Part shown: one piece after another, positions 1 to 64,000 of the stretch
How the letters are laid out: the number at the start of each line of letters is the position of its first letter
Numbering within the stretch: position 1 is the stretch's first letter
NCBI GenBank assembly: GCA_037447605.1
Contig: CM074807.1
Coordinates: 3,108,990-3,172,989 of the forward strand
Direction: 5' to 3'
DNA: 64,000 nt
From: Zygnema circumcarinatum SAG 698-1b
Taxonomy: Eukaryota > Plantae > Zygnematophyceae
The notes under the pieces: generated by a model
What the model saw: only the letters and a program-made list of their open reading frames with translations
Database searches by the model: none
What the model was told of the DNA's origin: nothing
Translations under genes and position numbers: made by a program

Positions 1-2407
1 AGACCGTTATGCAGGTGGAGCATCTTCAGGCAAATCATTCACCAATCAAGAGTTCCTGGGAGGAGAAACCCTCACAGTGGATTTGGGGCATGAACAACAT
101 GAATGCAGCAAGAAGACTTGGGGAGTAACTTCGCTGACTGTGAGTATAACCACTGGGTTTGTGGGCAATGCGGAGAGTAAAGGGAAGAAAGAAATGGAAA
201 GGCAGGATACTGGTTTAGAGGAGGCGCAAGAGAAACAGCCAGGCCAGTTGGAGGTCAATCACCATGACCAATCAAATGTGGCTCTGAGTGAATCAACAGA
301 GGTAGGAGGCAACGAGGGGCAGGCTGGTGTAATGGTGAAGTCCATGTATGTCAAGAAATCAAGATGGGAGAAGCCAGTCGTACCTCCTGTGCATCAGGGG
401 TCAGCCAGTTATGGGAATACAATTCATGCGAGCATGGAAGGGCAAAGTTCAATTGGAGCAGAGCACTTCACAGGCGAGAGCACAGTAGGTACTGTGCAGC
501 CTTTCGAGCAGCAGTTGAGGGGGCAACATGAGGACTTACCTTCCTTTGATTTTGTCAACTTTATCAGGTGAGCCACCGAAATTTGGCACTAGCCCATTTT
601 TAAAAAACATCGTCGGTGCTTGGGCTTTTTGGTGAGGTGGGATGGGATGCATGGGCTGACACATCAGCTAAACAATTCCTGGAACTTGATTGCGCTTGCA
701 GCATATGTGTGAAGTGACAGGTGTTCAGTGGCTTTCTGGTTTGTTCTCTGTAACAGCAGTTGTACCTCTCCGACAAATTTATTTGGAGGTGAAACCCAGC
801 CCCCAGGGCAGCCATGGCCTACCTGTGCGACATACCACCTCAAGGTCAATCAAGATCAACCAGTGTCCTCAGTGGTCCAGCAGCATCGGAATGTACTTGC
901 AGAAGGGAGGGAAATGCTGAAAAAGGGAAACCCATCAAAGAATGCTCAGAGGTCTCTTGAGACTGTGATGAACTCTGTGAGCACGACAAATGTTGGAAAC
1001 AGCAAGCATGGTTGTGCTGAACGTATAGAAATAGCAGGTGGGAGAAACGAGACTTTGAATGAGGTTTCTAATTGCCAGTTGAATGGACGAGAGGGATCGA
1101 CCACAGAGGGTGAGGAACAGAAGCCCTTCGGGTCTGAAGGGCAAGCGACAGATTTGATTGCAAGCAGCAATATCAATTCTGCAGGGGCTTGTGTAGAAAC
1201 TGCAGGCAAAGCAACGGTCACTGACAAATGTAAGGACAAGGTGAGAACGGAGGAAATGCATGCATCTAATGGACTTGACAGAGTCAGGAGTTTGAGGAAT
1301 GCTGAAGCAGTACCTGCTTCAGACTTCGCTGTGCACAAACATAACGGGCTCCCTGAACGGGCAGGAACAAAACGTTCCGCAAATCTTGCAAGTGGAAGCA
1401 GAAGCAAGCATAACAACTCTGTGGGTAATTCTGGTGATGGGGTTCAATGTCAACAAGAAGCTAAACCTGCAATATTGGGAAGCACAGGGAGCCTAAGTCC
1501 CATCGTCAAAACTGGCCAAGAAGGGATACAGGGTAAGGGAGAACGACTTGATGGAGGGAGGATTCACAATACCAGGACTGAACCCACAGCAGCCGAAGAA
1601 AAGGGGGTGGTGAAGATTTTGAAGAGGAAATCGGGAGAACCTGAAAGTGTTGAAAGTTTAAAATGTGGGGAAGATATGCGCAGGAACTTCACTAAGGAGG
1701 GGCATGATAAGCGAAATCAGGAAGGTCAACCTGCAACAAAGAATGGTGGATCTGGGCACGTCTTTAAAGGAGAAAGAAGAGGCAAGTATGGAAAATCCAT
1801 CCAGGAGATGGTTAGCGCAGTCATCATCTGTACGCGTGATATCAGGAAGGGAAAGGGAGAAAGGCACGATTTGGGAGAACAGGACCTCAACATTCAGGAA
1901 GCTCTTAAGAGCTTGCTGCATTCACGGGCGTGGGAAGGTTCGAAGGAGCGGAGTCCAAGCTTTGCCGATGTGGCAGACGGCCTGAAGGAGTGGGTTCTTC
2001 ATTCAGTCACCACACGTGTTCCTCGTCGGCTGCAGGAAAATTTGGAGGCTTTGTATGGAATGAAGATCTACATTGCCATTGATGAGAATGAGACAGCTCC
2101 GTTGCTGCGCTTGCTGCGTGAATACATTGTAAAACACGGAACCCATCTGATGCACAGCCCGGAAGTGTGGAGAAAGGTGTACCGCTCAGTCCTGCTGAAT
2201 CAGGAGGGAAGCAGATTCCTGGAGGGGGCGGGGGGCCTGCAGAGTCCTGGTCTCTCAACTCGAGCTCCACGGACACGGGAGGGCTCTCTCTCTCCTGGGA
2301 GAGAGGGTGACAGAGGAGGTAGAAGTCTGTTACATAGAACGGGAAGGAGACCCCAAGGGACATATTCTGGAAATTCACAAGAAGATCCTCGTCTGCTTTT
2401 TCCTTAA
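1..2407 (+). CDS. 3' part of an uncharacterised protein (long low-complexity region plus a predicted helical C-terminal domain); 5' end lies outside the window
   Basis: ORF 77-571 has a donor-like ATCAG|GTGAGC near 568 and an acceptor TAACAG near 755 leads into ORF 728-2407 (559 aa open). No recognisable family motif. Confidence 0.55.
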
Positions 2408-3701
2408 CGATTGTCGTTAGAGCTCTTTCTGTACCAATTGGGAAGGTCGGTACCTTTGAAACCAGGCATTCACTTCACCCTCTTGTACGTTGAAACTTAC
2501 GAATATATCCTACTTGGGACAAGGACATGGTGGGCGAGAGGAGGGAGGGGCTCTGCTCTACACTTCTAAGCATTCTCAGATAACTGAGCAAACGGCTTCT
2601 GTCAGAATCAGCAAAATTCTGTTACTTTTTTTTCTTCTTTTCCCGTCGTTTGTTTTTAAATTAGGGAGTAATGCCGTGAAGGTAATACCTGCATAGCTCA
2701 GAGCGCGTGGATTGTCACCATCGAAATGGATTTGTTTTTCTCTAGGAAGCATAGAAAAAGCTTTCTGCAGTTTGATGTGAAAGGGGCCAGTTGTTCATCG
2801 TGTGCTACTGGGCACTTTTTTAGTGGTACTTCGTAGAGCCACCTCCCTACCTTTGTAATGCGATGGCATGAGTCCAAAGCTCACCAGAGAAGCACCGAAT
2901 ATATGCCGAATGTGGTCAGATTTTAAAGGCCAACGAGCACTCCGCCTAAGACTGTCTCCCACATCACATCATTCAATTGCCCAACATGATTTCACCGTCG
3001 TGCACATCACTGCTCCTAGTACAAAAAACTTCCATCAGAAGCCCAATGTCATTCAGCCTCCTACACATTTGATCGCCCAACATCACTAATTCTTCCACAT
3101 CACTTCACTTTATCTTAATGATCCTTTGGTCAGTCAGCCCTGCCGCACGGCCCAGGCCTGGGCTGACAAGGAGGGAAGGGAGAGTGGTGCTCTTTGAGGC
3201 CAATCGTGGCAGCAAGGGAGAGGTTCCCGGTGCTGCCACGAGAGCCAAGCTGCCTACCGCTACCAGCCTGCCCTTAACCTCTCAAGCTGGGGTCTTTATG
3301 CAGGGGGGCGGCTCACGGCCTAACCACCTAAACAAGCCGCAGGGTCGTGGATCTCTATAAGGGCTTTCTAAATGGTAAATTAGACCCGATGGGCTTGGCA
3401 CTCGTCCTCTCTACCTCTTGAAGCCGCCTGCTCAATTCCCAACCCAAGAAGCCTAAACGAGCCATAGGAAGGCAAAAGAAACCACGGTCTTTGCTGGCAT
3501 GATTATTGCCGTGCAGCCATGCGGATGTAAAGAATAAAGAAACTTGCCTGACCAAAAGCGCAACGAATGGCATCCAGAGATTCCCTGGTGGCGAACAAAT
3601 CCCGCTGTCGGTCTTCAAAGGGTTGGGTATTTCGGAAAGAAACAATGGCGGAGATCTGCCTCGGCTCTGGGAGAGTACTGTCAGGTCTGTCGTCGGCTCA
3701 A

Positions 3702-6700
3702 TCATCTCAGTGTTCCAGCAGCGATAATCTCGCGAAGTTCATCTCTGATGGCTAGATAGCAAAACCGGAATTGCTCCTAGAGAACAACCAGCAGAAGATA
3801 CCTCAACTTCAAAAGTCAGCGATCACTTCTCTACTGTGGAGCTTCAAGCGTGAGCAGACATCCTCCTCGTCATAAACAAACTACCTCAGTTGCCTCTCCT
3901 GCCGTTCAAGTCATAAACATAGCATGAAGACAACTCTACACGCAGCCGACAAGAAGCAGTAAGAAAAGGCCGGCATGCAAAAAGTAGCGATCTTATCAAT
4001 TTTCTGACGAGCATGCCACATTCGCCAAATCCTATACTCCATATACTCCGTGTTCCATTCCACCTGAGTCTACGAACACACTCAGTTGATCGAGTTCATC
4101 CACTGAGAAGACACTTCTTAAAGACCTCACCTTTGTCTGCACCATTCCCGCGCGCTGCTCCCGGAAGTGTCGAACAGTTGCAGCTATATCTAGAGCTGAG
4201 CTGTCGCATGCTAGCAGCCTCCTTACTGTGTGATCAATCGTGCAATATGTACCCGTCCGGCCAATCCCAGCACTGCATTCGTGCACAGAAATTCTAGATA
4301 GGAGTCAAAACCTTCAATAGAAACTGTGGTTTACGTTTCCTGTGATGGGACTCAGGTCATCAGAGTATAGAGCACATCAGCTGATGGATATCATACGCAT
4401 GACACATGAGGGAGACGGTGAACCCCTCCAAGCTTTCATGTTTACGCTTGGAGAGGAGTTAATAGGCTAGATATGGATGGAATTCACGCATCACAGTGAC
4501 ACTAGCAATACACGCAATTTTCAGCAGTTCTGTTCACTGGGATATCATTGAACCCCGTGAGTTGCACCCAGTTCTCGCTACGAATGAAAGGAGCAGATTA
4601 CAGTTCACGTTATACTTGAGCCCAGACTGTCTGTAAGACGTGGCTAGATGAGCTGAAAAACAGTCCTTATGTCTCTATCTGTTTGAAAGAGAAAAAGAAT
4701 GGAAGAACTAAGAAACAGGTTCAGAGTTCCATGCTCAGTTAAGTAGAGAAAAAAGTAAGTAGATTGGAATGTACATCCACGCGAGCAATGGGGTATGATA
4801 GAGCAGCAAATAAATGATGAAAGGGGGAAAAGGGGAACCTGCAGTGGACTAGAAAAGGTCCCATTGAAACGGAGGAGTTTCGAAGGAGCCGAATCAGCCC
4901 TCTAATTGTGACAGTTGAGACAGGGACCCCGTGGTCTGGCCACTCCAGATATTGGTAGTGAGGAGCTTTGTATGGAGGGCGGCTGCTCTGAATTGTTCCC
5001 ACAACACGCGAAGCACAGGAGAAGACTCAGCCCCGCTGCCCCAAGGATGGAAAGCACGGTCTGCAGAACTGAAGAGCGAAAGCCCATGCATTGCATGCTC
5101 ATGAAAGCATGCCATGATCATGCTGCTGTAGTAGCTCACCCCATTTTCCGTGACATCCAGTAGTCGTTCGATTATATGAGGCTGAACAAGCCGTGTGGTT
5201 ATGTTTCTGACTGTCAAATGCCCATAAACCTCCACCTCTCCTTGGTTCAACGGAAAGTAGTGCGCGCACTTCACCTGCAAACAAGCCCAATTTCTACTCC
5301 AATTAAGGCGAAATTCTCTCAAGCGACTATTTAAAAGCATGGAGTCAAACATTACCCATTAAGCCAACTGTTCGTTTTCTCCAAGATTGCTCTGAACAAA
5401 GTAGTGACGGCTCAACTTCACCAGATAACCAGCGCAAGGCTCAACCTTGAGGAACTTACCCGAGAGCCTTCGACATTGCGGGTGAGAGAGATTATTGCTG
5501 CGCAATTCTCCTGTCTTGCCATGTCCCAAAAGTCGGCCACGGTGCTTTCTAAAGGCCCCTGAGATGCAATGAATCTTGGAAGCGCACAATCTGCGTCATA
5601 CTGCAATCCACTTCATGCGAAGTAAGATCCTCTCTAACACATTCTCTCACTCTCTCCCTTACTTTGCTCATCTCTCCCTCTGTTACCAAGAAATACACAA
5701 GTTTCTGAGCGCCAGCATGGGAAGGCCGCATGTACCTCTATATGGCTTGCATTTATGTAGTCACTACCACTGGGTGGGCTGTGGCGAGCTCCCTTCAACA
5801 CCACTCTGCAGTCCTCAACTGCGCTCATTTCCAAGTCAAGGAGAAAATCTGACTGCTTTCTACTAAGGCTACTTTTGGACATGCTTACCTTATTGGCTCC
5901 GGGACATAACCAGTCTCCACTAGCTTTCCCAAGGCCAAGATGGCCGAGTGACAAATGCGTCACAGAGCCAAACTATTTCATTGACGATTATGAGGACGAA
6001 GCTGTTGACCATGGAGGATACAAGGAAGTACATCCCAGTAGCGATTTTTGAATCGATTGCTCCCTCTCATTGCGGAAGTAGCTGCCGCCGGACCCTCTTG
6101 TATCGTATTTCGGCTAGAGTCAGTCTGCAGGAAACGAGAACACCAGGAAAAGAGCAAAATGGTGGACATGTTGCTTTCGTGCTTTACTGCTTACGACCCT
6201 TCAAGCAATGTCATGATACTCCATTCTAGGGATATAATTTCATGCAAGCTTTTCTCAGTGTCTTGTTCTCCTCTACAGTCTAGCCAAACTATACGTTGCC
6301 ACGGAGAACTAAATATTCACCACTTGCTAGTACTGGCTGGAGCAGCATCGCAGAGGCCTAACGGAACAAGCCAGAACGTAGGAGGGTCAGCTAAGAACGT
6401 GAGGAGAACAATAGGAAAGCAACTCATATGCAAAAAGGACGGCTCGTACCTTGTCACAACATTCCCTTTAATTTCTCCATAATTTCCAGGAGAATCAGAC
6501 CAATTATGACTGAACATGTACACTTTCTTGTGTGCTCATTGCAGCTTGTTTTGCAAATTTGAGTCAGATAGGAAACTCCTTTACTTGGAAATAGCAACGC
6601 TTACCTGCAAAGCATCAAACTCCCGATCAAAGCCGTTCTTGCGCCCACTGGGAGGAGTCTTATCCAGTTCTTCGATCTCAGCCTCCAATTGATCTAGAGC

Positions 6701-6847
6701 GCCTTCACACCAATGCAGAATCTCGGCATCCAGCAATTGTTGTTCTGGTCTGCTGCTTATCTGCTGCCTTTGCGCCATGTCGTCACTTGCAGCCTCTCCC
6801 ATCACTCTGCTTCGGACTTTACCAAGGCCTCCCGCCCTCCCCTTCAT
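3702..6847 (-). CDS. PTP1: Classical tyrosine-specific protein phosphatase (plant PTP1-like), multi-exon
   Basis: Exons encode KNRYWDVLP (pTyr loop), DYINASHI, FIASQGPL..TVADFW, KCAHYFP, WPDHGVP (WPD loop), VHC|SAGIGRTG (signature split by an intron) and GMVQT. The last exon EQFRFCYLAIRDELREII...* lies at 3776-3702. The start ATG could be 6847 or 6904. Confidence 0.93.
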
Positions 6848-7339
6848 TCCATTGAAGTGAAGTCCACAAGACGAAGGACTTGGAGTGCTCGGTGATGTAT
6901 GCATTATGTAGCAGGCAGGAGCGTTTTTTTTTCCCAGGTTTGAGCTACAACCTTCTTTACTAGGATGAGAGTGAGCTGCTTGCTTGATTGAATGGCGAGG
7001 GTAAGCAGACTCGATTGATGACTTCACCAAAACCTGCAGAAAATCAAGGATTTACAGTACACTGCCTCAGGAAATGACGACGAAAACCACCCAAATACAG
7101 CCAAAGGAGCGACCAGCACACTTCCGTACACGAGCTCGTGCAGTAAAATTTTCAAGCAACGTTGTCAATTGCTTCGAAGGACCCAATTTGTGCACGATGG
7201 CAATCACAATTAGAGATATATATCAACTTTACCAAGCAAAGCTGAACTATCTGCAACGTGCTTCGGACAGACAAACGAGAAAATAAGCAACACAAGCATT
7301 GACAAAGAAAGAATCTCGCTACCATATCTCCCCGCCACA

Positions 7340-7860
7340 TATCCTCCCTCCTCCCTCCTCCCTCCTCCCTCCTCCCTCCTCCCTCCTTCCCCCCTTCCAC
7401 CTTCTCCAACTCCCTCCCTCCTCTCTCCCTCCCTTCCTCCCTTCACCTTCCACGGCTCTCCCTCCCCCCTGCTTCCCTCCCTCCCCTCCTTCCTTCTTCC
7501 TCCCTTCACCCTCAGCCTCTCCCGCTCTCGCCCCCTCCAGCCTCCCTCCCCTCCCCTTCCTTCTTTTCCCTACTCCCGCTCTCCCCTCCCCACCCTTTTC
7601 CCGCCCCCTTCCCTCCACTCTCCTTCCCCTCCTCCCTCCCCAGCCTCTCCCCTCTCCCTCTCCCACTCCCTCTCCCTCTCCCTCTCCCTCCAAGAGCACC
7701 AACCTTACTCCATCGTTCTCCCCCCTCCCTCCCCCTCCACAACAAACCCTAAAACCACCCCTCCGTCAAGCGAGGCGGCAGCAGTGCCCTCTCTCCCTCC
7801 CTCGCCCCCGGGAAGCACGCCTTTCCCTTCCCTTCCCTTGCCTTTTTTCCCTTCGGCGGG
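7340..7860. repeat. Polypyrimidine/polypurine low-complexity tract (CCT/CCCT-rich on +), probably the GA-rich 5' leader and intron of PTP1
   Basis: Direct inspection: ~500 bp almost exclusively C/T on the + strand. It produces spurious Pro-rich and Gly/Glu/Arg-rich ORFs. Confidence 0.85.
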
Positions 7861-7955
7861 CGGGCGGGCAGCGCCGCCTGCCGGACTCCGGGCTGCCCGA
7901 CAAAAGGTGCGGCGTTTGGGGAGGACGGCCACGTGGCGCGCATTGATGGGCCTCA
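7744..7955. promoter_or_regulatory. Promoter motifs upstream of PTP1: telo-box AAACCCTAA (7744-7752), G-box GCCACGTGGC (7928-7937), site-II-like TGGGCC (7947-7952)
   Basis: Exact matches to well-known plant cis-elements clustered next to the GA-rich leader. Function is inferred. Confidence 0.45.
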
Positions 7956-8227
7956 TCGCGCAATGATAATTTCTGGCTGTCCTTGGCGCAGTTCCACGCG
8001 GGTCCTGTCGGCAAGGCCAGGAGGGTCCACCTTTCTTGAACTGGATCAACCGCCGGAGTTCGAAACCGAGGTGAAAAGATTGCAACCCGCTTCAACTTTG
8101 TGGGTTGGGATTCGCTCTGAACCGTCCTCACGTGTGGGACAGGTGGCACTCAAGGTAGGCGGAAGGCCGCCGCTTGGGGCAGTTAAAGACTATAGATCCG
8201 TATTATACACTTTGAGGTTCGATACAA

Positions 8228-8259
8228 TGTATAATACAGTATTAATACTGTATTATACA
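8228..8259. repeat. Perfect 32-bp palindrome TGTATAATACAGTATT|AATACTGTATTATACA, with a related hairpin TGTATAATAC-GCAT-GTATTATACA near 8503-8526
   Basis: Reverse-complement check done by eye. Confidence 0.85.
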
Positions 8260-9939
8260 CTGTATAATACCTCAACGCAACTGTTAACAGCCGTACAATT
8301 GGAACATAGATCCGTACGGTAATTAGGTACGGAAGGGTTGTACGAACATGTACGGACCAAGTCACACGTGTTGAGTGTTTGGCAAGTGACGTGACTTGGA
8401 AAGTGCTGGAATTTCAATATTATAATCAATTTTTGTTCAACTAACCACGAAAATAAAAAAAATACGTTAAATACATTAAAAATACACTGTATTTTTAAAA
8501 TGTTGTATAATACGCATGTATTATACAGTGTATTAATACACGCGTTTGATACATACGGATCTATATTAAAGACAGCGAGAGAGTGCAACGTGGCATCCAC
8601 ATGGCATCCACGTAGTAGCGGACCTGCCCGTAAAATGTTTGGCGTAGACTTAAATGTGCCACGTGTCAATTTTTAATTGGCATTGGATCTCGCGAACTTA
8701 CCCCATTTTTCTATTCGGGTGCGAAGACAAACCCGATTTCGAGTGTTTATTCAACGTCCTGCCTCTCCAGATTTTTCAACCGTGCGAGACTACGGTACGT
8801 CAGCAGAGTTGAACCACGTCAGCAAATGTTGAAGAAGTTGACGAAAGGTGGACCTTCAGAACGAAGCCCTACGGATGCTACCCGACAAAAATATTTAATA
8901 TTGAACGACAATTTTCTGCCACGTCATCCTGAGTACAGTACACTCCCTGGGTCACTTTTGGAAATGTCCCGATTGTTAGTTCGAAACTAGTACCTCTTTC
9001 GATTCCAATAGCCTCCACAGAACTACTGATTTTAAACCTCACGATTTGTTCAAGGTGATTTTGCCTATACCGTAGCTCTTGAACATTGCCAAAACCATAC
9101 AATACCGTACTGTACAAGTTACCGTACTGTACGAAAAGCATGGAAGCTGTCGCCCGTGGACCGATACGGAGCTACGTTCATGCTGCACGGTTCTGTGCGC
9201 CTTTGTTCTGTCGCGTTCTAGGGTTTTGGCGTTCTGTACGGATTGACGTGCGCCCCAAGGTGCGCCTTCAGGCCGGAGCACCGTAAAATCGAACAGGTGG
9301 GGAAAAAAATAAATTAAAGATTTCGGCTTCTCAAAGAAAAAAACTTTCAAAACCAGTTTCCCAAAATAAACCTTATATTTGTGGACACGATTTCATTTTG
9401 AGAAATATGAAATGAATTTTCTTTTTTTCCTCAATAACAATTTTATGGAGAACGAATTGAACATTGAGCTTCGTACAGAAATTGTTGATCGGCTCGCGGT
9501 AAGAGGTCGTACGAAAAAAATGAGGCCCGGCTAACCGGATCCCACAAATCGCACGGAACCAACGTGGCAAAAAGTGGATACTACACGTGCGACCGAACGT
9601 GTTGAGTTTCTGAACTTTTAAAACTTTTTCGCTTTCTTAAATCGAGAAAGTTTCGACTCGAGTGTTCAAAGTTCAACCCTATTAAGACCCAGTAAGATTG
9701 AGAATTGAGAAATTAAGTAAACTCGATTCTCATTTTCTCAACCTGTTCGGTTTTACGGCATTCGGATTTCGAAACCTTGAAGCGCTTGGGTGAGAATTAG
9801 GGTTGGTCCCTCCGCAGAATGTGGCAGCAGTATGTCTGGGTGTTGAAATCCAGCGAGCTCGAGCGCAGATTGTGCAGGAACTCAGCTCGCTTGTGGGAGC
9901 AAGGCCGGGCGGAGCTGGGAGCTGGAGGTTGGGCTCGCC

Positions 9940-12183
9940 ATGGAGGCTTTGTCAGCAGAGGGAGCGAGGCCTCACGTTTCCTTTGTCTCCGGCTTCTCCT
10001 CTCGCCTCTGGAATCTCGTTGAAGCTATCCGTTGGGGCTCCGTTTTGCAATGGTACCGTCCGACGGTGCTTCAATTATCTGACAAGAGTGTCTTGCAGCT
10101 CCAGAAGGACATGGGACTGTCACCTGATGCAGGTCAATTTGTGTTTGCATTGAGTGCTCAGAATTCATCGGGTGTGGTCTATGTGTTGTCGTCTCAGTTT
10201 CTGTCGGAGAATTCCCTTGCGCATGCGAAGGAACTGATTGCAGCGGTGAAGCCTGCAGTAGTCGTAGCACAAGTGGATAAGAAATTTCTCGGTTCAAATT
10301 TTATGTCTCTTGCTGCGAGGCTTGAAAAGAGTAAAATGAGTACACCCCCCTCACAATCCTGCACTCAGCCTGTAGATGGTAGGCAGGAATCTCACTCATC
10401 GTTAGCGAATGTTTCTGGAATATCCCGACAAGCAAGTATGGAAGAACCTTCTGTGCCAACTCGAGCGTTGGATGTTTTGGCGAAGTCGGCAGCGGGAGGG
10501 CCTGCTTTGGCTGAATACAAGCAGCTGGTTTGCCTGGAATTGGTTCATGCAATATTTGGGGCAACGATGATGGGACACGTTACAGCAGCCGAAGAGGCGG
10601 CTCGAGAAGTAAATTCACAAATCTTGTATTTGGAAACATTATCTTTTGATAACATGGAGGATAACGATGGGCAGGAATGCTCAGATGTGGTTAGCTCACT
10701 TGCAGAATGGTCTAGGCCGCATTTCTTAACAAGAAATGCACAAAAGTTACTTCAGCCACCTTCTCAATCCACTGTTGATGTCTCTCTTCTTGAGAATCGT
10801 TCACAGAAGGAAGAAAGCTGTAGTGAAGACAATAAATGCACGATGACAAGTGGAAGCAGCGGAAAGTTTGAGAATGTAACGGAGCTGAGTCCAGAGCCTG
10901 AGCCTGTAGAGCCATTTATAGGAGAACTTGTGGAGCCCTACTTGAAGACTTACGTGGAGCTTCTTCCACAAAGCAACGCGTTGAAGGAAGCACATCATAT
11001 AGCACGGCGGCTGACACGGCATCTGACAGAAGGGCAAGGAGCATCTGAAGGCGAGCTGAAGCATATGTGGCATTTCAGGCATGCTGTTGAACTTCTCCGT
11101 ATCGTCAATGTCTTGAAAGCTCGCAGCTTGCCTGAAGTGAATGGTCCAACGACATCCATATCAAATGCACATCGGCAAGGCCACAAGAGCTCGTCAATGG
11201 GTATTGAGCAGTTCTCGAACCTGCAGCCAGAGGAGCAGCAGCATGTACTCGTGGCACAAGCGCTGCGTCATGCAGCAGAAGAGCAGTCATGCGTGGCAAT
11301 AGTGGATGGTTCAACAGTTAGGGGCCTCTTAAGGTATTGGCAGACGGACGTTTCAGCGGATGTGGCAGAATTAGCTGTCAAGTGTCTCGTTAAGAATGAA
11401 GCGATTGAAAATAGCGGGAGCAGTACTCGGAGTATCGAAAAGTCAGGTAGATATCGCAAGGAGTCGCTGGTCTCTGGGTTATTAGACCACCGACAAGGCA
11501 GCAATGACAATAAGAGTGTGCCTCTTCATTCGAATGAGGGGAGTTCATTTGTTATTAGTTTTGCGGCTGCTACAGCTTCCGCTCTTGCTATGTGGGGCTC
11601 AAGCATAGGCATCTACTCCACCGCAGTGAAACTTCTTGGTTTTAAGATTCCTTCCGTTTTGAAGGCTGCATTGTTGTTGGCGGAGCGGGGAATGTCTGTT
11701 GGAGGGCTTAAAGCCCTGCCTGCTGCGCATTGGGCAAGTCCAGTGAAATTTTTCTCCACTGTGCCTCATGGGGCCTTCTCTGGGAAGGTTGCTGTCAGTG
11801 CGAAGGCTGCAGCAGTAAGTAAGTCATCATCAGCCTCTGGGACCATGGCCCAGGCAATAGTCGATTCTGCATACCGTTCCAGTTTTCAGATTGGCAGAAC
11901 GGCTTTTTATGGTTTGATGAAGAGTGGGAAAGGCCAATCACGTGTACAGCCTGGTAGAATGCGGGTATGGATGGTACTGGGGGCCACACTCACTTGTTGT
12001 GGAGCTGTAACGATGTATAGAGAGGAGGTTGAGCGAGCAACTGCGATTGCACCACATGCGAAGTCTGTTGCTCTTATGGGGCGAGGCTTACAGGGTCTTA
12101 GAGAGGCTTCAGACAAGGCGAAGTCTGACACAGCTTTTTGGAGGGATCACTATCGAGAACTTTATGCTAGAATATGGAGGTAG
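9940..12183 (+). CDS. Intronless 747-aa protein with an N-terminal TraB/PrgY-like segment and a hydrophobic C-terminal region; resembles a conserved uncharacterised plant family
   Basis: Uninterrupted 2.2-kb ORF. VYVLSSQFLSENSLAHAKELIAAVKPAVVVAQVD resembles the TraB-family start (VYLxGTAHxSxxS..V..xI...KPDxVVVEL). The C-terminal RTAFYGLM...GATLTCCG...LGRGLQGL-type segment recalls land-plant homologues (from memory). Confidence 0.8.
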   Translation: MEALSAEGARPHVSFVSGFSSRLWNLVEAIRWGSVLQWYRPTVLQLSDKSVLQLQKDMGLSPDAGQFVFALSAQNSSGVVYVLSSQFLSENSLAHAKELIAAVKPAVVVAQVDKKFLGSNFMSLAARLEKSKMSTPPSQSCTQPVDGRQESHSSLANVSGISRQASMEEPSVPTRALDVLAKSAAGGPALAEYKQLVCLELVHAIFGATMMGHVTAAEEAAREVNSQILYLETLSFDNMEDNDGQECSDVVSSLAEWSRPHFLTRNAQKLLQPPSQSTVDVSLLENRSQKEESCSEDNKCTMTSGSSGKFENVTELSPEPEPVEPFIGELVEPYLKTYVELLPQSNALKEAHHIARRLTRHLTEGQGASEGELKHMWHFRHAVELLRIVNVLKARSLPEVNGPTTSISNAHRQGHKSSSMGIEQFSNLQPEEQQHVLVAQALRHAAEEQSCVAIVDGSTVRGLLRYWQTDVSADVAELAVKCLVKNEAIENSGSSTRSIEKSGRYRKESLVSGLLDHRQGSNDNKSVPLHSNEGSSFVISFAAATASALAMWGSSIGIYSTAVKLLGFKIPSVLKAALLLAERGMSVGGLKALPAAHWASPVKFFSTVPHGAFSGKVAVSAKAAAVSKSSSASGTMAQAIVDSAYRSSFQIGRTAFYGLMKSGKGQSRVQPGRMRVWMVLGATLTCCGAVTMYREEVERATAIAPHAKSVALMGRGLQGLREASDKAKSDTAFWRDHYRELYARIWR

Positions 12184-12588
12184 CTCGTGTGGTGAGAGTG
12201 TGCATATGACAATAGGCTCCCCTAGTCACAGCCGCGCATCCTGGTGATGTTGAGGGATAGTTTCCCCCATCATGCCTTTGCATGTACAGATCATGAATTC
12301 ATTTTTGAGAAATTGAGAAGAGGCTCTGTCGTTTTCGATTTATCAGCTTTGTTAACCAGCTTAGCTTTTAGGAAGATAGCTCCATGTTCAATTCCTTCTG
12401 TGGTTGATCGTGCTCATAGGGACGGAGGGTACCTGATGTACATGCTGAGCACAAACAGGAGGTTGTAAAGACTTGCCTTGTCTTTTACCAATCTTTGTGA
12501 GGCCTTCCGGGACATTGTCGGCAGATGAACTGAAGTGGATTTCTGGGCAAGTGTAGGTGCAGTTCTTCACAGGTCGGACCATGAGACC

Positions 12589-13362
12589 AACCATTCGACT
12601 GGTTGCCAACCATTGGCGCCGGATCGAAACAACCATTCGAATGTTTCGGAACCAGTGAATGCCAACGGTTGGCAAGCATTCGACTGGTTTGGAACCATTG
12701 GATCCAATGCTTGCCAACCAATAGATTGGTTGCGAACCATTGGCGTCAGAACAAAACAACCATTCGATTGGTTCGGAACCAGTGAATGCCAACGGTTGGC
12801 AAGCATTCGACTGGTTCGGAACCATTGGATCCAATGCTTGCCAACCACTCGACTGGTTGCGAACCATTGGCGTCAGAACAAAACAACCATTCGACTGGTT
12901 CGGAACCAGTGGATGCGAATGCCTGCCAACCATTGGCGCCAGATCGAAACAACCATTGGAATGGTCTGGAACCAGTGGATGCCAATGGTTGGCAACCATT
13001 CGACTGTTTTGGAACATTGGATCCAATGCTTGCCAGCCATTCGACTGGTTGCAAACCATTGGCGCCGGACCGAAATAACCATTGGAATGGTTTGGAACCA
13101 GTGGATGCCAATGGTTGGCAACCATAGGACTGGTTCAGAACCAGTGGATGCCAATACTTGCCACCATTGGCGCCAGATCGAAACAACCATTGGAATGGTT
13201 TGGAACCAGTGGATGTCAATGGTTGGCAACCATTCGACTGGTTCGGAACCAGTGGATGCCAATGCTTGTCAACCATTGGCGCCAGATCGAAACAACCATT
13301 GGAATGGTTTGAAACCGGTGGATGCCAATGGTTGGCAACCATTCGACTGGTTGCAAACCAGT
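12589..13362. repeat. Mosaic minisatellite of ~19-24-nt self-complementary units (AACCATTCGACTGGTT, AACCATTGGAATGGTT, AACCAGTGGATGCCAATGGTTGGC) with a higher-order period of ~127 bp at its 5' end
   Basis: ACCAGTGAATGCCAACGG recurs at 12651 and 12778. Units start with AACCA and mostly contain TGGTT. An outlier unit lies at ~13531-13575. Confidence 0.9.
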
Positions 13363-13388
13363 AGACTTCCTTTTTTTAATCTGGGCAG

Positions 13389-13996
13389 CCCTCCCTCCCT
13401 CCCTCCCTCCCTCCCTCCCTCCCTCCCTCCCTCCCTCCCTCCTTTTCCGCTTTACTCGTTTTCTATCCCCTTCTCCCACCTTCGCCCTCTCCCTCCCTCT
13501 CTGACTCTCCCTTGGGAGAGGGAACTACTTGAACTCCAATGGTTGTACCAATGGTTGCCGATCCACTGGTCCGACCTGTTCAACCTTACTCGCAAAAACC
13601 AGGATCAACACACGCGGAATCCACCAAGAACTGAAGTTCCACTTAGAAAATCGAAACTTTTCCCTACGCTATGATCACACGACGATTGACTGACTACACG
13701 TGCCACATGGATCCACCGCACCATTACTCCAACTCTGAATCTCGACCGTCCATCTCTGTTCAAGTGCCCATCGCAGCTCCGTCCTTTTCTCTCTCCCTTG
13801 CCCTGACCTTCCAAGATGGCTCCCAAGTCCCAATAGGATTTGGAATTTGAATGATGGAGAGAGCGGGAATGCGACTGACTGACTCCTCCAGCTCCTCCTC
13901 CAGCTGTTCTGTACTAGTGGCTCGGGACAGTCCTCCCTGCTCGCCTGCCTTCACTGCATGTATGCCTGCAGGCGGAGGCTAACCCTAAGGATCAGG
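13389..13996 (+). promoter_or_regulatory. Probable promoter and non-coding first exon of the dynein gene: (CCCT)n tract 13389-13442, CT-rich leader, telo-box-like TAACCCTAA ~13980, donor CAG|GTAAGC at ~13996
   Basis: Pyrimidine-rich leader followed by a consensus donor site upstream of the dynein ATG. No transcript data available. Confidence 0.45.
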
Positions 13997-14932
13997 TAAG
14001 CAAACCAGATGATCGTAGCTTTGTGTGCTTGCATGGTCAAATTTTCAGAGGAGTAGCAAAGTTTCGGCTTCTTGTTTCTGGATTATCCTTCTGAATAGTG
14101 CAAGAATTTGTACTTTGATCGAGTTAGCCGAGACGAATTTATTTAGAACGAGCGTAGATTAGATGCATTACGTATGGAATGTTAGTTTTTTTATTGGCAG
14201 GACATCAATCAATTGTAGCGTTAAGAGACCTATAGAGTAAATGGGGATTTACATGAAGAGCCAAAAGGAACATTTCGAAATGATTTTGCATTAACGTCTT
14301 GTAAAGAAATATCAAATAGCCAGTGAGAGAGCAGTTGTCAGTGAGCATACCAAGAGCTACTGTTCTCCTCAGGTGGCCGTATTGGCAGTTGTTGTAAAGA
14401 TGGGCAGCTCGTTTGAAACTCACAAAGGGCTGCACCGAGCAGCGAAACTTACAAGTTCTGTACGCGGCTGATATAAAGGCTTCGCTGTTTGCACTAAACG
14501 CACGCAAGCTGTCAAAACTAGCGCCCTTAAGTGCCTTAGAATCACGCGCGAGGTCGTCGGACAGTTTTCGACTAGCGCCAGCATTACTCGCGAAGCTTCA
14601 TAAAGCGAATGTACACAAGAATTTCTCCAAGAGAGCGAACCCGAGCATGGATACACATGCAAGTGGCAGTCCGCGGAAGTAAAATATTCAATCAGGTCAA
14701 ACTTCTCACACCGACAGTTGTTTCTATGGTGAGCTGGTTGCAGGTTGTGACAAGCATAGGGCTGTTTCTCAAAGGATGGTTATCTTACTTGCAAGACGGA
14801 AGCCTTCGACATTCTTGCTAATAGCGTGAAATAGCAATGCCATTTATCACCCAAACCCTTGTGGTAGACATCCAACATTGGTGCAGAACACTTTCTCATG
14901 ATAGAAAGCGTACTGCGTAGTACATTTTCTTA

Positions 14933-15632
14933 ATGGATGTTTTGAAGCCACATAGCAGCTCAGATACTGGCACAATCAACAACAACTTGGAAATTGAAGC
15001 ATTACAGCACTACCTATGGGCTGTGATACCAGCACTGACTGGAGGTGATGCACAAGCCTTAGTCTCAGTATTACATTCTCCTGAAGGACGTGCTGTTCTC
15101 GATCGAGTTGTCAGGGACAAAGACTGCCCGGCTCTCTTGGTCCATCTGATTAAATCAGAGGAAGTTGAGTCCGACACCAACCCCACTGGTTCTCCTGAAC
15201 AGTTCAATGAAGTGGCTGCTCCAGTTTTTATAAGCTCAGAAAGGAAAGACCTCCGGCATTCAGTTGATTCGGATACCAATGGCGGAACAAGGAAGGACAG
15301 AGAACTGCATACATCGGTCGCTGAATCTGATGAACACCACACTGGCTCCTTAAATGGAAAATCTTCTACGCCAAAACCGGCCTCGGCTTCCGTCGATGCC
15401 TTCCGCCTTAGCTTTGACTGGAATGATGCCCGTAATGGTGTCTGCACTGCAGCATTTGTGCGACAGCAACGAAACATCCGGCTTGACAGGCCAATGCAGG
15501 AGCAGTTTCATGTTGTTGTGCTGCCTTCACGTGGCGTCCATGTTTCCGAAGTGCTTCAGCTCCACTGGCGAAGCTTTTTGCAACCGGCGATCGATTTCCA
15601 CCATCAAAAAATATACAATCGTGAGGACTTTG
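14933..15632 (+). CDS. Dynein exon 1: N-terminal dimerisation domain
   Basis: [17 protein letters not shown]...[15 protein letters not shown] and [25 protein letters not shown]...[13 protein letters not shown] resemble dynein-1 VLQKHLRKLVPLLLE...KFLSDPQVHTVLV and [24 protein letters not shown]...ETLHSFISNAVAP. Donor TTTG|GTAGGC. Confidence 0.8.
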
Positions 15633-18600
15633 GTAGGCGTCCAGAAACTCTCCAACTTTGAAAGCAAATTCAGATCCACGTACGACATTGGTGGAGTAAC
15701 TTTTATTCAGCTCCTTGTCTTGCGAACTTATAACACATAAATCCGACAAGGGTCTGGCTTACAAAAACGAAGCGTTTTATGAGAAAAATGATCCCACTCT
15801 TTCCCATCTTGACACATCCATTCATGGCATTTAAATCATAGGATGCTTGAGACTAGTCTGAACGGCTTTGGATATAAGCATGTTTTGGCACGTTCAGTTC
15901 ATGGCAACGAATCAAGACAGATTGCGATCCCTTTCACTTGGTAGCAGGGTGCAATGTAGACGACTGACGAAAACCTTGCCAAACCTTTCTTGTCAACGGA
16001 GCTTTGAAGCTCAGTGGTTAAACCTGAATGCATTATCCAAGTTGACTTGTTATCATGCTAGTACACGGCATGTATGTGCTTTGCTACATTGAAGAATTTG
16101 CTAAGTTCCTATTCTTCATCACGCAATGCACAGTCCACAGTAGTCCTTACCTTCAGCATACACCAGCCTTTCAGAAGTTCACAGGGTGTCGAGTATATTT
16201 GAACGGGGTTGTTGTAGTCACTTTAGAGCCTGATCAAGTATGATATGCTTGTCAGATCCTCTATTATGTTCTCGGAGACTGAAGTCAAAGTGAGTTCAAT
16301 CAGGTGTGAGCACGCGGCAAGAACCACATGACAAAGTGGAGCTATTTGTGGAAACTGTCGACACGTCAAGTTTGGACGTACCTCATGTTGAATTCGCACT
16401 CCATCCACGCATCCAAGATGCGGAAAAAAATGTGAGTTGCAATCCTTATGCCTGCACAGAACATTAACAAAGGAACCATGAAATCTCGACCTTGAATTGT
16501 CCCACGAATCTACTAATTTATTGTTCGTCTACATAAATCGAATTTTGCCTTCTGGTTTGCCTCGATGCGAAACCGTACTTTGATTGTAATGAACTCACAA
16601 ACAGCGAGGCAGGCAGAGGCTCAGTTGTGATTTTAATGTTAGTATTAGTTATTATTAATATTCTATGTGGGGAGCTGCTGTATTTCTGAATGGTGGATAT
16701 ATGTTTACCGTTCATTTGTTTGCTACATACTGCAAGGCCCCTCTCCAAGTTATGAGTTATCTCGAATGTTAACTGCTGTGAGCTGCCTTACGGTTGTTAT
16801 CCTGCCTTGCAGGTGTACGCAGAGTCCTGAAGTTGTTCACTTTCATTTAAGCACTCGCTGAAAGTATGACGTCTGGTTATAGGAAAATCGCACAGTTAAG
16901 ATATTAGCGTGCTCTACTGACTCGACTGCTATTTTTAGGCCTTTCTGACGTGTCACGCTTTGGAAGGCTGGTACAGAGCAAGCGTAAGGGATCCACATTG
17001 ACAATAAGAGAGGTGGAGGGGAATCTCAAGGACACAAAGTTCTTGAATGAGCTGCAACGGCTAGTAAGCAGCTGGACCAGATCGATCATGGATGTGACAG
17101 ACATGCGCTTGTAAGTTTACTTTTTGGAGCGGACACACACTTTTCCAATAGCTGCCTCTTTTGTCAAGTGAAGCTTTCTTTTTCAATTCACATGTTTGAC
17201 ATGCTATTGAGTTGTCCCGGCACATAGGGATGCTTGGCCATCTTCAGTACACCAGGAGATGGATTACTGGACAGCACTGCAAAATGAGCTGGACAATATT
17301 GATATGCAGCTGAAATCTCCTTCAGTTGGTATGTACTTCCATCCTAAATGATGACTTTTGACACGTCTTTTTTGTATAAAACTTTTGTTTGCTCTCCACA
17401 CGCAATACATGATTTGCGGGTAACGTTGAAAGCATAGCTTGCTGCCGTCTAAAGCTGAGAAGCTTTTTCAATACGTGACCATTTCACATGACCTATGAGA
17501 CCTCGTGAATTAACGACCATATAGGCATGATGGAGTTGCCATTGTAGACTTCAGCAAAGTCCTTACAGTCAATCATCATTACCATTGTTTACTTTATTGA
17601 AGTTGTCAGTGATGTAATTTTTGCCATCTTGAATGGCCTGATATGGAACACAGACTTTCTGCTTTCGTGCAGAGGTCACGTTGGCCATTGTTCGCCAGAG
17701 AGGGAAGGCAATAGAAGCAGAAAAGCGTCTGACTGAAGCCAAGAAGGAAGGTGAGCCTCTGTTTTGTTTGGATCCTTTTGATTGCTTCTCCAGTGTTATC
17801 CTTCTCCAAATAACAATGCATGACAAGCATCGGAAAATAGGAGCAGCAGGAAAATTGAGTATTGCTCGCTTTTCGGCTTTGCTGCTGTGTTTGATGATAG
17901 GTGATGAAGACCAATGTGTAGAGGCAGTCCAGGAAATACTTGTGCAAAAAGTTCATGGCCTTAAAAGCTTTACCTTCTGAGAGAAGCGATTTCTTCGCGA
18001 AGGCAACAAATCTGAAAGGATTTGTTAGGCCTGGCGTGCAAGTTGAATTCAGCCAAAAACTTGCTTCAAGGATTTACCAATTGTGGAAAGGAAGATCATG
18101 TTTCGCTTAGACTTTTCCTTGCCTCTGTAACATTAGAAAACGATGGCAGATTTTATCAGGAATTGGCGTCAGCTGGACGGTCGTGATTTTGATTATTAGT
18201 TCATGGTTGCTTATTCCGAGTTCATGAACCTGGATAGGCCTAGACAAGGCAATTGCTTGGGCCGTGGTTCTGCTGAACATCGGCAGAAGTTATAGCCCAC
18301 TTCAAGACATTGATTTGATGATATTCTTGACGGGATCGTTCTTTTGCTGTTGGTAAGCAGTGGCCATGTACCAACATATGCTGCGAGAGTTTCCCATATG
18401 CAAGCTGCCAAGCTCTGGCCGAATGAGCAAACTCAGCTCTGACCTTAAATCTGCCTTCAAGTAAGCGCTTGTGACACACCTTCAGCTGACATGTGCCCAG
18501 CCAAATGAGTTCGAATGTGGTGCATGAGAGGGTAGTCGTTCCATTCACAATCAGATCATAAGCTGATTAGTGAATTACTGAATTTTTGAAATTTTGACGT

Positions 18601-21600
18601 GATACAATGAAGGCATATGAGACAGCGGGCAAGCACAATGGGCCAACATGGAAACATGGACACAGAACCCAACAATGGGACGACAAGGACAGGAGAAGGA
18701 GCGCCACAGAGAGTGAATTTGCTCGTACACCGGAGCCTGGGATTGGCTGTAGCTATTGGGCGAGATATGCGACATCTTTTGGTGGAGTCCCTCATAGCTA
18801 TGGACCTAATGCAGGCTCCGTACGAGGAGTTTCAAAATGTGAGAAAATGTGTGGAAGAAAGGTTTGGGTTAATTGCTGCTCTACGTCAGTTTACAGAATG
18901 GACACATTGTAGTCTGCTGATTTGCTTTGGAATACCCTTCTCTCCTCTTGCCACATCATGGCAGGCTTCCTGGCGTCTTCATCTTTCACTAAGATCGCAG
19001 TAGTCTGCCAGGCTGCTGCACTCTCGGAAGATTTTGGATCTGAATGCCTCATTTTTTTGAGTTGTCTGCAGTTTAATTCTATGCTTTCTGCCAAGAAATT
19101 TGTATCAATATAGTCGTTTTTTCAGTCCCTAGGACTTATCTTGTCTACTGCTCCTGTGCTTTCCTGCATGTGTCAGTGATGATGAGTTTTTTCATGATGA
19201 TGATGTTGATGATGAGTTCTGATGAGTTTTTCAACTTGAACACAACTTAGCAGTTAGCTTACCTACACGTGTCTCTGTTTGGCTGGACAGGCAGTACAAA
19301 TGAGCACTGAAGTTCTTGAAACACTGGAAGAAGAGGCTGTCGATTACGGAAAGTTTGTTGCAGAAACGTGTGGAACTTCTTCCTTGCCTCAGCAGGTAAT
19401 CTCCTGCTGTGGGCGGGTTTGTTTGCTTGTGATTCAGAGTTTGAGTTCCCTTACCCTGTGCCTGTTATAGAATTTGACGCCTGTAGTCAAGTAGCGTGGC
19501 CACCACGGTTTGGTCAGGTTGCAGACTAGAAAAGTGACTAATCTTGAAATAGACTGGCAATGACATGCTTCCTAGATGCACTGCTCCATGCACAAGCCTT
19601 AGAACTGAATGTTCAATGGTTTTCAAAGCGAGTTCCTGACCTGTCATTGGGGATTACACTGTTTTCCTTCTTTTGTTGGTTGGCTGGTGTAGGACTTTAT
19701 TGGACAAATTGGGTCCATCTGTAACCCGCTGAAGAACCGACTACGGCTTCTGCAAACACTTCGGAGGCAGGTGGGTGAGGGGCAACTCATGTTCGTGTCC
19801 ATAGCCTTACAGGACCGACAGCAGTGCGGAGAGTCGATCGAGAAGTGGGGAGTCTGACTGGTGCATCGATAAGCAGGTCTATTATCTAAGGTTAAGCACT
19901 ACTTTCTTTATCTTTGAGCCGGACTGCCAGAAGAAGTTGATTTTCTCAAAGTCCAGGGTCGAGAGGAGTGGGAGAGGGGACAGGCGCAGAAGGGGAGGGA
20001 ATGGGGATGGGGAACGAAGGAAAGGGAGCAGGGCCGGGAGTGGGAGAGGTAGAGGGAGCAGAGGGAGAAGGTCCAGGGGCGAGAGGAGTGGGGAAGAAGC
20101 CAGGGGCGAAAGGAGAGGGAGATGGGGCGGGAGAGGAAGGAGAGGGAGAGGGGATTGGGAAGAGAGAGAACAGTGAGAGAGAGAACCATTATTAAAAGTT
20201 GGATTACTTATTGTTGTTCTCTCATACTCAATGTAGCAATAAATCGCTGGTCATCTGGCTTGTGAAGGCCAGATGACAAGTTCCAGTTATGTCCAGTTCA
20301 CGAGTCGTCTGACTCTGTTTCAATCTCATCATCGAGACAATCATATACCATTGACTTCTTGGCTAAGATGTTGTTAATGTCAACAGCATCAACAGCTTGC
20401 AGGGGTACTTGAGCCCGCCCTCGCCCCTTTTCTTCTCAATTTTAAGTATCGGGGTATGGAACATGATCTTGCGGCAGCCCTCCGCATTCTGGCCACAAGT
20501 GATGCTCTGAAATCCTCTCCAGGTGAAGCATGCAGTCCTTGTCGGCCTCGCATAAACCTACTCGAGTTGCACACTATTTGTATCCCGTCGTAACTGATCA
20601 GAGGAGCCCCAACAGAGCTTCAGTGTTATACCCTGAGCCACATGTGCAGAGATGAGTGGCGTGCTCATGATGCTTTGACTTAACATAAACGAACATAGCA
20701 CCTGCAATTGCCATATGCTGTCAGAGGATTGCCTCGAGTAGGTTCTCAGTTGCTTCACACGCAGATATGAGAATACAATTTCTACTGTTGCCAGGCTTCT
20801 TGGAATTCTGTACGACCCTAATTCCCTTCTATGATCCGATAAATCTGAGCTATACTCGAGACTTAGAGGCCTATTGTGCTTCATGTGAGAACCTGGGTTG
20901 ACTGATTCGGTAGGCAATCATGGCAGCGATCTTGATATTGATCTGCACAGTCCTCTGATTCCCCAACATGTACGTGAAGTACATTCTCACTTTCTGATTC
21001 ACCAATTGCTTGTTCTTTGCAGACAACCCCCAGCTTTGGGCGGCAGACTTGGCTGCCCATCAGCGGTGTGTGAGGGCCGTAGAAGATCAGATCGTGCTCG
21101 CCATCCGTGGAGTGCTTCGCGATTCCAGTGCAAGTTCAAGACTGAGAATTTTGCATGGGACGTGTGCATTGCTTGCCCGACCTCAGGTAGTATTTTTTTT
21201 TTGTTATAAAGTTCCCTTTTGCCGTGTCTGTGCAGTCTATTCTCCGTCCGCTTTTGCGGTTCCTCGTTCTGTGATGTAATCTGTCCTCCAATATTTTCGA
21301 ATGTCGCAAGCTCCAATTGGTTGTTGCTATGGTCCCTCCTCTTGTTCTTGCTTTTTGATGTCATTCTGTATCTTTTTATGTGCTTCTTGCGAGGTTAGTC
21401 GATTACAGATAGAAAGTAAGAGATGAAAGAACTTTTCCAATGCTTTCTAACCGTATTGTGCATTTTCAACCTTTTTTTCTCATGTTTTGCAGATCAGGGA
21501 GACATTGCTGAGGGACTGGACCGGTCTGGTCAGGTCGCTGCAAGTAGGTGAGCATGTACGGAATACCTCGAGATTTTCTTCATGCCAAGTTTTCGGCCAA

Positions 21601-24600
21601 TGTGTAGTTTACATATCAGAGATGAAGACAAGCTTTGAGGCATTTTTATGATTCTTCCGGTGCAGACTTGCGGAGGTTGAAGGGCAGATATGCTGCAACT
21701 TCAAACTCTCCAATGGAGCTTCATGCAGCAATTCTTTTCGGGGTCTCAAATGTACCAGGCAAGGCCAACGTGTTCATTGATCGTACTCCAATCAAAGCAT
21801 CTGCTTTTCGCACGTGTTTAAAACTAACCCATTGGCGGTAATCTGGCTCTAAGGATCAAAGTGTTGCAATATTAGATTACAGCAGCTTTCACAAACAGTG
21901 TTTCAAAGTGTGAGGTTTAAGAGAGTAACCAAACAAGAGGACTGACATAGCCAAGCGGTCGATAACAAATATCTGCCCCCCAGCAACTTGCCTTCTACTT
22001 TGCTACCTCGCCACTTTGCTACTTTGCTTTGCTACCCATTTATCGTTGTTACTACGAAATCATTAGGTTCTCGAGCACTCAGAAGTATGCTCCAAAAGTT
22101 TCTTCCAAAGGGCAGCACAAGCTCGGAGGCAGTTTGGACTCATGAGGAGGTATTTTGTGGCGCATGCGAACAGGTGCGGTCATGGAAACACTGCATATTC
22201 AGAGATGGCTCGCGGAGAAAACTCGGTGGTTGCAGGACTTGCTGGCAGCCATTGGGGATGATGTTGAAGCCCAAAATCTCATCTCCCAAATGAAGGCATT
22301 CCACTCCCAGCTGGATGCCCAAAAGGTCGCAATTCTCACAGCTCCTAGACATGAGGGCTATTGCGTGTGCCGTTTTCCCTTACATGGGGGCTGTGTAGCT
22401 ATTTCTTTGCAAAAAGTTAATCAGCAAAGTTTGGGAGTCATTGTGAGCGGAAGTTTACCTTGCTCGGGTCAGGGCTGGGATGCAGCTACTGAGCAGATGG
22501 CAGAAAGAAGCTGAAGGCTCAGGACTTGAGCTGACCGGCCCCGTTCTGGATATTGTGCCTGATGGTGCAGAGAATGGGTTTAAGGTGAGTCGTTTGGAGA
22601 CTACTCTTTGAAGTTTTTGCATTCAAATCTCGTCCAATGTTACAGCACGAGTTGGTTTTCATCGGTCAAAATATATACTCTTTCTCCTGCATGTTCCCAA
22701 AGTTAACTGTTGGTTCATGTTATAAGTGGGACAACCTGGCCTAGTTTGGAAGGTATTGGAGCTTTTGATGGAAAAAACCAATCGTATTCACTTAGAAAGA
22801 CTAGCAAGGTAAAGCCCTCCATCTGTAGCTGTTTGCTTAGGAACGTACTCACAGACTAGTTGGTAGTCCGAACTTCCTGTTTGACTTGCAAAGTAGGTAT
22901 GCCTCCGCCTCTGACTCTCCCGCTCACTGGTTTACTTCTGATTGCTACAGATGTTTCTCATATCCGTAACTAAGTTAGTTAAGCAGCACAAACGGACACT
23001 TCTTTGGATGCGGGGAATCTGAAACAATCTCTATGTGATGCAAATTTTAATCCTTTCTGCTGATCGATCTATTTCCTTAGTTTGAGCTTACATGCTGTTT
23101 ATCTGTGACACCAAGGCACGCTGTGCAAAGACGTGAAACGAAGGCTATAGACTTATTGTCAGGATCCTTCTTTGCCGGAATCACTTTCACTCGAAACAAA
23201 CAAATAATCGAAACCTTTCTACTGTACCTCTTACAGGTCCGTTACAACCCGAAGCTTGAACAATTTGCGAAGGATGTCCGCAGCTTGCAAGGGCTCGGCT
23301 GCCCCATTCCCCATTCTCTTCTTTCTTTGGCCTTTTCTGCCCATGAAGCCTTGCCTTCTGCAACAACATTAGAGCATGTTCTGTACTGTGTTTCGCGGTT
23401 GCGCGCTGCTCTTCCTTCGGAAGCATGGCTTTTGGTGGACGAGAGCTGGAAAGAAATGGATAAAATTCTTCGTGAAGGTATTCTTCACCCCTTGCTTCAC
23501 GTGCTTACTGACAGAAAGCACGACTCCGTTGACTGATGGGTTGGTTGACTGGTTAGTCAGTTGAGCTGTTCAGACAGTATAAATTTCTGCCAACATTGGA
23601 CGGCAATATTTAGCCTCACCACTACCCAAGTGTGCTCGCTTCTCTGACTCCTTTTAGTGAGGCAATTACTTCTCATTAAGGGCTATAATTGTGCTTAAGT
23701 CACACAAAGCAGCCAGTGAACGCATGTTATGAGCTGAGGCGTGTGCAGGACTTGACGTGGATTGGGACATGGACGAGGAAAGCCTTGAGGCCTATGTGAC
23801 TAGGGTTTGCGAAGCTTTTGAGTTGCTTGAAAACAGAATAATGGCAGTCAGTCGTCTGCATTTCAAGGCAAAAGAGGCCTTGGCTGCCCTTGCATCCTGC
23901 CCTTATCAGGTGAGTTTGCCACAAATCATAGGCTGCTATAGAAGGCGAATAGTTCTAAGTTATGCAGGTCCTGTACGCAAACCTCAGCAGGCAGACGATC
24001 TATTTGCCCGTTAATCCGTGTCCCATTGTTAACTGCAACTAGCAATATTCACCACTTTCTGACTTTCTACTTGTATTGCAGAATTGCATTCAGCATGATC
24101 CTTCTTTTGCTTGCTTATAAACTTGCTCTGATCCGCTTCTTTCCGCTGCCTTAGGAGCTCCCAAATGCCGTGGCCTGCCTTCAAGAAGTGACCCTCGAAG
24201 TGGAAGGGCCGGGCAGCTCAAGCACTGCCCTGCATATCTGGGCTGCCCCCTTCAAGCTTTGCGTCACACAGCACCTTTGGGAACGGGCCACAAATGCATT
24301 GTTCACCTGGCTGACACACTACTCAAAAGAGCAACTTGTGAGCCCTTCGCACAAGGTGAAACGTCTGCCATTTATTCGCATAAATACAAGCTGATGTTTC
24401 GTTGTGCAACGAGCCATGATGATTTCTGAAGCTGACATTGAATGTTGGGTAACTACTAGAATCTAGTGTTCAATCGAGGAAGGTGGGCGTGCAGGGGATA
24501 AAAATTGTGTTAAGTAATTTGGGTCAGTTTCAATACGAAATACGGATAGCGACAATGCTCGCTAAGGTTTGGTAGTGCAGTTCAAATTCGCTTAATTGAG

Positions 24601-27600
24601 AAACCCTGAGCGCATACGCTATGCGGACTGCAAATCTGCAGCTGAGTTACTTGTGAGAATGGTGCTGATACCTTCATTGCAGGTGGAAGTCAGTGAAAGG
24701 AATGGTACAGAGCAAGACTTGGAAACTAGCCATGGCCGACAAGAGAAGCGCTCCTTGAACCCAATCCATGGCAGCAGGGAAGGCCCTCAAGTCTTCACTC
24801 CTCCTAAAAGTGTAGATCGGTCTTGTCAAGGGGAGGAGAATGTGAGCGAGTTTAGCATGACCAAAGACGAAAGCATTCCGGCTTTCAAGAAATTTATGTG
24901 CAGAGTGGTTGTAAGTTATGAGAATCTTGAAGTTAGTCCTCCGCTTGTAACAGTCAAGGAGGCTCTATTGGACTCCCTTGGATCACTTTTGGCAGTAGTT
25001 TTCAACATTCCGAAGCTTGACATACCGGACCGCAATAAAGTCGATGATATCGACGGGGCTGTCTCTGAAGGTCAAACGACGGAAATGGACAAGTCAGAAC
25101 TATCCGATGAGTTGGAGCAATCAAGCAACGGTCTGAAAGGTGAGCAAGAAGAGAAAGGGGAAAAGGATATTCAAGATGTTAGTAGAACCTCGAGTGAGGT
25201 TTTGCGGGAGGTGGATCGTAATCATGAAGGTGGCGAGGTAATGGGGCAGGATCAGGAAAGTAGCACGACTCCTGATTCAAATGTGAATAAGGTAATCTGT
25301 GAAGGGGAACTTGAGAGTGGGGAAGAAATAAAGAAGGGCAAACGAAAGTGGGAGAAATTCAAAATGCAAGGAGGAGATGACATTGATGAGCAGGAAAGTG
25401 TTAGTGGAAAGCGGCGAGCAAACAGCGAGGGAGGAGTAGCTTCCTCGCAAGATAGCATTTCCAGTATGACCAGGAAATGGCATTCAGGTGCGGCTCTGCA
25501 GGGCCAATGGAACCATACTTACTGGGAGGTCATGGAGAAGCTGCCAGGGACTCTCTTACACAGGGCTTTTGAAGTAGTGGATGAAACCTTTTTGGAGGCT
25601 CAACAGCGGATTCAGATTTGGGCACAATACAATGGTCAAACAGAACAATTGCACGCGAGATTAAAAACCCTTGACAAAGGCCATCTCGTTGAATGGCTAG
25701 AGTTGTACGCTTCTGCAGAAAAACTGCAGCAAACGATAGATCGACAGAATGGAGATTATCAAGGTAGTTCCTTAACTGTGGATTTTTCTCTGGTGAAGGC
25801 ATCAATGAGCACAGATTTACAGGTAACCGGGGACTTGTTGAAAAACAAGATAGCTGGAAGCCTTGTCCATGCTTCTGAAACAATTTTGGAGCAGATTGAG
25901 AAGAGCAGACACATACTAATAATGCTGTGCGCCCAACTTGACGAGCCAACTTTCTCTGGAGATAACATGAATGACTTGGTATCTTTCAAGCAGGTATTGG
26001 AGCAGGTCCCAAATTGGCAAAAGACAGTTGCATTGATTCAGCAAGGAATAAATCTTCTTGATGTTGTGTATTGGGACCCGAGCAATTGGGATATGACGAG
26101 GGCAGTTGCAGGCAAATGGAAGGCTTTTCTTGAAGAACTTGAAGAGAAGGAAGGGCATGTGCAAAGTCAACTGCCAGTTTTACGAAGACAGTTAAACGCT
26201 CAGCAGGCCTCTATTAGTGAAGGCATACAAATGTTTTCTCAGGACTGGTCGGTTGACAAGCCTGATTCCGTCAATCAGCAGCCGAACCATGCACTGTCTA
26301 TTCTGCATACTTTTGAACAAAGACTTGCTCATCTGTTTGACAAAGTGCAGAAACTCACAGAGGCCGAGCAGCTGATACTTGACATTCAAAAAAGTCTAGA
26401 CCTTGTTTCAACAATACCGCTGTTGGCTGCCCTAGAGAAGCTGAAGGATGACATCGACGAACTTGGGAAATCATGGGCAGGGCTAGAAGGCATTTGGAGC
26501 AAAATGGAAATGCTGAACTCCTCACCTTTGTTGAAAACTGATCAGAAGTTTGTGAGCTCCCAACTAGAAATGACAGAGGGAAAACTTTCCGAATTTCTCG
26601 GTCGGAGTCAGCTATGGAAGAGTTCTCCCTCCATGCGAAGCCAATCGACCAGCCCCATTGACAGACGTCAGCTGTTTAGCTTTGCAGAGCCATCGCTAGT
26701 CTCCCCAGTAGCCCCACAGCCGCAGATCACTCCTGCCACCCTCATGCTCTCGCATGTTGCCATTTCTTGGCATGAGAGAGTTTCAAAGTGGATGTCTGAT
26801 AACCACATTCTGCAAGAACTGAAGTCAGCCCCGCTACGAGACTGGCATTGGGAATCTCTCCTAACTCGCTTAGGTCTGAGACATGTTCCTCTGGAGGAAA
26901 TCACACTTGGGAACCTCTGGAACATTCAGTTATCCCGGTATGAAGCAGAAGTTCGGGCAACCATACAGGAGTGTTTGGGCCAAATGGCTGTTGAGCAATT
27001 TCTCTCCCGAGTAGAGGGTGAGTGGAAGCAAAAGAATCTAGACATTGTTAGGTATAATGGTTCTGATCGTACGGTGGTGAGGGGACTAGACGAGCATATG
27101 GGCTTGATTTCAGAGCACTTGGGGATGCTAGGGACAGTCAAAACCTCACCCTACTTGGGGCCCTGGGAGAGAGAAGCAACAAATCTAGAGACAATGTTGA
27201 GCAAACTCGGCCGACTTTTAGAGGCCCTGAGCACAGTACAGCAAAGCTGGGTAAGGAGCTATGTTGCTTGAACACTTTCCTGCCATGCCTGAAATCCTTC
27301 GCGATGAATATGTAGGTGCATTTTTGTTCAGAAGGTCCTGTTGAAGAAGCAAAAAAGATCTCTTCCGGATAGGTGGATTCATGGTGCTTGCATTTGATTG
27401 GACGATAGATTCAAGAAACCTGTGATTTTCCACCACTCAGGAACACAGTAGCGTTGGCAGCGTTGATAGCTGATAACGTTTTCTGTGCTTTATTCTGCAG
27501 GTACAACTGGAAGGAATGTTTGGAAATTCCGGAGATGCAGTTTGTCAACAGCTTCCAGAAGAACGCTCTAATTTCAGCCATGTTGACACTGAGTTCAAAA

Positions 27601-30600
27601 GACTAATGGCAAGGCTGAATAGGAAGCCGCAAGTCTCAACCCTGTTGGAAGATCTCAATTTGGAGGGCCTGCTGGACGGAATGGGCCAAACATTGAAGCT
27701 TGTAACTGAGCGTCTACATGCTTTCTTGGAGCAACAACGAGAAGCCTTCCCAAGATTCTACTTCTTGGGTGATGATGACCTGCTGACATTGCTTGGAAAT
27801 CCGAAGGATTTAGCTATGGTAAACTTCATCTGCCCATAAATCTTTGTGAAATGTTCCGGACATCATGTTTATAACTTTTGCACGATTTGCGCAGTGTATG
27901 GCCATGCTCTATGGTTGGATTTGAGAGGGATTTGGCGTCCGTGCTTACAAGTCCCTTGTCGGTAGTTTTCCAGGAACTAGCACAAACCGTTGGCTACGAT
28001 GCTGATGCGTGTACGTTCATCTTGCTAAGCTAACATAACACATAAAATAATGCTTATTAAGTCGTATATGATTGGAGTTAGGAAGGCGTTACGTGAGCTA
28101 GATTCCTGGAATGCTTCCTTGTGCTGGGCTGGTTCACTTCTGGCTGACCCTGAGACTGTCGTTAATCACTTTTGCAGATTCAGAGACACCTTCGCAAGCT
28201 ATTTGTGGGCATTGCATCCCTGCGTGTGGTAAAAAAGAAAAAGGTGACAATGATTACAGCAGTTGTTTCGCCTGAAGGTGAAGAGGTGGTTCTAACAACT
28301 CCCATCTCTTTTGACACGTCTCAAAATGAAGGAGCATCAGGGGTGACTGATGTCTCTACACCTCCAGCATTTGAAGACTCAGTGGTGCCATCCCCACTTA
28401 GAGATACTTCTGAAGGGGCCGCTGCAGTTCTGACTACGTTAGAAGCAGCTGTGCGTTCCACACTAATTAACCTCCTTCTGGGAGCATTTCAGGAACTTCA
28501 ACTTTTAGAGGGTTGGTGGGCATCATGTAATGGGCAAACAGCAGCTGCCGTGGGAATGCCAGATCCATGTTCCATTCCACTAGATTCCTTGAAAGAGTTT
28601 TTAGCGTGGACAATAGCATATCCACTACAGGTGGTAGTTCTTGCTTTGCAGGTGCAATGGACAGCTGTCATCGAGGCTATACTAGATCCGGTTTCCTCTG
28701 AGACTAGAGATACAGAAAATGAGAGGGGAAAAAGGAAACAAGCACTGGTAACCATGGCCAGAACAACAGACATCATGCTCGAAGCTTTGGCAGGCGGAGC
28801 TGCTGAGCCCGGCAGTGCCTTGTCTCGCCGAAGACTTCAAGTTGTGATCACAGTGTTGGTCCATCAGAGAGACACACTCCGCCGTCTGGTGAAACTGAAT
28901 GTAGAGGATGCAACAGATTTTGCATGGCTAGCTTGCACTCGTCTATATCTCAGCATGCCAAAGCGAAAAAGTGAGCAGGAAAGCTCAAGTGGTGAAAATT
29001 TACATCAAGGTTCAGACCAGGAGGAGGTTGCCCATCTCTTGGTCTGCATGGCTGATGCTCGATTCAATTATGGTTTTGAGTATCTGGGTCAAGCAGAGCG
29101 GCTCGTACAAACTGAACTCACAGATCGATGCTTCCTCGCAGTTTCGCAGGCCCTTAAATGGGGGCAAGGGGCAGCCCTTTCTGGCCCCGCAGGAACTGGT
29201 AAAACAGAGACTATTAAGGCTCTCGGAGCCCAATTAGGGCGGTTTGTGGTTGTTTTCAATTGCGATCGCCACTTTGATCTGCAGGCCCTATGCCGCCTGC
29301 TAGCAGGCTTGGCAAGAATTGGGGCTTGGGGTTGTTTTGATGAATTCAATCGGCTGGAGGAAAGGATCTTGTCTGCTGTATCACAGCAAATACTGGCCAT
29401 TCAGGAAGGCCTTAAGCAGCACCATGAGACAGTTGACGTGCTGGGAAGGGCAGTGCCTCTGCACCCTTCGACAGGTGATTTGCCTTTTAAGATACATTAG
29501 CTATCGTATGTTTTTGTCGAAGTTTCTGAGCTGTGCATAGGAACATGGAAAATAAACCTCCCTTGCTCCAAAACTTTGTTAGTCAGACAACGCCTGATCT
29601 GAGTGATTTTAGTCGATTTTGAGTCGGGTCATTCATGCATGCTCCTTGAAATTGAAATTTAAGAACAAGCCGGCACACGATTGGGGACTTGAAGCTCAGG
29701 TATACACGATTTAAGACTGTGCATCGTCATCTCTTCCAGCAATTGTTTCTTCCATTGCAGCAAGCTTGATTCTGGTAATTGCGTTGCAGGAATATTTGTG
29801 ACTATGAATCCAAGGTATGCGGGCCGGCAACATCTTCCAGACAACCTTCAGGCTCTGCTACGCTCCGTCACTCTATCTAAACCCGATGCGGAGGCTATTA
29901 TCGAGGTGCTCCTCTTTGTTCAGGGCTTTCGCACAGCACAAAAGCTCGCCAGCAAACTCGTTCTCTTGTTTCAGGTGAGTTTCAGAATGGCAACTTACGA
30001 GCAATCTTGTCTTCCCCCTTGTTGTTCCTTTCCAACTGCATTTGCTATAATGGACAACCTTGTCCCCACACATTCATTCCTTGCCTAGGCCATTTGTGCT
30101 TTGGCTATTCAACTACTCTTACTACCCGTCTGTTAGTCACAGAAATGCGTGATTTGCGTCATATTTTGTTCATCTGAGGCTTGTGGCTTCGTGAATGGAC
30201 AAAAGTCGGCCATTCCTGCCTTAAAGGTCAACTAAGCAATTGTTTTGTTGCTGTTGACGTGTACCCTATACCTTGTTGACAGATGGCCCAGACAGAACTG
30301 AGTGACCAATTGCACTACGATTTCAGCCTTCGAGCCCTGAAGGGCACAGTCAGCAGGGCTGGACTTGCTAAAAGGAGGTCTTTCGCCCCAAACAACCTTG
30401 CTTCCAATCCCCCTCATATTGCAGGCATCTCCAGCGTGGTAAAAGTCGAAGTTGCAGCTGAGATTGGTAGTCTTGACAGTGGAATGAAAGAGGCACAGCT
30501 TTTAGTTGACAGTGTGTGGGGGGAGATGGCGCCCAAGCTTACCGGAGGTGATGAGGCGGTCTTTCAAGGGCTATTGGGAAATGTGTTTCCCGGTACACAC

Positions 30601-33600
30601 TTACAATTAGAGTCTGAAGCTGCCCTTTTCGCAGCTATACGACAGGTGCTCTTGGACTGGGAGCTGGAGGAGGGTCAAGAATGGCTGGAGAAGACATTGC
30701 ATCTCGCCAAGTTGGTGGAAGTGCATGAGGGGGTGCTGTTGGTGGGCCCCACTTCAGCAGGCAAAACTACAGCCTGGAGAGGTGGGCAGCTGCTTATGTT
30801 TTATCTTAACTATCGACGTTTTCAAAATGTGGACGGATTCCAAACGAAATGCTGCTATAGCACAGCTCAACTCCCGACATTTTAAAAATATTTTGTTGCA
30901 TGTCTCTTTGTGTGAATGATGGGTGCTTGAACCAGTGTAGTCTGTTTCTAAACGCCACTTTTTTCCTCCCAACTCCACCGTATGATGAGGTAGCTGAATC
31001 TGCAACTGATGGGTCGTCCTGTGGTGTTTTCTTTATGCAGTTGTTCTTGAAGCTTTGGGGAGAGTAAAAGGTGTTCATACGACTGCCCACGTGATCGACC
31101 CCAAATCTTTGAAAGTAGAGGAGATTTATGGGAAGCTTGATTCCAGCACCCGAGAGTGGAAGGATGGCATTTTTACGTCCTTGTTGCGCCAAGTCATAGG
31201 GCTTGTGCACGGAGACAATGATGGAGCAGGCAGTGGTGAAGGAAATGGGGCAGGTGGACTCTCATCAGGGGATGGCGCAGTTGAAGAAGCAACTGGATTA
31301 CACTGGCTTGTTTTTGATGGAGATGTAGACCCTGACTGGGTGGAAAACCTCAATTCCGTCTTAGACGACAACAAGGTGAGTATTGAATACCTTTGCCTTC
31401 GCCTTGTTGCAGTAATATTGTCACAACTTTCGCGTGTGAATTATGCAACCTAGACCTCGCATATATACGGCAGATACAGGGTAATCGTTAGTCACCAACA
31501 AAGTTTTAGGACCGTTTTTTGACACATTTATGTAGCCTGTGAACTCTGTAAAAAGTACATTCTCTTGGACCTGAAGTGGCACATTTATTCATGTCTTGGA
31601 ATCAGTAAACAGTCGTCTAAACTTGTTGCCAGATCTGAATTTTCTGTCGCTTTGCTGGTTAAGGCTATGGTTCTCATTCGACTCTCTGAACTCTGACGAG
31701 ATTTACATAATTCTTAACTTTCCTCACTTATCCGAGGTTTGTAATGTCCTGCAGATGCTAGTGCTTCCTAACGGTGAGCGATTGCGACTCCCTTCATGTG
31801 TTCGCTGCATCTTTGAAGCAGAGTCCATCCGACATGCAACTCCTGCCACTGTTTCCCGCCTTGGCATGCTTTACTTCTCCTCTGCAACCCTTTCTTTGCC
31901 CATGGTTATGGCGAGATGCCGGAATCGTTTGAGCAGGGGTGTGGCAATGCATCCCCTTCAGCGATTTGGACATTTGGAGCCGGAGAATTCTGCGGAAGGG
32001 AATGAAGGGCGGAGAGCGGAAACCGTTGTGGTTGAATCGACGGAGGTTGTGGAGGAGGCGGCAAAGAATGATATCGTGGATTTGATGCATGAGGTCAAAC
32101 AGCAGGTATCTGACTCCCACGTGACTGGGAGTCAGCTTCCAGATGCCGAAACTCGCAAGACGAGGAGGAAAGTATGTCAGGAGATATTGTTGCCCTTTCT
32201 TGAAGAGGGCGGTTTAGTTCAGAGTGGGATAGAGAAGGCAATGGATTTCAATCACGTTATGACGTATGTGCCGATGAGGGCTTTAGAAAGCGCACTTTCG
32301 CTGTTGGATGGTAGCATGGCCGAATGGATAAATCATCACGATGATTCAGAGAAAAGCGAGGAAAAATTGCACGAGTCTGCTAAGAGCTATCTTTCAGCCT
32401 GTGTGCTGCAAGCACTGCTATGGGGTGCAGGCAGCTCGATGACGCAAAGTAGTCGAACTGATTTCGGCAATTGGTTAGCAGACTCAGCAAAGAGTATGTT
32501 TTCCAAGCCCCCTGTAAGCAGCCGGAGCCCCGAGACTAACCTAATCGATTTCAGAGTGAAGCTTGGGGAGGAAACATGGTCCCCTTGGAAAGATTCTGTG
32601 CCAACCACCGAAGTTGAACTTGCCAAAGTTGGTAACTCCCGAAGTCATGGACTTGTCCCTACAGTTGACACAACGAGGCATGGACTATTCTTAAGAGCTT
32701 GGCTTACAGAGGGTCGGCCCACCATCCTATGTGGGCCCCCTGGTTGCGGAAAGAGCATGATTGTCGGGGCTTTAGTGGATACTATGCCGAAGGTGGTGCA
32801 GCTTACCATCAAGTTCTCAAGACTGACAACCCCATCGTCCTTACTAAACGGACTAATGCAGCACTGTGAGATCATGCGGAAGCGCATGAGAACAGATGCG
32901 GTGGAGTATGTGCTGCAGCCGAAACATCCTGACGGTTGGTTGGTCGTTTTCTGCAACAGAATAAACCAGCCAGCCTTTGACACCTATGGTTCACAGCCTG
33001 TGATGGCACTATTGAGGCAGCTTTGGGAAAGGGGAGGCTATTGGGACCCATCCAGGCTCGCATGGGTACATGTAGAGCGCATCAAGTGGATGGCATCATG
33101 CATCTCTACCTCGATGTTGGACAATGGTAGCAGTATGATATCATCGCGTTTCTTGAGGCATTCGAGTCTTGTTGCAATCGACCATCCTACGGTTGAAGCC
33201 CTTCACCAGATATATGGAGCTTGGAGCAAGGCGCTCTTGGAAAAGGGAGCCCCAAATCTTATAGCAGAAAGCCAAACTGTGGCTACGGCGATGGTTGACA
33301 TATACATCCGTTGCAAACAAAGGTCTGAAACAGGCCTTCATGCTCCCACCGTCTATAGTCCACGAGACCTCTCTCGCTGGATGAAGAATTTGGAGTGGGC
33401 AATCCTAAAGAGGCAGCAGGCTGTCAGCAATCTAAGAACTCCAATTGCATCATCACCTGCGGTTTCACCACTCAGTGTGTGGAGTATTGCCAGAAGTCCC
33501 CTCCTAAACGAGTATGACAAGCCACTGCAGGGAAGTCCAAATATGTTGACTGGTTGGAGCAGTGGGAAGGAGATAACAGAGGTTCGCTTGGACGACTTTG

Positions 33601-36600
33601 TGAGATTATGGCTGCATGAGGGGTTACGGATATGGCGAGACAGACTATGGGCAGTTGAAGAGAAGGAATGGGTAGATCAGGAAATGGATATGCTGGTGCA
33701 AAGGTTTTTTCCTGAAACTGATGTCGTGTCTTGTATCACTCGCCCGATCTTTTACTCGACCTGGCTTTCATTTGGATATGAACCTGTCACTATGCCTCAA
33801 TTGGCAGAATTCTTAGAGAGGCAGCTGCTGATTTTCCAAGAAAGACAAGCAGTCGACGGCAGCAAAGACACTCCCAATGCGAATCCTGGTTTCCCTAAGG
33901 GCTGCAAACTGCTCATGTCCAAAGACATGGCCGAACGAGTCCTGCAAATGAGCCTTGTCCTGCAGAAACCGGGGGGGCATCTCCTTGTTGCGGGAAACAG
34001 TGGAACTGGAAAATCCACAGTTGCAGGATTTGCAGCGCAGTTAGCAGGTCTGCAGGTGGTAGTGGCTATCACTCACGGGGGATACACGGAAGGTCAGCTC
34101 GATGTTGACCTTTGGGCTCTCCTCCGAAGGGCCGGATGTGACGGAGAGGAGGTCTGTTTGCTGGTCGATGAAGCACAGGAGTTGCAGCCCAAAGCTCTGG
34201 AAAAGCTGCACTCCCTTTTGGCTTTTGGGGAAATTCCGGGACTTATAGGAGATGCGGATTTTCAGGTGAACGCCAAAATTCTGACTGAAAAGTTCATGCT
34301 GAATTCTGACTCTCTGTCCTAGCTTCTCTATAGCAAATTCAAGGCTTTTCACTGATTGTGAGTGGATGTGTGTCGCACGCTGAATGGAGTCGATAGGGCT
34401 GATTGAACGTCTAAATTGCATGAATACGATGTTCCAGACGACTGTAAAAAGAGGAAGATATTGGCGAGATTTGTTTAAGCTGGTCAAAGAATGAGCATGG
34501 CAATAACGCGAATGCCTACTGTATTGAGGGAGAGTAGGAAACCAACAGAACTGAGATTGCCCTGCTGAATTGTTTTTTCCTATTTTGTGATTCAGATCAT
34601 CCTCAAAGAGTGTGATGTTGCAGCCAAAGAGGAGGGCGAGAGTCTGGAGTCTACGGAGGAGCTTTACAACTTCTTTGTGGCACGGGTTTTGAAAAACCTT
34701 CACGTGTGCTTAGTGATGACAGCAACAGGCGAAAGGATTAGAGAATTGGCAATCTTTTGTCCTGCCCTTCTCAGTGACTGCGTTCTCCACTGGTGCACCC
34801 CCTTTTCTGACGATTCCCTGCTTGAAATGGCCATAGTGAGGGCAGCAGAAGCCATGCAAAAGCTTCATATACCCACCCTCGCATTTGAAGGGAAAGATAT
34901 AGCTCAGCAAAGCGGCACAACCAAATCAGATCTTCTGAGAGCCGAGCCTTTAGAGGTGAACAAGGCAATGGCAGGCTGTCTTGTAGCTATACACAAGGAA
35001 GCTGTTCGCGTCTTCAACAACCTTCCCCCCCCTCTGAATACCTGCGCCACACTTGCCTCCTTTCAGGACCTTTTGCAACACTTTGTTACTCTCTTTGGGA
35101 CATATCACAAAACAGCAAGCCAACAGCTTCTCCACCTCGAACAGGGTCTGTCGAAGGTGCAAACTGCAGAGCAAGAACTGGCAGAACTCCGCGTGCTATT
35201 AGCAGAGAAAGGCACAGAGCTGGAACAGAAACGGGCAGAAGCGACTCTAAAGCTGCTCGCTGTAGAGTCTGACCAGAGGCTGGTAGAAAAGCAGCAGAGC
35301 AGTGCTAACCAACTGGTTAGTCAGGTGGAGCAGCAGAAAAGGGACATTGGGGTCCGGAGGGAGGCAGCTCAGCAAGTGTTGGCAGAGGCAGAGCCGGCAG
35401 TGGAGGAGGCAAGGTCCGCAGTGCAATGTATGAAGAAGGCACACTTGGACGATCTGAGGTTCATGCCAAATCCTCCGGATTCGGTGAAACAGGTAACTCT
35501 CAGGATGTTTCCTGATTTAGCAACTTATGTCTGATTTTGCACATTTGAAAGACATGGTTGCATTACGGGACATTCAGAAATTTGAGCTAGGAGAAACTTA
35601 CCTCATTGCAGGAGTTAAGCTCGCTTCTGGGCAGACCTGAGGAATCGTGCAATTAGGTGCATGGCAGAATCTGATGACCCTTTGATATTCTAACGAGGTT
35701 TCTGTCGCGCAATGCAAACAGACTGAATAAGAAGTAAAGCAGAAACTGAAATTGCGCCTTTATTTGAAAGAATGATTGGTGACGAGTTTCTGAACTTGCC
35801 ACTAGCATGTATCACTTTGTACAGTTGTCAAATGACTGGGAGCGGGGATGCACGGACGAGAGATAGCGTGTTTGCTCCATTGCAGTATTAATGCCACCAA
35901 ATTCCTTATTTTGGAGAGAAAATGGGTATGGGTGGTGGATGGGCTTATCAGACCCTTGAAGGAGTCTGCCTCCTGCTCACCGGCTCCAAGCCCACCACGT
36001 GGCAAGCCATTCTGTCCATTGTCCGGCGATCAGACTTCATTGCCTCCATTTTGGCATTCCGCCTTTCATCTCTGAGCCAGTCCATTACATCTCGGATCCG
36101 TGCCGATTACCTGGATAACCCTAATCTATCCTTCAGCATCGTAAACAGGTACATTGCATGATTTTTTGGTCTTGCCTTCAACCTTGCACTTGCCGCAACA
36201 TTTTCTTCTGATCCTGGTCGACAAGCTATGCCATTATTAGCCTGTGTTGGGTTTTAGAGATTCAAGCAAACGGTAGCAGCCAATTGCAACAATGTGGCAA
36301 TGCAATACGAGCAGCTTGAATTAGCCAGTGTATCGCACGCTGAGCTCCCTCAGGGTTGACAGGAGACTACCGTTGTGAAACTATCTTGCAGAGCAAGTCG
36401 GGTCTGTGGTCCGTTGTATCGTTGGCTTGCAGCCGTTGTGGAGTATGGAGAGATTTTAGTCCGCGTGCAGCCACTAAGGGATGAAGTGGCGGGGTTGGAG
36501 GAGGAGTACAACAAAATGCAGCAGCGACTGGACGCATCACAGGTTCCTTTATGATCTTACTTTGCTGGCAGACTTGGTTTTATTCCCCTGACAACTGCTC

Positions 36601-39600
36601 CTAAAGAAACCGTGAAAGCACGTTTTGCACAACTTGTCATAGCCCCCTCCTGCATCTTGGCAAGGGGTGCCTATGAATAGGGCATCTAACGGACACTTTT
36701 TCAACATCTTCTCGTTTACTTCAACAATTTAAACTTGAACATAGAACTTCTTACCCTTCATGTGCATATATAGCCACCCCTTGAAAGTCTAATTGCTGTA
36801 ACTTTCTTGTGCATGCAGGCCCGTAGCAGAGAGCTTAAAAACCAGATAGCACAGCTGCTGGAAGACCATGCTGTACTGGGCAGGCAAGCTTCAATTATAG
36901 CAGCTGAAATGAAAGCTGCTAGCCAGAAGCTGAGGAGAGCCGAAGCCCTTATTGATGGGGTGGTGCAGGAACGGGCCCGATGGTACAGTGAGAAACAAAG
37001 TTTGACAATAGCAATAGGCTCGTTAGCTGGGAAGGCAGCACTTGGAGCTGCTTTCCTCGCCTATCTTGGCCCTCTCGATGAGAGTCAACGATCAGAGCTC
37101 ATGCAGCTCTGGGAGAGCATTCTTGTTGCATGTCCAACCCTTGGTACGAAGCCAAAGATGAACCAATTGGCCGATTTAGTCTGTACAGAAGATGAGCGTC
37201 TGTGGTGGGTGGGGAGAGGTTTGCCGGACGATGATATGGCGCTGCAGAATGCAAGCATTTTGGGAAAATCGCAGAGAGCATTATTGCTCGTTGACCCCTT
37301 AGGCCAAATGATGGAATTTTTCAAGATGTCTTTGCAAGCAAAGTGGCCGAAGGTTGGAGAAGTGAGCGCCATGGATAGCGAGTCGTTTGTAATTGGAGAG
37401 TTAGAATGCGCTGCCAGACTAGGATACCCCCTCATTGTTCGAGATGTTGTAGGCCAACCAAAGGCACTCGTGCCAATTCTATGCCAGTTAGGTTCAAGGC
37501 GAGCTGCAATGCAAACAGTAGTACAGCTCGGAGGGAGAGAAGTGTTTGTTGCTTCCTCTTTCAAGCTCGTGCTTGTGGCAAGAGCTGGTCTTGGGGAGGT
37601 TTCGGAAAGTCTTTGCAGCAAAGTTCTTGTACTCAGTGCAGCACTGACGAAAGCTGGGCTACAAAATACTCTTTTGAGTCGAATAGTGAGGGCATTGAGA
37701 CCAGAAATTGAGGCTCGGAGGACCGAAGCTCAGCAGCTTCAGGGACAATATCGGATGCGGATAACAGAGCTTGAACGCTCCCTACTGTCTGCACTTTCAG
37801 ACAGTCCAGTTGCCTTGGTCGAAAACGAGTCATTGTTGAATGTGCTTGAGAACATCAAGAATGAAGCGAGCGCGTTGGGAAAGAAAGCAGCCGAAGTAGA
37901 GGGAGCTTTGGAGCAGACACATGCAGCAAGAGCTCATTATGGAAAGTTAGCAACAGCATGCAGCCGAGCGTTCTTTGCACTCAAGGAACTGACGACTTTG
38001 AGTCCCCTATATCAGTTCTCTCTCAGTGCCTTTCTGGATGTATTCCAGTACGCATTAGCGAGAGAGAAAGCGAGGGTGGATGGTCTGCACACTGTAGAAG
38101 GAGAGGAGAGAGCTGAACACTTTCTGCTGGAGATATTGTGGACTGTTCTGAATCGTTATTCGAGCAGTTTGCAGAGCGCACATCATGTGCCCTTGGGCCT
38201 ACGGCTCGCTCAGGCAGCTCTTGAAGCCCGGGAGAGCGGTCCGGTGAATGCAGAACATCTCTCCCTTTTGGCAGGTCAGTACCAATGGTTGGTTGTTGGA
38301 GCAGCCAGCACCGGGGAGGCTCTTGATGAGAGAAAGAAAGGATCAAGTACTGGTACAAGCAAAGGGCATAGTTCGGAAGGTGAAATGTGGCAAGGGTTGG
38401 AGCAGTTATTAACCAAAAGGCAGAGGAATGAGCTGGCAAAGCTGTTTTACATTCTGCCACGGGGAAGCCTTTTACTGGAGAAATTTGTGGAGTTCGTCAG
38501 AGCGGGTGATTCCGCAGATTTGACAAGCAGTTCTGGAGAGAGACAACGAGGTTATCCTCGAGCAATTTGGGAAAAAGCAGTCGCTTCTTTGGCTGATTTT
38601 TCTAGTGAACATGAAGCCCCTGGCACTACAGTTGAGTGCACCACTTGCTGCATGAGATTGGCGGACGTTCAAGAAAGGACGCCATGCAGATCCTGTCATG
38701 ACAAAGCCATTTTGGTGGAATTTATTGGTCTGCTTGTCGCAATCGTTGTGAACCCAGCCGAGTTCAAAGAAAAGGCTATGCAGTTTGTGGCGGCTGTGTT
38801 GTGCCCAAGGCCTGCCTCAGCAACAGGTCTTCCTCGTGGGGAGAGCTCTGATGAGCGTAGCGTAGTGCGTTTAGCATTGCCAAACCTGTCCACCTTTGTC
38901 CTCAATGAAAGCAGCAGCACGCGGCCTGTCTTGCTTGTCTGCATGCCCAACTGCGATCCTACGGCTGACATTGCTGCTCTTGCACACCAAGCACACGAAA
39001 GAGGAATTCGCCACTTCGAATGCATCGCTATGGGCTCTGAAGACACTCTCTCTCTCGCAGAAGCAGCCGTGCTATCGGCAGCTCGGGAAGGGCAATGGGT
39101 CGTTTTACAGAACATTCACTTGGCCAGCGGTTGGCTTCCCGCCCTTGAGAAGCTGCTGCGGGGTGCACCTTCTAAGGGAGAGTTTCGTCTCATTCTCACT
39201 ATGGAGGCGGCGGGGCAGAGAGCAGTCCCTCCAAGTCTTGTGGAGGCTTCCGACGTGCATGTTATGGAGGCTCCCCCGGGGTTGAGAGCGAGTTTGCAGG
39301 TGGGTTTTTTCTGCTAGTGAGGAATCACATGTTGCGACCCTATGAAGTTCAGTAAATGAGCTGTGTGTTTCCCACATTGCTTCTAAATGAATCAGAGAGC
39401 AAGAGACGGGGATTGTGGCTCGTTAGAGTCCGTTTACGAACCCGAGATCGGTGACGGCCATAGCCTTTGTTAGCTTGTTACTGAGTTTTAGCACACGGTG
39501 TTATTTCTATGGGGCAGAGGTCTCTTGTCCTGCTGGGGGAGGAGCGAACATTGCCTTTGGAGGCTCTGCGAGTGGCGGTCCTTTTGGCGTGGCTGCATGC

Positions 39601-42098
39601 GGTGCTGCTAGAACGGCTCCGCTATGTCCCCATAGGGTGGTTTCATCGCATAAATTTCAGTGATACGGTAAGCTCATATTCCGATGCATCTTTCAGCCAT
39701 GCAATGTCCAATGCTCCTAGTGCAGTGTTAACCCCCTCCCAAAGCAATTCAGATTTTTTTGATTGCAGTGGTCATTTGTTTCAGTTATCTTATTGTGGTT
39801 GTAAGTGCTGGCAGTATGTCAAAGTCTAAGAGGTGTTCCAACGCTCGTCAAGAAAAACAATCTTCATGAAATTCGATGAGCATGGTTATGTGGAATGGCC
39901 ATCGACCTTTTTGCATATCATCAGCTCAACAACTGTTCAGGCTGACTAACTTGAGAAGAACAATGCTTGACTGGTTGAAAGTCAGACCTTTTGATTGAAC
40001 CTGCCCTAGACATATTGAGAACTTCCTCCCTTTTCTGAATTTGTCAGTTCTAATGTGTTTTAGGAAGCGAGCTACTTGTCTCTTTCTCGGAGTGCACAGT
40101 CTACCTGCTTCTCTGTAATGCGACTCTCGGCTGTAGTGACTAGCTAATCCGAGCAAATGACTTCGTTTTTTTCTATGCTGAACTTCTGCATTCAGGACTT
40201 CCGAACTGCCCTTGCCACAGTTGTTGTTTGGCTACGAGCCTCCTCCACAAAGGGCGACAATTCCCATTCGGGAAATATCCCTTGGACTTCGCTGACAACA
40301 CTCCTTATTGAGACTGTCTATGGACAAAAGCTGGAATCGGAACAAGATAGGGAAATTCTTAGGGCACTCGTTCACCGCTACCTCTCTCCTCCCGCAGGCT
40401 CGGCCGGTTTCACTCTCACGGGTCCCCTCCCCTCACTCGAGTTACCTTCTGACCAAGAATTGCATATAAGCTCTCAGATTGGCGTTGTGGGTTCAGCAGT
40501 GAAGCTGCCCGAGGCTGAAAATTTGCAGGATTACATCCTCTGGGTTGAGAATCTCCCTCAGGATTGTCCTCCTGAATGGTTGGGGCTATGGGCCGGAGCA
40601 GAAGACTTAAGAGTTGGAAAGGAATGTCGGCGAATTCTTGCAGACTTTTGGTCTCTGCAGATTGCAGGAGCACAGGGTGTCACAACGAAGCAGACGGTGA
40701 GTTCAGGGATGGAGGTTGTCACAAGGAAGCAGACAATGAGTTTAGGGATGGAGGGTGAGGTGAAAAAGAAACAGCAAATTTCTCCGTCTTCTCAGCCCAT
40801 CAGAAACGCAATGGTGGTTAATAAGCGCTCTAGTTCACGTGCTTTAGCCAGTAGACCCTTCGTCAATGAAGGCAGTAAGGTAAACAGTGAAGGTGTGTTG
40901 GGTATGCCGAAGATGAACCTAGACATTAGTCAGGAAATGGAGAGATGGCTGACGGATTTGGACGAAGTTGGGTTTATGGAATCAAAAGCTGAAGTGTCCA
41001 GGGGGAAAGTATCACTACCAGCTCCAATCATGCGTTGGCTGATGCGTGAATTTGACACTGGGGCTTCCTTGCTCGGAGAAGTTCGAGATCAACTGAGGGC
41101 AGTCTTGAATTCCGGTATTCTGCACACATCATTGCCACACTCCCTCTCAAAGAGCCCAGCAGATAAGTCTTACCAGGGGGAGGAATTCATGTCGATAACG
41201 AGGCAAGAAGTTCCGCAGAGGTGGCTACAGCTGAACGGTCAAAAGCAGCAATCAACAAGGGGTCCATTGGGACCTTGGCTCATACTGCTCCGTCGTCGAC
41301 TCCTTCACCTTGTTCAGCGTTGCCGAGATATCACTTCTGGGAAGAGTAAAGAATCAGAAGGGGGGGCTGGTAGCATTCTTATTACTGGTGATTGGTGGCT
41401 GGGAGGATTATTCCACCCTCGGTCCTTTCTCAGTGCTTGCAAGCAGGTGGCTTCCCAGGTCTTCCATTGGCCGATAGAGGAACTCGTGCTCTCAGTTCAT
41501 GTGAGATACTCTCCAGATTCTGATCCTTCGAAAAAGGTGAAGGCTGATGAAGGGGTGAATCCACTGATTCGTGTTACAGGTAAAGCTCAAATGTGTCTTT
41601 TTTATTCATGGCTTCAACCGAGTTTTTCTGATTGCAATTATCAGGCCCTGTTGCAGCTCCTACGTCGTTCCAAACATGCACATATCCTCATTTGTTCATG
41701 ACAACTTTTGGACCTGCTTTCACTGTACGGTTGCAGGCTTGCAGCTCCAAGGATGTTTCTGGGAAAGCGGTACTCTCGTTCTCAAGCCCGGCTTGTCATC
41801 GTTGTCAAAAAACATGACTAACGCTTCTGCATCAGACTCCGTGTCAGTTCTGCCAACAGTTGCAATCTCATGGAGTCCGTCGGCTGCTGCCTCACTGAAA
41901 GAAAATGGCGGTGAGGGTGACTCGGAGAGCTCGTCCATTGAGTCCAATTCAGTGGCATCACAGGGAATGGTCGCAGTGCCTGTCTTCTTGGATGAAACAC
42001 GCACAACTCTCCTCTTTTTCGCAAAGCTGAGGGCTAAAGGTAGTGCGAGCTCTTGGCTGCAACAAGGTGCAGCCATTCTTGCTTTGGGCGTTTTATGA
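14933..42098 (+). CDS. DYNC1H1: Cytoplasmic dynein-1 heavy chain, full length, ~30 exons (roughly 5,300-5,500 aa by summing approximate exons)
   Basis: Collinear similarity to dynein-1 from the N-terminal dimerisation domain through tail, linker, AAA1-4, stalk/MTBD, AAA5-6 and C-terminal domain. Dynein-1-type motifs: [103 protein letters not shown], and C-terminal [14 protein letters not shown]...QGAAIL. GT-AG junctions are phase-consistent throughout the motor region. Confidence 0.93.
16730..24356 (+). CDS. Dynein tail (DHC_N1) encoded by ~17 small exons; boundaries approximate
   Basis: Exon peptides in the expected order: [55 protein letters not shown]...[41 protein letters not shown]...[44 protein letters not shown]. 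Confidence 0.75.
19960..20185. repeat. GA-rich polypurine tract inside a dynein intron
   Basis: ~220 bp of G/A-rich low-complexity sequence seen directly. Confidence 0.8.
24684..27250 (+). CDS. Dynein large exon: distal tail/neck and start of the linker (DHC_N2)
   Basis: [22 protein letters not shown]...[12 protein letters not shown]...[16 protein letters not shown]...VRGLDE...KTSPY...VQQSW|V matches the dynein-1 linker. Donor TGG|GTAAGG. Confidence 0.9.
27501..29973 (+). CDS. Dynein linker end and AAA1 (exons 27501-27818, 28179-29474, 29791-29973)
   Basis: [13 protein letters not shown]; [18 protein letters not shown]; Walker A GPAGTGKT; Walker [10 protein letters not shown]; sensor-[17 protein letters not shown]. 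Confidence 0.95.
30282..31375 (+). CDS. Dynein AAA1 small domain and AAA2 (exons 30282-30781, 31041-31375)
   Basis: Sensor-[12 protein letters not shown]; Walker A GPTSAGKT; IDPKS...[16 protein letters not shown]; [21 protein letters not shown]. Confidence 0.95.
31756..34264 (+). CDS. Dynein large exon: end of AAA2, AAA3 and start of AAA4
   Basis: LPNGERL...ATVSRLGM (AAA1 Arg finger intact); VPTVDTTRH; GPPGCGKS; VFCNRINQP (degenerate Walker B); RFLRH; YSPRDLSRW; GNSGTGKST; LLVDEAQ; LAFGEIPGL. Confidence 0.95.
34596..36542 (+). CDS. Dynein AAA4 end, coiled-coil stalk and microtubule-binding domain (exons 34596-35492, 35951-36148, 36391-36542)
   Basis: KNLHVCL; HLEQGLSKV...[33 protein letters not shown]|TLEGVCLLL...TWQAI...[15 protein letters not shown]|[11 protein letters not shown]...VQPLRDEV. 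Confidence 0.93.
36819..42098 (+). CDS. Dynein AAA5, buttress, AAA6 and C-terminal domain (exons 36819-39300, 39519-39667, 40196-41579, 41738-42098)
   Basis: LLVDPLGQ; [16 protein letters not shown]; [41 protein letters not shown]; FRLILTME; [10 protein letters not shown]; [15 protein letters not shown]; [10 protein letters not shown]; PPEWLGL; [17 protein letters not shown]; GLQLQG; stop TGA at 42096-42098. Confidence 0.93.
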
Positions 42099-43033
42099 TG
42101 GAGTTGAAGAAAGGCACCCCAAAGGAGGACAGGAGATCGAGATCGATGGATGATGATACGCAGTTTCAGGGTCCTCATTGAATTAACATTCCAGTTGAAA
42201 ATAAGTCTCGTCGACTAAGTTAACCGTGATAGTGTATAGTGTTCGCGTTGTCATTTAGAATTGTAGTCGATGACAGACCTCCCATCACAGCCATTATTTC
42301 CTCCAGTAATGGAACCATTGGTGAGTCAATTGGGGGTCGACTTTCTCAATGAGAGAAGCACTGCAGACAGTGGGTGGGAGATTGGTACCTTTAGCCAAAT
42401 TGGTCCATTATGGCTTCAATGCAAGGAAGAGAAGGCTTTGTGGGAACAGCATGTCTGGTGAAGCTGACGCTTTAGGTTAGGAATAGGGCAAAGCCGAGCG
42501 CAGTGATGGAGATTTGGTCTACTACCAAATCTCTGGTTTACGCTTTTCACGCCAGTCGTGACGATCTGAGCAAATTTTCTTTTAAGAGATCTCTTTATTT
42601 TTCGATTTTGGCGATGTACAGATTTGTCTACAGCTTCACAAAAGGTACTCCAGTCTCGGGTGCTGTTATCCTACAAGCAACCTCGTGGGTGGTTGACATT
42701 GGAGCATCTCTGCCAAGCAACAGCTAAACGTCGCTTTATTGTTCTTTCCTCTCTTGCCCGTGAGGAGTGGAAACAGATAAGATAACAAATGATTGAATTC
42801 CTGCTCTATTGACCCTACTGGTATTGGAGACTGCATTGGCACATGATGATGAGTGGGTGATGATGGATGCATCTAAAGAGATGCGCCATGGGAATGACAT
42901 GCCATCGCCGATCCCCAAAGTCCTCTATCTATCTCAGCCAAACCATGTTTGGTAACACAGCACCGACTAATTCCATGGATGGAAGATGCTTCTATCGGAG
43001 GACAATTGGTAGTATGCACCGCTGCAAGGTAGA

Positions 43034-44230
43034 TCAACGTTGTGGTCCAAAGTAATTGGTGATAATTCCCATAACAGCGAATCTGTCACAATGAGCCCCA
43101 ATACAGTACAGGTCAGTTTAATGGCTGCTGCACTTGCTGAGGAACAGTAAGCAAAGCTGAGGTAAAGTTGACAATAGGATTAAGCTATGAGCAAAAAATT
43201 CCTCAAGTTCGAAGAACCGAAGTAGCTGTCTGACAGTCACGAGGACCGTGGAGGAATAATGTAGGTGCAATTAATAAGTTCCATATGTTGTCGAGGAATG
43301 GTTCAGATCCTTACGTGAGGGCGCAGACAATTTGCTTCAAGTCATTTTCGGGATGGCGCATGTTTGCCAGAGCCTGAGCAGCAAAAATAAGAGAGACCCA
43401 CGAGCCTGCCTTTTGCTGTCCAGCACCAAAAAAAATCAAAAAAAATGGAGCACTCTGAGATGGCTGTCCTCATGAACATGCAAATGATGATGCCTTGAAT
43501 TCTTAACTCAGAACCACTCGAGGCCCAGAATTCTTAAAAACATCACGAAGTCGAAGAACAAAATTGGCCAAGACCTTAGCTTCTTTCCGCTTCGTTGTAA
43601 GCCACTGATCCTAAAGCCTATCGTTAGAACTCGAACCTGCTCGAATTCAAGCATTTTACATAGTCACATGTTTGAACGAGCATATATTCTCTCTTTCGGC
43701 GTTTACCGTCTGATGCATGCTCCTGCCTACCCATTTCAGCAGCTTCGCTGCTGAGGAGGCCAGGCTCACAATTTCACCATCTTTTAAAATGCTATTGCTC
43801 ATGCAAAATAAAGAGATCAGAATAATCGTGGCACATAATCCTCTAAATAATGCTTTTCGTAGATCTAATGCCTTGGGCCCTAAAAGGTTTCAGTTTACCT
43901 CACTAAGGGTACACATTCCAACATTTAACTGTACCAGCTACTTCCCAGCTCTGTACAAGCAGCTCAAAGTGCAAAACGAGTTCAGGAAATCTTCAGGAGC
44001 TCGGCCCTTAGAAAGAGAAAAAGGGAAAATGAGTCTCTCACCCGAAGCATGACTCCAATAAGCCCAGCCATGATGGAGAGCATGCTTGCAAAGTCGAATG
44101 GCAAATCCTCCGGCTTCAAGACTGGGGGTACATACTTCTTGGCAGCCTCTGGCGCTCGAGGGTCATTGGGATTTGCCGCTTTGCCTGCAGTCACTCCCCT
44201 CTTGACAGGAGCCTGCTGCGTCTGAGGCAT
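43034..44230 (-). CDS. WDR83OS: PAT complex subunit Asterix (UPF0139 / WDR83OS), 3 exons, 112 aa
   Basis: Exons 44230-44042 (NDPRAPEAAKKYVPPVLKPEDLPFDF...GVMLR), 43415-43315 (QKAGSWVSLIFAAQALANMRHPENDLKQI) and 43082-43034 (FAVMGIITNYFGPQR*). GT-AG junctions are phase-consistent. Confidence 0.93.
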
Positions 44231-44672
44231 TTTGACCAAATTCCACGAGAAGGCAGGCTGGAAAAGAAGCAATAGCAATTACAGGGGCTGGTATTGTGGC
44301 TGGTTTAGCTGAAAGAAAATGCTGGAAGAGAAGAAAAGGGGCGAGAAGAGACGGAAGAGAAGACAGGAACAAAAAGACGAAGGGGCAATTAGAGAAGAGA
44401 AGAAGATCGCGGGAGTGAATTCGAGTCGGAGACGAGTCAGAATCGATCTGTGTACAGTGCTCGGAAGCAGGCTGAGATCGCTGCCTATTAGGGCCGGTTT
44501 GTCGTCAACCCTACGAATGAAATCGCCGTGAAGGAGAGAAGACGTGCAGCTTTTTTTCATGGAAGGAATTAGCAAAGCCCTTCCAGCAGCAAGGCGTTAT
44601 CTGAGAGAAGCTGAAAGGGAGGAGTCGGAATGCATCGACTGAAGCCATTGACAAGTGTGGCAACATCTGCTG

Positions 44673-46321
44673 ATGGAGTCGGAGCTGCCATTGGAGCTCG
44701 CCAGTGAAGGGGAAGGGGAGGAGGGCCTTCATCGCCCTGTATGCTCTCGTTGTACGAGGCCGGCATCAGTGTGTCTCTGCAGCGCCATGCCTGACTCACC
44801 TCTGGAGACAAAAACACATGTCATAGTTTTGCAAGTGAGTCTCGTCGGTAAGGAAAGGCTACATATAGTGCAGTAGACATGCAGGAATTTTCAGAATGGT
44901 CAGGCTTTCGTCGTAGATATTACAACATAGGCGCGTTTGAGCTGATTCGCCTTGGTTATTGCTTTGAATGCTGGATGTAGTGAAGGAGGAGGATGGTGGT
45001 TTTTCTCCATAGACGAAAGAAAGTTCTGGAAATCCATCTAACTGCTACAATCATTGTTAAACTCCGCTACAAGAGGAGGTCAAACATTACCGTGCTGACA
45101 GCTTGCAATCTGAACTTTCTTGACTTTTCCTTAACGTATAAGCATCATCGTATTATCATCGTATAAGCAAATGTTGTGCTGAAATAAGCTTTTTTTTCTC
45201 TTGTCCTTTTTGTCATCCTCCAGCATCCTCATGAAGCAAAACAACGTTTAGCCACAGTTCCCATCCTGCAGCGCTGCCTCCGGCACTGTCATGTTGCACG
45301 TGGTCGGCGATTCAAGCGCGGATCTCTTGCAGTCCTTGATATGCTGTCGGAGACTGCAGGACAAGGACTAAATGGAGGATCAGCACACATAGCTTCTGCT
45401 AATACTGAAGTTGGAGAATTTCTCCATTTTCGCAGAAGGCCGTGTTTACTTCTATTTCCATCTATGCGGGCAGTAGATCTTTCGCTCTGGGCAAAGGAAT
45501 ACCGGGCCAGCCGAATAAAGCTTCTGAAGTCAGGGGGAGACGATGGGTTCATGAGCAGCAAATCTCTATTGACCCAGCAGGTAGGGAGTGTTCCAAAGAC
45601 AGGAAAATTGGAGGCGGCTGATCGAATGAAGAGTAGAGGAAAGGATGAGTTCGGGGGAGGCCATAGTGCAAACGAGGAAATCTATGGAGCATCGCAGGTT
45701 CGCTCTCTTCAGAGTGGTATCAGTCATGCTGAAGAACATGATGCAGCTGAGGGTTATGTGCTTATCGTGTTGGATGGCACATGGCAGCACACGCGAGAGA
45801 TGATGACTGCAAGCGAAGATTTTCTGCGTCGGTTTACTCAGCCGGTAATTGGACGATCTTTCTCCCCCTTTCATTGCCGTTCCTCACTCATTTTAGCTTT
45901 TCTTTCCACCCTCAAATCTTCAATTCCTTGTTCTATACTTTTCCAATCATCAGATTTGTGGGAATTCTTGACGAATTCAAGCATATGTCCTCGTCAGGTG
46001 TTTTACATCCTCGCTTAATTTTGTAGAAAGTGAGGCAATTCTCAATGCATTCTGAGCGATTCTTTCCTTGTGCTCCAGGTATGCCTTCCATTTGACACGA
46101 CAATTGAAGGTCCACCGATGGGTTCCCGAGGATTCATTGTGAGGAAGGAGCCATGCGAAGGGTTTATGAGCACCATGGAGGCTGTGGCTCGAGCTCTCTG
46201 CATCTTGGAAGATGAAGGAGATCAGATTCAAGAGCAGCTTGTGCGGGCACTTGGCCGAATGGTAGAGCTTCAGCAGACCCATATCGCCTCAAAGGCGCAG
46301 GATCAAAGCGCAGCCTCTTAG
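44673..46321 (+). CDS. DTWD2: DTW-domain protein (tRNA-uridine aminocarboxypropyltransferase, DTWD2/TapT-like), 3 exons
   Basis: CSRCTRPASVCLC; VLQ|HPHE; LLLFPS; IVLDGTWQHTREM; VRKEPCEGFMSTMEAVARAL...MVELQ. Confidence 0.9.
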
Positions 46322-46505
46322 CAACTCTTAAGTGATAGTGCTGTCATCAAGTCGTTTTCGAATGGTGGAAGACTTCAAAGAGGTAAGAACAGTTCCTGCC
46401 AGAGTCTTCGAAGGGAGGTCGTGTGAAATAGAGCTCTTTTAAGCCTCTTGTTTGGATACGATACAAAGGGAACAACGATTTACTTGTGTTTTGTACGCAT
46501 CACAA

Positions 46506-46531
46506 CACATCATCATCATCATCATCATCAT
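46506..46531. repeat. (CAT)n microsatellite in the DTW gene 3' region
   Basis: Seen directly. Confidence 0.8.
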
Positions 46532-48305
46532 CGTGTTTGCAACTTGCCAACATCTCGTCAAGAAACTTACATTGCTCATCTGTTTTGGTGGGCTCTGCCA
46601 GGAGTTGCTCTATGACAGGGGGATTCTTCAGGAGGGGCCAAAAGGTATTGTTGGGTGAAGCCTATCCCACTAGTGCGAGATGATCACCCATCACACGGTT
46701 AGGAGCCCCTAGACATTGCTTTTCGTCAAGGGGTTACTTTTCCGAAATTTTAATCTGCTTTCAACTACCTTTCGCTTGTCTGTTACAAAAAACTAAAACC
46801 TAAAGGGCATAGAAACTGGTCAATGATGATCACTTCAACTCTGTCGACACTCCCTGTCAGGGAAAACTGAACTATTGCAGCACGGAACAGAACACCATGG
46901 AGACACACGACATAAATGACGGGCTGGTGCCCTCCTTCAGAAAAAACGTACTTGATTCCCCGCTCCCCTCCTCCTCCCTGCTTCACACCCCTCTTGAACT
47001 TTTAAAAGAGCAACCAATCAGCAAACGTCCTTTCCTTCCGCCCTTACCCTCAAGCCAAAGACGCGAGTCTTGGAGCTTGGAGTGAGCTCTTAACCTCCAC
47101 ATATGATATATTGAAAATTGAAGTCGCGATTGTCATCTTTTTTTTTTTAAACATAAGCTAAGAAAGTCGTCTGGAATGGCTGAATAAAACACGTTGCACT
47201 GCTGGAACAACTTTACATGATTCACTTGTCCCGCCTTTATTGAACCACATTGAGCCAATAATTCCAGATAGAATGGTTCAGAAATAAACAGCTTAACGAG
47301 CCAAGAGCTTACGCTTTTTAAATCTTCGTCCTGCTATGAACACACTGCCCTTTGACAGCCTTGCCATCGTGAGGTCAATGCTGCTTTCCCCCCTTCCCCT
47401 GCAATCCTTCTAGTGGTGGCGCGGCAAAAGGAGAGAGCTAGTGCGAGAAATTAACGCTTTAGAGGGAGAAATGGGGAATGTGGCTCACGCTACCGCTTTA
47501 CTGTTTTAACTTCTCAACACGGGCTGCTTATTGAAACCTTGCGGATACAAAGCGATGAAGGGGAATATGCCCGTTACATGGGGCAAGTTGTGCACTAGCA
47601 AGATACCCTTACTCACATTGAAGGAGCGGTACAAAGAGTATTTAGAAAATGATCAAGTAATTGACAAGGAAAGAGTTATTTCTTAACTACCGGAACTTCC
47701 TTGTAACCAGTTGCTTGCTGTGGTTTAGAGAGTCGCGCAGAAGGTCCAGAGAACGAGCCACATATTATCAATCAAATTTCTGCCAGGTTTATAAATCCTA
47801 TGTTCCAGATGAGCAGATCCTGCCCTGCAACATTTCTTCAGAATTCCGATTGTCACACGAGCTCTCACGTTACCCCGATAATTACATTTCCTCCTTGAAT
47901 ATCTGCAGAGGACTCCTCGCAATGATGGGAATGCGCCCTCAGGTCCATGTCATAACAATTCTCTGCCAGAGCAGTTCCGTTAAAGCTAAAGCTTGCAAAC
48001 AATGGCTCCCCAAGTTTGAGGGTTTGGCTTCCTCCTGCGCCTTATTGTTCTGGAGGGCCCTTTGGCCCCCCAATCAGAATGGTACAAGTCAGCAGCCAAC
48101 TCGAATAGGGGAAGTAACCTGCGCAGAATCGCCGCACTCGAGCCATCGTTCTTCTGAAGGCTCTCCGGGTCATGTCTTGCCAAGACATGACCCGGAGTTC
48201 ACATGACCCGGCCGGGCGCATGCCTCGGAAATCCAAGTCCATGGCTAATGAACCCAACACTGCCTATCGTGTTATCTATCACCTTTCTGCCAAAAAATGA
48301 TATAA

Positions 48306-51300
48306 TTAGGATAATAGAGTAAGTTGTCTTCGATTCAAGCGAGCGTACTCCCCATTCAAGGCAAGGAGCTCGTCATGCGTTCCGACCTGCAAAGAGAACC
48401 AAAGAGTTGCAAACGTAGCAGTCAATAGCAGCGGACAGCAGCTCTGCTTCCACTTGGCAATCGCTCTTCTTGCTGTCACGTAAACGCCATTCAGAGGGCA
48501 GTTAAGGGAGAATATCTTCACTTCATAGAAACGTAAGCGAAAGAGAATACCAATGCTAGTCAGCCCAAAAGTGCCACCTGGGATCTAAAGTGAGACCACA
48601 GCGGGTATGATAGGGGCGAATAACTTGGAAAGGACTCACCTCTGAAACTTGCCCCCCTTTCATCACAACAATGCGGTCAGCTGCCTGCACTGTTGATAGC
48701 CTGCAAGGAGTGAACAGGAGAAGCTTCTTCAATGGGACAGATAGGAACAAGCACGTAGCAAGCTCTGTCTCTACGAGCCTTTACATACATCAATAATTGA
48801 ATGAGGAAAAGGCCTTGAGGTCAATTACAAGCTCTGTCTACCTTTCTGCATCCCAATGTATGTATGGTATTGGGATATGGGATCTTGTAGGAGACTCGCT
48901 ACTTCTGTTTGTCAACCTTTGAAACCGACTTGTTCAGTGGAGAACGAGAAGAATTGAGAGCACTACAGAGTGTAAGAACAGAACCTTCAGACACTAAAGG
49001 CAGTGAGAACTGTAACAAAGTGGACAATGCCTTGGTGAATTTTGCGCACCACAACCCTTGGTAGAAGTGAACCCACAAGCCATAGTCGTTGCCTCACCTA
49101 TGAGCAATGACCAACACTGTTCTTCGCCGTCTTCCAGATTCATCTCGCATGGCACGGTCCAACGCAATCTACAGTCCCACAAGTTAAGCCTTTGTAAACG
49201 TTTGATGTCATATGAGCCTGTCAGAATATAGCCTGGGCCACCATCACCAACTCATCATCCCCAGCAAAGCTCTGAAAACATCTCTTTGAGGCAAAACTCA
49301 CCCTTCCTTACCTGAACATTATGCTCACTTTCGGCATCGAGAGCACTGGTTGCCTCATCAAGAATGAGAATCTTTGGGTCTCTCACAAGGGCTCGAGCAA
49401 TAGCAATTCGTTGTTTTTGACCTCCACTCAGCCTTGCATTATCAACGACAGTGGCATAGCCATCAGGAAGCCCCATAATGAAATCGTGAGCATTGGCCTG
49501 TTTGGCAGCCATCTCAATGTCTGCTTGGGAGACAACTGAGCTGCTTCCATATGCGATATTGGAGGCAATGTCGGTGGAGAACAGCCGCGGCTCCTGAAAA
49601 CCAATCATAGCTATTGACATGTTATGTTTTGTGGTGGAGAATCGCAGACTGAGCTCACTACCAGTCATAGATACAACGAAGGAGAAGCTGGGGAGAAATT
49701 TCCGTTAAAAACAAAGCAGCCCCTGCCTCTACTCTCACCTGACTGACCACTCCAAGCTGCCTTCTGAACCAACCGATATCGATATCGTCCAACGGAACAC
49801 CATCGATCAGCACCTGCGAACTCTCCACCCCCTTCCCTGTCTTCATAGGGCTCGCATTTTCCTAATTCTTGATGGGGTTTTGATAGGCCATTCAGCCACT
49901 ATTAGCTACTCCTTGGAGGGAATTCTGCCATTCTTATCCCACTTTGCTCACCTGCCCATGTGTGGTCTCATAAAGTCGCTGCAAAAGTCCCACCAAAGTC
50001 GACTTCCCACTTCCACTCAGACCCACCTGCACAAGTGGAGAGTCGAAAGTCTTATGTCCAGCTGCAGCTGCTTACAAGTACAACATTAGCTGCTCTTTTA
50101 GCACTCGACTTGTTCCATGACTGTTGGAGGACGGCATTCCCACTCTTCACTACGAAGTGGGACTTTCTTCTATAAAAACTGCAGCTAGTGGAAGGATAGT
50201 TTAGAGGTTTTTGCACTTGGGTTGAAGAATATCCGTACCAAAGCAACAAGCTCTCCTGCCTGGATAGTGAGATTTACATTCTGCAGCACCGGCAGCTGCA
50301 ACCCATCCAGCATTCAAAGAAGTCCTCTTTGAATGATAAGTGACTGTCACCATACAAGCATTTCACTCCATAATCTACATATTTGTAAGGACTAGACACT
50401 TAAAAAAAAAGCCCAAGGAGCAAAAAGCAGCACTGACTGATGCATTACTCGAACTTCAAGACAAGACAAGAGCACAATTTTGCAAATCCTACTAATAATA
50501 ATACTCATGAAATAATATAATACTAATATAATACTTTCGTTGATGCTGAAGAATACTCTCAACACGAGGCATGTGAGACAGCGAGCGATCCCTACCGTTA
50601 ATCTCGTTGGATAGTAAAAGGTGACATTACGAAACTCGACCCCTCCTCGACACTCTGCCAGCGAACGACCTGACATAGCAACCCCCCTCCTTGACCTCCT
50701 TAAGGATACATCCTTGTACCCTGCAGAGAAATGCGTCCTCAGAGCATCTTCACAAAGAAAAACACCTTTTAAACAGGTTTTAAAGGTGTACACAATGTGG
50801 GCATAAGCACCTTCAGTAGTGAGCTGTATAGCAGGAGGGAGGTCAAGCAGGTCAAAGACCCTCTCGCTTGCCCCCATAGCCTCCATGAGGTAGGCCCAAT
50901 GCTCTCCCACCCACCACGTGCAGTGCACCACTCCCTCCGCATAGAGAATGTACTTTGTGAGCTGTTCCGGACTCACTGCTCCCTTCATTACAAACAATCC
51001 GCCGATGAACAGTGCCACCACCTGCAAGGGAACCCCCCTCCCATTGTGAGAGAGACTAGCAGGACTCACAAAACGTGCATGAACGGACACAGGAAAAAAA
51101 GAAGAAGAAGAAGAAAATCTTTCGCACTAAACCATAACCAAAAGGGTAGTAGGTGGAATGACAAGGCAGCTTGTCCTACACATCTTCGCAAACTTCCAAT
51201 CTACGGTATCAGTTGAGCGTAGAATTCAAAAGGCTTAACGTTACCCTTGAGGACTGCCTGTGCTGCACAAGTACACTCACAACTACACTCTGCAGTAAGT

Positions 51301-53254
51301 TGGGAAAGTCTGCACCTGTGTGCCATTGTACAGAGTGTTGCTGCCCCATGTCCAGAATCCATAGGCCACCGACTTCCTCACTCCTATGTCGATCAGTCTC
51401 TGAGCCCACATACTGTACCTGCATTCGAGAAGCACAAAAAGCTTTAGTATGATACTCTGAAAACCTGCACACTTTCATTCATTCTTTATCACTGTTTTGG
51501 ACCTGACCTTCATTCGAATACCCTCCTCTTACCTAGCAGTCTCCTGCTTCTCTGTGCCGAAAGTACGCACCACACGTGCCAAAGAGAAAACTTCCTCAGC
51601 CACCTGCAAAAGGATAGGCAAAAGCTCATCTTGTAGGATTGAGGTGGTCTTTCGATTTTGGTTCAAAGCACAAACAAGGAAAGAATCCAGCATCGGTGTA
51701 TATGCGAAAAACAAGAAATTCAGATGGCTTCCGATTAATGGGGCTGGTTAAGAATAAAATGTCAAGAAAACGGAATGACATATCTATCTACGTCTGCTAA
51801 CCAATTATGCCCTACAGCAGAAGCTCTAAGCATATGCATATGCAGGAGGAAATTTCACACCTCGTTTGCAGAGGCAATGGTATCCTGAGTCACTTTAGCT
51901 GTGTCTCGCTGAAACCTGCAAATCAGACCACCTTTTGAATGAAAGGGAGGTGGGGGCTGATATATAAACTCAGAAGAGAGCAGGACTGGAGGTAGGGATG
52001 ATGGTAGAGGGAGAGGCCTACCTCCCATAGACCATCATTGCCAGCCACAAAACGGCGCTTACTATTGCTGTTGATGCCGCCAATGGCCAACACAAGCGGA
52101 GGAGATATATGAGGGCACAAAAGCCCTGCACATGCAGGTAAGCACTCGCTGAAGGTTATTCAGTTTGTTTTACAAGGACAAATGCAGAATAAAGAAATAT
52201 GATGAATGTTCACACTTGTGTTGCATAAGAAACGCACCTGAAGAGCATTTCTGAGCATTATGTTCAGATTCTCGCCAATAATGCGAGAGACAGTTTGGCA
52301 ATCAGATCCTAGTCTGCTTGTCAGATCGCCCACAGATTGACTGTCAAAAAAGGAAATATCCTGCACCTCCACACTCTCACGGGGTCAGCTTTACTGGTAA
52401 TCCCCTCCCTTCAACAGTGATTCCATCGACCTGCTGACCAAGTATCCGACAACAAAAAGTTCATTCGAAAGCGACGGAGGGGTTGATTAGTAAAAGCTGT
52501 TTGCAAAGACGAGGTATTAATAGCTTTACCAGCATATGCGAAGCTTTTCTATAGCGAAGAAGGGCTGGAGACTATGCCCCACTGCTTCAAATGTCTCACC
52601 TGATTGACGAGAGTAGAGAACAGCCTCTCCCTCATGCGCTTCACCTGCCATACAAAATATGTGCAGATGTTCATTGCAACTGTTGAGCTTAACCTGAAGC
52701 AAGCTCTCGAGAGAACGTGCATGTCTTCCTAACAATTGCCAATTCCTATCCATTGTCTGGACACTGTAACTTAACTTTTCCATATCTTGATGTCTTTGCC
52801 AAGCGATACCGCTGGAATAAATTTTGAATGTATGAAATACATTGACATTGGCTGCTGTCCTGATTCACGGTCTACTTTCTTCTTCTTTCTCGGAACACCA
52901 CTTTTCGTAACCATCCTTTGAAGTTTAAGAGCTGCTATCTTCCCCTTAGCGTCAAATATGGAAGAGGAGGTCAAGCATAAAAGAACTCACCACTCGTTGA
53001 TTGATAGCGCTGAAAAAGCCCCCTCGCAACCCACTGCCCATCCGTTGCCAATCTCGACGTCAGAAACAGCCCACAACAACTTGCTGCTGTTCCCAAACCA
53101 GCTATCATATCACAGTCATTAAGCTGCTCTGCAGAGTTCACGAAAAAAAGAAGCCCACACACTACCCCCTAGTCCCCTACAGCAACAAGGAAACAGCTTT
53201 GCTTCAACTGCGTAGCCCACACTCTTCAGCATCTTCAATCAAAAGCATTCCACA

Positions 53255-53352
<98 letters not shown>

Positions 53353-55771
53353 CAAAAAATCGTATTCAAGAGAAAGTGTGAAAAAACGCATAACCTGCAC
53401 AGGATGTGTCTCCGACTCCTCTTACCTAAAGATGCCATAGATGACAGTGACAGTCGCCAAAGTGTATACGTTTTGCAGAAATTGGGTCCTCATGCCATTT
53501 CCCGCCGAGAAGATGGTGGCTGCGATGAAGTGAGGGAGGGATACCTCAGCGAGCTGCGCAGGAGAGGGGCAGTCAGACTGACTGGTCATTGTATGGGGGG
53601 GAGAGGGGCTGTGAGAGGGAATGCATGTTGGGGGGAGTGACAGGGGAGGAGGAGAGGCTGCTGAATTTACACCATGATAGACCAAATGGCAAATGAATGA
53701 GCGGCTGACATTGAAGAGGTTGCTAAGTTGGCCAAAGTGGAGCTGCAAGGCAGCTGCTTGGGCTATAGTTTCACCTATATGGTCTCTGACAATGGGACTC
53801 TGTTCAAGGTCCTACAAGTATGCACATCCAACGCTCGTGTGAAAAGAACCTTGAGAAAGCTAAGAACTAAAACAGTTTCATGATTGTACATCACAGGGAA
53901 ACAAGAGATGCACATTTCGAACCAGAATATGAAAGGGTAGCATTTCAAATAGACAAGGGAGGCAGACTTCAGAAGCTAGATTAGCAGGATACCGGAAACA
54001 CGAGAGATGCACATGATGAGAAACTGCGAGCGTTGGAAACAAGGCAGTATCAATATCACGATGCTTTGGTGGTTAGTCGACAAGTGAGGAATGACAGGAA
54101 AGAAAAATGTGCAGGAAATGGAAACAAATGAACAATCGAGGGTGAGGCAGAAGTGCAAACAAAGATATGCAACAACGTTTCCACCTGCAAGTCCTTGCGA
54201 ATGTGCAGAGGATGAAGACAGAGATAGCCCAAGAAGAAAGAAAGCTGGGAAACAAGGCTGAAAAGAAGCAAACATTGAAAGAAGGCTTTGGCAGAGACCA
54301 AAGAAAGGAGACTTCTTAACAACAAAGTGCCATATAGGTAAAGGAGAGTTTCTCAAAAAATGCGAGTGAAATTTCAGAAACTCGGGTCCAGTCCCTTAGA
54401 TTCTCAGCAGAGATGCAGAAGAAACTGTAAACACGTTTGAATCTATGATATTAATGTCTGACCGTCGCACATAATGATTGAAGAAAGAGGGCAAATTCCC
54501 ACATTCGTCAATATCCAACGTGGACAAATTTCTTAATCGTTTCAAAATCACACCTTTTCTTACCATTGTATTGAGACCAAGGTGGATTGGAACAGGCGAA
54601 GATCAAATGGACCCAAGAGATTCTTGTACAGTATGCCAAAGGAACCCCTCGTTCAGCAAAAACAGAAACCAATTCACAGCCCATGCTGGCATTTTGAACG
54701 AGACGCTATCTTATAGATGCCGTAAAAAAAGTGGTATCCAGTTTAAAATAATCCAAGCGCAAAGGTTGATGCAACCAACTGCTAATCAGAGCTCCCAAAG
54801 ACTTCCTCGAAAGACAAAGTTCACGAATTCATGGCCTGGGGCGAATTGAGAGGATGAATTGGGAAAACGAACTCCATAAGCCCAATTGGAGATTGATTAA
54901 CAAGGCAAGGAGGAGAAGACCTAGCCTGAAATTTGCCAGGTACCAAGAGCCATTTTGATCTCTCCAATTGGACAGGGAAAATAAGGCGATCCGCTATAAA
55001 TTATGTGGACGCTCTCGTCTTTCAAACAAATTGAATTTCGTGAGTATGTGACGTGCAAGCAAAGGTTACTAACGGAGGATTCCCTCCTGATCAGAGGGAG
55101 GTGGAAAATCTACAGATGGGCAGAAATCGTACCGAAGAAATAGTAAGGAAGACGAAAGCAGATAGTATCAGCATTCTGTCAGGCTCCACAAGTTTCCACA
55201 GTCGCCACAACGATCGATTCAAAGCGGCTGCATGCTCTGCCTCCTCCAGCTCTACTCCAAGTTTCCACCAGCTGCCGTACGGTAAAAATGAGTGAAAAGC
55301 AGCTAAAGCCTTCCTAATTACCTTCAACCTTGACCTTATTCCTCCCCGCAGGCCCTCCCACAGACTGTCACCAGACCCTTCGGCACTCTGTGCTGAATTC
55401 CACTCTCCTTCCCTCCTCGAATTCTGCGAAGTGCTCGGCTCCCCTCCCTGCCAATAAGCGGCTCCTCCATTCCCATTCCCTGAGCTCCCGACGCTATGGC
55501 TGCCAGCATCCGTCCTTCGCACATCCCCGTCCTCATCAAGGCCTACTCTCTGTTGTTCAGCCTCCTGAGGAGCGTGGAACCACGCAGAATCTGCTGCAGA
55601 GGAGCTACACATTGCCACTGTTGAAGCATCGCAGCGTCGCCTCCGCCCCCGCAAGCGAACACGGCTCTCCTTTCTCCCTCTCCTGTCAGCATGAGAGGGA
55701 AACGAACGGAGAATGCAGGGAGCAGGAGCTGCCGAAGCCAGGCAGCGCAGCACCAGGCTTGCAGAGGCCAT
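48306..55771 (-). CDS. ABCB26: ABC transporter B family half-transporter, TAP1/ABCB26-like, probable plastid transit peptide; ~15 exons
   Basis: Ser/Ala/Arg-rich N-terminus; [15 protein letters not shown]; [22 protein letters not shown]; [10 protein letters not shown]; [12 protein letters not shown]; [13 protein letters not shown]; Walker [10 protein letters not shown]; signature [15 protein letters not shown]; Walker [13 protein letters not shown]; final exon [16 protein letters not shown]...*. Confidence 0.92.
53258..53350. repeat. (CT)n microsatellite, ~46 units, in an ABCB26 intron
   Basis: Seen directly. Confidence 0.95.
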
Positions 55772-56512
55772 GGCTGCACCTGCCCCTCACTCCCTCACTC
55801 GGCCACCTTCTTCTCCCTCCCTCCCTCCTTCCTCTCCTTCCCTTTCCTCTCCCTCCCTCCCTCTGCGGCGGAATTAGGGTTGCTATTTGGGGAGGGAGGT
55901 GCCGGGAGCCTCTGGAGGGCACATGGATGGGGGCACAGTGCAAGCCCCGGAGTGTGCCACGTGGCGCGATGAGCTTCGGAAAGGCGGCCGCCACTCCACC
56001 TTTCTCCATTCCGTCGCGGCTCTGCCAATAGTGACACGCCACGTCATCCTTTTTTGACACGTCGCAATCTGCCATTGGAGAAGCCAGCCGACCGTACGCC
56101 GTGGGAGAGGCTTTTTTTTTTTTTTTTTTCCGTAGACCAAAACGGACCAATCGTTTTAGGGCCCGAAAGTGGGGAAATCTCCACCGTTAGATTGTGGATC
56201 TTGCGACCTTTAATCGGCCACGTGGTTGAACGGCTCACACGGATTTTCCCCGCAGCCACGCAGCAAGTTCCGTGTCGCAGTTCCCTGTTGCGTGAACTGT
56301 GGAAACTACTCCAAGCTCTATATAGTCGTGTCACGTCTTGTCATGTGGTGTCATGACATGTTATGTCATTTCACGTTGGGCCATCCTATGTCGCGTCACG
56401 CTTTCACTCGCAAGCAGCCGCCGGCGCAGAGCGCGCTCTCGCGCTCTTCCTCTCGCTCTCTCGCGCGCTGAGCTCGGCCTCCCTCCCGCCTGCTGCAGGG
56501 GGAGCGCGGATT
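55772..56512. promoter_or_regulatory. Bidirectional promoter between the ABCB26-like and P4H-like genes, with ACGT-core boxes (GCCACGTGGC 55956, GCCACGTCAT ~56038, CCACGTGG 56218) and TGGGCC ~56378
   Basis: Head-to-head ATGs ~740 bp apart and exact motif matches. Confidence 0.55.
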
Positions 56513-58277
56513 ATGGGCGCCATGGGGGGCAGGAAATCGAAGGAGAAGGGAGATCTCGGTGATCCCAGTGACACTGCAGCGCCTGAAGCCGTCTCGTTTG
56601 AAGAGGAGGCGAGAGAAACCGTGGGATGTGCGAGGACTGCAGCTGTAGGCGGGAGGGTTCCTCGTCTCCCCACACATTTCTCGAGGGCTTCTGTGCATGG
56701 GGACTTCTTTCTTTGGGAAATTCCCCGCTTTCTGAATCCGGAACAGTGTTCTGTGCTCATCAGGGCTGGCCATGGCCGTTGGGAGCGCAGCAAAGTGCAG
56801 GTGACTGGGAGTACCTCCAGAGACAGCTACTGAGAAATGAGAAAAAAGTAAAGATTTATGTGATTTCACGTGGATTAAGAAACTGGATCTATTAGTTAGA
56901 TGCTTGTATTACGGATTCTGGATATCGCAAGGCAGCCGTGTCAGGCTGGAAAGCTTAGTCGACTGAAACAACAAATACGAGATACTGATGCGTAAAAGTC
57001 GTTTGAATAATGCGCTTGCCTCCTGCTGTACATTCATCAATTATTCGTCTAACTTTTGTTTGCTACAGTAGCTGTTATGCTTCTTTCAATAGTTGACTCG
57101 ATTCCATTTGTGGATCCTGGGGTGGACAGGTCGGAAATACGACAACTGTCAGTAGATATCGGACAAGCAGGTTGGATTTTCTTTCTGCGAAACTGAATGC
57201 AAATGCTTCCAATCAACTTCCCCCCATTATTTTTTCTCAAGCTAAGAGGGAGCAAGGTTATTAGCAGCCATACTGTTGGAAAATCCCCTGCTTTGGCATG
57301 GTCAGCGATATGCAAATGTCTGCGTGCAAAGTTCTCTCAGAGAAAGTTTTTCTTTCTTCCTCCCATGGCATGTTGATCTGTATATTTTGACAAGCTGTAA
57401 ACTTTACATCCACTTTCGTTTGCTATTTCATCCATCTCCCCTACACATAAAGAGACCTTATAAAAACTTGTGCATCCATCTTGATGGCATGTTCTTTGCT
57501 CGTCCGCCTTTCGCCTTCTCCTGGCGTGAGAATTTTTAGTGGATGCAATAGATACTTTGGAAACACGTAGAGATGGGCTTACCGAGGCATTGGAGGCCCA
57601 TTTGGGTATGCCAAAGCTGAGCATGCAGCTGAATAGGGTTGGTAATGATATTGTGCGGTGCAGCACAGCTTGGGTGACTCCTTCGGAGAACTCTCCAGCA
57701 GAGCGTGTTGCAGCCTATATTAGGCAGAGTGCTGCAGACCTTTCAGGCATACCAGATTTCGACCATCGTGCCACAGACAAAGTGCAGATTGTCCGCTATG
57801 AAGAATTGGAGGAATACAAGCTTCACTGTGATAGCCTCAGGGGCTCTAACGGCACCTTGAAGCCGCGAGGTACACTCTTGGTTTACCTCAACGATGACTT
57901 CAAAGGCGGCGAGACATACTTTCCGAACATACCCAAAATGGTGAGCATACAACTTCATTTCACCTTTATTGCGTAACCGTGGACGGCCAGACCCTTGAAA
58001 TCTTCATTTGGTTGAGGCTAAAGTACATGCTTCTGAGAGGGTCTTCGGTACATGTATTTTTGTCTCATACCTCTCCCCCGCTTCTTTCCATTATCTACGT
58101 GACCAGCCTTTCCTTGCTGTGTAGGTGACCCCGGAGCAGGGGAAGGCCCTCCTCTGGTACACAATGATAGGTCCGGAGGGTTTGGAGGACCACCGCTCAA
58201 AGCACGCAGGGCAGCCGGTGACCAGCGGGATCAAGTATCTCGCAACGCAGTGGTTTCTGTACCCCGAAGCGAGCTAG
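56513..58277 (+). CDS. Prolyl 4-hydroxylase-like Fe(II)/2-oxoglutarate dioxygenase, 4 exons
   Basis: IPRFLNPEQC; RTS|STAW; QIVRYEELEEYKLHCD (HxD); TLLVYLNDDFKGGETYFP; last exon 58125-58277 ALLWY...DHRSKHAGQPVTSGIKYLATQW (distal His and 2OG-binding Lys). Confidence 0.88.
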
Positions 58278-59772
58278 CCTGTCCCATGCATCGGTCGTAA
58301 CAGACATAATTAAACAAACAAATTCACTGCGATTTTGTGGGCATTTCAACGCCAGGGCGAGCAGCATCCCCATTTCTCTTTGGAAGCGTTCATAGATAAG
58401 ATGAGATGACAGTGTTACGTCTTTGTTCCAAGCAATGGAGCAATTTTTCACGAGTATCACAATCGATGGTACGAGAGAGAGAGCGAGAAAGAGAGGGTGG
58501 GGGGACGGGGAGAGAGCGAGAGATCAAAACGCTACTTACGTCCTATTGTAGTAAGTTGCAGACCCATAGAACTTAGACAATTCTCTTCAACCCGTATGAT
58601 GGCATACACAGGATCAGTGCAAATACGTGCCATGCTGCTTGTTTCCCCCCATGCCCGAACCGGGTAGCCAAGTCCCACTTGTAAATTTCTATGGGTCATG
58701 CCTATGCCTCGCAGCAACCATCCGTGCAACTAATGGTCCGCCATGTCCTTCTCTCGCACAGCTGGGAGTTGCGAGGAGGCCGCGGGAGCACGCTGCCGCC
58801 TTCGCCACCCTCTGACCCTCACAAACATTATCGAAAATTGTGCGGTGGCTTGCATTCTACATTTTCGCTAGCAGATTGGCCCCCCTACCACAATGGCTGC
58901 TGTGTTTGGAAGCCATCACTTAGCAAAAATACAAAAATCGAAAGGGGCACTACTTACAAGGTGACTCGACTCGCGGCCCAAGGCCGCGGGTTTGACTTCT
59001 TCCTGCGACCAGGTGATATCTGGGGCCGTGCTTGCCTTCTCAGCCCCTGAGATCACTTCCTAGGAAGCTCATGCCATGTGAGGTGTGCCATGCCCGCAAG
59101 CAGCAGGTTATGACTTACCCCACTCCCCCCTCCTCCTCCCTGCGTCGGCCCATTGGAGTCAAACGCTAGGTCAGATCCGATTCCTTCATCAGGGTGCGAA
59201 GCAGAGGTGGGGTCCTTGAATGGTCGCTCAGAAGAATGATAGTATCCAAAAGAGGAATCAGAAAAGGATGCTGCCGTGACCGGGAGGGTGTCCACGCCCC
59301 GAGTTCTCTTCAGAATCCCCGAGCAACTCCATTGCTCGGCTTCAAGCTGCACATGACTATGTGGCCACGAGAGAGGCCACGAGAGCACGTGGAGTGCAGA
59401 TTCTTCCTGTGACATTGTTCTGAAGGCAGGCTTGCAACAGGCCCCGGGAAGTGATTGAAGCAAAACTCCCAGCAATCTGCAAAGAACGACATCACATGTG
59501 TAACCGTCATTCGTCCATATTTAAATCACATATGGGTTTTTAGGGAGCTATGCAAACTATGCAACTATGTGATAGACATGAAAGTATACAAGTCAGGAAC
59601 CCACGAGAAAATATAATTTTGTAGCTAATCCCAATGAAGCTAAGGCTGGACCAGAATAAACCCAACCAGGGGCGCATATCGCCCAACCACCCTGTCTGCC
59701 GAACCATCCGGAGAGGTCTGCGAATGAGAGGGGAACATGTGGCTTACCATGATAACCAATATGTGCGGCAGG

Positions 59773-62645
59773 TCATGAACTTGGTCCAGGCTTTTGCACA
59801 GCTACCCACACTTGCTTCTGCAATAGAATAAACGAGCAGAGCATTAAGCCATTGCTGGAGTACAAAACACATGCAAGGTGGGAGCAGGCATGGAATCAAC
59901 AAGGAACCTCCAAGTTCAATACTCATGATTCTTCCCATATTCCCCCGAGCCACCAATAAGGCCCGTTGAAACCTCATAGTACATTAAGCCATGGCTGCGG
60001 AAAAGACGAGACAGTGACTCACTCGTGCCGTGATTTCTCAACAGGAGGCTGAAACTAGTGAGAGGGGCTGCAAGCATATCGACAGAATAGACTTCAGAGA
60101 GCCCTTCACTCGTGCAAATACTGAACCTTCCATCTCTCACCTCTCCTGCATGTGATGGCAGCCCCGGCCCCCTCCTCCCTATCCGTTCGTTTCCTGCCCC
60201 TCCCTCATTGCTGGAGTGCCCACCTCGTCGACTGGCCCTTTGCATCCCTGCTTCAATCACAATCAACATTTTCATTACTCATCGATCGTCACTACTTTGA
60301 AACAAAGTTACATGTGTCAGCCATATTACAGAATGGCTCCGACAAAAAAACCTCCATAAGGTAAACAACCACCAAAGGCAAGGCTCAGACTACATCTCAG
60401 ACGAAGAAAAACCCTGCCCATAAATGTGTAAGAATGCTTGACTTCTGACATGCAAAACGAACATAGACTGTGTCACAGAGTTTGACAAACCCTGACTTCA
60501 TATGGACTGAAGTCGAGACGTGAAACTCACTGCGATCTTTGTCCAACATTGGACTGCCTCCTCCATTTTGCACATCTCCAGCATGTGGGCTTGGGCTACC
60601 AGCTCCCGATGCATTCGAATGCACCCCATTAAGAGCACCTCCTCCTCCCTGGAGAAGACTCGCAGTGTCCCCTTCACTGGAGGTGTTTTTCCAATTCGCA
60701 CCTGAAGCAGTTGTGCGACCCCCACCTCCCCTGAACCCTCCCCGGCCACCTCTCCCAGGTCCATACCTTGGAGAATTGAACGACCCCTGGGAATCACCCC
60801 CTGCACTTCCTACACCTCCATCGACAAGTCCTGCCCCCATTTTGTCATTTCCCGGCAAAAGAGGTAAACCTTGGCTTGTGGGTGTTTGCGGATTCGCAGT
60901 TGAAGCTACCACAGGAGCAGAACTGCCCAAAATCCCGCCTGCATCTGATTTAACCCCCTGCTGAATATTTGTCTCGTTCAACCCCTGAGCTGCACTCCCC
61001 GCAAACTCTCCCCTGCCTCCTCTGCTGATAAGCTGTCCTCTACCTGTACTCCGCTGCTGCTGAGGCCCTCCCCTGCCTTGCCTTACTGTTACGCTTGTGC
61101 CTCCACTTGTGCTTGAATTCCTATCAACAATCGTTGCAGGAGCAGAGAGCAATCCTGCAGTTGGTGCTGCACGAATTTGATTCTGTGGTGGTTTGACTGC
61201 AGCAGCACTGCCACTCCCAACAGTTTCTCCTCCGGGAGCAGGAATGACACCTTGTCCAAAACTTCCACCCCCCCCAGAACCATTGGCAGCAACATCTTGC
61301 ACACCGTCTGCTCGTCGACGTGGAGTCCACACTGGACGATCTGGTCTGTCCTTATTTCGCAAACGTCGAGCATCAGCCGAAGATTGCAGAAGACCTGACT
61401 GAGATGGAGGCTGCAAATTTACATTGCTCTCTCCATCAGTGTAACCAGGACTGCTTGTCTCTTCAGCAGCTGCTGCTGCTGCTGCTGTCAGCCCCTCAGT
61501 CATGCTCCCTTTTTGATCGGCTGCAGGTCGAGAAAGAAGCTTCACCATGGATGCCGAATTTGCACCCCCTGATGATGAGGTCTCCCGCGGGAGATGTTGC
61601 ATGGCCCCCTGTTGTTGCTGCCTTATGGGCTGCGTCTGTCTGCTAGAAGGAGGTCTGGAGATGCTCGGACCTTCCCTCCGCTGGTTGACAGGAGATGACA
61701 CCAATGGTTTGGAGAGGATAGTGTTGCCTTTTACTGGTATTCCTGAAGGCTCCAATTCTTCTCCTGTTGTATTTGGTGTCATTTCTTCATCTACAGGGGG
61801 AGCCGAGGGATCGTAGGCCTGCTCCTGCCATGGCCGAGCACCCCATGTCAAAAAGTTGCAGACGATAAGGCAGCTATATTGCTAGCCTGCTTGGAGTTAC
61901 TTGATCAAGTTGCAATGAACAAGACACCATTGCATTGAGCTGAAAGATGAATCCTAGATTACCTTCATCCTCCCAGTTCCTTGTTGTCGCGGTTTCCGAG
62001 TTGGACCCTCCCACCTCCCCCCCCCCCTTCCTGCCCCAACACCTGCCGTACTTTCCTCCAAACCTCCGCCTGCCCCTTCATGATTGGTTTCCCCATGTCC
62101 TGCCATTCCAACCCAATCGACACTGCCCCAATTCAGTGTTCGTCTTAACCCATGCGTGCATCTACCTCCCCTAACAACAGAACAATACCATCATCAGGGT
62201 GACTGTGAAACCTACCTTTCCTATGGGTCGCTGAATCATGACGGGGTGAGCTTGCAGGGGATGACGTTAAGAGTCCCGTTGCATGCCCACCAGCTATTGA
62301 ACCTCCTGCAAGAGCAGCTGCTGCAGCAGCCCTTGCTGCTGCTGCTGGCCCAGATATGGCAGCAGCAGCTGCTCCAATTGGACCCCCAATTGGAACATTC
62401 CCTCCCCCCCCTTGCCCAGAAACCGCAGCAGTAGATGTCTGCCGACTGCTGCTGCTGCCTCCATCTCTGGGAGGTCGGCCTGGTCCAATGGCCGCCACCA
62501 TAGCCTCCCTTACAAGCTTCTTCTCACGAGTTTCGTTGGCAGAATCTTTCCTTCTCCTGTCAGCCGCCATGTCGCGGTCTCGAACTGCCTCTTCCCTGCC
62601 AGTAGACGGCGAGGGGCGGTTTGGAGAGGTTGGGTTTTCGCGAGA
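59773..62645 (-). CDS. UPF3: 3' half of nonsense-mediated decay factor UPF3 (plant type); N-terminal RRM exons are not in the window
   Basis: RNKDRPDRPVWTPRRRADG matches the plant UPF3 motif. Exon 60247-60141 and last exon 59817-59773 (GE|KQVWVAVQKPGPSS*) match the plant UPF3 C-terminus (EKQxWxQKxSS). The upstream exon begins at an acceptor at 62645. Confidence 0.8.
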
Positions 62646-62716
62646 CTGCAATAGCAGCAGACAACACCCACAAGCTGACAGTCAATAGGACTCAAAATGA
62701 TCATATATACTTGGGT

Positions 62717-62935
62717 CTTATATACAGAACGCGAACGACCAGTAAGAGTGCATCGATTTCTTATTCGTGTTTTTGAACTATTTCTGGGTAATTGAGACAA
62801 TTTCACACGATATTCATAGCGTACTGTATTGGGAAGATTTCGATCCTCACAAATAGCTTTATACTGTGTACGTTGAAGCTCGTATTTTGCCATAAGTAAT
62901 CGACGCATATGGTCTCTTAGAACTAAATTAGACAT
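62717..62935 (-). pseudogene. rps14: Mitochondrial rps14, 3'-truncated after ~73 codons (...GRSRSVYK)
   Basis: MSNLVLRDHMRRLL..KYEL...LPRNSSKTRIRNRC matches streptophyte mitochondrial Rps14. The normal C-terminus (xFRxSRIVFRELA...SW) is replaced by unrelated intron sequence. Confidence 0.9.
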
Positions 62936-63485
62936 ATTGTTTGACTTCCTTTTGATATAAACCTGTCCACAATAGACGAGTCTCCTGTTCAGTTTGAGCA
63001 GAAGTGACCAAAATTATTTGAACACTTTGAGCGTTTTCAAATAACTCAAAGTGATTCTGTATTTCCGGGAAAAGGCGTAACAAAATTGGCTTGATTGTGA
63101 GTTGAATGGCATTGGCCTGAATTTGTATAGCAAAATCATGAAAACATAAAAGTGTTACAAGTTTGTCAATCAAATTGTACATACTTTCTGCTCTTAAACA
63201 AGTGCGAACTAAGTAAGTTGGCTGTTTTGTCTTCGCGCGAAGCGAAACCCATTTATTTACTCGTGACGAACGTAACTGTGAAAATTCAGTTTTCACTATT
63301 TTTTGACCACAAACAATTTCAAAAGCTAAAGTAACCTGTTTTACAGACTCAGAGGATACTTGTGCCACTATTAGCATTTTGCTTAGTTGCGGAATTTGGA
63401 AAATATTAGCATAATTGTATTTACATAACAAATCTTGACGTAATACGTGTTCGTAATGAAAACGAAGTCTATTTAAACTTAACAT
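62928..63485 (-). CDS. rpl5: Mitochondrial ribosomal protein L5 (organelle-derived, intact 185-codon ORF)
   Basis: FHYEHVLRQDLL..NYANI, CGQK, LRAESMYN, FPEIQNHFELFE, VTSAQTEQETRLLWTGLYQKE. AT-rich and intronless, directly upstream of rps14 as in the mitochondrial spc operon. Confidence 0.92.
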   Translation of the reverse strand: MLSLNRLRFHYEHVLRQDLLCKYNYANIFQIPQLSKMLIVAQVSSESVKQVTLAFEIVCGQKIVKTEFSQLRSSRVNKWVSLRAKTKQPTYLVRTCLRAESMYNLIDKLVTLLCFHDFAIQIQANAIQLTIKPILLRLFPEIQNHFELFENAQSVQIILVTSAQTEQETRLLWTGLYQKEVKQYV

Positions 63486-63661
63486 AGATTGAGTGTTTGT
63501 ATTCAATGCTTCTTACTTTCACCTGTAGCACGAAAAGTGCTGACGCTTAGTGACTAAGATCCACGAGTTTGGTTGATTTAGTAAAACGGTACTCTTTTCA
63601 AACAAGTTGAAGTTAACCTAATGGAGCCGGTTGCTTCCTTACGACCTAGGTCGCTAGTGGC

Positions 63662-63989
63662 TTTGTCACGAGTGACAAAAGAACCTGGCGACTGACTGGG
63701 TCACCAAAGCAAACACATGAGCGTGACCAAAAAGAAATCACATACGACTAATGGGACGTAGGCAGGCGACCAATTGGAGCGCAGTGACACAACCGAACGA
63801 ACGGTGACAAAGTCACAGCCGACTGATAGGATGACCAAAGGGTGACGAAGTCACAGGCGACCGAAGGGTGACGAAGTCACAGGCGACCGTAGGGTAAAAC
63901 CGAGCGAGCTTGCTCGCGAGTCGAGCGCAGTAAAACCGAGCGAGCGCAGCGAGCAAGTCGAGCGCAGTGAAAGCGAGCGAACAGGCGAC
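63662..63989. repeat. Short GC-rich hairpin and tandem repeats (TTTGTCAC-GA-GTGACAAA; 26-nt unit GGGTGACGAAGTCACAGGCGACCGWA x2; GTAAAACCGAGCGAGC x2)
   Basis: Seen directly at 63662-63679, 63803-63816, 63840-63891, 63894 and 63930. Confidence 0.85.
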
Positions 63990-63999
63990 NNNNNNNNNN
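63990..63999. other. Assembly gap (N run)
   Basis: Ten Ns at the end of the window. Confidence 0.99.
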
Positions 64000-64000
64000 C

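What the first reader, a model, noticed from the sequence alone, without database searches (positions are those of the whole stretch)
14933..42098. Complete cytoplasmic dynein-1 heavy chain in a green-plant (streptophyte) genomic context
Seen: a full-length, splice-phase-consistent dynein heavy chain from dimerisation domain to C-terminal domain. Diagnostic residues follow dynein-1 (QLGRF, FDxQA, EERxLSAVSQQ, [22 protein letters not shown], LCGPPG, VFC-x-x-IN). They do not follow dynein-2 (recalled: LLGRQ, IDVKS, EESVLSAVSMQ, CDGDIDPEWIESL) or axonemal dyneins (recalled: KDLxKAL...FNCSD). Its neighbours (plant-type UPF3, ABCB26, PTP1, Asterix) share the same intron style. Established: comparative surveys describe cytoplasmic dynein-1 as absent from sequenced chlorophytes and land plants, with minus-end transport handled by kinesin-14s; plants with flagellated cells keep only axonemal dyneins and dynein-2. 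Inference: this lineage retained or re-acquired a cytoplasmic minus-end motor, which would change the timing of dynein-1 loss in Viridiplantae. It would be more striking still if the host is a non-flagellated zygnematophyte. I cannot confirm it is unreported.
Basis: partly seen in the sequence, partly recalled or inferred. Interest (0 to 1): 0.95.

Follow-up and report, generated by a model that had tools for sequence, protein, structure and literature searches.

The report
Cytoplasmic dynein-1 gene in streptophyte alga
A green alga from the land-plant lineage carries an intact, transcribed and correctly spliced gene for the heavy chain of cytoplasmic dynein-1, a microtubule motor that the literature says the whole green lineage lost, and its closest relative is a dynein-1 of another streptophyte alga, Mesostigma.

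Summary
Window 14933-42098 (+) encodes one dynein heavy chain of about 5,300 residues in about 29 exons. The motor part (25511-42098) is a single 4,168-codon frame across 13 GT-AG introns. RNA contigs from three studies confirm the three introns that were laid.

Five exons score far higher against solved dynein-1 chains than against dynein-2 or axonemal chains. The tail is colinear with dynein-1 tails but weakly conserved.

One 33-kb short-read DNA contig links the gene to Asterix, DTW and ABC-transporter genes. The DTW gene's named relatives are all land plants.

No protein above about 43% identity exists among 15 billion proteins. The best whole-motor match (37-38%) is a Mesostigma viride protein. 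The two group at 100/99 support once other long branches are removed. This favours vertical retention in Streptophyta over transfer or contamination.

AAA1 and AAA4 catalytic motifs are intact. AAA3 keeps Walker A but has lost Walker B, sensor-1 and the arginine finger.

Every paper I could search, up to 2026, states that Viridiplantae lack dynein-1.

Not shown: motor activity, partner subunits, 5' exon structure, and the host's class. The zygnematophyte identity rests on earlier scan notes only. This scan noted the same stretch before (s1-341374, s1-341349).

The parts
14933..42098 (+). Whole dynein-1 heavy chain gene, start ATG to stop codon. About 29 exons and about 5,304 codons; the length depends on the provisional tail model.
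14933..15632 (+). Exon 1 (provisional), N-terminal region of the tail
   Evidence: It is the start exon chosen by the ab initio model. Residues 140-230 align to Mesostigma P0016 residues 95-183 at 26% identity, pairwise E 1e-4. No Pfam hit. No RNA check.
16304..23909 (+). Fourteen provisional internal tail exons: 16304-16431, 16977-17063, 17699-17900, 18361-18460, 18666-18867, 19291-19395, 19919-20048, 20403-20522, 21023-21186, 21498-21547, 22083-22173, 22486-22584, 23237-23477, 23749-23909
   Evidence: Ab initio splice and dicodon model. The resulting tail peptide matches the dynein-1 profile colinearly at E 2.8e-24. Weak colinear profile hits also appear. At least one profile hit (17214-17330) is not in the model, so the model is incomplete.
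24683..27250 (+). Large exon covering the distal tail and the start of the linker (DHC_N2)
27501..27818 (+). Linker exon
28178..29474 (+). Exon with the end of the linker and AAA1. Walker A GPAGTGKT lies at 29183-29206 and Walker [20 protein letters not shown] at 29333-29389.
29790..31375 (+). Three exons (29790-29974, 30283-30781, 31041-31375) covering the AAA1 lid and AAA2. Walker A GPTSAGKT lies at 30745-30768 and [22 protein letters not shown] at 31310-31375.
31755..34265 (+). Large exon covering the rest of AAA2, all of AAA3 and the first half of AAA4
32733..33131 (+). AAA3 nucleotide site. Walker A GPPGCGKS is kept (32733-32756). Walker B DE is replaced by NR in [10 protein letters not shown] (32943-32972). 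Sensor-1 N and the arginine finger are lost in [14 protein letters not shown] (33090-33131).
33993..34178 (+). AAA4 site. Walker A GNSGTGKS and Walker B LLVDEAQ are both intact.
34596..36542 (+). Three exons (34596-35492, 35952-36148, 36392-36542) covering the end of AAA4, the stalk coiled coil and the microtubule-binding domain
36819..39299 (+). Large exon covering the return of the stalk, AAA5 (AAA_9) and the start of AAA6 (Dynein_heavy)
   Evidence: Its 3' junction to 39518 is seen in RNA.
39518..42098 (+). Last three exons (39518-39667, 40196-41579, 41737-42098) covering the AAA6 lid and the C-terminal domain, with the stop at 42096-42098
   Evidence: Introns 39668-40195 and 41580-41736 are skipped in RNA contigs of X20, X25 and X19.
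42099..43082 (+). 3' untranslated region (upper bound). It overlaps the last exon of the convergent Asterix gene.
   Evidence: RNA contigs run on to 43082 and then show minus-strand (CT..AC) joints. ASTER domain on the minus strand.

Best explanation
This is a genuine nuclear gene of a streptophyte alga. It encodes a full-length cytoplasmic dynein-1 heavy chain inherited vertically from the streptophyte ancestor. It is not a contaminant, a recent transfer, or an IFT or axonemal dynein.

Shown:
- The gene is intact, transcribed and spliced.
- It is physically linked to plant-type genes.
- It belongs to the dynein-1 class.
- It is sister to the Mesostigma viride dynein-1.

Inferred mechanism:
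- The protein works as a microtubule minus-end-directed AAA+ motor driven by ATP hydrolysis at AAA1, whose Walker A and B motifs are perfectly conserved.
- AAA2 binds nucleotide and AAA4 is competent.
- AAA3 still has a P-loop but cannot hydrolyse. The AAA3 switch that tunes microtubule release in canonical dynein-1 is therefore fixed. This predicts either a slow, tightly microtubule-bound motor or tether, or a motor that has bypassed this gate.
- The tail is strongly diverged and there are about 600 residues of insertions in the motor. This suggests partners that differ from the canonical intermediate-chain, light-intermediate-chain and dynactin set.
- If the host really lacks flagella, the function must be cytoplasmic: organelle or nucleus positioning, or spindle organisation.
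For: Domain order and colinearity with dynein-1.

Five exons score 60-300 bits higher against solved dynein-1 chains than against dynein-2 or axonemal chains.

The top hits among 1.84 billion representatives are cytoplasmic dyneins of fungi, an oomycete, a choanoflagellate, Anaeramoeba and Mesostigma.

There are 13 canonical introns and an open 4,168-codon frame. RNA contigs of 6.7-7.7 kb from three studies use the predicted junctions.

One 33,150-nt DNA contig with no differences spans the dynein, Asterix, DTW and ABC genes. The DTW neighbour hits only land plants among named proteins. Composition and intron sizes match the neighbours.

The window protein and Mesostigma form a clade at 100/99 support and at 99.8 in a second set. 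With an axonemal outgroup both sit together at the base of a 100%-supported dynein-1 ingroup.

Conservation along the protein tracks the dynein-1 profile: 62% identity in the AAA1 core and 51% in AAA2. The stalk and microtubule-binding columns are 48% identical to Mesostigma against 35% to other dynein-1s.

Motif states are shown.
Against: The branch is very long, 2.3-4.1 substitutions per site against 0.8-1.1 for Mesostigma. Its place moves when other long branches are present. FastTree joins it to P0138. The 38-row tree joins it weakly (58) to P0142/P0120. LG+G4 prefers that join by 7.7 lnL, although the Mesostigma grouping is not rejected (AU p = 0.42). With the outgroup the pair has SH-aLRT of only 6.

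No dynein-2 or inner-arm sequence was available for the trees, so exclusion of those classes rests on scores against solved chains.

No relative closer than about 43% identity was found anywhere, so presence in other zygnematophytes is unknown.

The DNA run may be the assembly's own source.

The 5' third of the gene has no RNA check.

A dead AAA3 and a diverged tail could also mean loss of the ancestral motor role.

Partner subunits were not searched.

The Mesostigma label comes from one EukProt record.
Confidence: 0.8

Rival explanations
1. Horizontal transfer: the gene entered this alga, or the streptophyte stem, from a non-plant eukaryote. Its plant-like introns and neighbours would then reflect long residence.
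For: The consensus says the green lineage has no dynein-1 (PMC5100056, PMC9237703). No chlorophyte or land-plant relative appeared among the 150 best representatives or the 120 best relatives of the Mesostigma protein. The deep backbone around the pair is poorly resolved (supports 28-88).
Against: The pair is not nested in any supported donor clade. Opisthokonts, dictyostelids and stramenopiles are each recovered at 98-100 support without it. Two streptophytes as far apart as Mesostigma and this alga share it, so any transfer would predate their split and be indistinguishable from retention at this sampling. The gene has 13 or more spliceosomal introns of host style.
Confidence: 0.1
2. Expressed relic: the gene descends from dynein-1 but no longer acts as a processive transport motor. 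It would serve instead as a static microtubule tether or scaffold, or be on the way to loss.
For: AAA3 has lost Walker B, sensor-1 and the arginine finger together. The rate is three- to four-fold faster than in Mesostigma. The tail is barely recognisable. Whole-motor identity to canonical dynein-1 is only 33-35%.
Against: More than 5,000 codons carry no stop or frameshift. AAA1 motifs are perfectly kept and AAA4 is intact. The conservation profile follows functional modules. Transcript contig depth is similar to or higher than that of the neighbours in three studies. Another natural dynein-1 (P0138) shows the same AAA3 losses.
Confidence: 0.15
3. Misclassification: the protein is a very diverged dynein-2 (IFT), an axonemal chain, or one of the orphan dynein classes, and only looks like dynein-1.
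For: The branch is long and basal in rooted trees. No dynein-2, inner-arm or orphan-class sequences were in my trees.
Against: Every exon tested prefers solved dynein-1 chains. For the AAA2-4 exon even the very diverged yeast Dyn1 (244 bits) beats dynein-2 (145) and axonemal chains (165 or less). The tail matches only the DYNC1H1 tail. The stalk exon gives no dynein-2 hit at E 1e-5. The ingroup is separated from outer-arm chains at 100%.
Confidence: 0.04
4. Contaminant or chimeric scaffold: the dynein belongs to a fungus or protist living in the culture and was joined to algal DNA by the assembler.
For: Earlier 'plant dyneins' turned out to be fungal or algal contaminants (PMC9237703). The DNA runs that hold it may be the assembly's own data.
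Against: A separate assembly of short reads gives one gap-free 33-kb contig covering window positions about 20.1-53.3 kb, across the dynein, Asterix, DTW and ABC genes. The Asterix transcript overlaps the dynein 3' UTR. RNA from 2019, 2023 and 2024 studies carries the transcript at 99% identity or more. The nearest relative is a streptophyte protein, not a fungal one.
Confidence: 0.01

Closest known systems
Cytoplasmic dynein-1 heavy chain of model organisms (human DYNC1H1, e.g. PDB 5nug; Dictyostelium DhcA, PDB 3vkg/3vkh)
   Same: Same domain order. AAA1 Walker A and B are identical in sequence. Conserved blocks are shared (QLGRF, EERxLSAVSQQ, [21 protein letters not shown], LCGPPG). The tail matches DYNC1H1 residues 1032-1545. 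These are the best-scoring solved chains for all five exons tested.
   Different: Only 33-35% identity over the motor, against 45-75% among canonical dynein-1s in most stretches. About 5,300 residues instead of about 4,650, with insertions such as one after the AAA3 large domain. The AAA3 catalytic residues are lost. The N-terminal 900 residues are barely alignable.
Mesostigma viride protein Mv03759-RA.1 (EukProt EP00899, id P0016, 5,654 aa)
   Same: Nearest relative in the trees (100/99; 99.8). Highest whole-motor identity, 37-38%. Shared derived stalk and microtubule-binding region at 48% identity. Similarly over-long. Also from a streptophyte alga.
   Different: The Mesostigma protein is an ordinary dynein-1, 43-48% identical to animal, fungal and amoebozoan motors, with an intact AAA3 (DE, N and R all present) and a short branch. 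Mesostigma is a flagellate.
Yeast Dyn1 AAA3 Walker-B mutant E2488Q (PDB 7mgm)
   Same: A dynein-1 whose AAA3 can bind but not hydrolyse ATP. It is the laboratory analogue of the natural state seen here. From my own knowledge of published work, such mutants are slow and stay tightly bound to microtubules.
   Different: It is an engineered single substitution in an otherwise normal motor. Here three elements are lost and the protein has had a long time to compensate. The behaviour of this protein is untested.
Dynein-1 of lineages without dynactin (Piroplasmida; Hammesfahr and Kollmar 2012, PMC3583065)
   Same: A precedent for a dynein-1 heavy chain in organisms that lack the unique dynactin subunits. 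That paper also reports no unique dynactin subunits in the plants it surveyed.
   Different: Whether this alga has dynactin, intermediate chains, light-intermediate chains or LIS1 was not examined here.

Membership tests
Cytoplasmic dynein-1 heavy chain (DHC1 / DYNC1H1 class) | One polypeptide with tail, linker, AAA1-AAA4, stalk with microtubule-binding domain, AAA5-AAA6 and C-terminal domain, in that order | tested here: met
   Pfam domains in order. Colinear match to a profile of 20 full-length dynein-1 chains from position 164 to 4486.
Cytoplasmic dynein-1 heavy chain (DHC1 / DYNC1H1 class) | Closer to dynein-1 than to dynein-2 or axonemal chains along the whole length | tested here: met
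   Best bits, dynein-1 / dynein-2 / axonemal: tail-linker exon 126 / none listed / 48; AAA1 exon 239 / 176 / 158; AAA2-4 exon 448 / 145 / 165; stalk exon 118 / none listed / 56; AAA5-6 exon 290 / 204 / 184.
Cytoplasmic dynein-1 heavy chain (DHC1 / DYNC1H1 class) | Falls inside the dynein-1 clade in a tree that holds the other dynein classes | tested here: inconclusive
   It groups with about 100 dynein-1 chains against two outer-arm chains at 100%. No dynein-2, inner-arm or orphan-class sequences could be obtained, and the protein sits at the base of the ingroup.
Cytoplasmic dynein-1 heavy chain (DHC1 / DYNC1H1 class) | Tail homologous to the dynein-1 tail (dimerisation region and intermediate / light-intermediate chain binding region) | tested here: inconclusive
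   The distal tail matches DYNC1H1 residues 1032-1379 at 74 bits (PDB 6f38) and residues 1386-1545. The proximal tail gives only weak colinear profile hits at E 1e-3 to 1e-2, E 2.8e-24 for the assembled model. Exon 1 against the Mesostigma N-terminus gives E 1e-4. Binding sites were not assessed.
Cytoplasmic dynein-1 heavy chain (DHC1 / DYNC1H1 class) | Catalytically competent AAA1 (Walker A GPAGTGKT, Walker B DE) | tested here: met
   GPAGTGKT and [19 protein letters not shown] match the consensus of the dynein-1 chains aligned, with only minor substitutions among them.
Cytoplasmic dynein-1 heavy chain (DHC1 / DYNC1H1 class) | Hydrolytic AAA3 site (typical of dynein-1 and important for its regulation, but not what defines the family) | tested here: not met
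   Walker B DE is replaced by NR. Sensor-1 GACNP reads ASCIS. The arginine finger GR reads GS. Walker A is kept. One other natural dynein-1 (P0138) shows the same losses.
Cytoplasmic dynein-1 heavy chain (DHC1 / DYNC1H1 class) | Assembles with intermediate, light-intermediate and light chains and is activated by dynactin, adaptors and LIS1 | not testable with these tools
   The rest of the genome cannot be searched here. Scan notes hold no entry for dynactin.
Cytoplasmic dynein-1 heavy chain (DHC1 / DYNC1H1 class) | ATP-driven movement towards microtubule minus ends | not testable with these tools
   Needs a motility assay.
Dynein-2 (IFT dynein, DYNC2H1 / Chlamydomonas DHC1b) | Best similarity to DYNC2H1-type chains | tested here: not met
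   Human dynein-2 scores 145-204 bits where dynein-1 scores 239-448. It is absent from the tail and stalk hit lists.
Axonemal dynein heavy chains (outer and inner arm) | Best similarity to, and clustering with, axonemal chains | tested here: not met
   Axonemal chains score 184 bits or less. Two outer-arm chains (P0177, P0178) are separated from the protein by a 100%-supported branch.

The most novel reading that the evidence does not exclude
[quoted passage not shown] In a flagella-less zygnematophyte it survives as a remodelled motor with a permanently non-hydrolysing AAA3 and a rebuilt tail. That motor would work without the canonical dynactin-based machinery, which would make the loss in land plants a late and separate event.
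Probability: 0.35. Interest if true: 0.9.

Novelty: new member of a known kind. Interest (0 to 1): 0.8.

Why it matters
Plant cell biology takes it as settled that the green lineage has no cytoplasmic dynein-1. On this view kinesin-14s took over minus-end transport, and the lack of dynein-1 shaped acentrosomal spindles and the phragmoplast. A 2026 review still argues this way (PMC13443282).

An intact, expressed dynein-1 heavy chain in an alga on the land-plant line, with an orthologue in Mesostigma, replaces one early loss with several later, independent losses.

It also gives a concrete gene for testing what dynein-1 does in a walled, plastid-bearing cell. It allows a test of whether the motor can work with a dead AAA3 and possibly without dynactin. 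And it helps date when the kinesin-14 takeover happened.

Tried and rejected
**Searches for close relatives**
- A word-index search with the 908-aa exon found only two weak axonemal fragments.
- An exact look-up of an ORF product found no record.
- A JGI metagenome scan found no relative.
- The 150 best representatives reach at most 43% identity.
- Distribution in other zygnematophytes therefore remains unknown.

**Gene model of the tail**
- The first ab initio tail model over-split into 45 tiny exons and was discarded.
- The second model has 16 exons and is provisional.

**Trees and tests**
- FastTree joined the protein to P0138. This was rejected as long-branch attraction. P0138 moves into a stramenopile-type clade under the C20 mixture model, and it shares only the AAA3 decay.
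- The careful search on the labelled set with outgroup did not finish in about 390 s.
- The AU test under the mixture model made no progress. It was replaced by an LG+F+G4 AU test.
- The AU test of window + Mesostigma + P0246 did not finish.

**Sequences and papers not obtainable**
- No dynein-2 or inner-arm sequences could be obtained for the trees.
- Supplements of Lucas and Geisler 2022 and of the Zygnema genome paper held nothing usable.
- Cheng et al. 2019 (Cell) is not held, so I cannot exclude a mention there.

**Other points**
- Scan notes had nothing on dynactin.
- UPF3 was not found by Pfam in ORF pieces.
- P0246 carries a 'tig...' identifier that I recall as the Cyanophora paradoxa style. 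This is from memory and unverified.

Full report
**1. Is the gene there?**

ORF pieces on the + strand between 24.6 and 41.7 kb carry dynein heavy chain domains in canonical order. These are DHC_N2, AAA_6 (AAA1), Dynein_AAA_lid, AAA_7, AAA_8, the MT stalk, AAA_9, Dynein_heavy, AAA_lid_11 and Dynein_C.

I built a profile from 20 full-length cytoplasmic dyneins recovered. It maps colinearly on the window from profile position 164 (window 16980) to 4486 (window 42083). Motor E-values reach 1e-194. Tail pieces upstream of 24.6 kb give only 1e-3 to 1e-2.

At each of the 13 junctions of the motor I enumerated all frame-compatible GT/GC-AG pairs and scored the joined peptide against the profile. The top choice was always a textbook site (cagGTGAGT ... 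TGCAG) with an intron of 157-528 nt.

Joining these exons from 25511 to 42098 gives 4,168 codons with a single, terminal stop.

For 14.9-25.5 kb I used a dicodon and splice-site dynamic programme. A lax version over-split. A stricter one gave 16 exons starting at the ATG at 14933. Its 1,136-residue tail matches the dynein-1 profile colinearly at E 2.8e-24. This part is provisional, and one profile hit (17214-17330) is not in it.

Exon 1 residues 140-230 align to residues 95-183 of the Mesostigma protein at pairwise E 1e-4. The model totals about 29 exons and about 5,300 residues.

**2. Expression, splicing and linkage**

Many public runs of one organism label hold the long exon. Several, probably RNA, hold 76-86% of a 6-kb stretch that includes introns.

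I laid one DNA and three RNA-type runs on 39501-45500. RNA contigs of 6.7-7.7 kb came from three different studies (2019, 2023, 2024). They skip exactly 39668-40195 and 41580-41736.

They begin at 39514 with an overhang that equals window 39266-39295. This is the predicted 39299|39518 junction, given a four-base GCAG ambiguity. These contigs extend 3.8-4.9 kb further upstream than the laid stretch.

The DNA run gives a single 33,150-nt contig with no differences and no joints. From its coordinates it covers about 20.1-53.3 kb of the window. That span includes most of the dynein gene, Asterix, DTW and the ABC transporter. This run may be the assembly's own source. It shows that the join is not a scaffolding artefact, but it is not fully independent.

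**3. Neighbours and host**

| Side | Pfam families |
|---|---|
| Upstream | protein-tyrosine phosphatase |
| Downstream | DTW, ABC_membrane/ABC_tran (minus strand, about 49-52 kb), ribosomal S14/S29e, Asterix, a 2OG-Fe(II) oxygenase, ribosomal uL5 |

UPF3 was not seen. Asterix is convergent with the dynein gene and its transcript overlaps the dynein 3' UTR.

The DTW exon's named relatives are only land plants: Diphasiastrum, Ginkgo, Calypogeia and Marchantia.

| Composition | Exon GC | Intron GC | Intron length |
|---|---|---|---|
| Dynein | 0.50 | 0.43 | mean 314 nt |
| Neighbours | 0.48 | 0.41-0.43 | 232-626 nt |

Earlier notes of this scan call the genome a zygnematophyte. I did not verify the class, so I claim only 'streptophyte'.

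**4. Which dynein?**

| Exon | Region | Dynein-1 | Dynein-2 | Axonemal (best) |
|---|---|---|---|---|
| 24596-27271 | tail / linker | 126 | not listed | 48 |
| 28178-29473 | AAA1 | 239 | 176 | 158 |
| 31596-34322 | AAA2-4 | 448 (Dictyostelium), 400 (human), 244 (yeast) | 145 | 165 |
| 34596-35492 | AAA4 / stalk | 118 | not listed | 56 |
| 36807-39317 | AAA5-6 | 290 | 204 | 184 |

Values are best bit scores against solved chains.

I searched 1.84 billion representatives with the 908-aa exon. The named proteins among the best hits are cytoplasmic dyneins of Hortaea, Coemansia, Pythium, Salpingoeca, Anaeramoeba, Kipferlia, Chilomastix, Nannochloropsis, a cercozoan and Mesostigma viride.

No hit exceeds 41% identity over the exon, or 43% over AAA1-AAA4.

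**5. Origin**

The Mesostigma protein (P0016, EukProt EP00899, Mv03759-RA.1) is an ordinary dynein-1. It is 43-48% identical to animal, fungal and amoebozoan motors.

The window protein is 33-35% identical to those motors and 37% to Mesostigma.

| Analysis | Result |
|---|---|
| FastTree, 106 rows | Basal, next to another long branch |
| LG+C20+F+G4 (PMSF), axonemal outgroup | Dynein-1 ingroup at 100%; window protein and Mesostigma adjacent at its base |
| Same, outgroup present | Their mutual branch is unsupported (SH-aLRT 6) |
| Whole motor, no outgroup, 38 rows | Drawn weakly (58) to fast-evolving P0142/P0120 |
| 30 rows x 2,935 columns, other very long branches removed | Sister to Mesostigma: 99.8 SH-aLRT (quick), 100 UFBoot / 99 SH-aLRT (careful) |
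| Second, labelled taxon set | Sister to Mesostigma at 99.8 SH-aLRT |
| LG+F+G4, P0142/P0120 put back | Grouping costs 7.7 lnL and is not rejected (AU p = 0.42) |

Opisthokonts, dictyostelids and stramenopiles are recovered with 98-100 support and exclude the pair.

Per-window identities agree with this. In the stalk and microtubule-binding columns the two streptophyte proteins are 48% identical to each other, against 35-38% to other dynein-1s.

I therefore favour vertical descent from a streptophyte ancestor that still had dynein-1. A very old transfer into the streptophyte stem cannot be told apart at this sampling.

**6. How it probably works**

| Site | State |
|---|---|
| AAA1 | Walker A GPAGTGKT and Walker B block [19 protein letters not shown] match the dynein-1 consensus |
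| AAA2 | Keeps its P-loop |
| AAA3 | Keeps GPPGCGKS; VVFCDEINLP reads [10 protein letters not shown]; sensor GACNP reads ASCIS; arginine finger GR reads GS |
| AAA4 | Keeps Walker A and Walker B (LLVDEAQ) |

Mesostigma keeps all three AAA3 elements, so the loss is specific to this lineage. One stramenopile-type metagenomic dynein-1 (P0138) lost them independently.

Identity to canonical motors peaks in the AAA1 core (62%) and AAA2 (51%). It falls where all dynein-1s vary. That is the pattern of a protein under selection, not of a decaying one.

From published work on AAA3 mutants, which I cite from my own knowledge, a site that binds but cannot hydrolyse ATP gives slow, tightly microtubule-bound dynein. 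So this protein may be a slow motor or tether, or it may have bypassed the gate.

The diverged tail, also noted in s1-341374, argues for non-canonical partners. So does the reported absence of unique dynactin subunits from plants (PMC3583065). All of this section is inference.

**7. Is it known?**

- Kollmar 2016 states that DHC1 was lost at the origin of Viridiplantae.
- Lucas and Geisler 2022 confirm there is no true dynein-1 in Chlamydomonas and land plants.
- The Zygnema genome paper mentions only a contracted 'dynein-coding' orthogroup, and reads it as reflecting loss of motile gametes.
- A 2026 review still builds on the lack of cytoplasmic DYNEIN1 in streptophytes.
- Eight full-text searches found no report of dynein-1 in Mesostigma or any zygnematophyte.
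- Cheng et al. 2019 and several supplements could not be read, so an unindexed mention cannot be excluded.

**8. Verdict**

The kind of protein is well known. Its presence, intact and expressed, in the land-plant lineage is not. I rate it a new member of a known kind, with an unusual AAA3 and tail, and give it an interest of 0.8.

The main open points are:
- the long branch;
- the missing dynein-2 and inner-arm sequences in the trees;
- the unverified 5' exons;
- the unknown partner subunits;
- the host's class.

Noticed in passing
window 43082-44170, minus strand: The Asterix (PAT complex) gene is convergent with the dynein gene. Minus-strand introns 43083-43314 and 43416-44041 are seen in RNA. 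Its last exon overlaps the dynein 3' UTR, so RNA contigs merge the two transcripts and the dynein poly(A) site is not fixed.
   Followed up: partly
window 44834-45224, plus strand (DTW gene): Two donor sites 12 nt apart are used in different runs: 44834>45224 in X20 and 44846>45223 in X25. This may be an alternative 5' splice site that keeps the frame. X19 also shows a weak opposite-strand joint, 44801>45091.
   Followed up: no
protein P0138 (ENA metagenome, 4,604 aa): A dynein-1 that groups with stramenopile-type sequences has independently lost AAA3 Walker B, sensor-1 and the arginine finger. It is a natural precedent for an AAA3-dead dynein-1, and it caused a false long-branch join in FastTree.
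   Followed up: partly
protein P0016 (Mesostigma viride, EukProt EP00899, Mv03759-RA.1): A regular cytoplasmic dynein-1 heavy chain is present in the Mesostigma gene set. Neither the Mesostigma/Chlorokybus genome paper that I could read nor any searchable paper mentions it as such.
   Followed up: partly
window 728-2407 (+), 9940-12183 (+), 12535-13674 (+), 60397-61851 (-): Long open reading frames of 379-747 codons have no Pfam match. They may be disordered parts of neighbouring genes.
   Followed up: no
window 33300-33500 (after the AAA3 large domain): There is an insertion of about 50 residues, rich in Ser and Pro, where most dynein-1s have none. Mesostigma and a cercozoan dynein-1 have shorter insertions at the same spot.
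   Followed up: no

Follow-up and report, generated by a model that had tools for sequence, protein, structure and literature searches.

A transcribed dynein-1-type heavy chain gene of Zygnema circumcarinatum lacks the residues for ATP hydrolysis in AAA3

The window analyzed here, a stretch of 64,000 nucleotides from Zygnema circumcarinatum SAG 698-1b (GCA_037447605.1, CM074807.1:3108990-3172989), contains a transcribed gene which, from its sequence, encodes a cytoplasmic, dynein-1-type heavy chain. Comparison with its homologs confirmed that all the residues for ATP hydrolysis are gone from the AAA3 site, while those for nucleotide binding are kept. AAA3 was thus inactivated in evolution, and we consider it probable that it became a static nucleotide pocket, in a motor driven by AAA1 alone; in the best reading of the sequence, the loss of AAA3 hydrolysis would be lineage-specific, old and functionally convergent with dynein-2.

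Gene structure and transcription

The motor part of the gene lies on the + strand at 25475..41701, as indicated by Pfam hits, tblastn and a splice model. A 13-exon model gives a product of 4108 amino acids, comprising the linker, AAA1-AAA6, the stalk with the microtubule-binding domain (MTBD) and the C-terminal domain; the Pfam domains follow each other on the + strand in the order DHC_N2, AAA_6, AAA_7, AAA_8, MT, AAA_9, Dynein_heavy, AAA_lid_11 and Dynein_C. This is the architecture of the dynein heavy chain superfamily, in which a single chain carries a linker and six AAA+ modules, a coiled-coil stalk with the MTBD separates AAA4 from AAA5, and the end is formed by a C-terminal domain. The junctions from 29974/30283 to 36148/36392 were verified by RNA; the remaining ones and the C-terminal end were predicted by homology and are approximate.

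Two exons, both delimited by transcript joints, encode the AAA3 site. The first (31755..34265, + strand) has 837 codons and runs from the end of AAA2 through the whole of AAA3 to the middle of AAA4; it is flanked by GT..AG introns (31376-31754 and 34266-34595), whose joints appear, without any mismatch, in transcript contigs from four runs. The next (34596..35492, + strand), also recognized by Pfam AAA_8 and MT, encodes the other half of AAA4, where the arginine finger completing the AAA3 site is found, and the beginning of the stalk; the joints 34260/34591 (+5) and 35489/35949 (+3) are present in all four transcript runs, again with zero differing letters. In four independent studies, spliced transcript contigs that reach 16 kb and show correct splicing and steady coverage span 31753-34260 and 34591-35489 without a differing letter, and the DNA runs of three studies contain all the sampled 31-letter words of the window.

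The larger exon carries two lineage-specific, transcribed insertions, both predicted to be disordered (pLDDT <50). One, of about 58 residues, lies in the AAA2-AAA3 region (31959..32132, + strand; exon residues 69-126), aligns poorly to the Dictyostelium sequence and is passed by the transcript contigs without a joint. The other, of about 40-55 residues, follows the AAA3 sensor-II helix (33447..33566, + strand; exon residues 565-604); residues 603-664 of the open reading frame were left unaligned by phmmer, and the insertion is contiguous in the transcript contigs. The AlphaFold2 model of this exon, the AAA4 arginine finger being encoded by the following one, has a mean pLDDT of 82.5 and predicts a well folded AAA3, with the core mostly above 90; its best structural matches are the human and Dictyostelium dynein-1 motors (TM 0.74-0.76).

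Assignment to the dynein-1 type

In phmmer searches of the PDB, the AAA3-AAA4 open reading frame (31596-34322, including the 837-codon exon) scored 448 bits with Dictyostelium dynein-1 and 400 with human dynein-1, against 165 bits for the best axonemal match and 145 for dynein-2; for the AAA5-AAA6 exon the score was 287 with dynein-1, against 201 and 181, the former with dynein-2. The sequence is thus closer to dynein-1 than to dynein-2 or the axonemal classes, and its named relatives are annotated as "dynein heavy chain 1, cytosolic" or are fungal dynein-1. Identity to any known dynein-1 member is about 29-35% over the motor; no ortholog closer than about 40% was found, and identity was at most 41% to any of the approximately 15 billion proteins searched. 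In a tree of 88 dynein-1-type sequences, which was built without outgroups from other classes, the gene fell in a long-branch non-opisthokont group with a support of 0.95-1.0, the support for its immediate sister being 0.21. Green plants are said in the literature to be without dynein-1 altogether.

The AAA3 site

The P-loop of AAA3 is intact: the Walker A motif, located at 32733..32756 on the + strand (GGG CCC CCT GGT TGC GGA AAG AGC), reads GPPGCGKS, for a consensus of GPPGSGKT, and its lysine is present in all of the 264 sequences that cover this position. The sensor-II motif YSPRDLSRW (33354..33380, + strand) retains its arginine. Both motifs had been called intact in the preliminary description, which had also proposed the loss of three catalytic elements; these losses were found in the codons and in the alignments alike. 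In particular, the acidic pair of Walker B has changed from DE to NR (AAC AGA, 32955..32960, + strand) within VFCNRINQP; the sensor-I asparagine is replaced by isoleucine (ATC, 33102..33104, + strand) within WMASCIS, accompanied by the neighboring changes A to S and P to S; and the arginine finger of AAA4, contributed in trans to the AAA3 site, is an aspartate (GAC, 34776..34778, + strand) within CPALLSDCV, as indicated also by motif spacing, and is preceded by a serine in place of a 97%-conserved asparagine. To these a fourth change can be added, since the alignments place a serine (33129..33131, + strand) at the 99%-conserved arginine of the "D-P-G-R" ("PGR") loop that follows sensor I. Several of the changes at the site require at least two base substitutions. 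The motif RFLRH (33147..33161, + strand) is retained and would represent the finger-type arginine motif of AAA3 itself, facing the AAA2 site, as suggested by its positional homology with ATVSRCG of AAA2 and PALFNRC of AAA4.

When the protein is aligned by phmmer to Dictyostelium cytoplasmic dynein (3vkg), LVVFCDEINLP stands opposite the 11 residues around the Walker B pair and GACNP opposite ASCIS. Conservation in the 88-sequence full-length alignment is 99% for each of the two Walker B residues D and E, 99% for the sensor-I N and 98% for the finger R, and among 270 dynein-1-type sequences D is found in 267, E in 269 and N in 269. Each site has conserved flanks on both sides, and pairwise, multiple and profile alignments, including Dictyostelium, human and the 270 dynein-1-type sequences, agree on the catalytic positions. 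The finger was located by the K-E-R spacing: the 64/423 spacing of an ascomycete match is that of A. nidulans nudA K2599/E2663/R3086, and in the yeast construct, numbered by E2488 from the title of its PDB entry, it places the finger at 2911. With the P-loop kept and the catalytic Walker-B glutamate absent, AAA3 has the sequence features of a degenerate, binding-only AAA+ site.

The rest of the motor and the conservation pattern

The AAA1 site is fully canonical (29183..29353, + strand), with Walker A GPAGTGKT (29183-29206) and Walker B CFDEFNR (29333-29353), and the arginine finger that completes it, in the AAA2 motif ATVSRLG (31845..31865, + strand), is retained. AAA4 keeps both an intact Walker A (33993..34019, + strand) and the DE pair of its Walker B, LLVDEAQ (34158..34178, + strand). 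Dynein-1 normally has consensus Walker motifs in AAA3 and AAA4 (Roberts 2018, PMC6103457); the Walker B of AAA3, with NR for DE, is the only one of these that deviates in the Zygnema gene.

The ring site for Lis1 is altered as well. The equivalent helix of AAA4 (33825..33908, + strand) was identified by comparison with the aligned yeast construct P0127, in which E2488 fixes the numbering, and reads LLIFQERQ. We take K2721, D2725, E2726 and E2727 to be the yeast numbers of the ring site, in agreement with the residues found there in P0127; at these positions the Zygnema protein has L, E, R and Q in place of K, D, E and E, so that the dynein-1 ring-site residues are absent. The helix is followed by about 16-20 residues that most dynein-1 sequences do not have (AVDG...KGCK, 33849-33908). 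The second E of the motif, where R is found here, is 97% conserved. Outside opisthokonts the conservation of the motif is no more than moderate. In yeast, KDEE are the Lis1-binding residues (DeSantis 2017 preprint).

Among the columns that are at least 90% conserved, the share kept is 93% in the linker, 97% in AAA1, 90% in AAA2, 81% in AAA3, 64% in AAA4, which is strongly relaxed, and 82% in the stalk. Over the whole gene 41 of 276 such columns are lost; six of the eight AAA3 losses fall in Walker B, in sensor I or in the loop motif after it, and at the overall rate the four hydrolysis residues would all be lost by chance with P ~4e-4. The best explanation of this pattern is that the gene as a whole is probably under purifying selection, with relaxation limited to the regulatory AAA3-AAA4 sector.

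Comparison with known dyneins

By far the best match in sequence and fold is dynein-1 (DYNC1H1, Dictyostelium DhcA, yeast Dyn1, A. nidulans NudA), which has the same domain order and shares with the Zygnema gene the canonical AAA1 site with its AAA2 finger, the P-loops of AAA3 and AAA4, and the Walker B of AAA4. Conservation in dynein-1 is 98-99% for the DE of Walker B, the N of sensor I and the R of the finger, positions at which the Zygnema gene has N-R, I and D; it further differs in its altered Lis1 ring-site motif and its large disordered insertions. In a deviant AAA3 Walker B and Lis1 sites that are not conserved it resembles the IFT dynein, dynein-2 (DYNC2H1); however, it belongs to another family and has consensus Walker A and B motifs in AAA4, and its likeness to the AAA3 of dynein-2 is, from the sequences, convergent. 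Dynein-2, in which both AAA3 and AAA4 Walker B deviate and both sites hold ADP stably, is a working motor with AAA1-driven motility, whose Lis1 sites are not conserved and whose AAA3 is thought not to hydrolyze ATP (Roberts 2018, PMC6103457), in line with the earlier statement that this class is without AAA3 catalysis.

The literature also bears out the role that had been ascribed to AAA3 in dynein-1. AAA3 gates microtubule release (Liu 2020, PMC7683685), and mutants of the AAA3 Walker B and of the AAA4 finger change the requirement for LIS1; in Aspergillus, mutation of the AAA4 finger bypasses LIS1 and leaves the fungus far healthier than mutation of the AAA3 Walker B does (Qiu 2021 preprint). 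The laboratory mutants yeast Dyn1 E2488Q (PDB 7mgm) and A. nidulans nudA E2663Q and R3086C affect the same residues as in the Zygnema gene. They are single changes in a tuned dynein-1 that result in slow or mislocalized motors, those of the finger and of Walker B bypassing LIS1, whereas in the Zygnema gene at least four pocket residues have changed together in nature, presumably with time to compensate.

A comparably degenerate AAA3 was found in only one other of the 270 dynein-1-type sequences. This protein, P0138, has 4604 amino acids, is encoded on an intron-poor ENA metagenome contig and represents an independent natural case: in the tree it is not close to the Zygnema gene, and its sister, P0012, has a normal site. 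Like the Zygnema protein, P0138 has canonical AAA1 and AAA4 and keeps the AAA3 P-loop; its AAA3 has V-D in Walker B, H at sensor I, S for the loop arginine and C at the finger position. Unlike the Zygnema protein, it has also lost the sensor-II arginine, and an arginine is found one residue before the finger position.

Origin and consequences of the loss

We found no evidence for an error of assembly or sequencing, or for a misalignment at the catalytic positions, and such an artifact is hardly credible, given the DNA runs of three studies and the concordant alignments with conserved flanks; moreover, the transcripts of the four data sets carry the exact codons of the assembly, which is therefore not in error. 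The preliminary description was thus right in favoring evolved loss over error, as indicated by the unchanged transcription of the codons, by the multi-base changes and by the concentration of the losses on hydrolysis residues. It regarded the three substitutions as independent; they do support the loss, but not as independent evidence, because after the first inactivating change the others were free to drift. The catalytic losses could instead be the earliest visible sign of decay in a heavy chain that has become dispensable, a non-functional relic, as might be suggested by the strong relaxation of AAA4 and by the long disordered insertions. Such a relic would hardly be expected to keep a frame open for more than 4100 codons over at least 13 exons, with correct splicing and steady coverage in four studies, nor 97% and 93% of the near-invariant columns in AAA1 and the linker, and the damage is confined to hydrolysis residues, those for binding being spared; we regard decay as very improbable. 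A specialized paralog, or "orphan" dynein, is less remote, although still unlikely. The canonical dynein-1 heavy chain would then be elsewhere in the genome, and the copy in the window would be sub- or neo-functionalized, with a simplified motor; the very long branch, with at most 41% identity to any protein searched, the weak local support (0.21) among long-branch non-opisthokont sequences, and the existence of unclassified "orphan" heavy chains, one of them from a streptophyte alga (Kollmar 2016), are consistent with this. Conversely, dynein-1 is by far the best-scoring class for every exon tested, and the reported absence of dynein-1 from green plants makes a second copy less likely. The paralog reading is compatible with a static pocket at AAA3 and alters its significance.

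A different question is what a non-hydrolyzing AAA3 does to the motor. Blocked AAA3 hydrolysis in yeast, Dictyostelium and Aspergillus dynein-1 results in strong slowing and more microtubule binding (Qiu 2021 preprint; Liu 2020, PMC7683685; Roberts 2018, PMC6103457), as had been noted for Walker B mutants, and a slow motor is therefore to be expected by default, unless changes elsewhere make up for the loss. AAA3 could hold ATP that is never hydrolyzed, blocking the communication from AAA1 to the stalk as in Walker-B E/Q mutants and making the protein a tension-bearing anchor or a very slow motor. The intact P-loop and sensor II, together with the poor microtubule release of the hydrolysis mutants, agree with such a state, which we hold to be a minority possibility, yet the most serious of the alternatives. 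For the site to close specifically on ATP, the trans arginine finger and sensor I are both required; as both are lost, AAA3 may not respond to ATP as an E/Q mutant does; besides, AAA1, linker and stalk are conserved at motor-grade levels, and dynein-2 demonstrates that motility is compatible with a non-hydrolyzing AAA3. Of the two outcomes proposed in the preliminary description, we lean towards the AAA1-only motor rather than the slow, tight-binding anchor.

In the AAA1-only motor, AAA3 would bind nucleotide, as its intact P-loop and sensor II suggest, without hydrolyzing it and without sensing the gamma-phosphate across the AAA3/AAA4 interface. With neither activity, the site would become a static structural pocket, comparable to AAA3 in dynein-2 and to AAA2, which to our knowledge is such a pocket in all dyneins. 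The fully canonical AAA1 site alone would power the motor cycle, while neither the "gate" of AAA3 nor the Lis1 ring site, by which it is read, would be in use any longer, the gate being most likely locked in a permissive ADP-like state, not in an inhibitory ATP-like one.

A more speculative possibility, which we consider doubtful, is that the arginine replacing the Walker-B glutamate and the aspartate replacing the AAA4 finger arginine form a salt bridge across the AAA3/AAA4 interface, taking the place of the gamma-phosphate "glue" and fixing the interface regardless of the nucleotide. If so, the coupled charge reversals would have evolved into a latch that works independently of nucleotide, in a dynein-1 motor that has also given up control by Lis1 and belongs to a lineage reported to have no dynein-1 at all.

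The Zygnema gene offers a rare natural test of the need of dynein-1 for its AAA3 site.

Catalytic residues of the AAA3 site

The dynein heavy chain gene of the window (here, the window gene) retains at AAA3 all the nucleotide-binding residues of the P-loop and the sensor-II Arg: the codons of the + strand give an AAA3 Walker A of GPPGCGKS (32733-32756) and a sensor II of YSPRDLSRW (33354-33380). Walker B reads VFC-NR-INQP, with AAC AGA at 32955-32960 replacing the Asp-Glu pair; sensor I reads WMASC-I-S, with ATC at 33102-33104 replacing Asn; and the finger contributed by AAA4 reads CPALLS-D-CV, with GAC at 34776-34778 (all +) replacing Arg. The preliminary description had reported these motifs and codons and had proposed a joint loss of Walker B, sensor I and finger; each of them was found in its place, and alignment added a fourth change, a 99%-conserved Arg in the “PGR” loop past sensor I, which is Ser in the window gene (33129-33131, +). 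Across the 88 full-length dynein-1-type proteins aligned, conservation of the lost residues is 99% (D), 99% (E), 99% (N) and 98% (finger R). Walker A, Walker B and sensor I of AAA1, together with the AAA2 finger, are letter-perfect. These readings show a site that, as judged from sequence, lacks the chemistry of hydrolysis, being without the Mg-coordinating Asp, the catalytic Glu, the sensor-I Asn and the trans Arg.

Misalignment was ruled out by the concordance of pairwise, 150-, 88- and 270-sequence alignments; the alignments with dynein-1 place no other residues at the catalytic positions, the 88- and 270-sequence sets being in agreement. In a phmmer comparison with solved structures, Dictyostelium dynein has LVVFCDEINLP opposite [11 protein letters not shown] and GACNP opposite ASCIS. 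In an ascomycete match, 64 residues separate the P-loop Lys from the Walker-B Glu and 423 the latter from the Arg of PALFNR, a spacing identical to that of K2599, E2663 and R3086 in Aspergillus nidulans nudA, where R3086 is the AAA4 arginine finger (Qiu et al., 2021 preprint). Because PALFNR matches R3086, the later xxxR(C/H) was chosen as the finger-type motif (ATVSRCG, RFLRH, PALFNRC), and the AAA3 “PGR” arginine was set aside as a finger toward AAA2. When the yeast construct is numbered via E2488, named in the PDB entry title, the finger motif falls at 2911; the stalk of this construct is shortened, so that the numbering breaks past the stalk. Yeast R3512 is presumably the AAA5 finger serving the AAA4 site. 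No meaning was attached to an N to T change at sensor I of AAA4, a position only 45% conserved in dynein-1; a “T” at the finger position in added fragments was also disregarded, as it resembles an end-of-fragment misalignment.

Gene model and transcripts

The motor part of this intron-containing gene was located by its Pfam domains at about 25.5-41.7 kb on the + strand, where they follow the canonical order DHC_N2, AAA_6, AAA_7, AAA_8, MT, AAA_9, Dynein_heavy and Dynein_C. The model comprises 13 exons and 4108 codons, free of internal stops; six junctions, from 29974 to 36392, are backed by transcript contigs, and the rest, along with the extreme C-terminus, were placed approximately, by homology. 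Both the exon bearing the AAA3 site (31755-34265, +) and the one bearing the AAA4 finger (34596-35492, +) are RNA-verified; the finger codon lies one exon downstream of the AAA3 exon, and the intervening intron contains stop codons. Sampled words of the window were all present in DNA runs from three studies, and contigs from four other studies span both exons with zero differing letters and zero indels. These contigs represent transcripts, because four GT..AG introns are skipped; they reach 16 kb, a length that fits a full-length mRNA. The NR, I and D codons are unchanged in all four studies, with no sign of the DE or R codons that an assembly error would have concealed, and the identity of the transcripts at every site rules out such an error.

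The C-terminal end of the model (40196-42098) is likely wrong, its final residues resembling intron read-through, and a + strand ORF at 41571-42098 may contain the true last exon. Short contigs of one sequencing run (X7) fall in the introns at 31445-31728 and 34362-34553, with a depth of 4.6-7.1 versus 67 for exons; they are most simply explained as unspliced pre-mRNA. Downstream, an ORF (45341-46018, +) encodes a DTW domain like that of tRNA-uridine aminocarboxypropyltransferases; Streptophyta make up most of the Atlas cluster closest to it (score 0.85), a weak match to be taken as a lead.

Selective loss in a maintained gene

The preliminary description had treated three independent substitutions as a sign of evolved loss. 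Evolved loss is upheld by the transcripts and by the selective pattern of the changes; their independence does not count as evidence for selection, because once a first inactivating change had occurred the others could have drifted. The weight lies instead on the absence of drift in the binding residues.

The protein has diverged strongly but unevenly: on columns at least 90% conserved in dynein-1, retention is 93% in the linker, 97% in AAA1, 90% in AAA2, 81% in AAA3, 64% in AAA4, 82% in the stalk/MTBD, 81% in AAA5 and 100% in AAA6. Overall, 41 of the 276 near-invariant columns are lost; six of the eight AAA3 losses fall in the Walker B, sensor-I or loop-after-sensor-I motifs, and the probability that all four hydrolysis residues would be among the lost columns by chance is about 4e-4. 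In an AlphaFold2 model of the AAA3 exon alone, the core of AAA3 has pLDDT values exceeding 90, and the best structural matches of the model are the human and Dictyostelium dynein-1 motors. Only two lineage-specific insertions, both transcribed, are predicted to be disordered (pLDDT <50): one of about 58 residues in the AAA2-AAA3 region (31959-32132) and one of about 40 residues in the AAA3-lid region (33447-33566). Judged by conservation, the pattern is that of one function selectively lost in a maintained gene, not of decay.

The large domain of AAA4 (33954-34245) is the least conserved module: the R of the RIDR helix ahead of the P-loop is L (33954) and several aromatic core positions are also changed; Walker A and Walker B are still consensus.

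Relatives and rarity of AAA3 loss

Dynein-1 scores far above dynein-2 and axonemal chains in both large exon regions tested, and the named relatives of the window gene are cytosolic dynein heavy chain 1. Its protein, which the searched collections do not contain, is matched at no more than 41% identity by representatives of about 15 billion proteins, and its identity over the motor is 29-35%; no orthologue exceeding 41% was found among these representatives to date the loss, and no exon-sized protein exceeds 34%. In a FastTree phylogeny of dynein-1-type sequences, the window gene falls among long-branch non-opisthokont members that form a supported group; its sister, with weak support (0.21), is an intron-poor clade (P0120 and others). 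Reviews describe dynein-1 by traits including a consensus AAA3 Walker B (Roberts 2018, PMC6103457). Because the window gene lacks this consensus, and because the tree that places it consists of dynein-1-type sequences alone, it is called dynein-1-type, and strict membership of the dynein-1 clade is not claimed. Published surveys describe green plants as devoid of dynein-1, and an unclassified “orphan” heavy chain was recorded in a streptophyte alga (Kollmar 2016).

The P0120 clade shares an NMD3 neighbour. At the four loci carrying these relatives (L001-L004, with P0120, P0148, P0128 and relatives), the dynein-1-type genes are intronless, encode 4400-4630 aa, lie on compact eukaryotic contigs and are in every case adjacent to NMD3; one contig carries a gene with a CpcD (phycobilisome-linker) domain, which hints at red algae. 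Their proteins have GPPGCGKS and YSPRDLSRW in common with the window gene, and their AAA3 is intact.

In the set of 270 dynein-1-type sequences, 267 have the Walker-B D, 269 the Walker-B E and 269 the sensor-I N; a comparably degenerate AAA3 with canonical AAA1 and AAA4 occurs, besides the window gene, only in P0138, a protein of 4604 residues from an intron-poor metagenome contig of 37.8 kb (ENA sample ERZ28612991). It retains the P-loop (GPLGSGKS), with V-D at Walker B, H at sensor I, A in place of the sensor-II Arg and C at the position of the finger. As an unrelated second natural case, P0138 suggests that dynein-1 has undergone AAA3 loss more than once. Partial loss was found in two partial proteins of the glomeromycete Dentiscutata erythropus (P0116 and P0130), in which Walker B is N-E and the AAA4 finger is replaced by Cys; they may be decaying extra copies. 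In the groups nearest to the window gene in the tree the AAA3 sites are all intact; therefore, the loss is specific to its lineage.

The Lis1 ring site

In yeast, the ring-site residues that bind Lis1 are KDEE (DeSantis 2017 preprint). The equivalent AAA4 helix of the window gene (33825-33908, +, by alignment) reads LLIFQERQ, with L, E, R and Q at the KDEE positions. The second Glu, 97% conserved, is Arg, and the helix is followed by about 16-20 residues extra with respect to most dynein-1 sequences. This altered site fits the view that the AAA3-Lis1 control module was lost as a whole; the motif is less conserved outside opisthokonts. Proteins of the P0120 clade have an insertion at the same position.

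Proposed mechanism

AAA3 is seen in the dynein-1 field as an essential gate for microtubule release and as a sensor read by Lis1; to our knowledge, everything known about this gate was learned by engineering point mutants, and these are sick or slow. ATP-driven closure of an AAA+ site needs the trans finger and sensor I, both of which are lost in the window gene; its pocket would still hold nucleotide, since P-loop and sensor II are intact. In dynein-1, ATP at AAA1 frees the microtubule only when AAA3 is in a post-hydrolysis state (Liu 2020, PMC7683685), and AAA3 Walker-B mutants are slow and tight-binding (Qiu 2021 preprint; Roberts 2018, PMC6103457), so that the naive prediction is a slow anchor.

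The main alternative is an AAA3 locked with ATP in a motor acting as a slow tether, as the Walker-B mutants do; it appears unlikely, as the elements required for ATP closure are missing. Moreover, in Aspergillus mutating the finger does much less harm than mutating Walker B, and it bypasses LIS1 (Qiu 2021 preprint); dynein-2 is a competent motor even though its AAA3 has a deviant Walker B and stable ADP and its Lis1 sites are missing (Roberts 2018, PMC6103457). The same three points favour a motor driven by AAA1 alone, in which AAA3 would be a static, permissive pocket; as a specific mechanism, we regard this as evenly poised between right and wrong. The charge reversals at the site are opposite in sign (AAA3 Glu to Arg, AAA4 finger Arg to Asp) and concern residues that both come close to one gamma-phosphate; speculatively, the new Arg and Asp might pair directly, latching the AAA3/AAA4 interface.

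Significance

The sequence evidence supports a dynein-1-type motor whose AAA3 is binding-only, resembling that of dynein-2. A natural, expressed motor devoid of the AAA3 hydrolysis residues, with AAA1, linker and stalk intact, would represent a compensated “AAA1-only” dynein-1, which can be compared with engineered AAA3 mutants and with dynein-2. Two questions become testable: the minimal nucleotide logic required by cytoplasmic dynein, and the second-site changes that rescue a dead AAA3. In a streptophyte alga, the simplified regulatory half-ring could be a stage in the loss of dynein-1 from green plants, or could reflect adaptation to the absence of Lis1. For work on AAA3 and Lis1, the gene is of value as a natural experiment.
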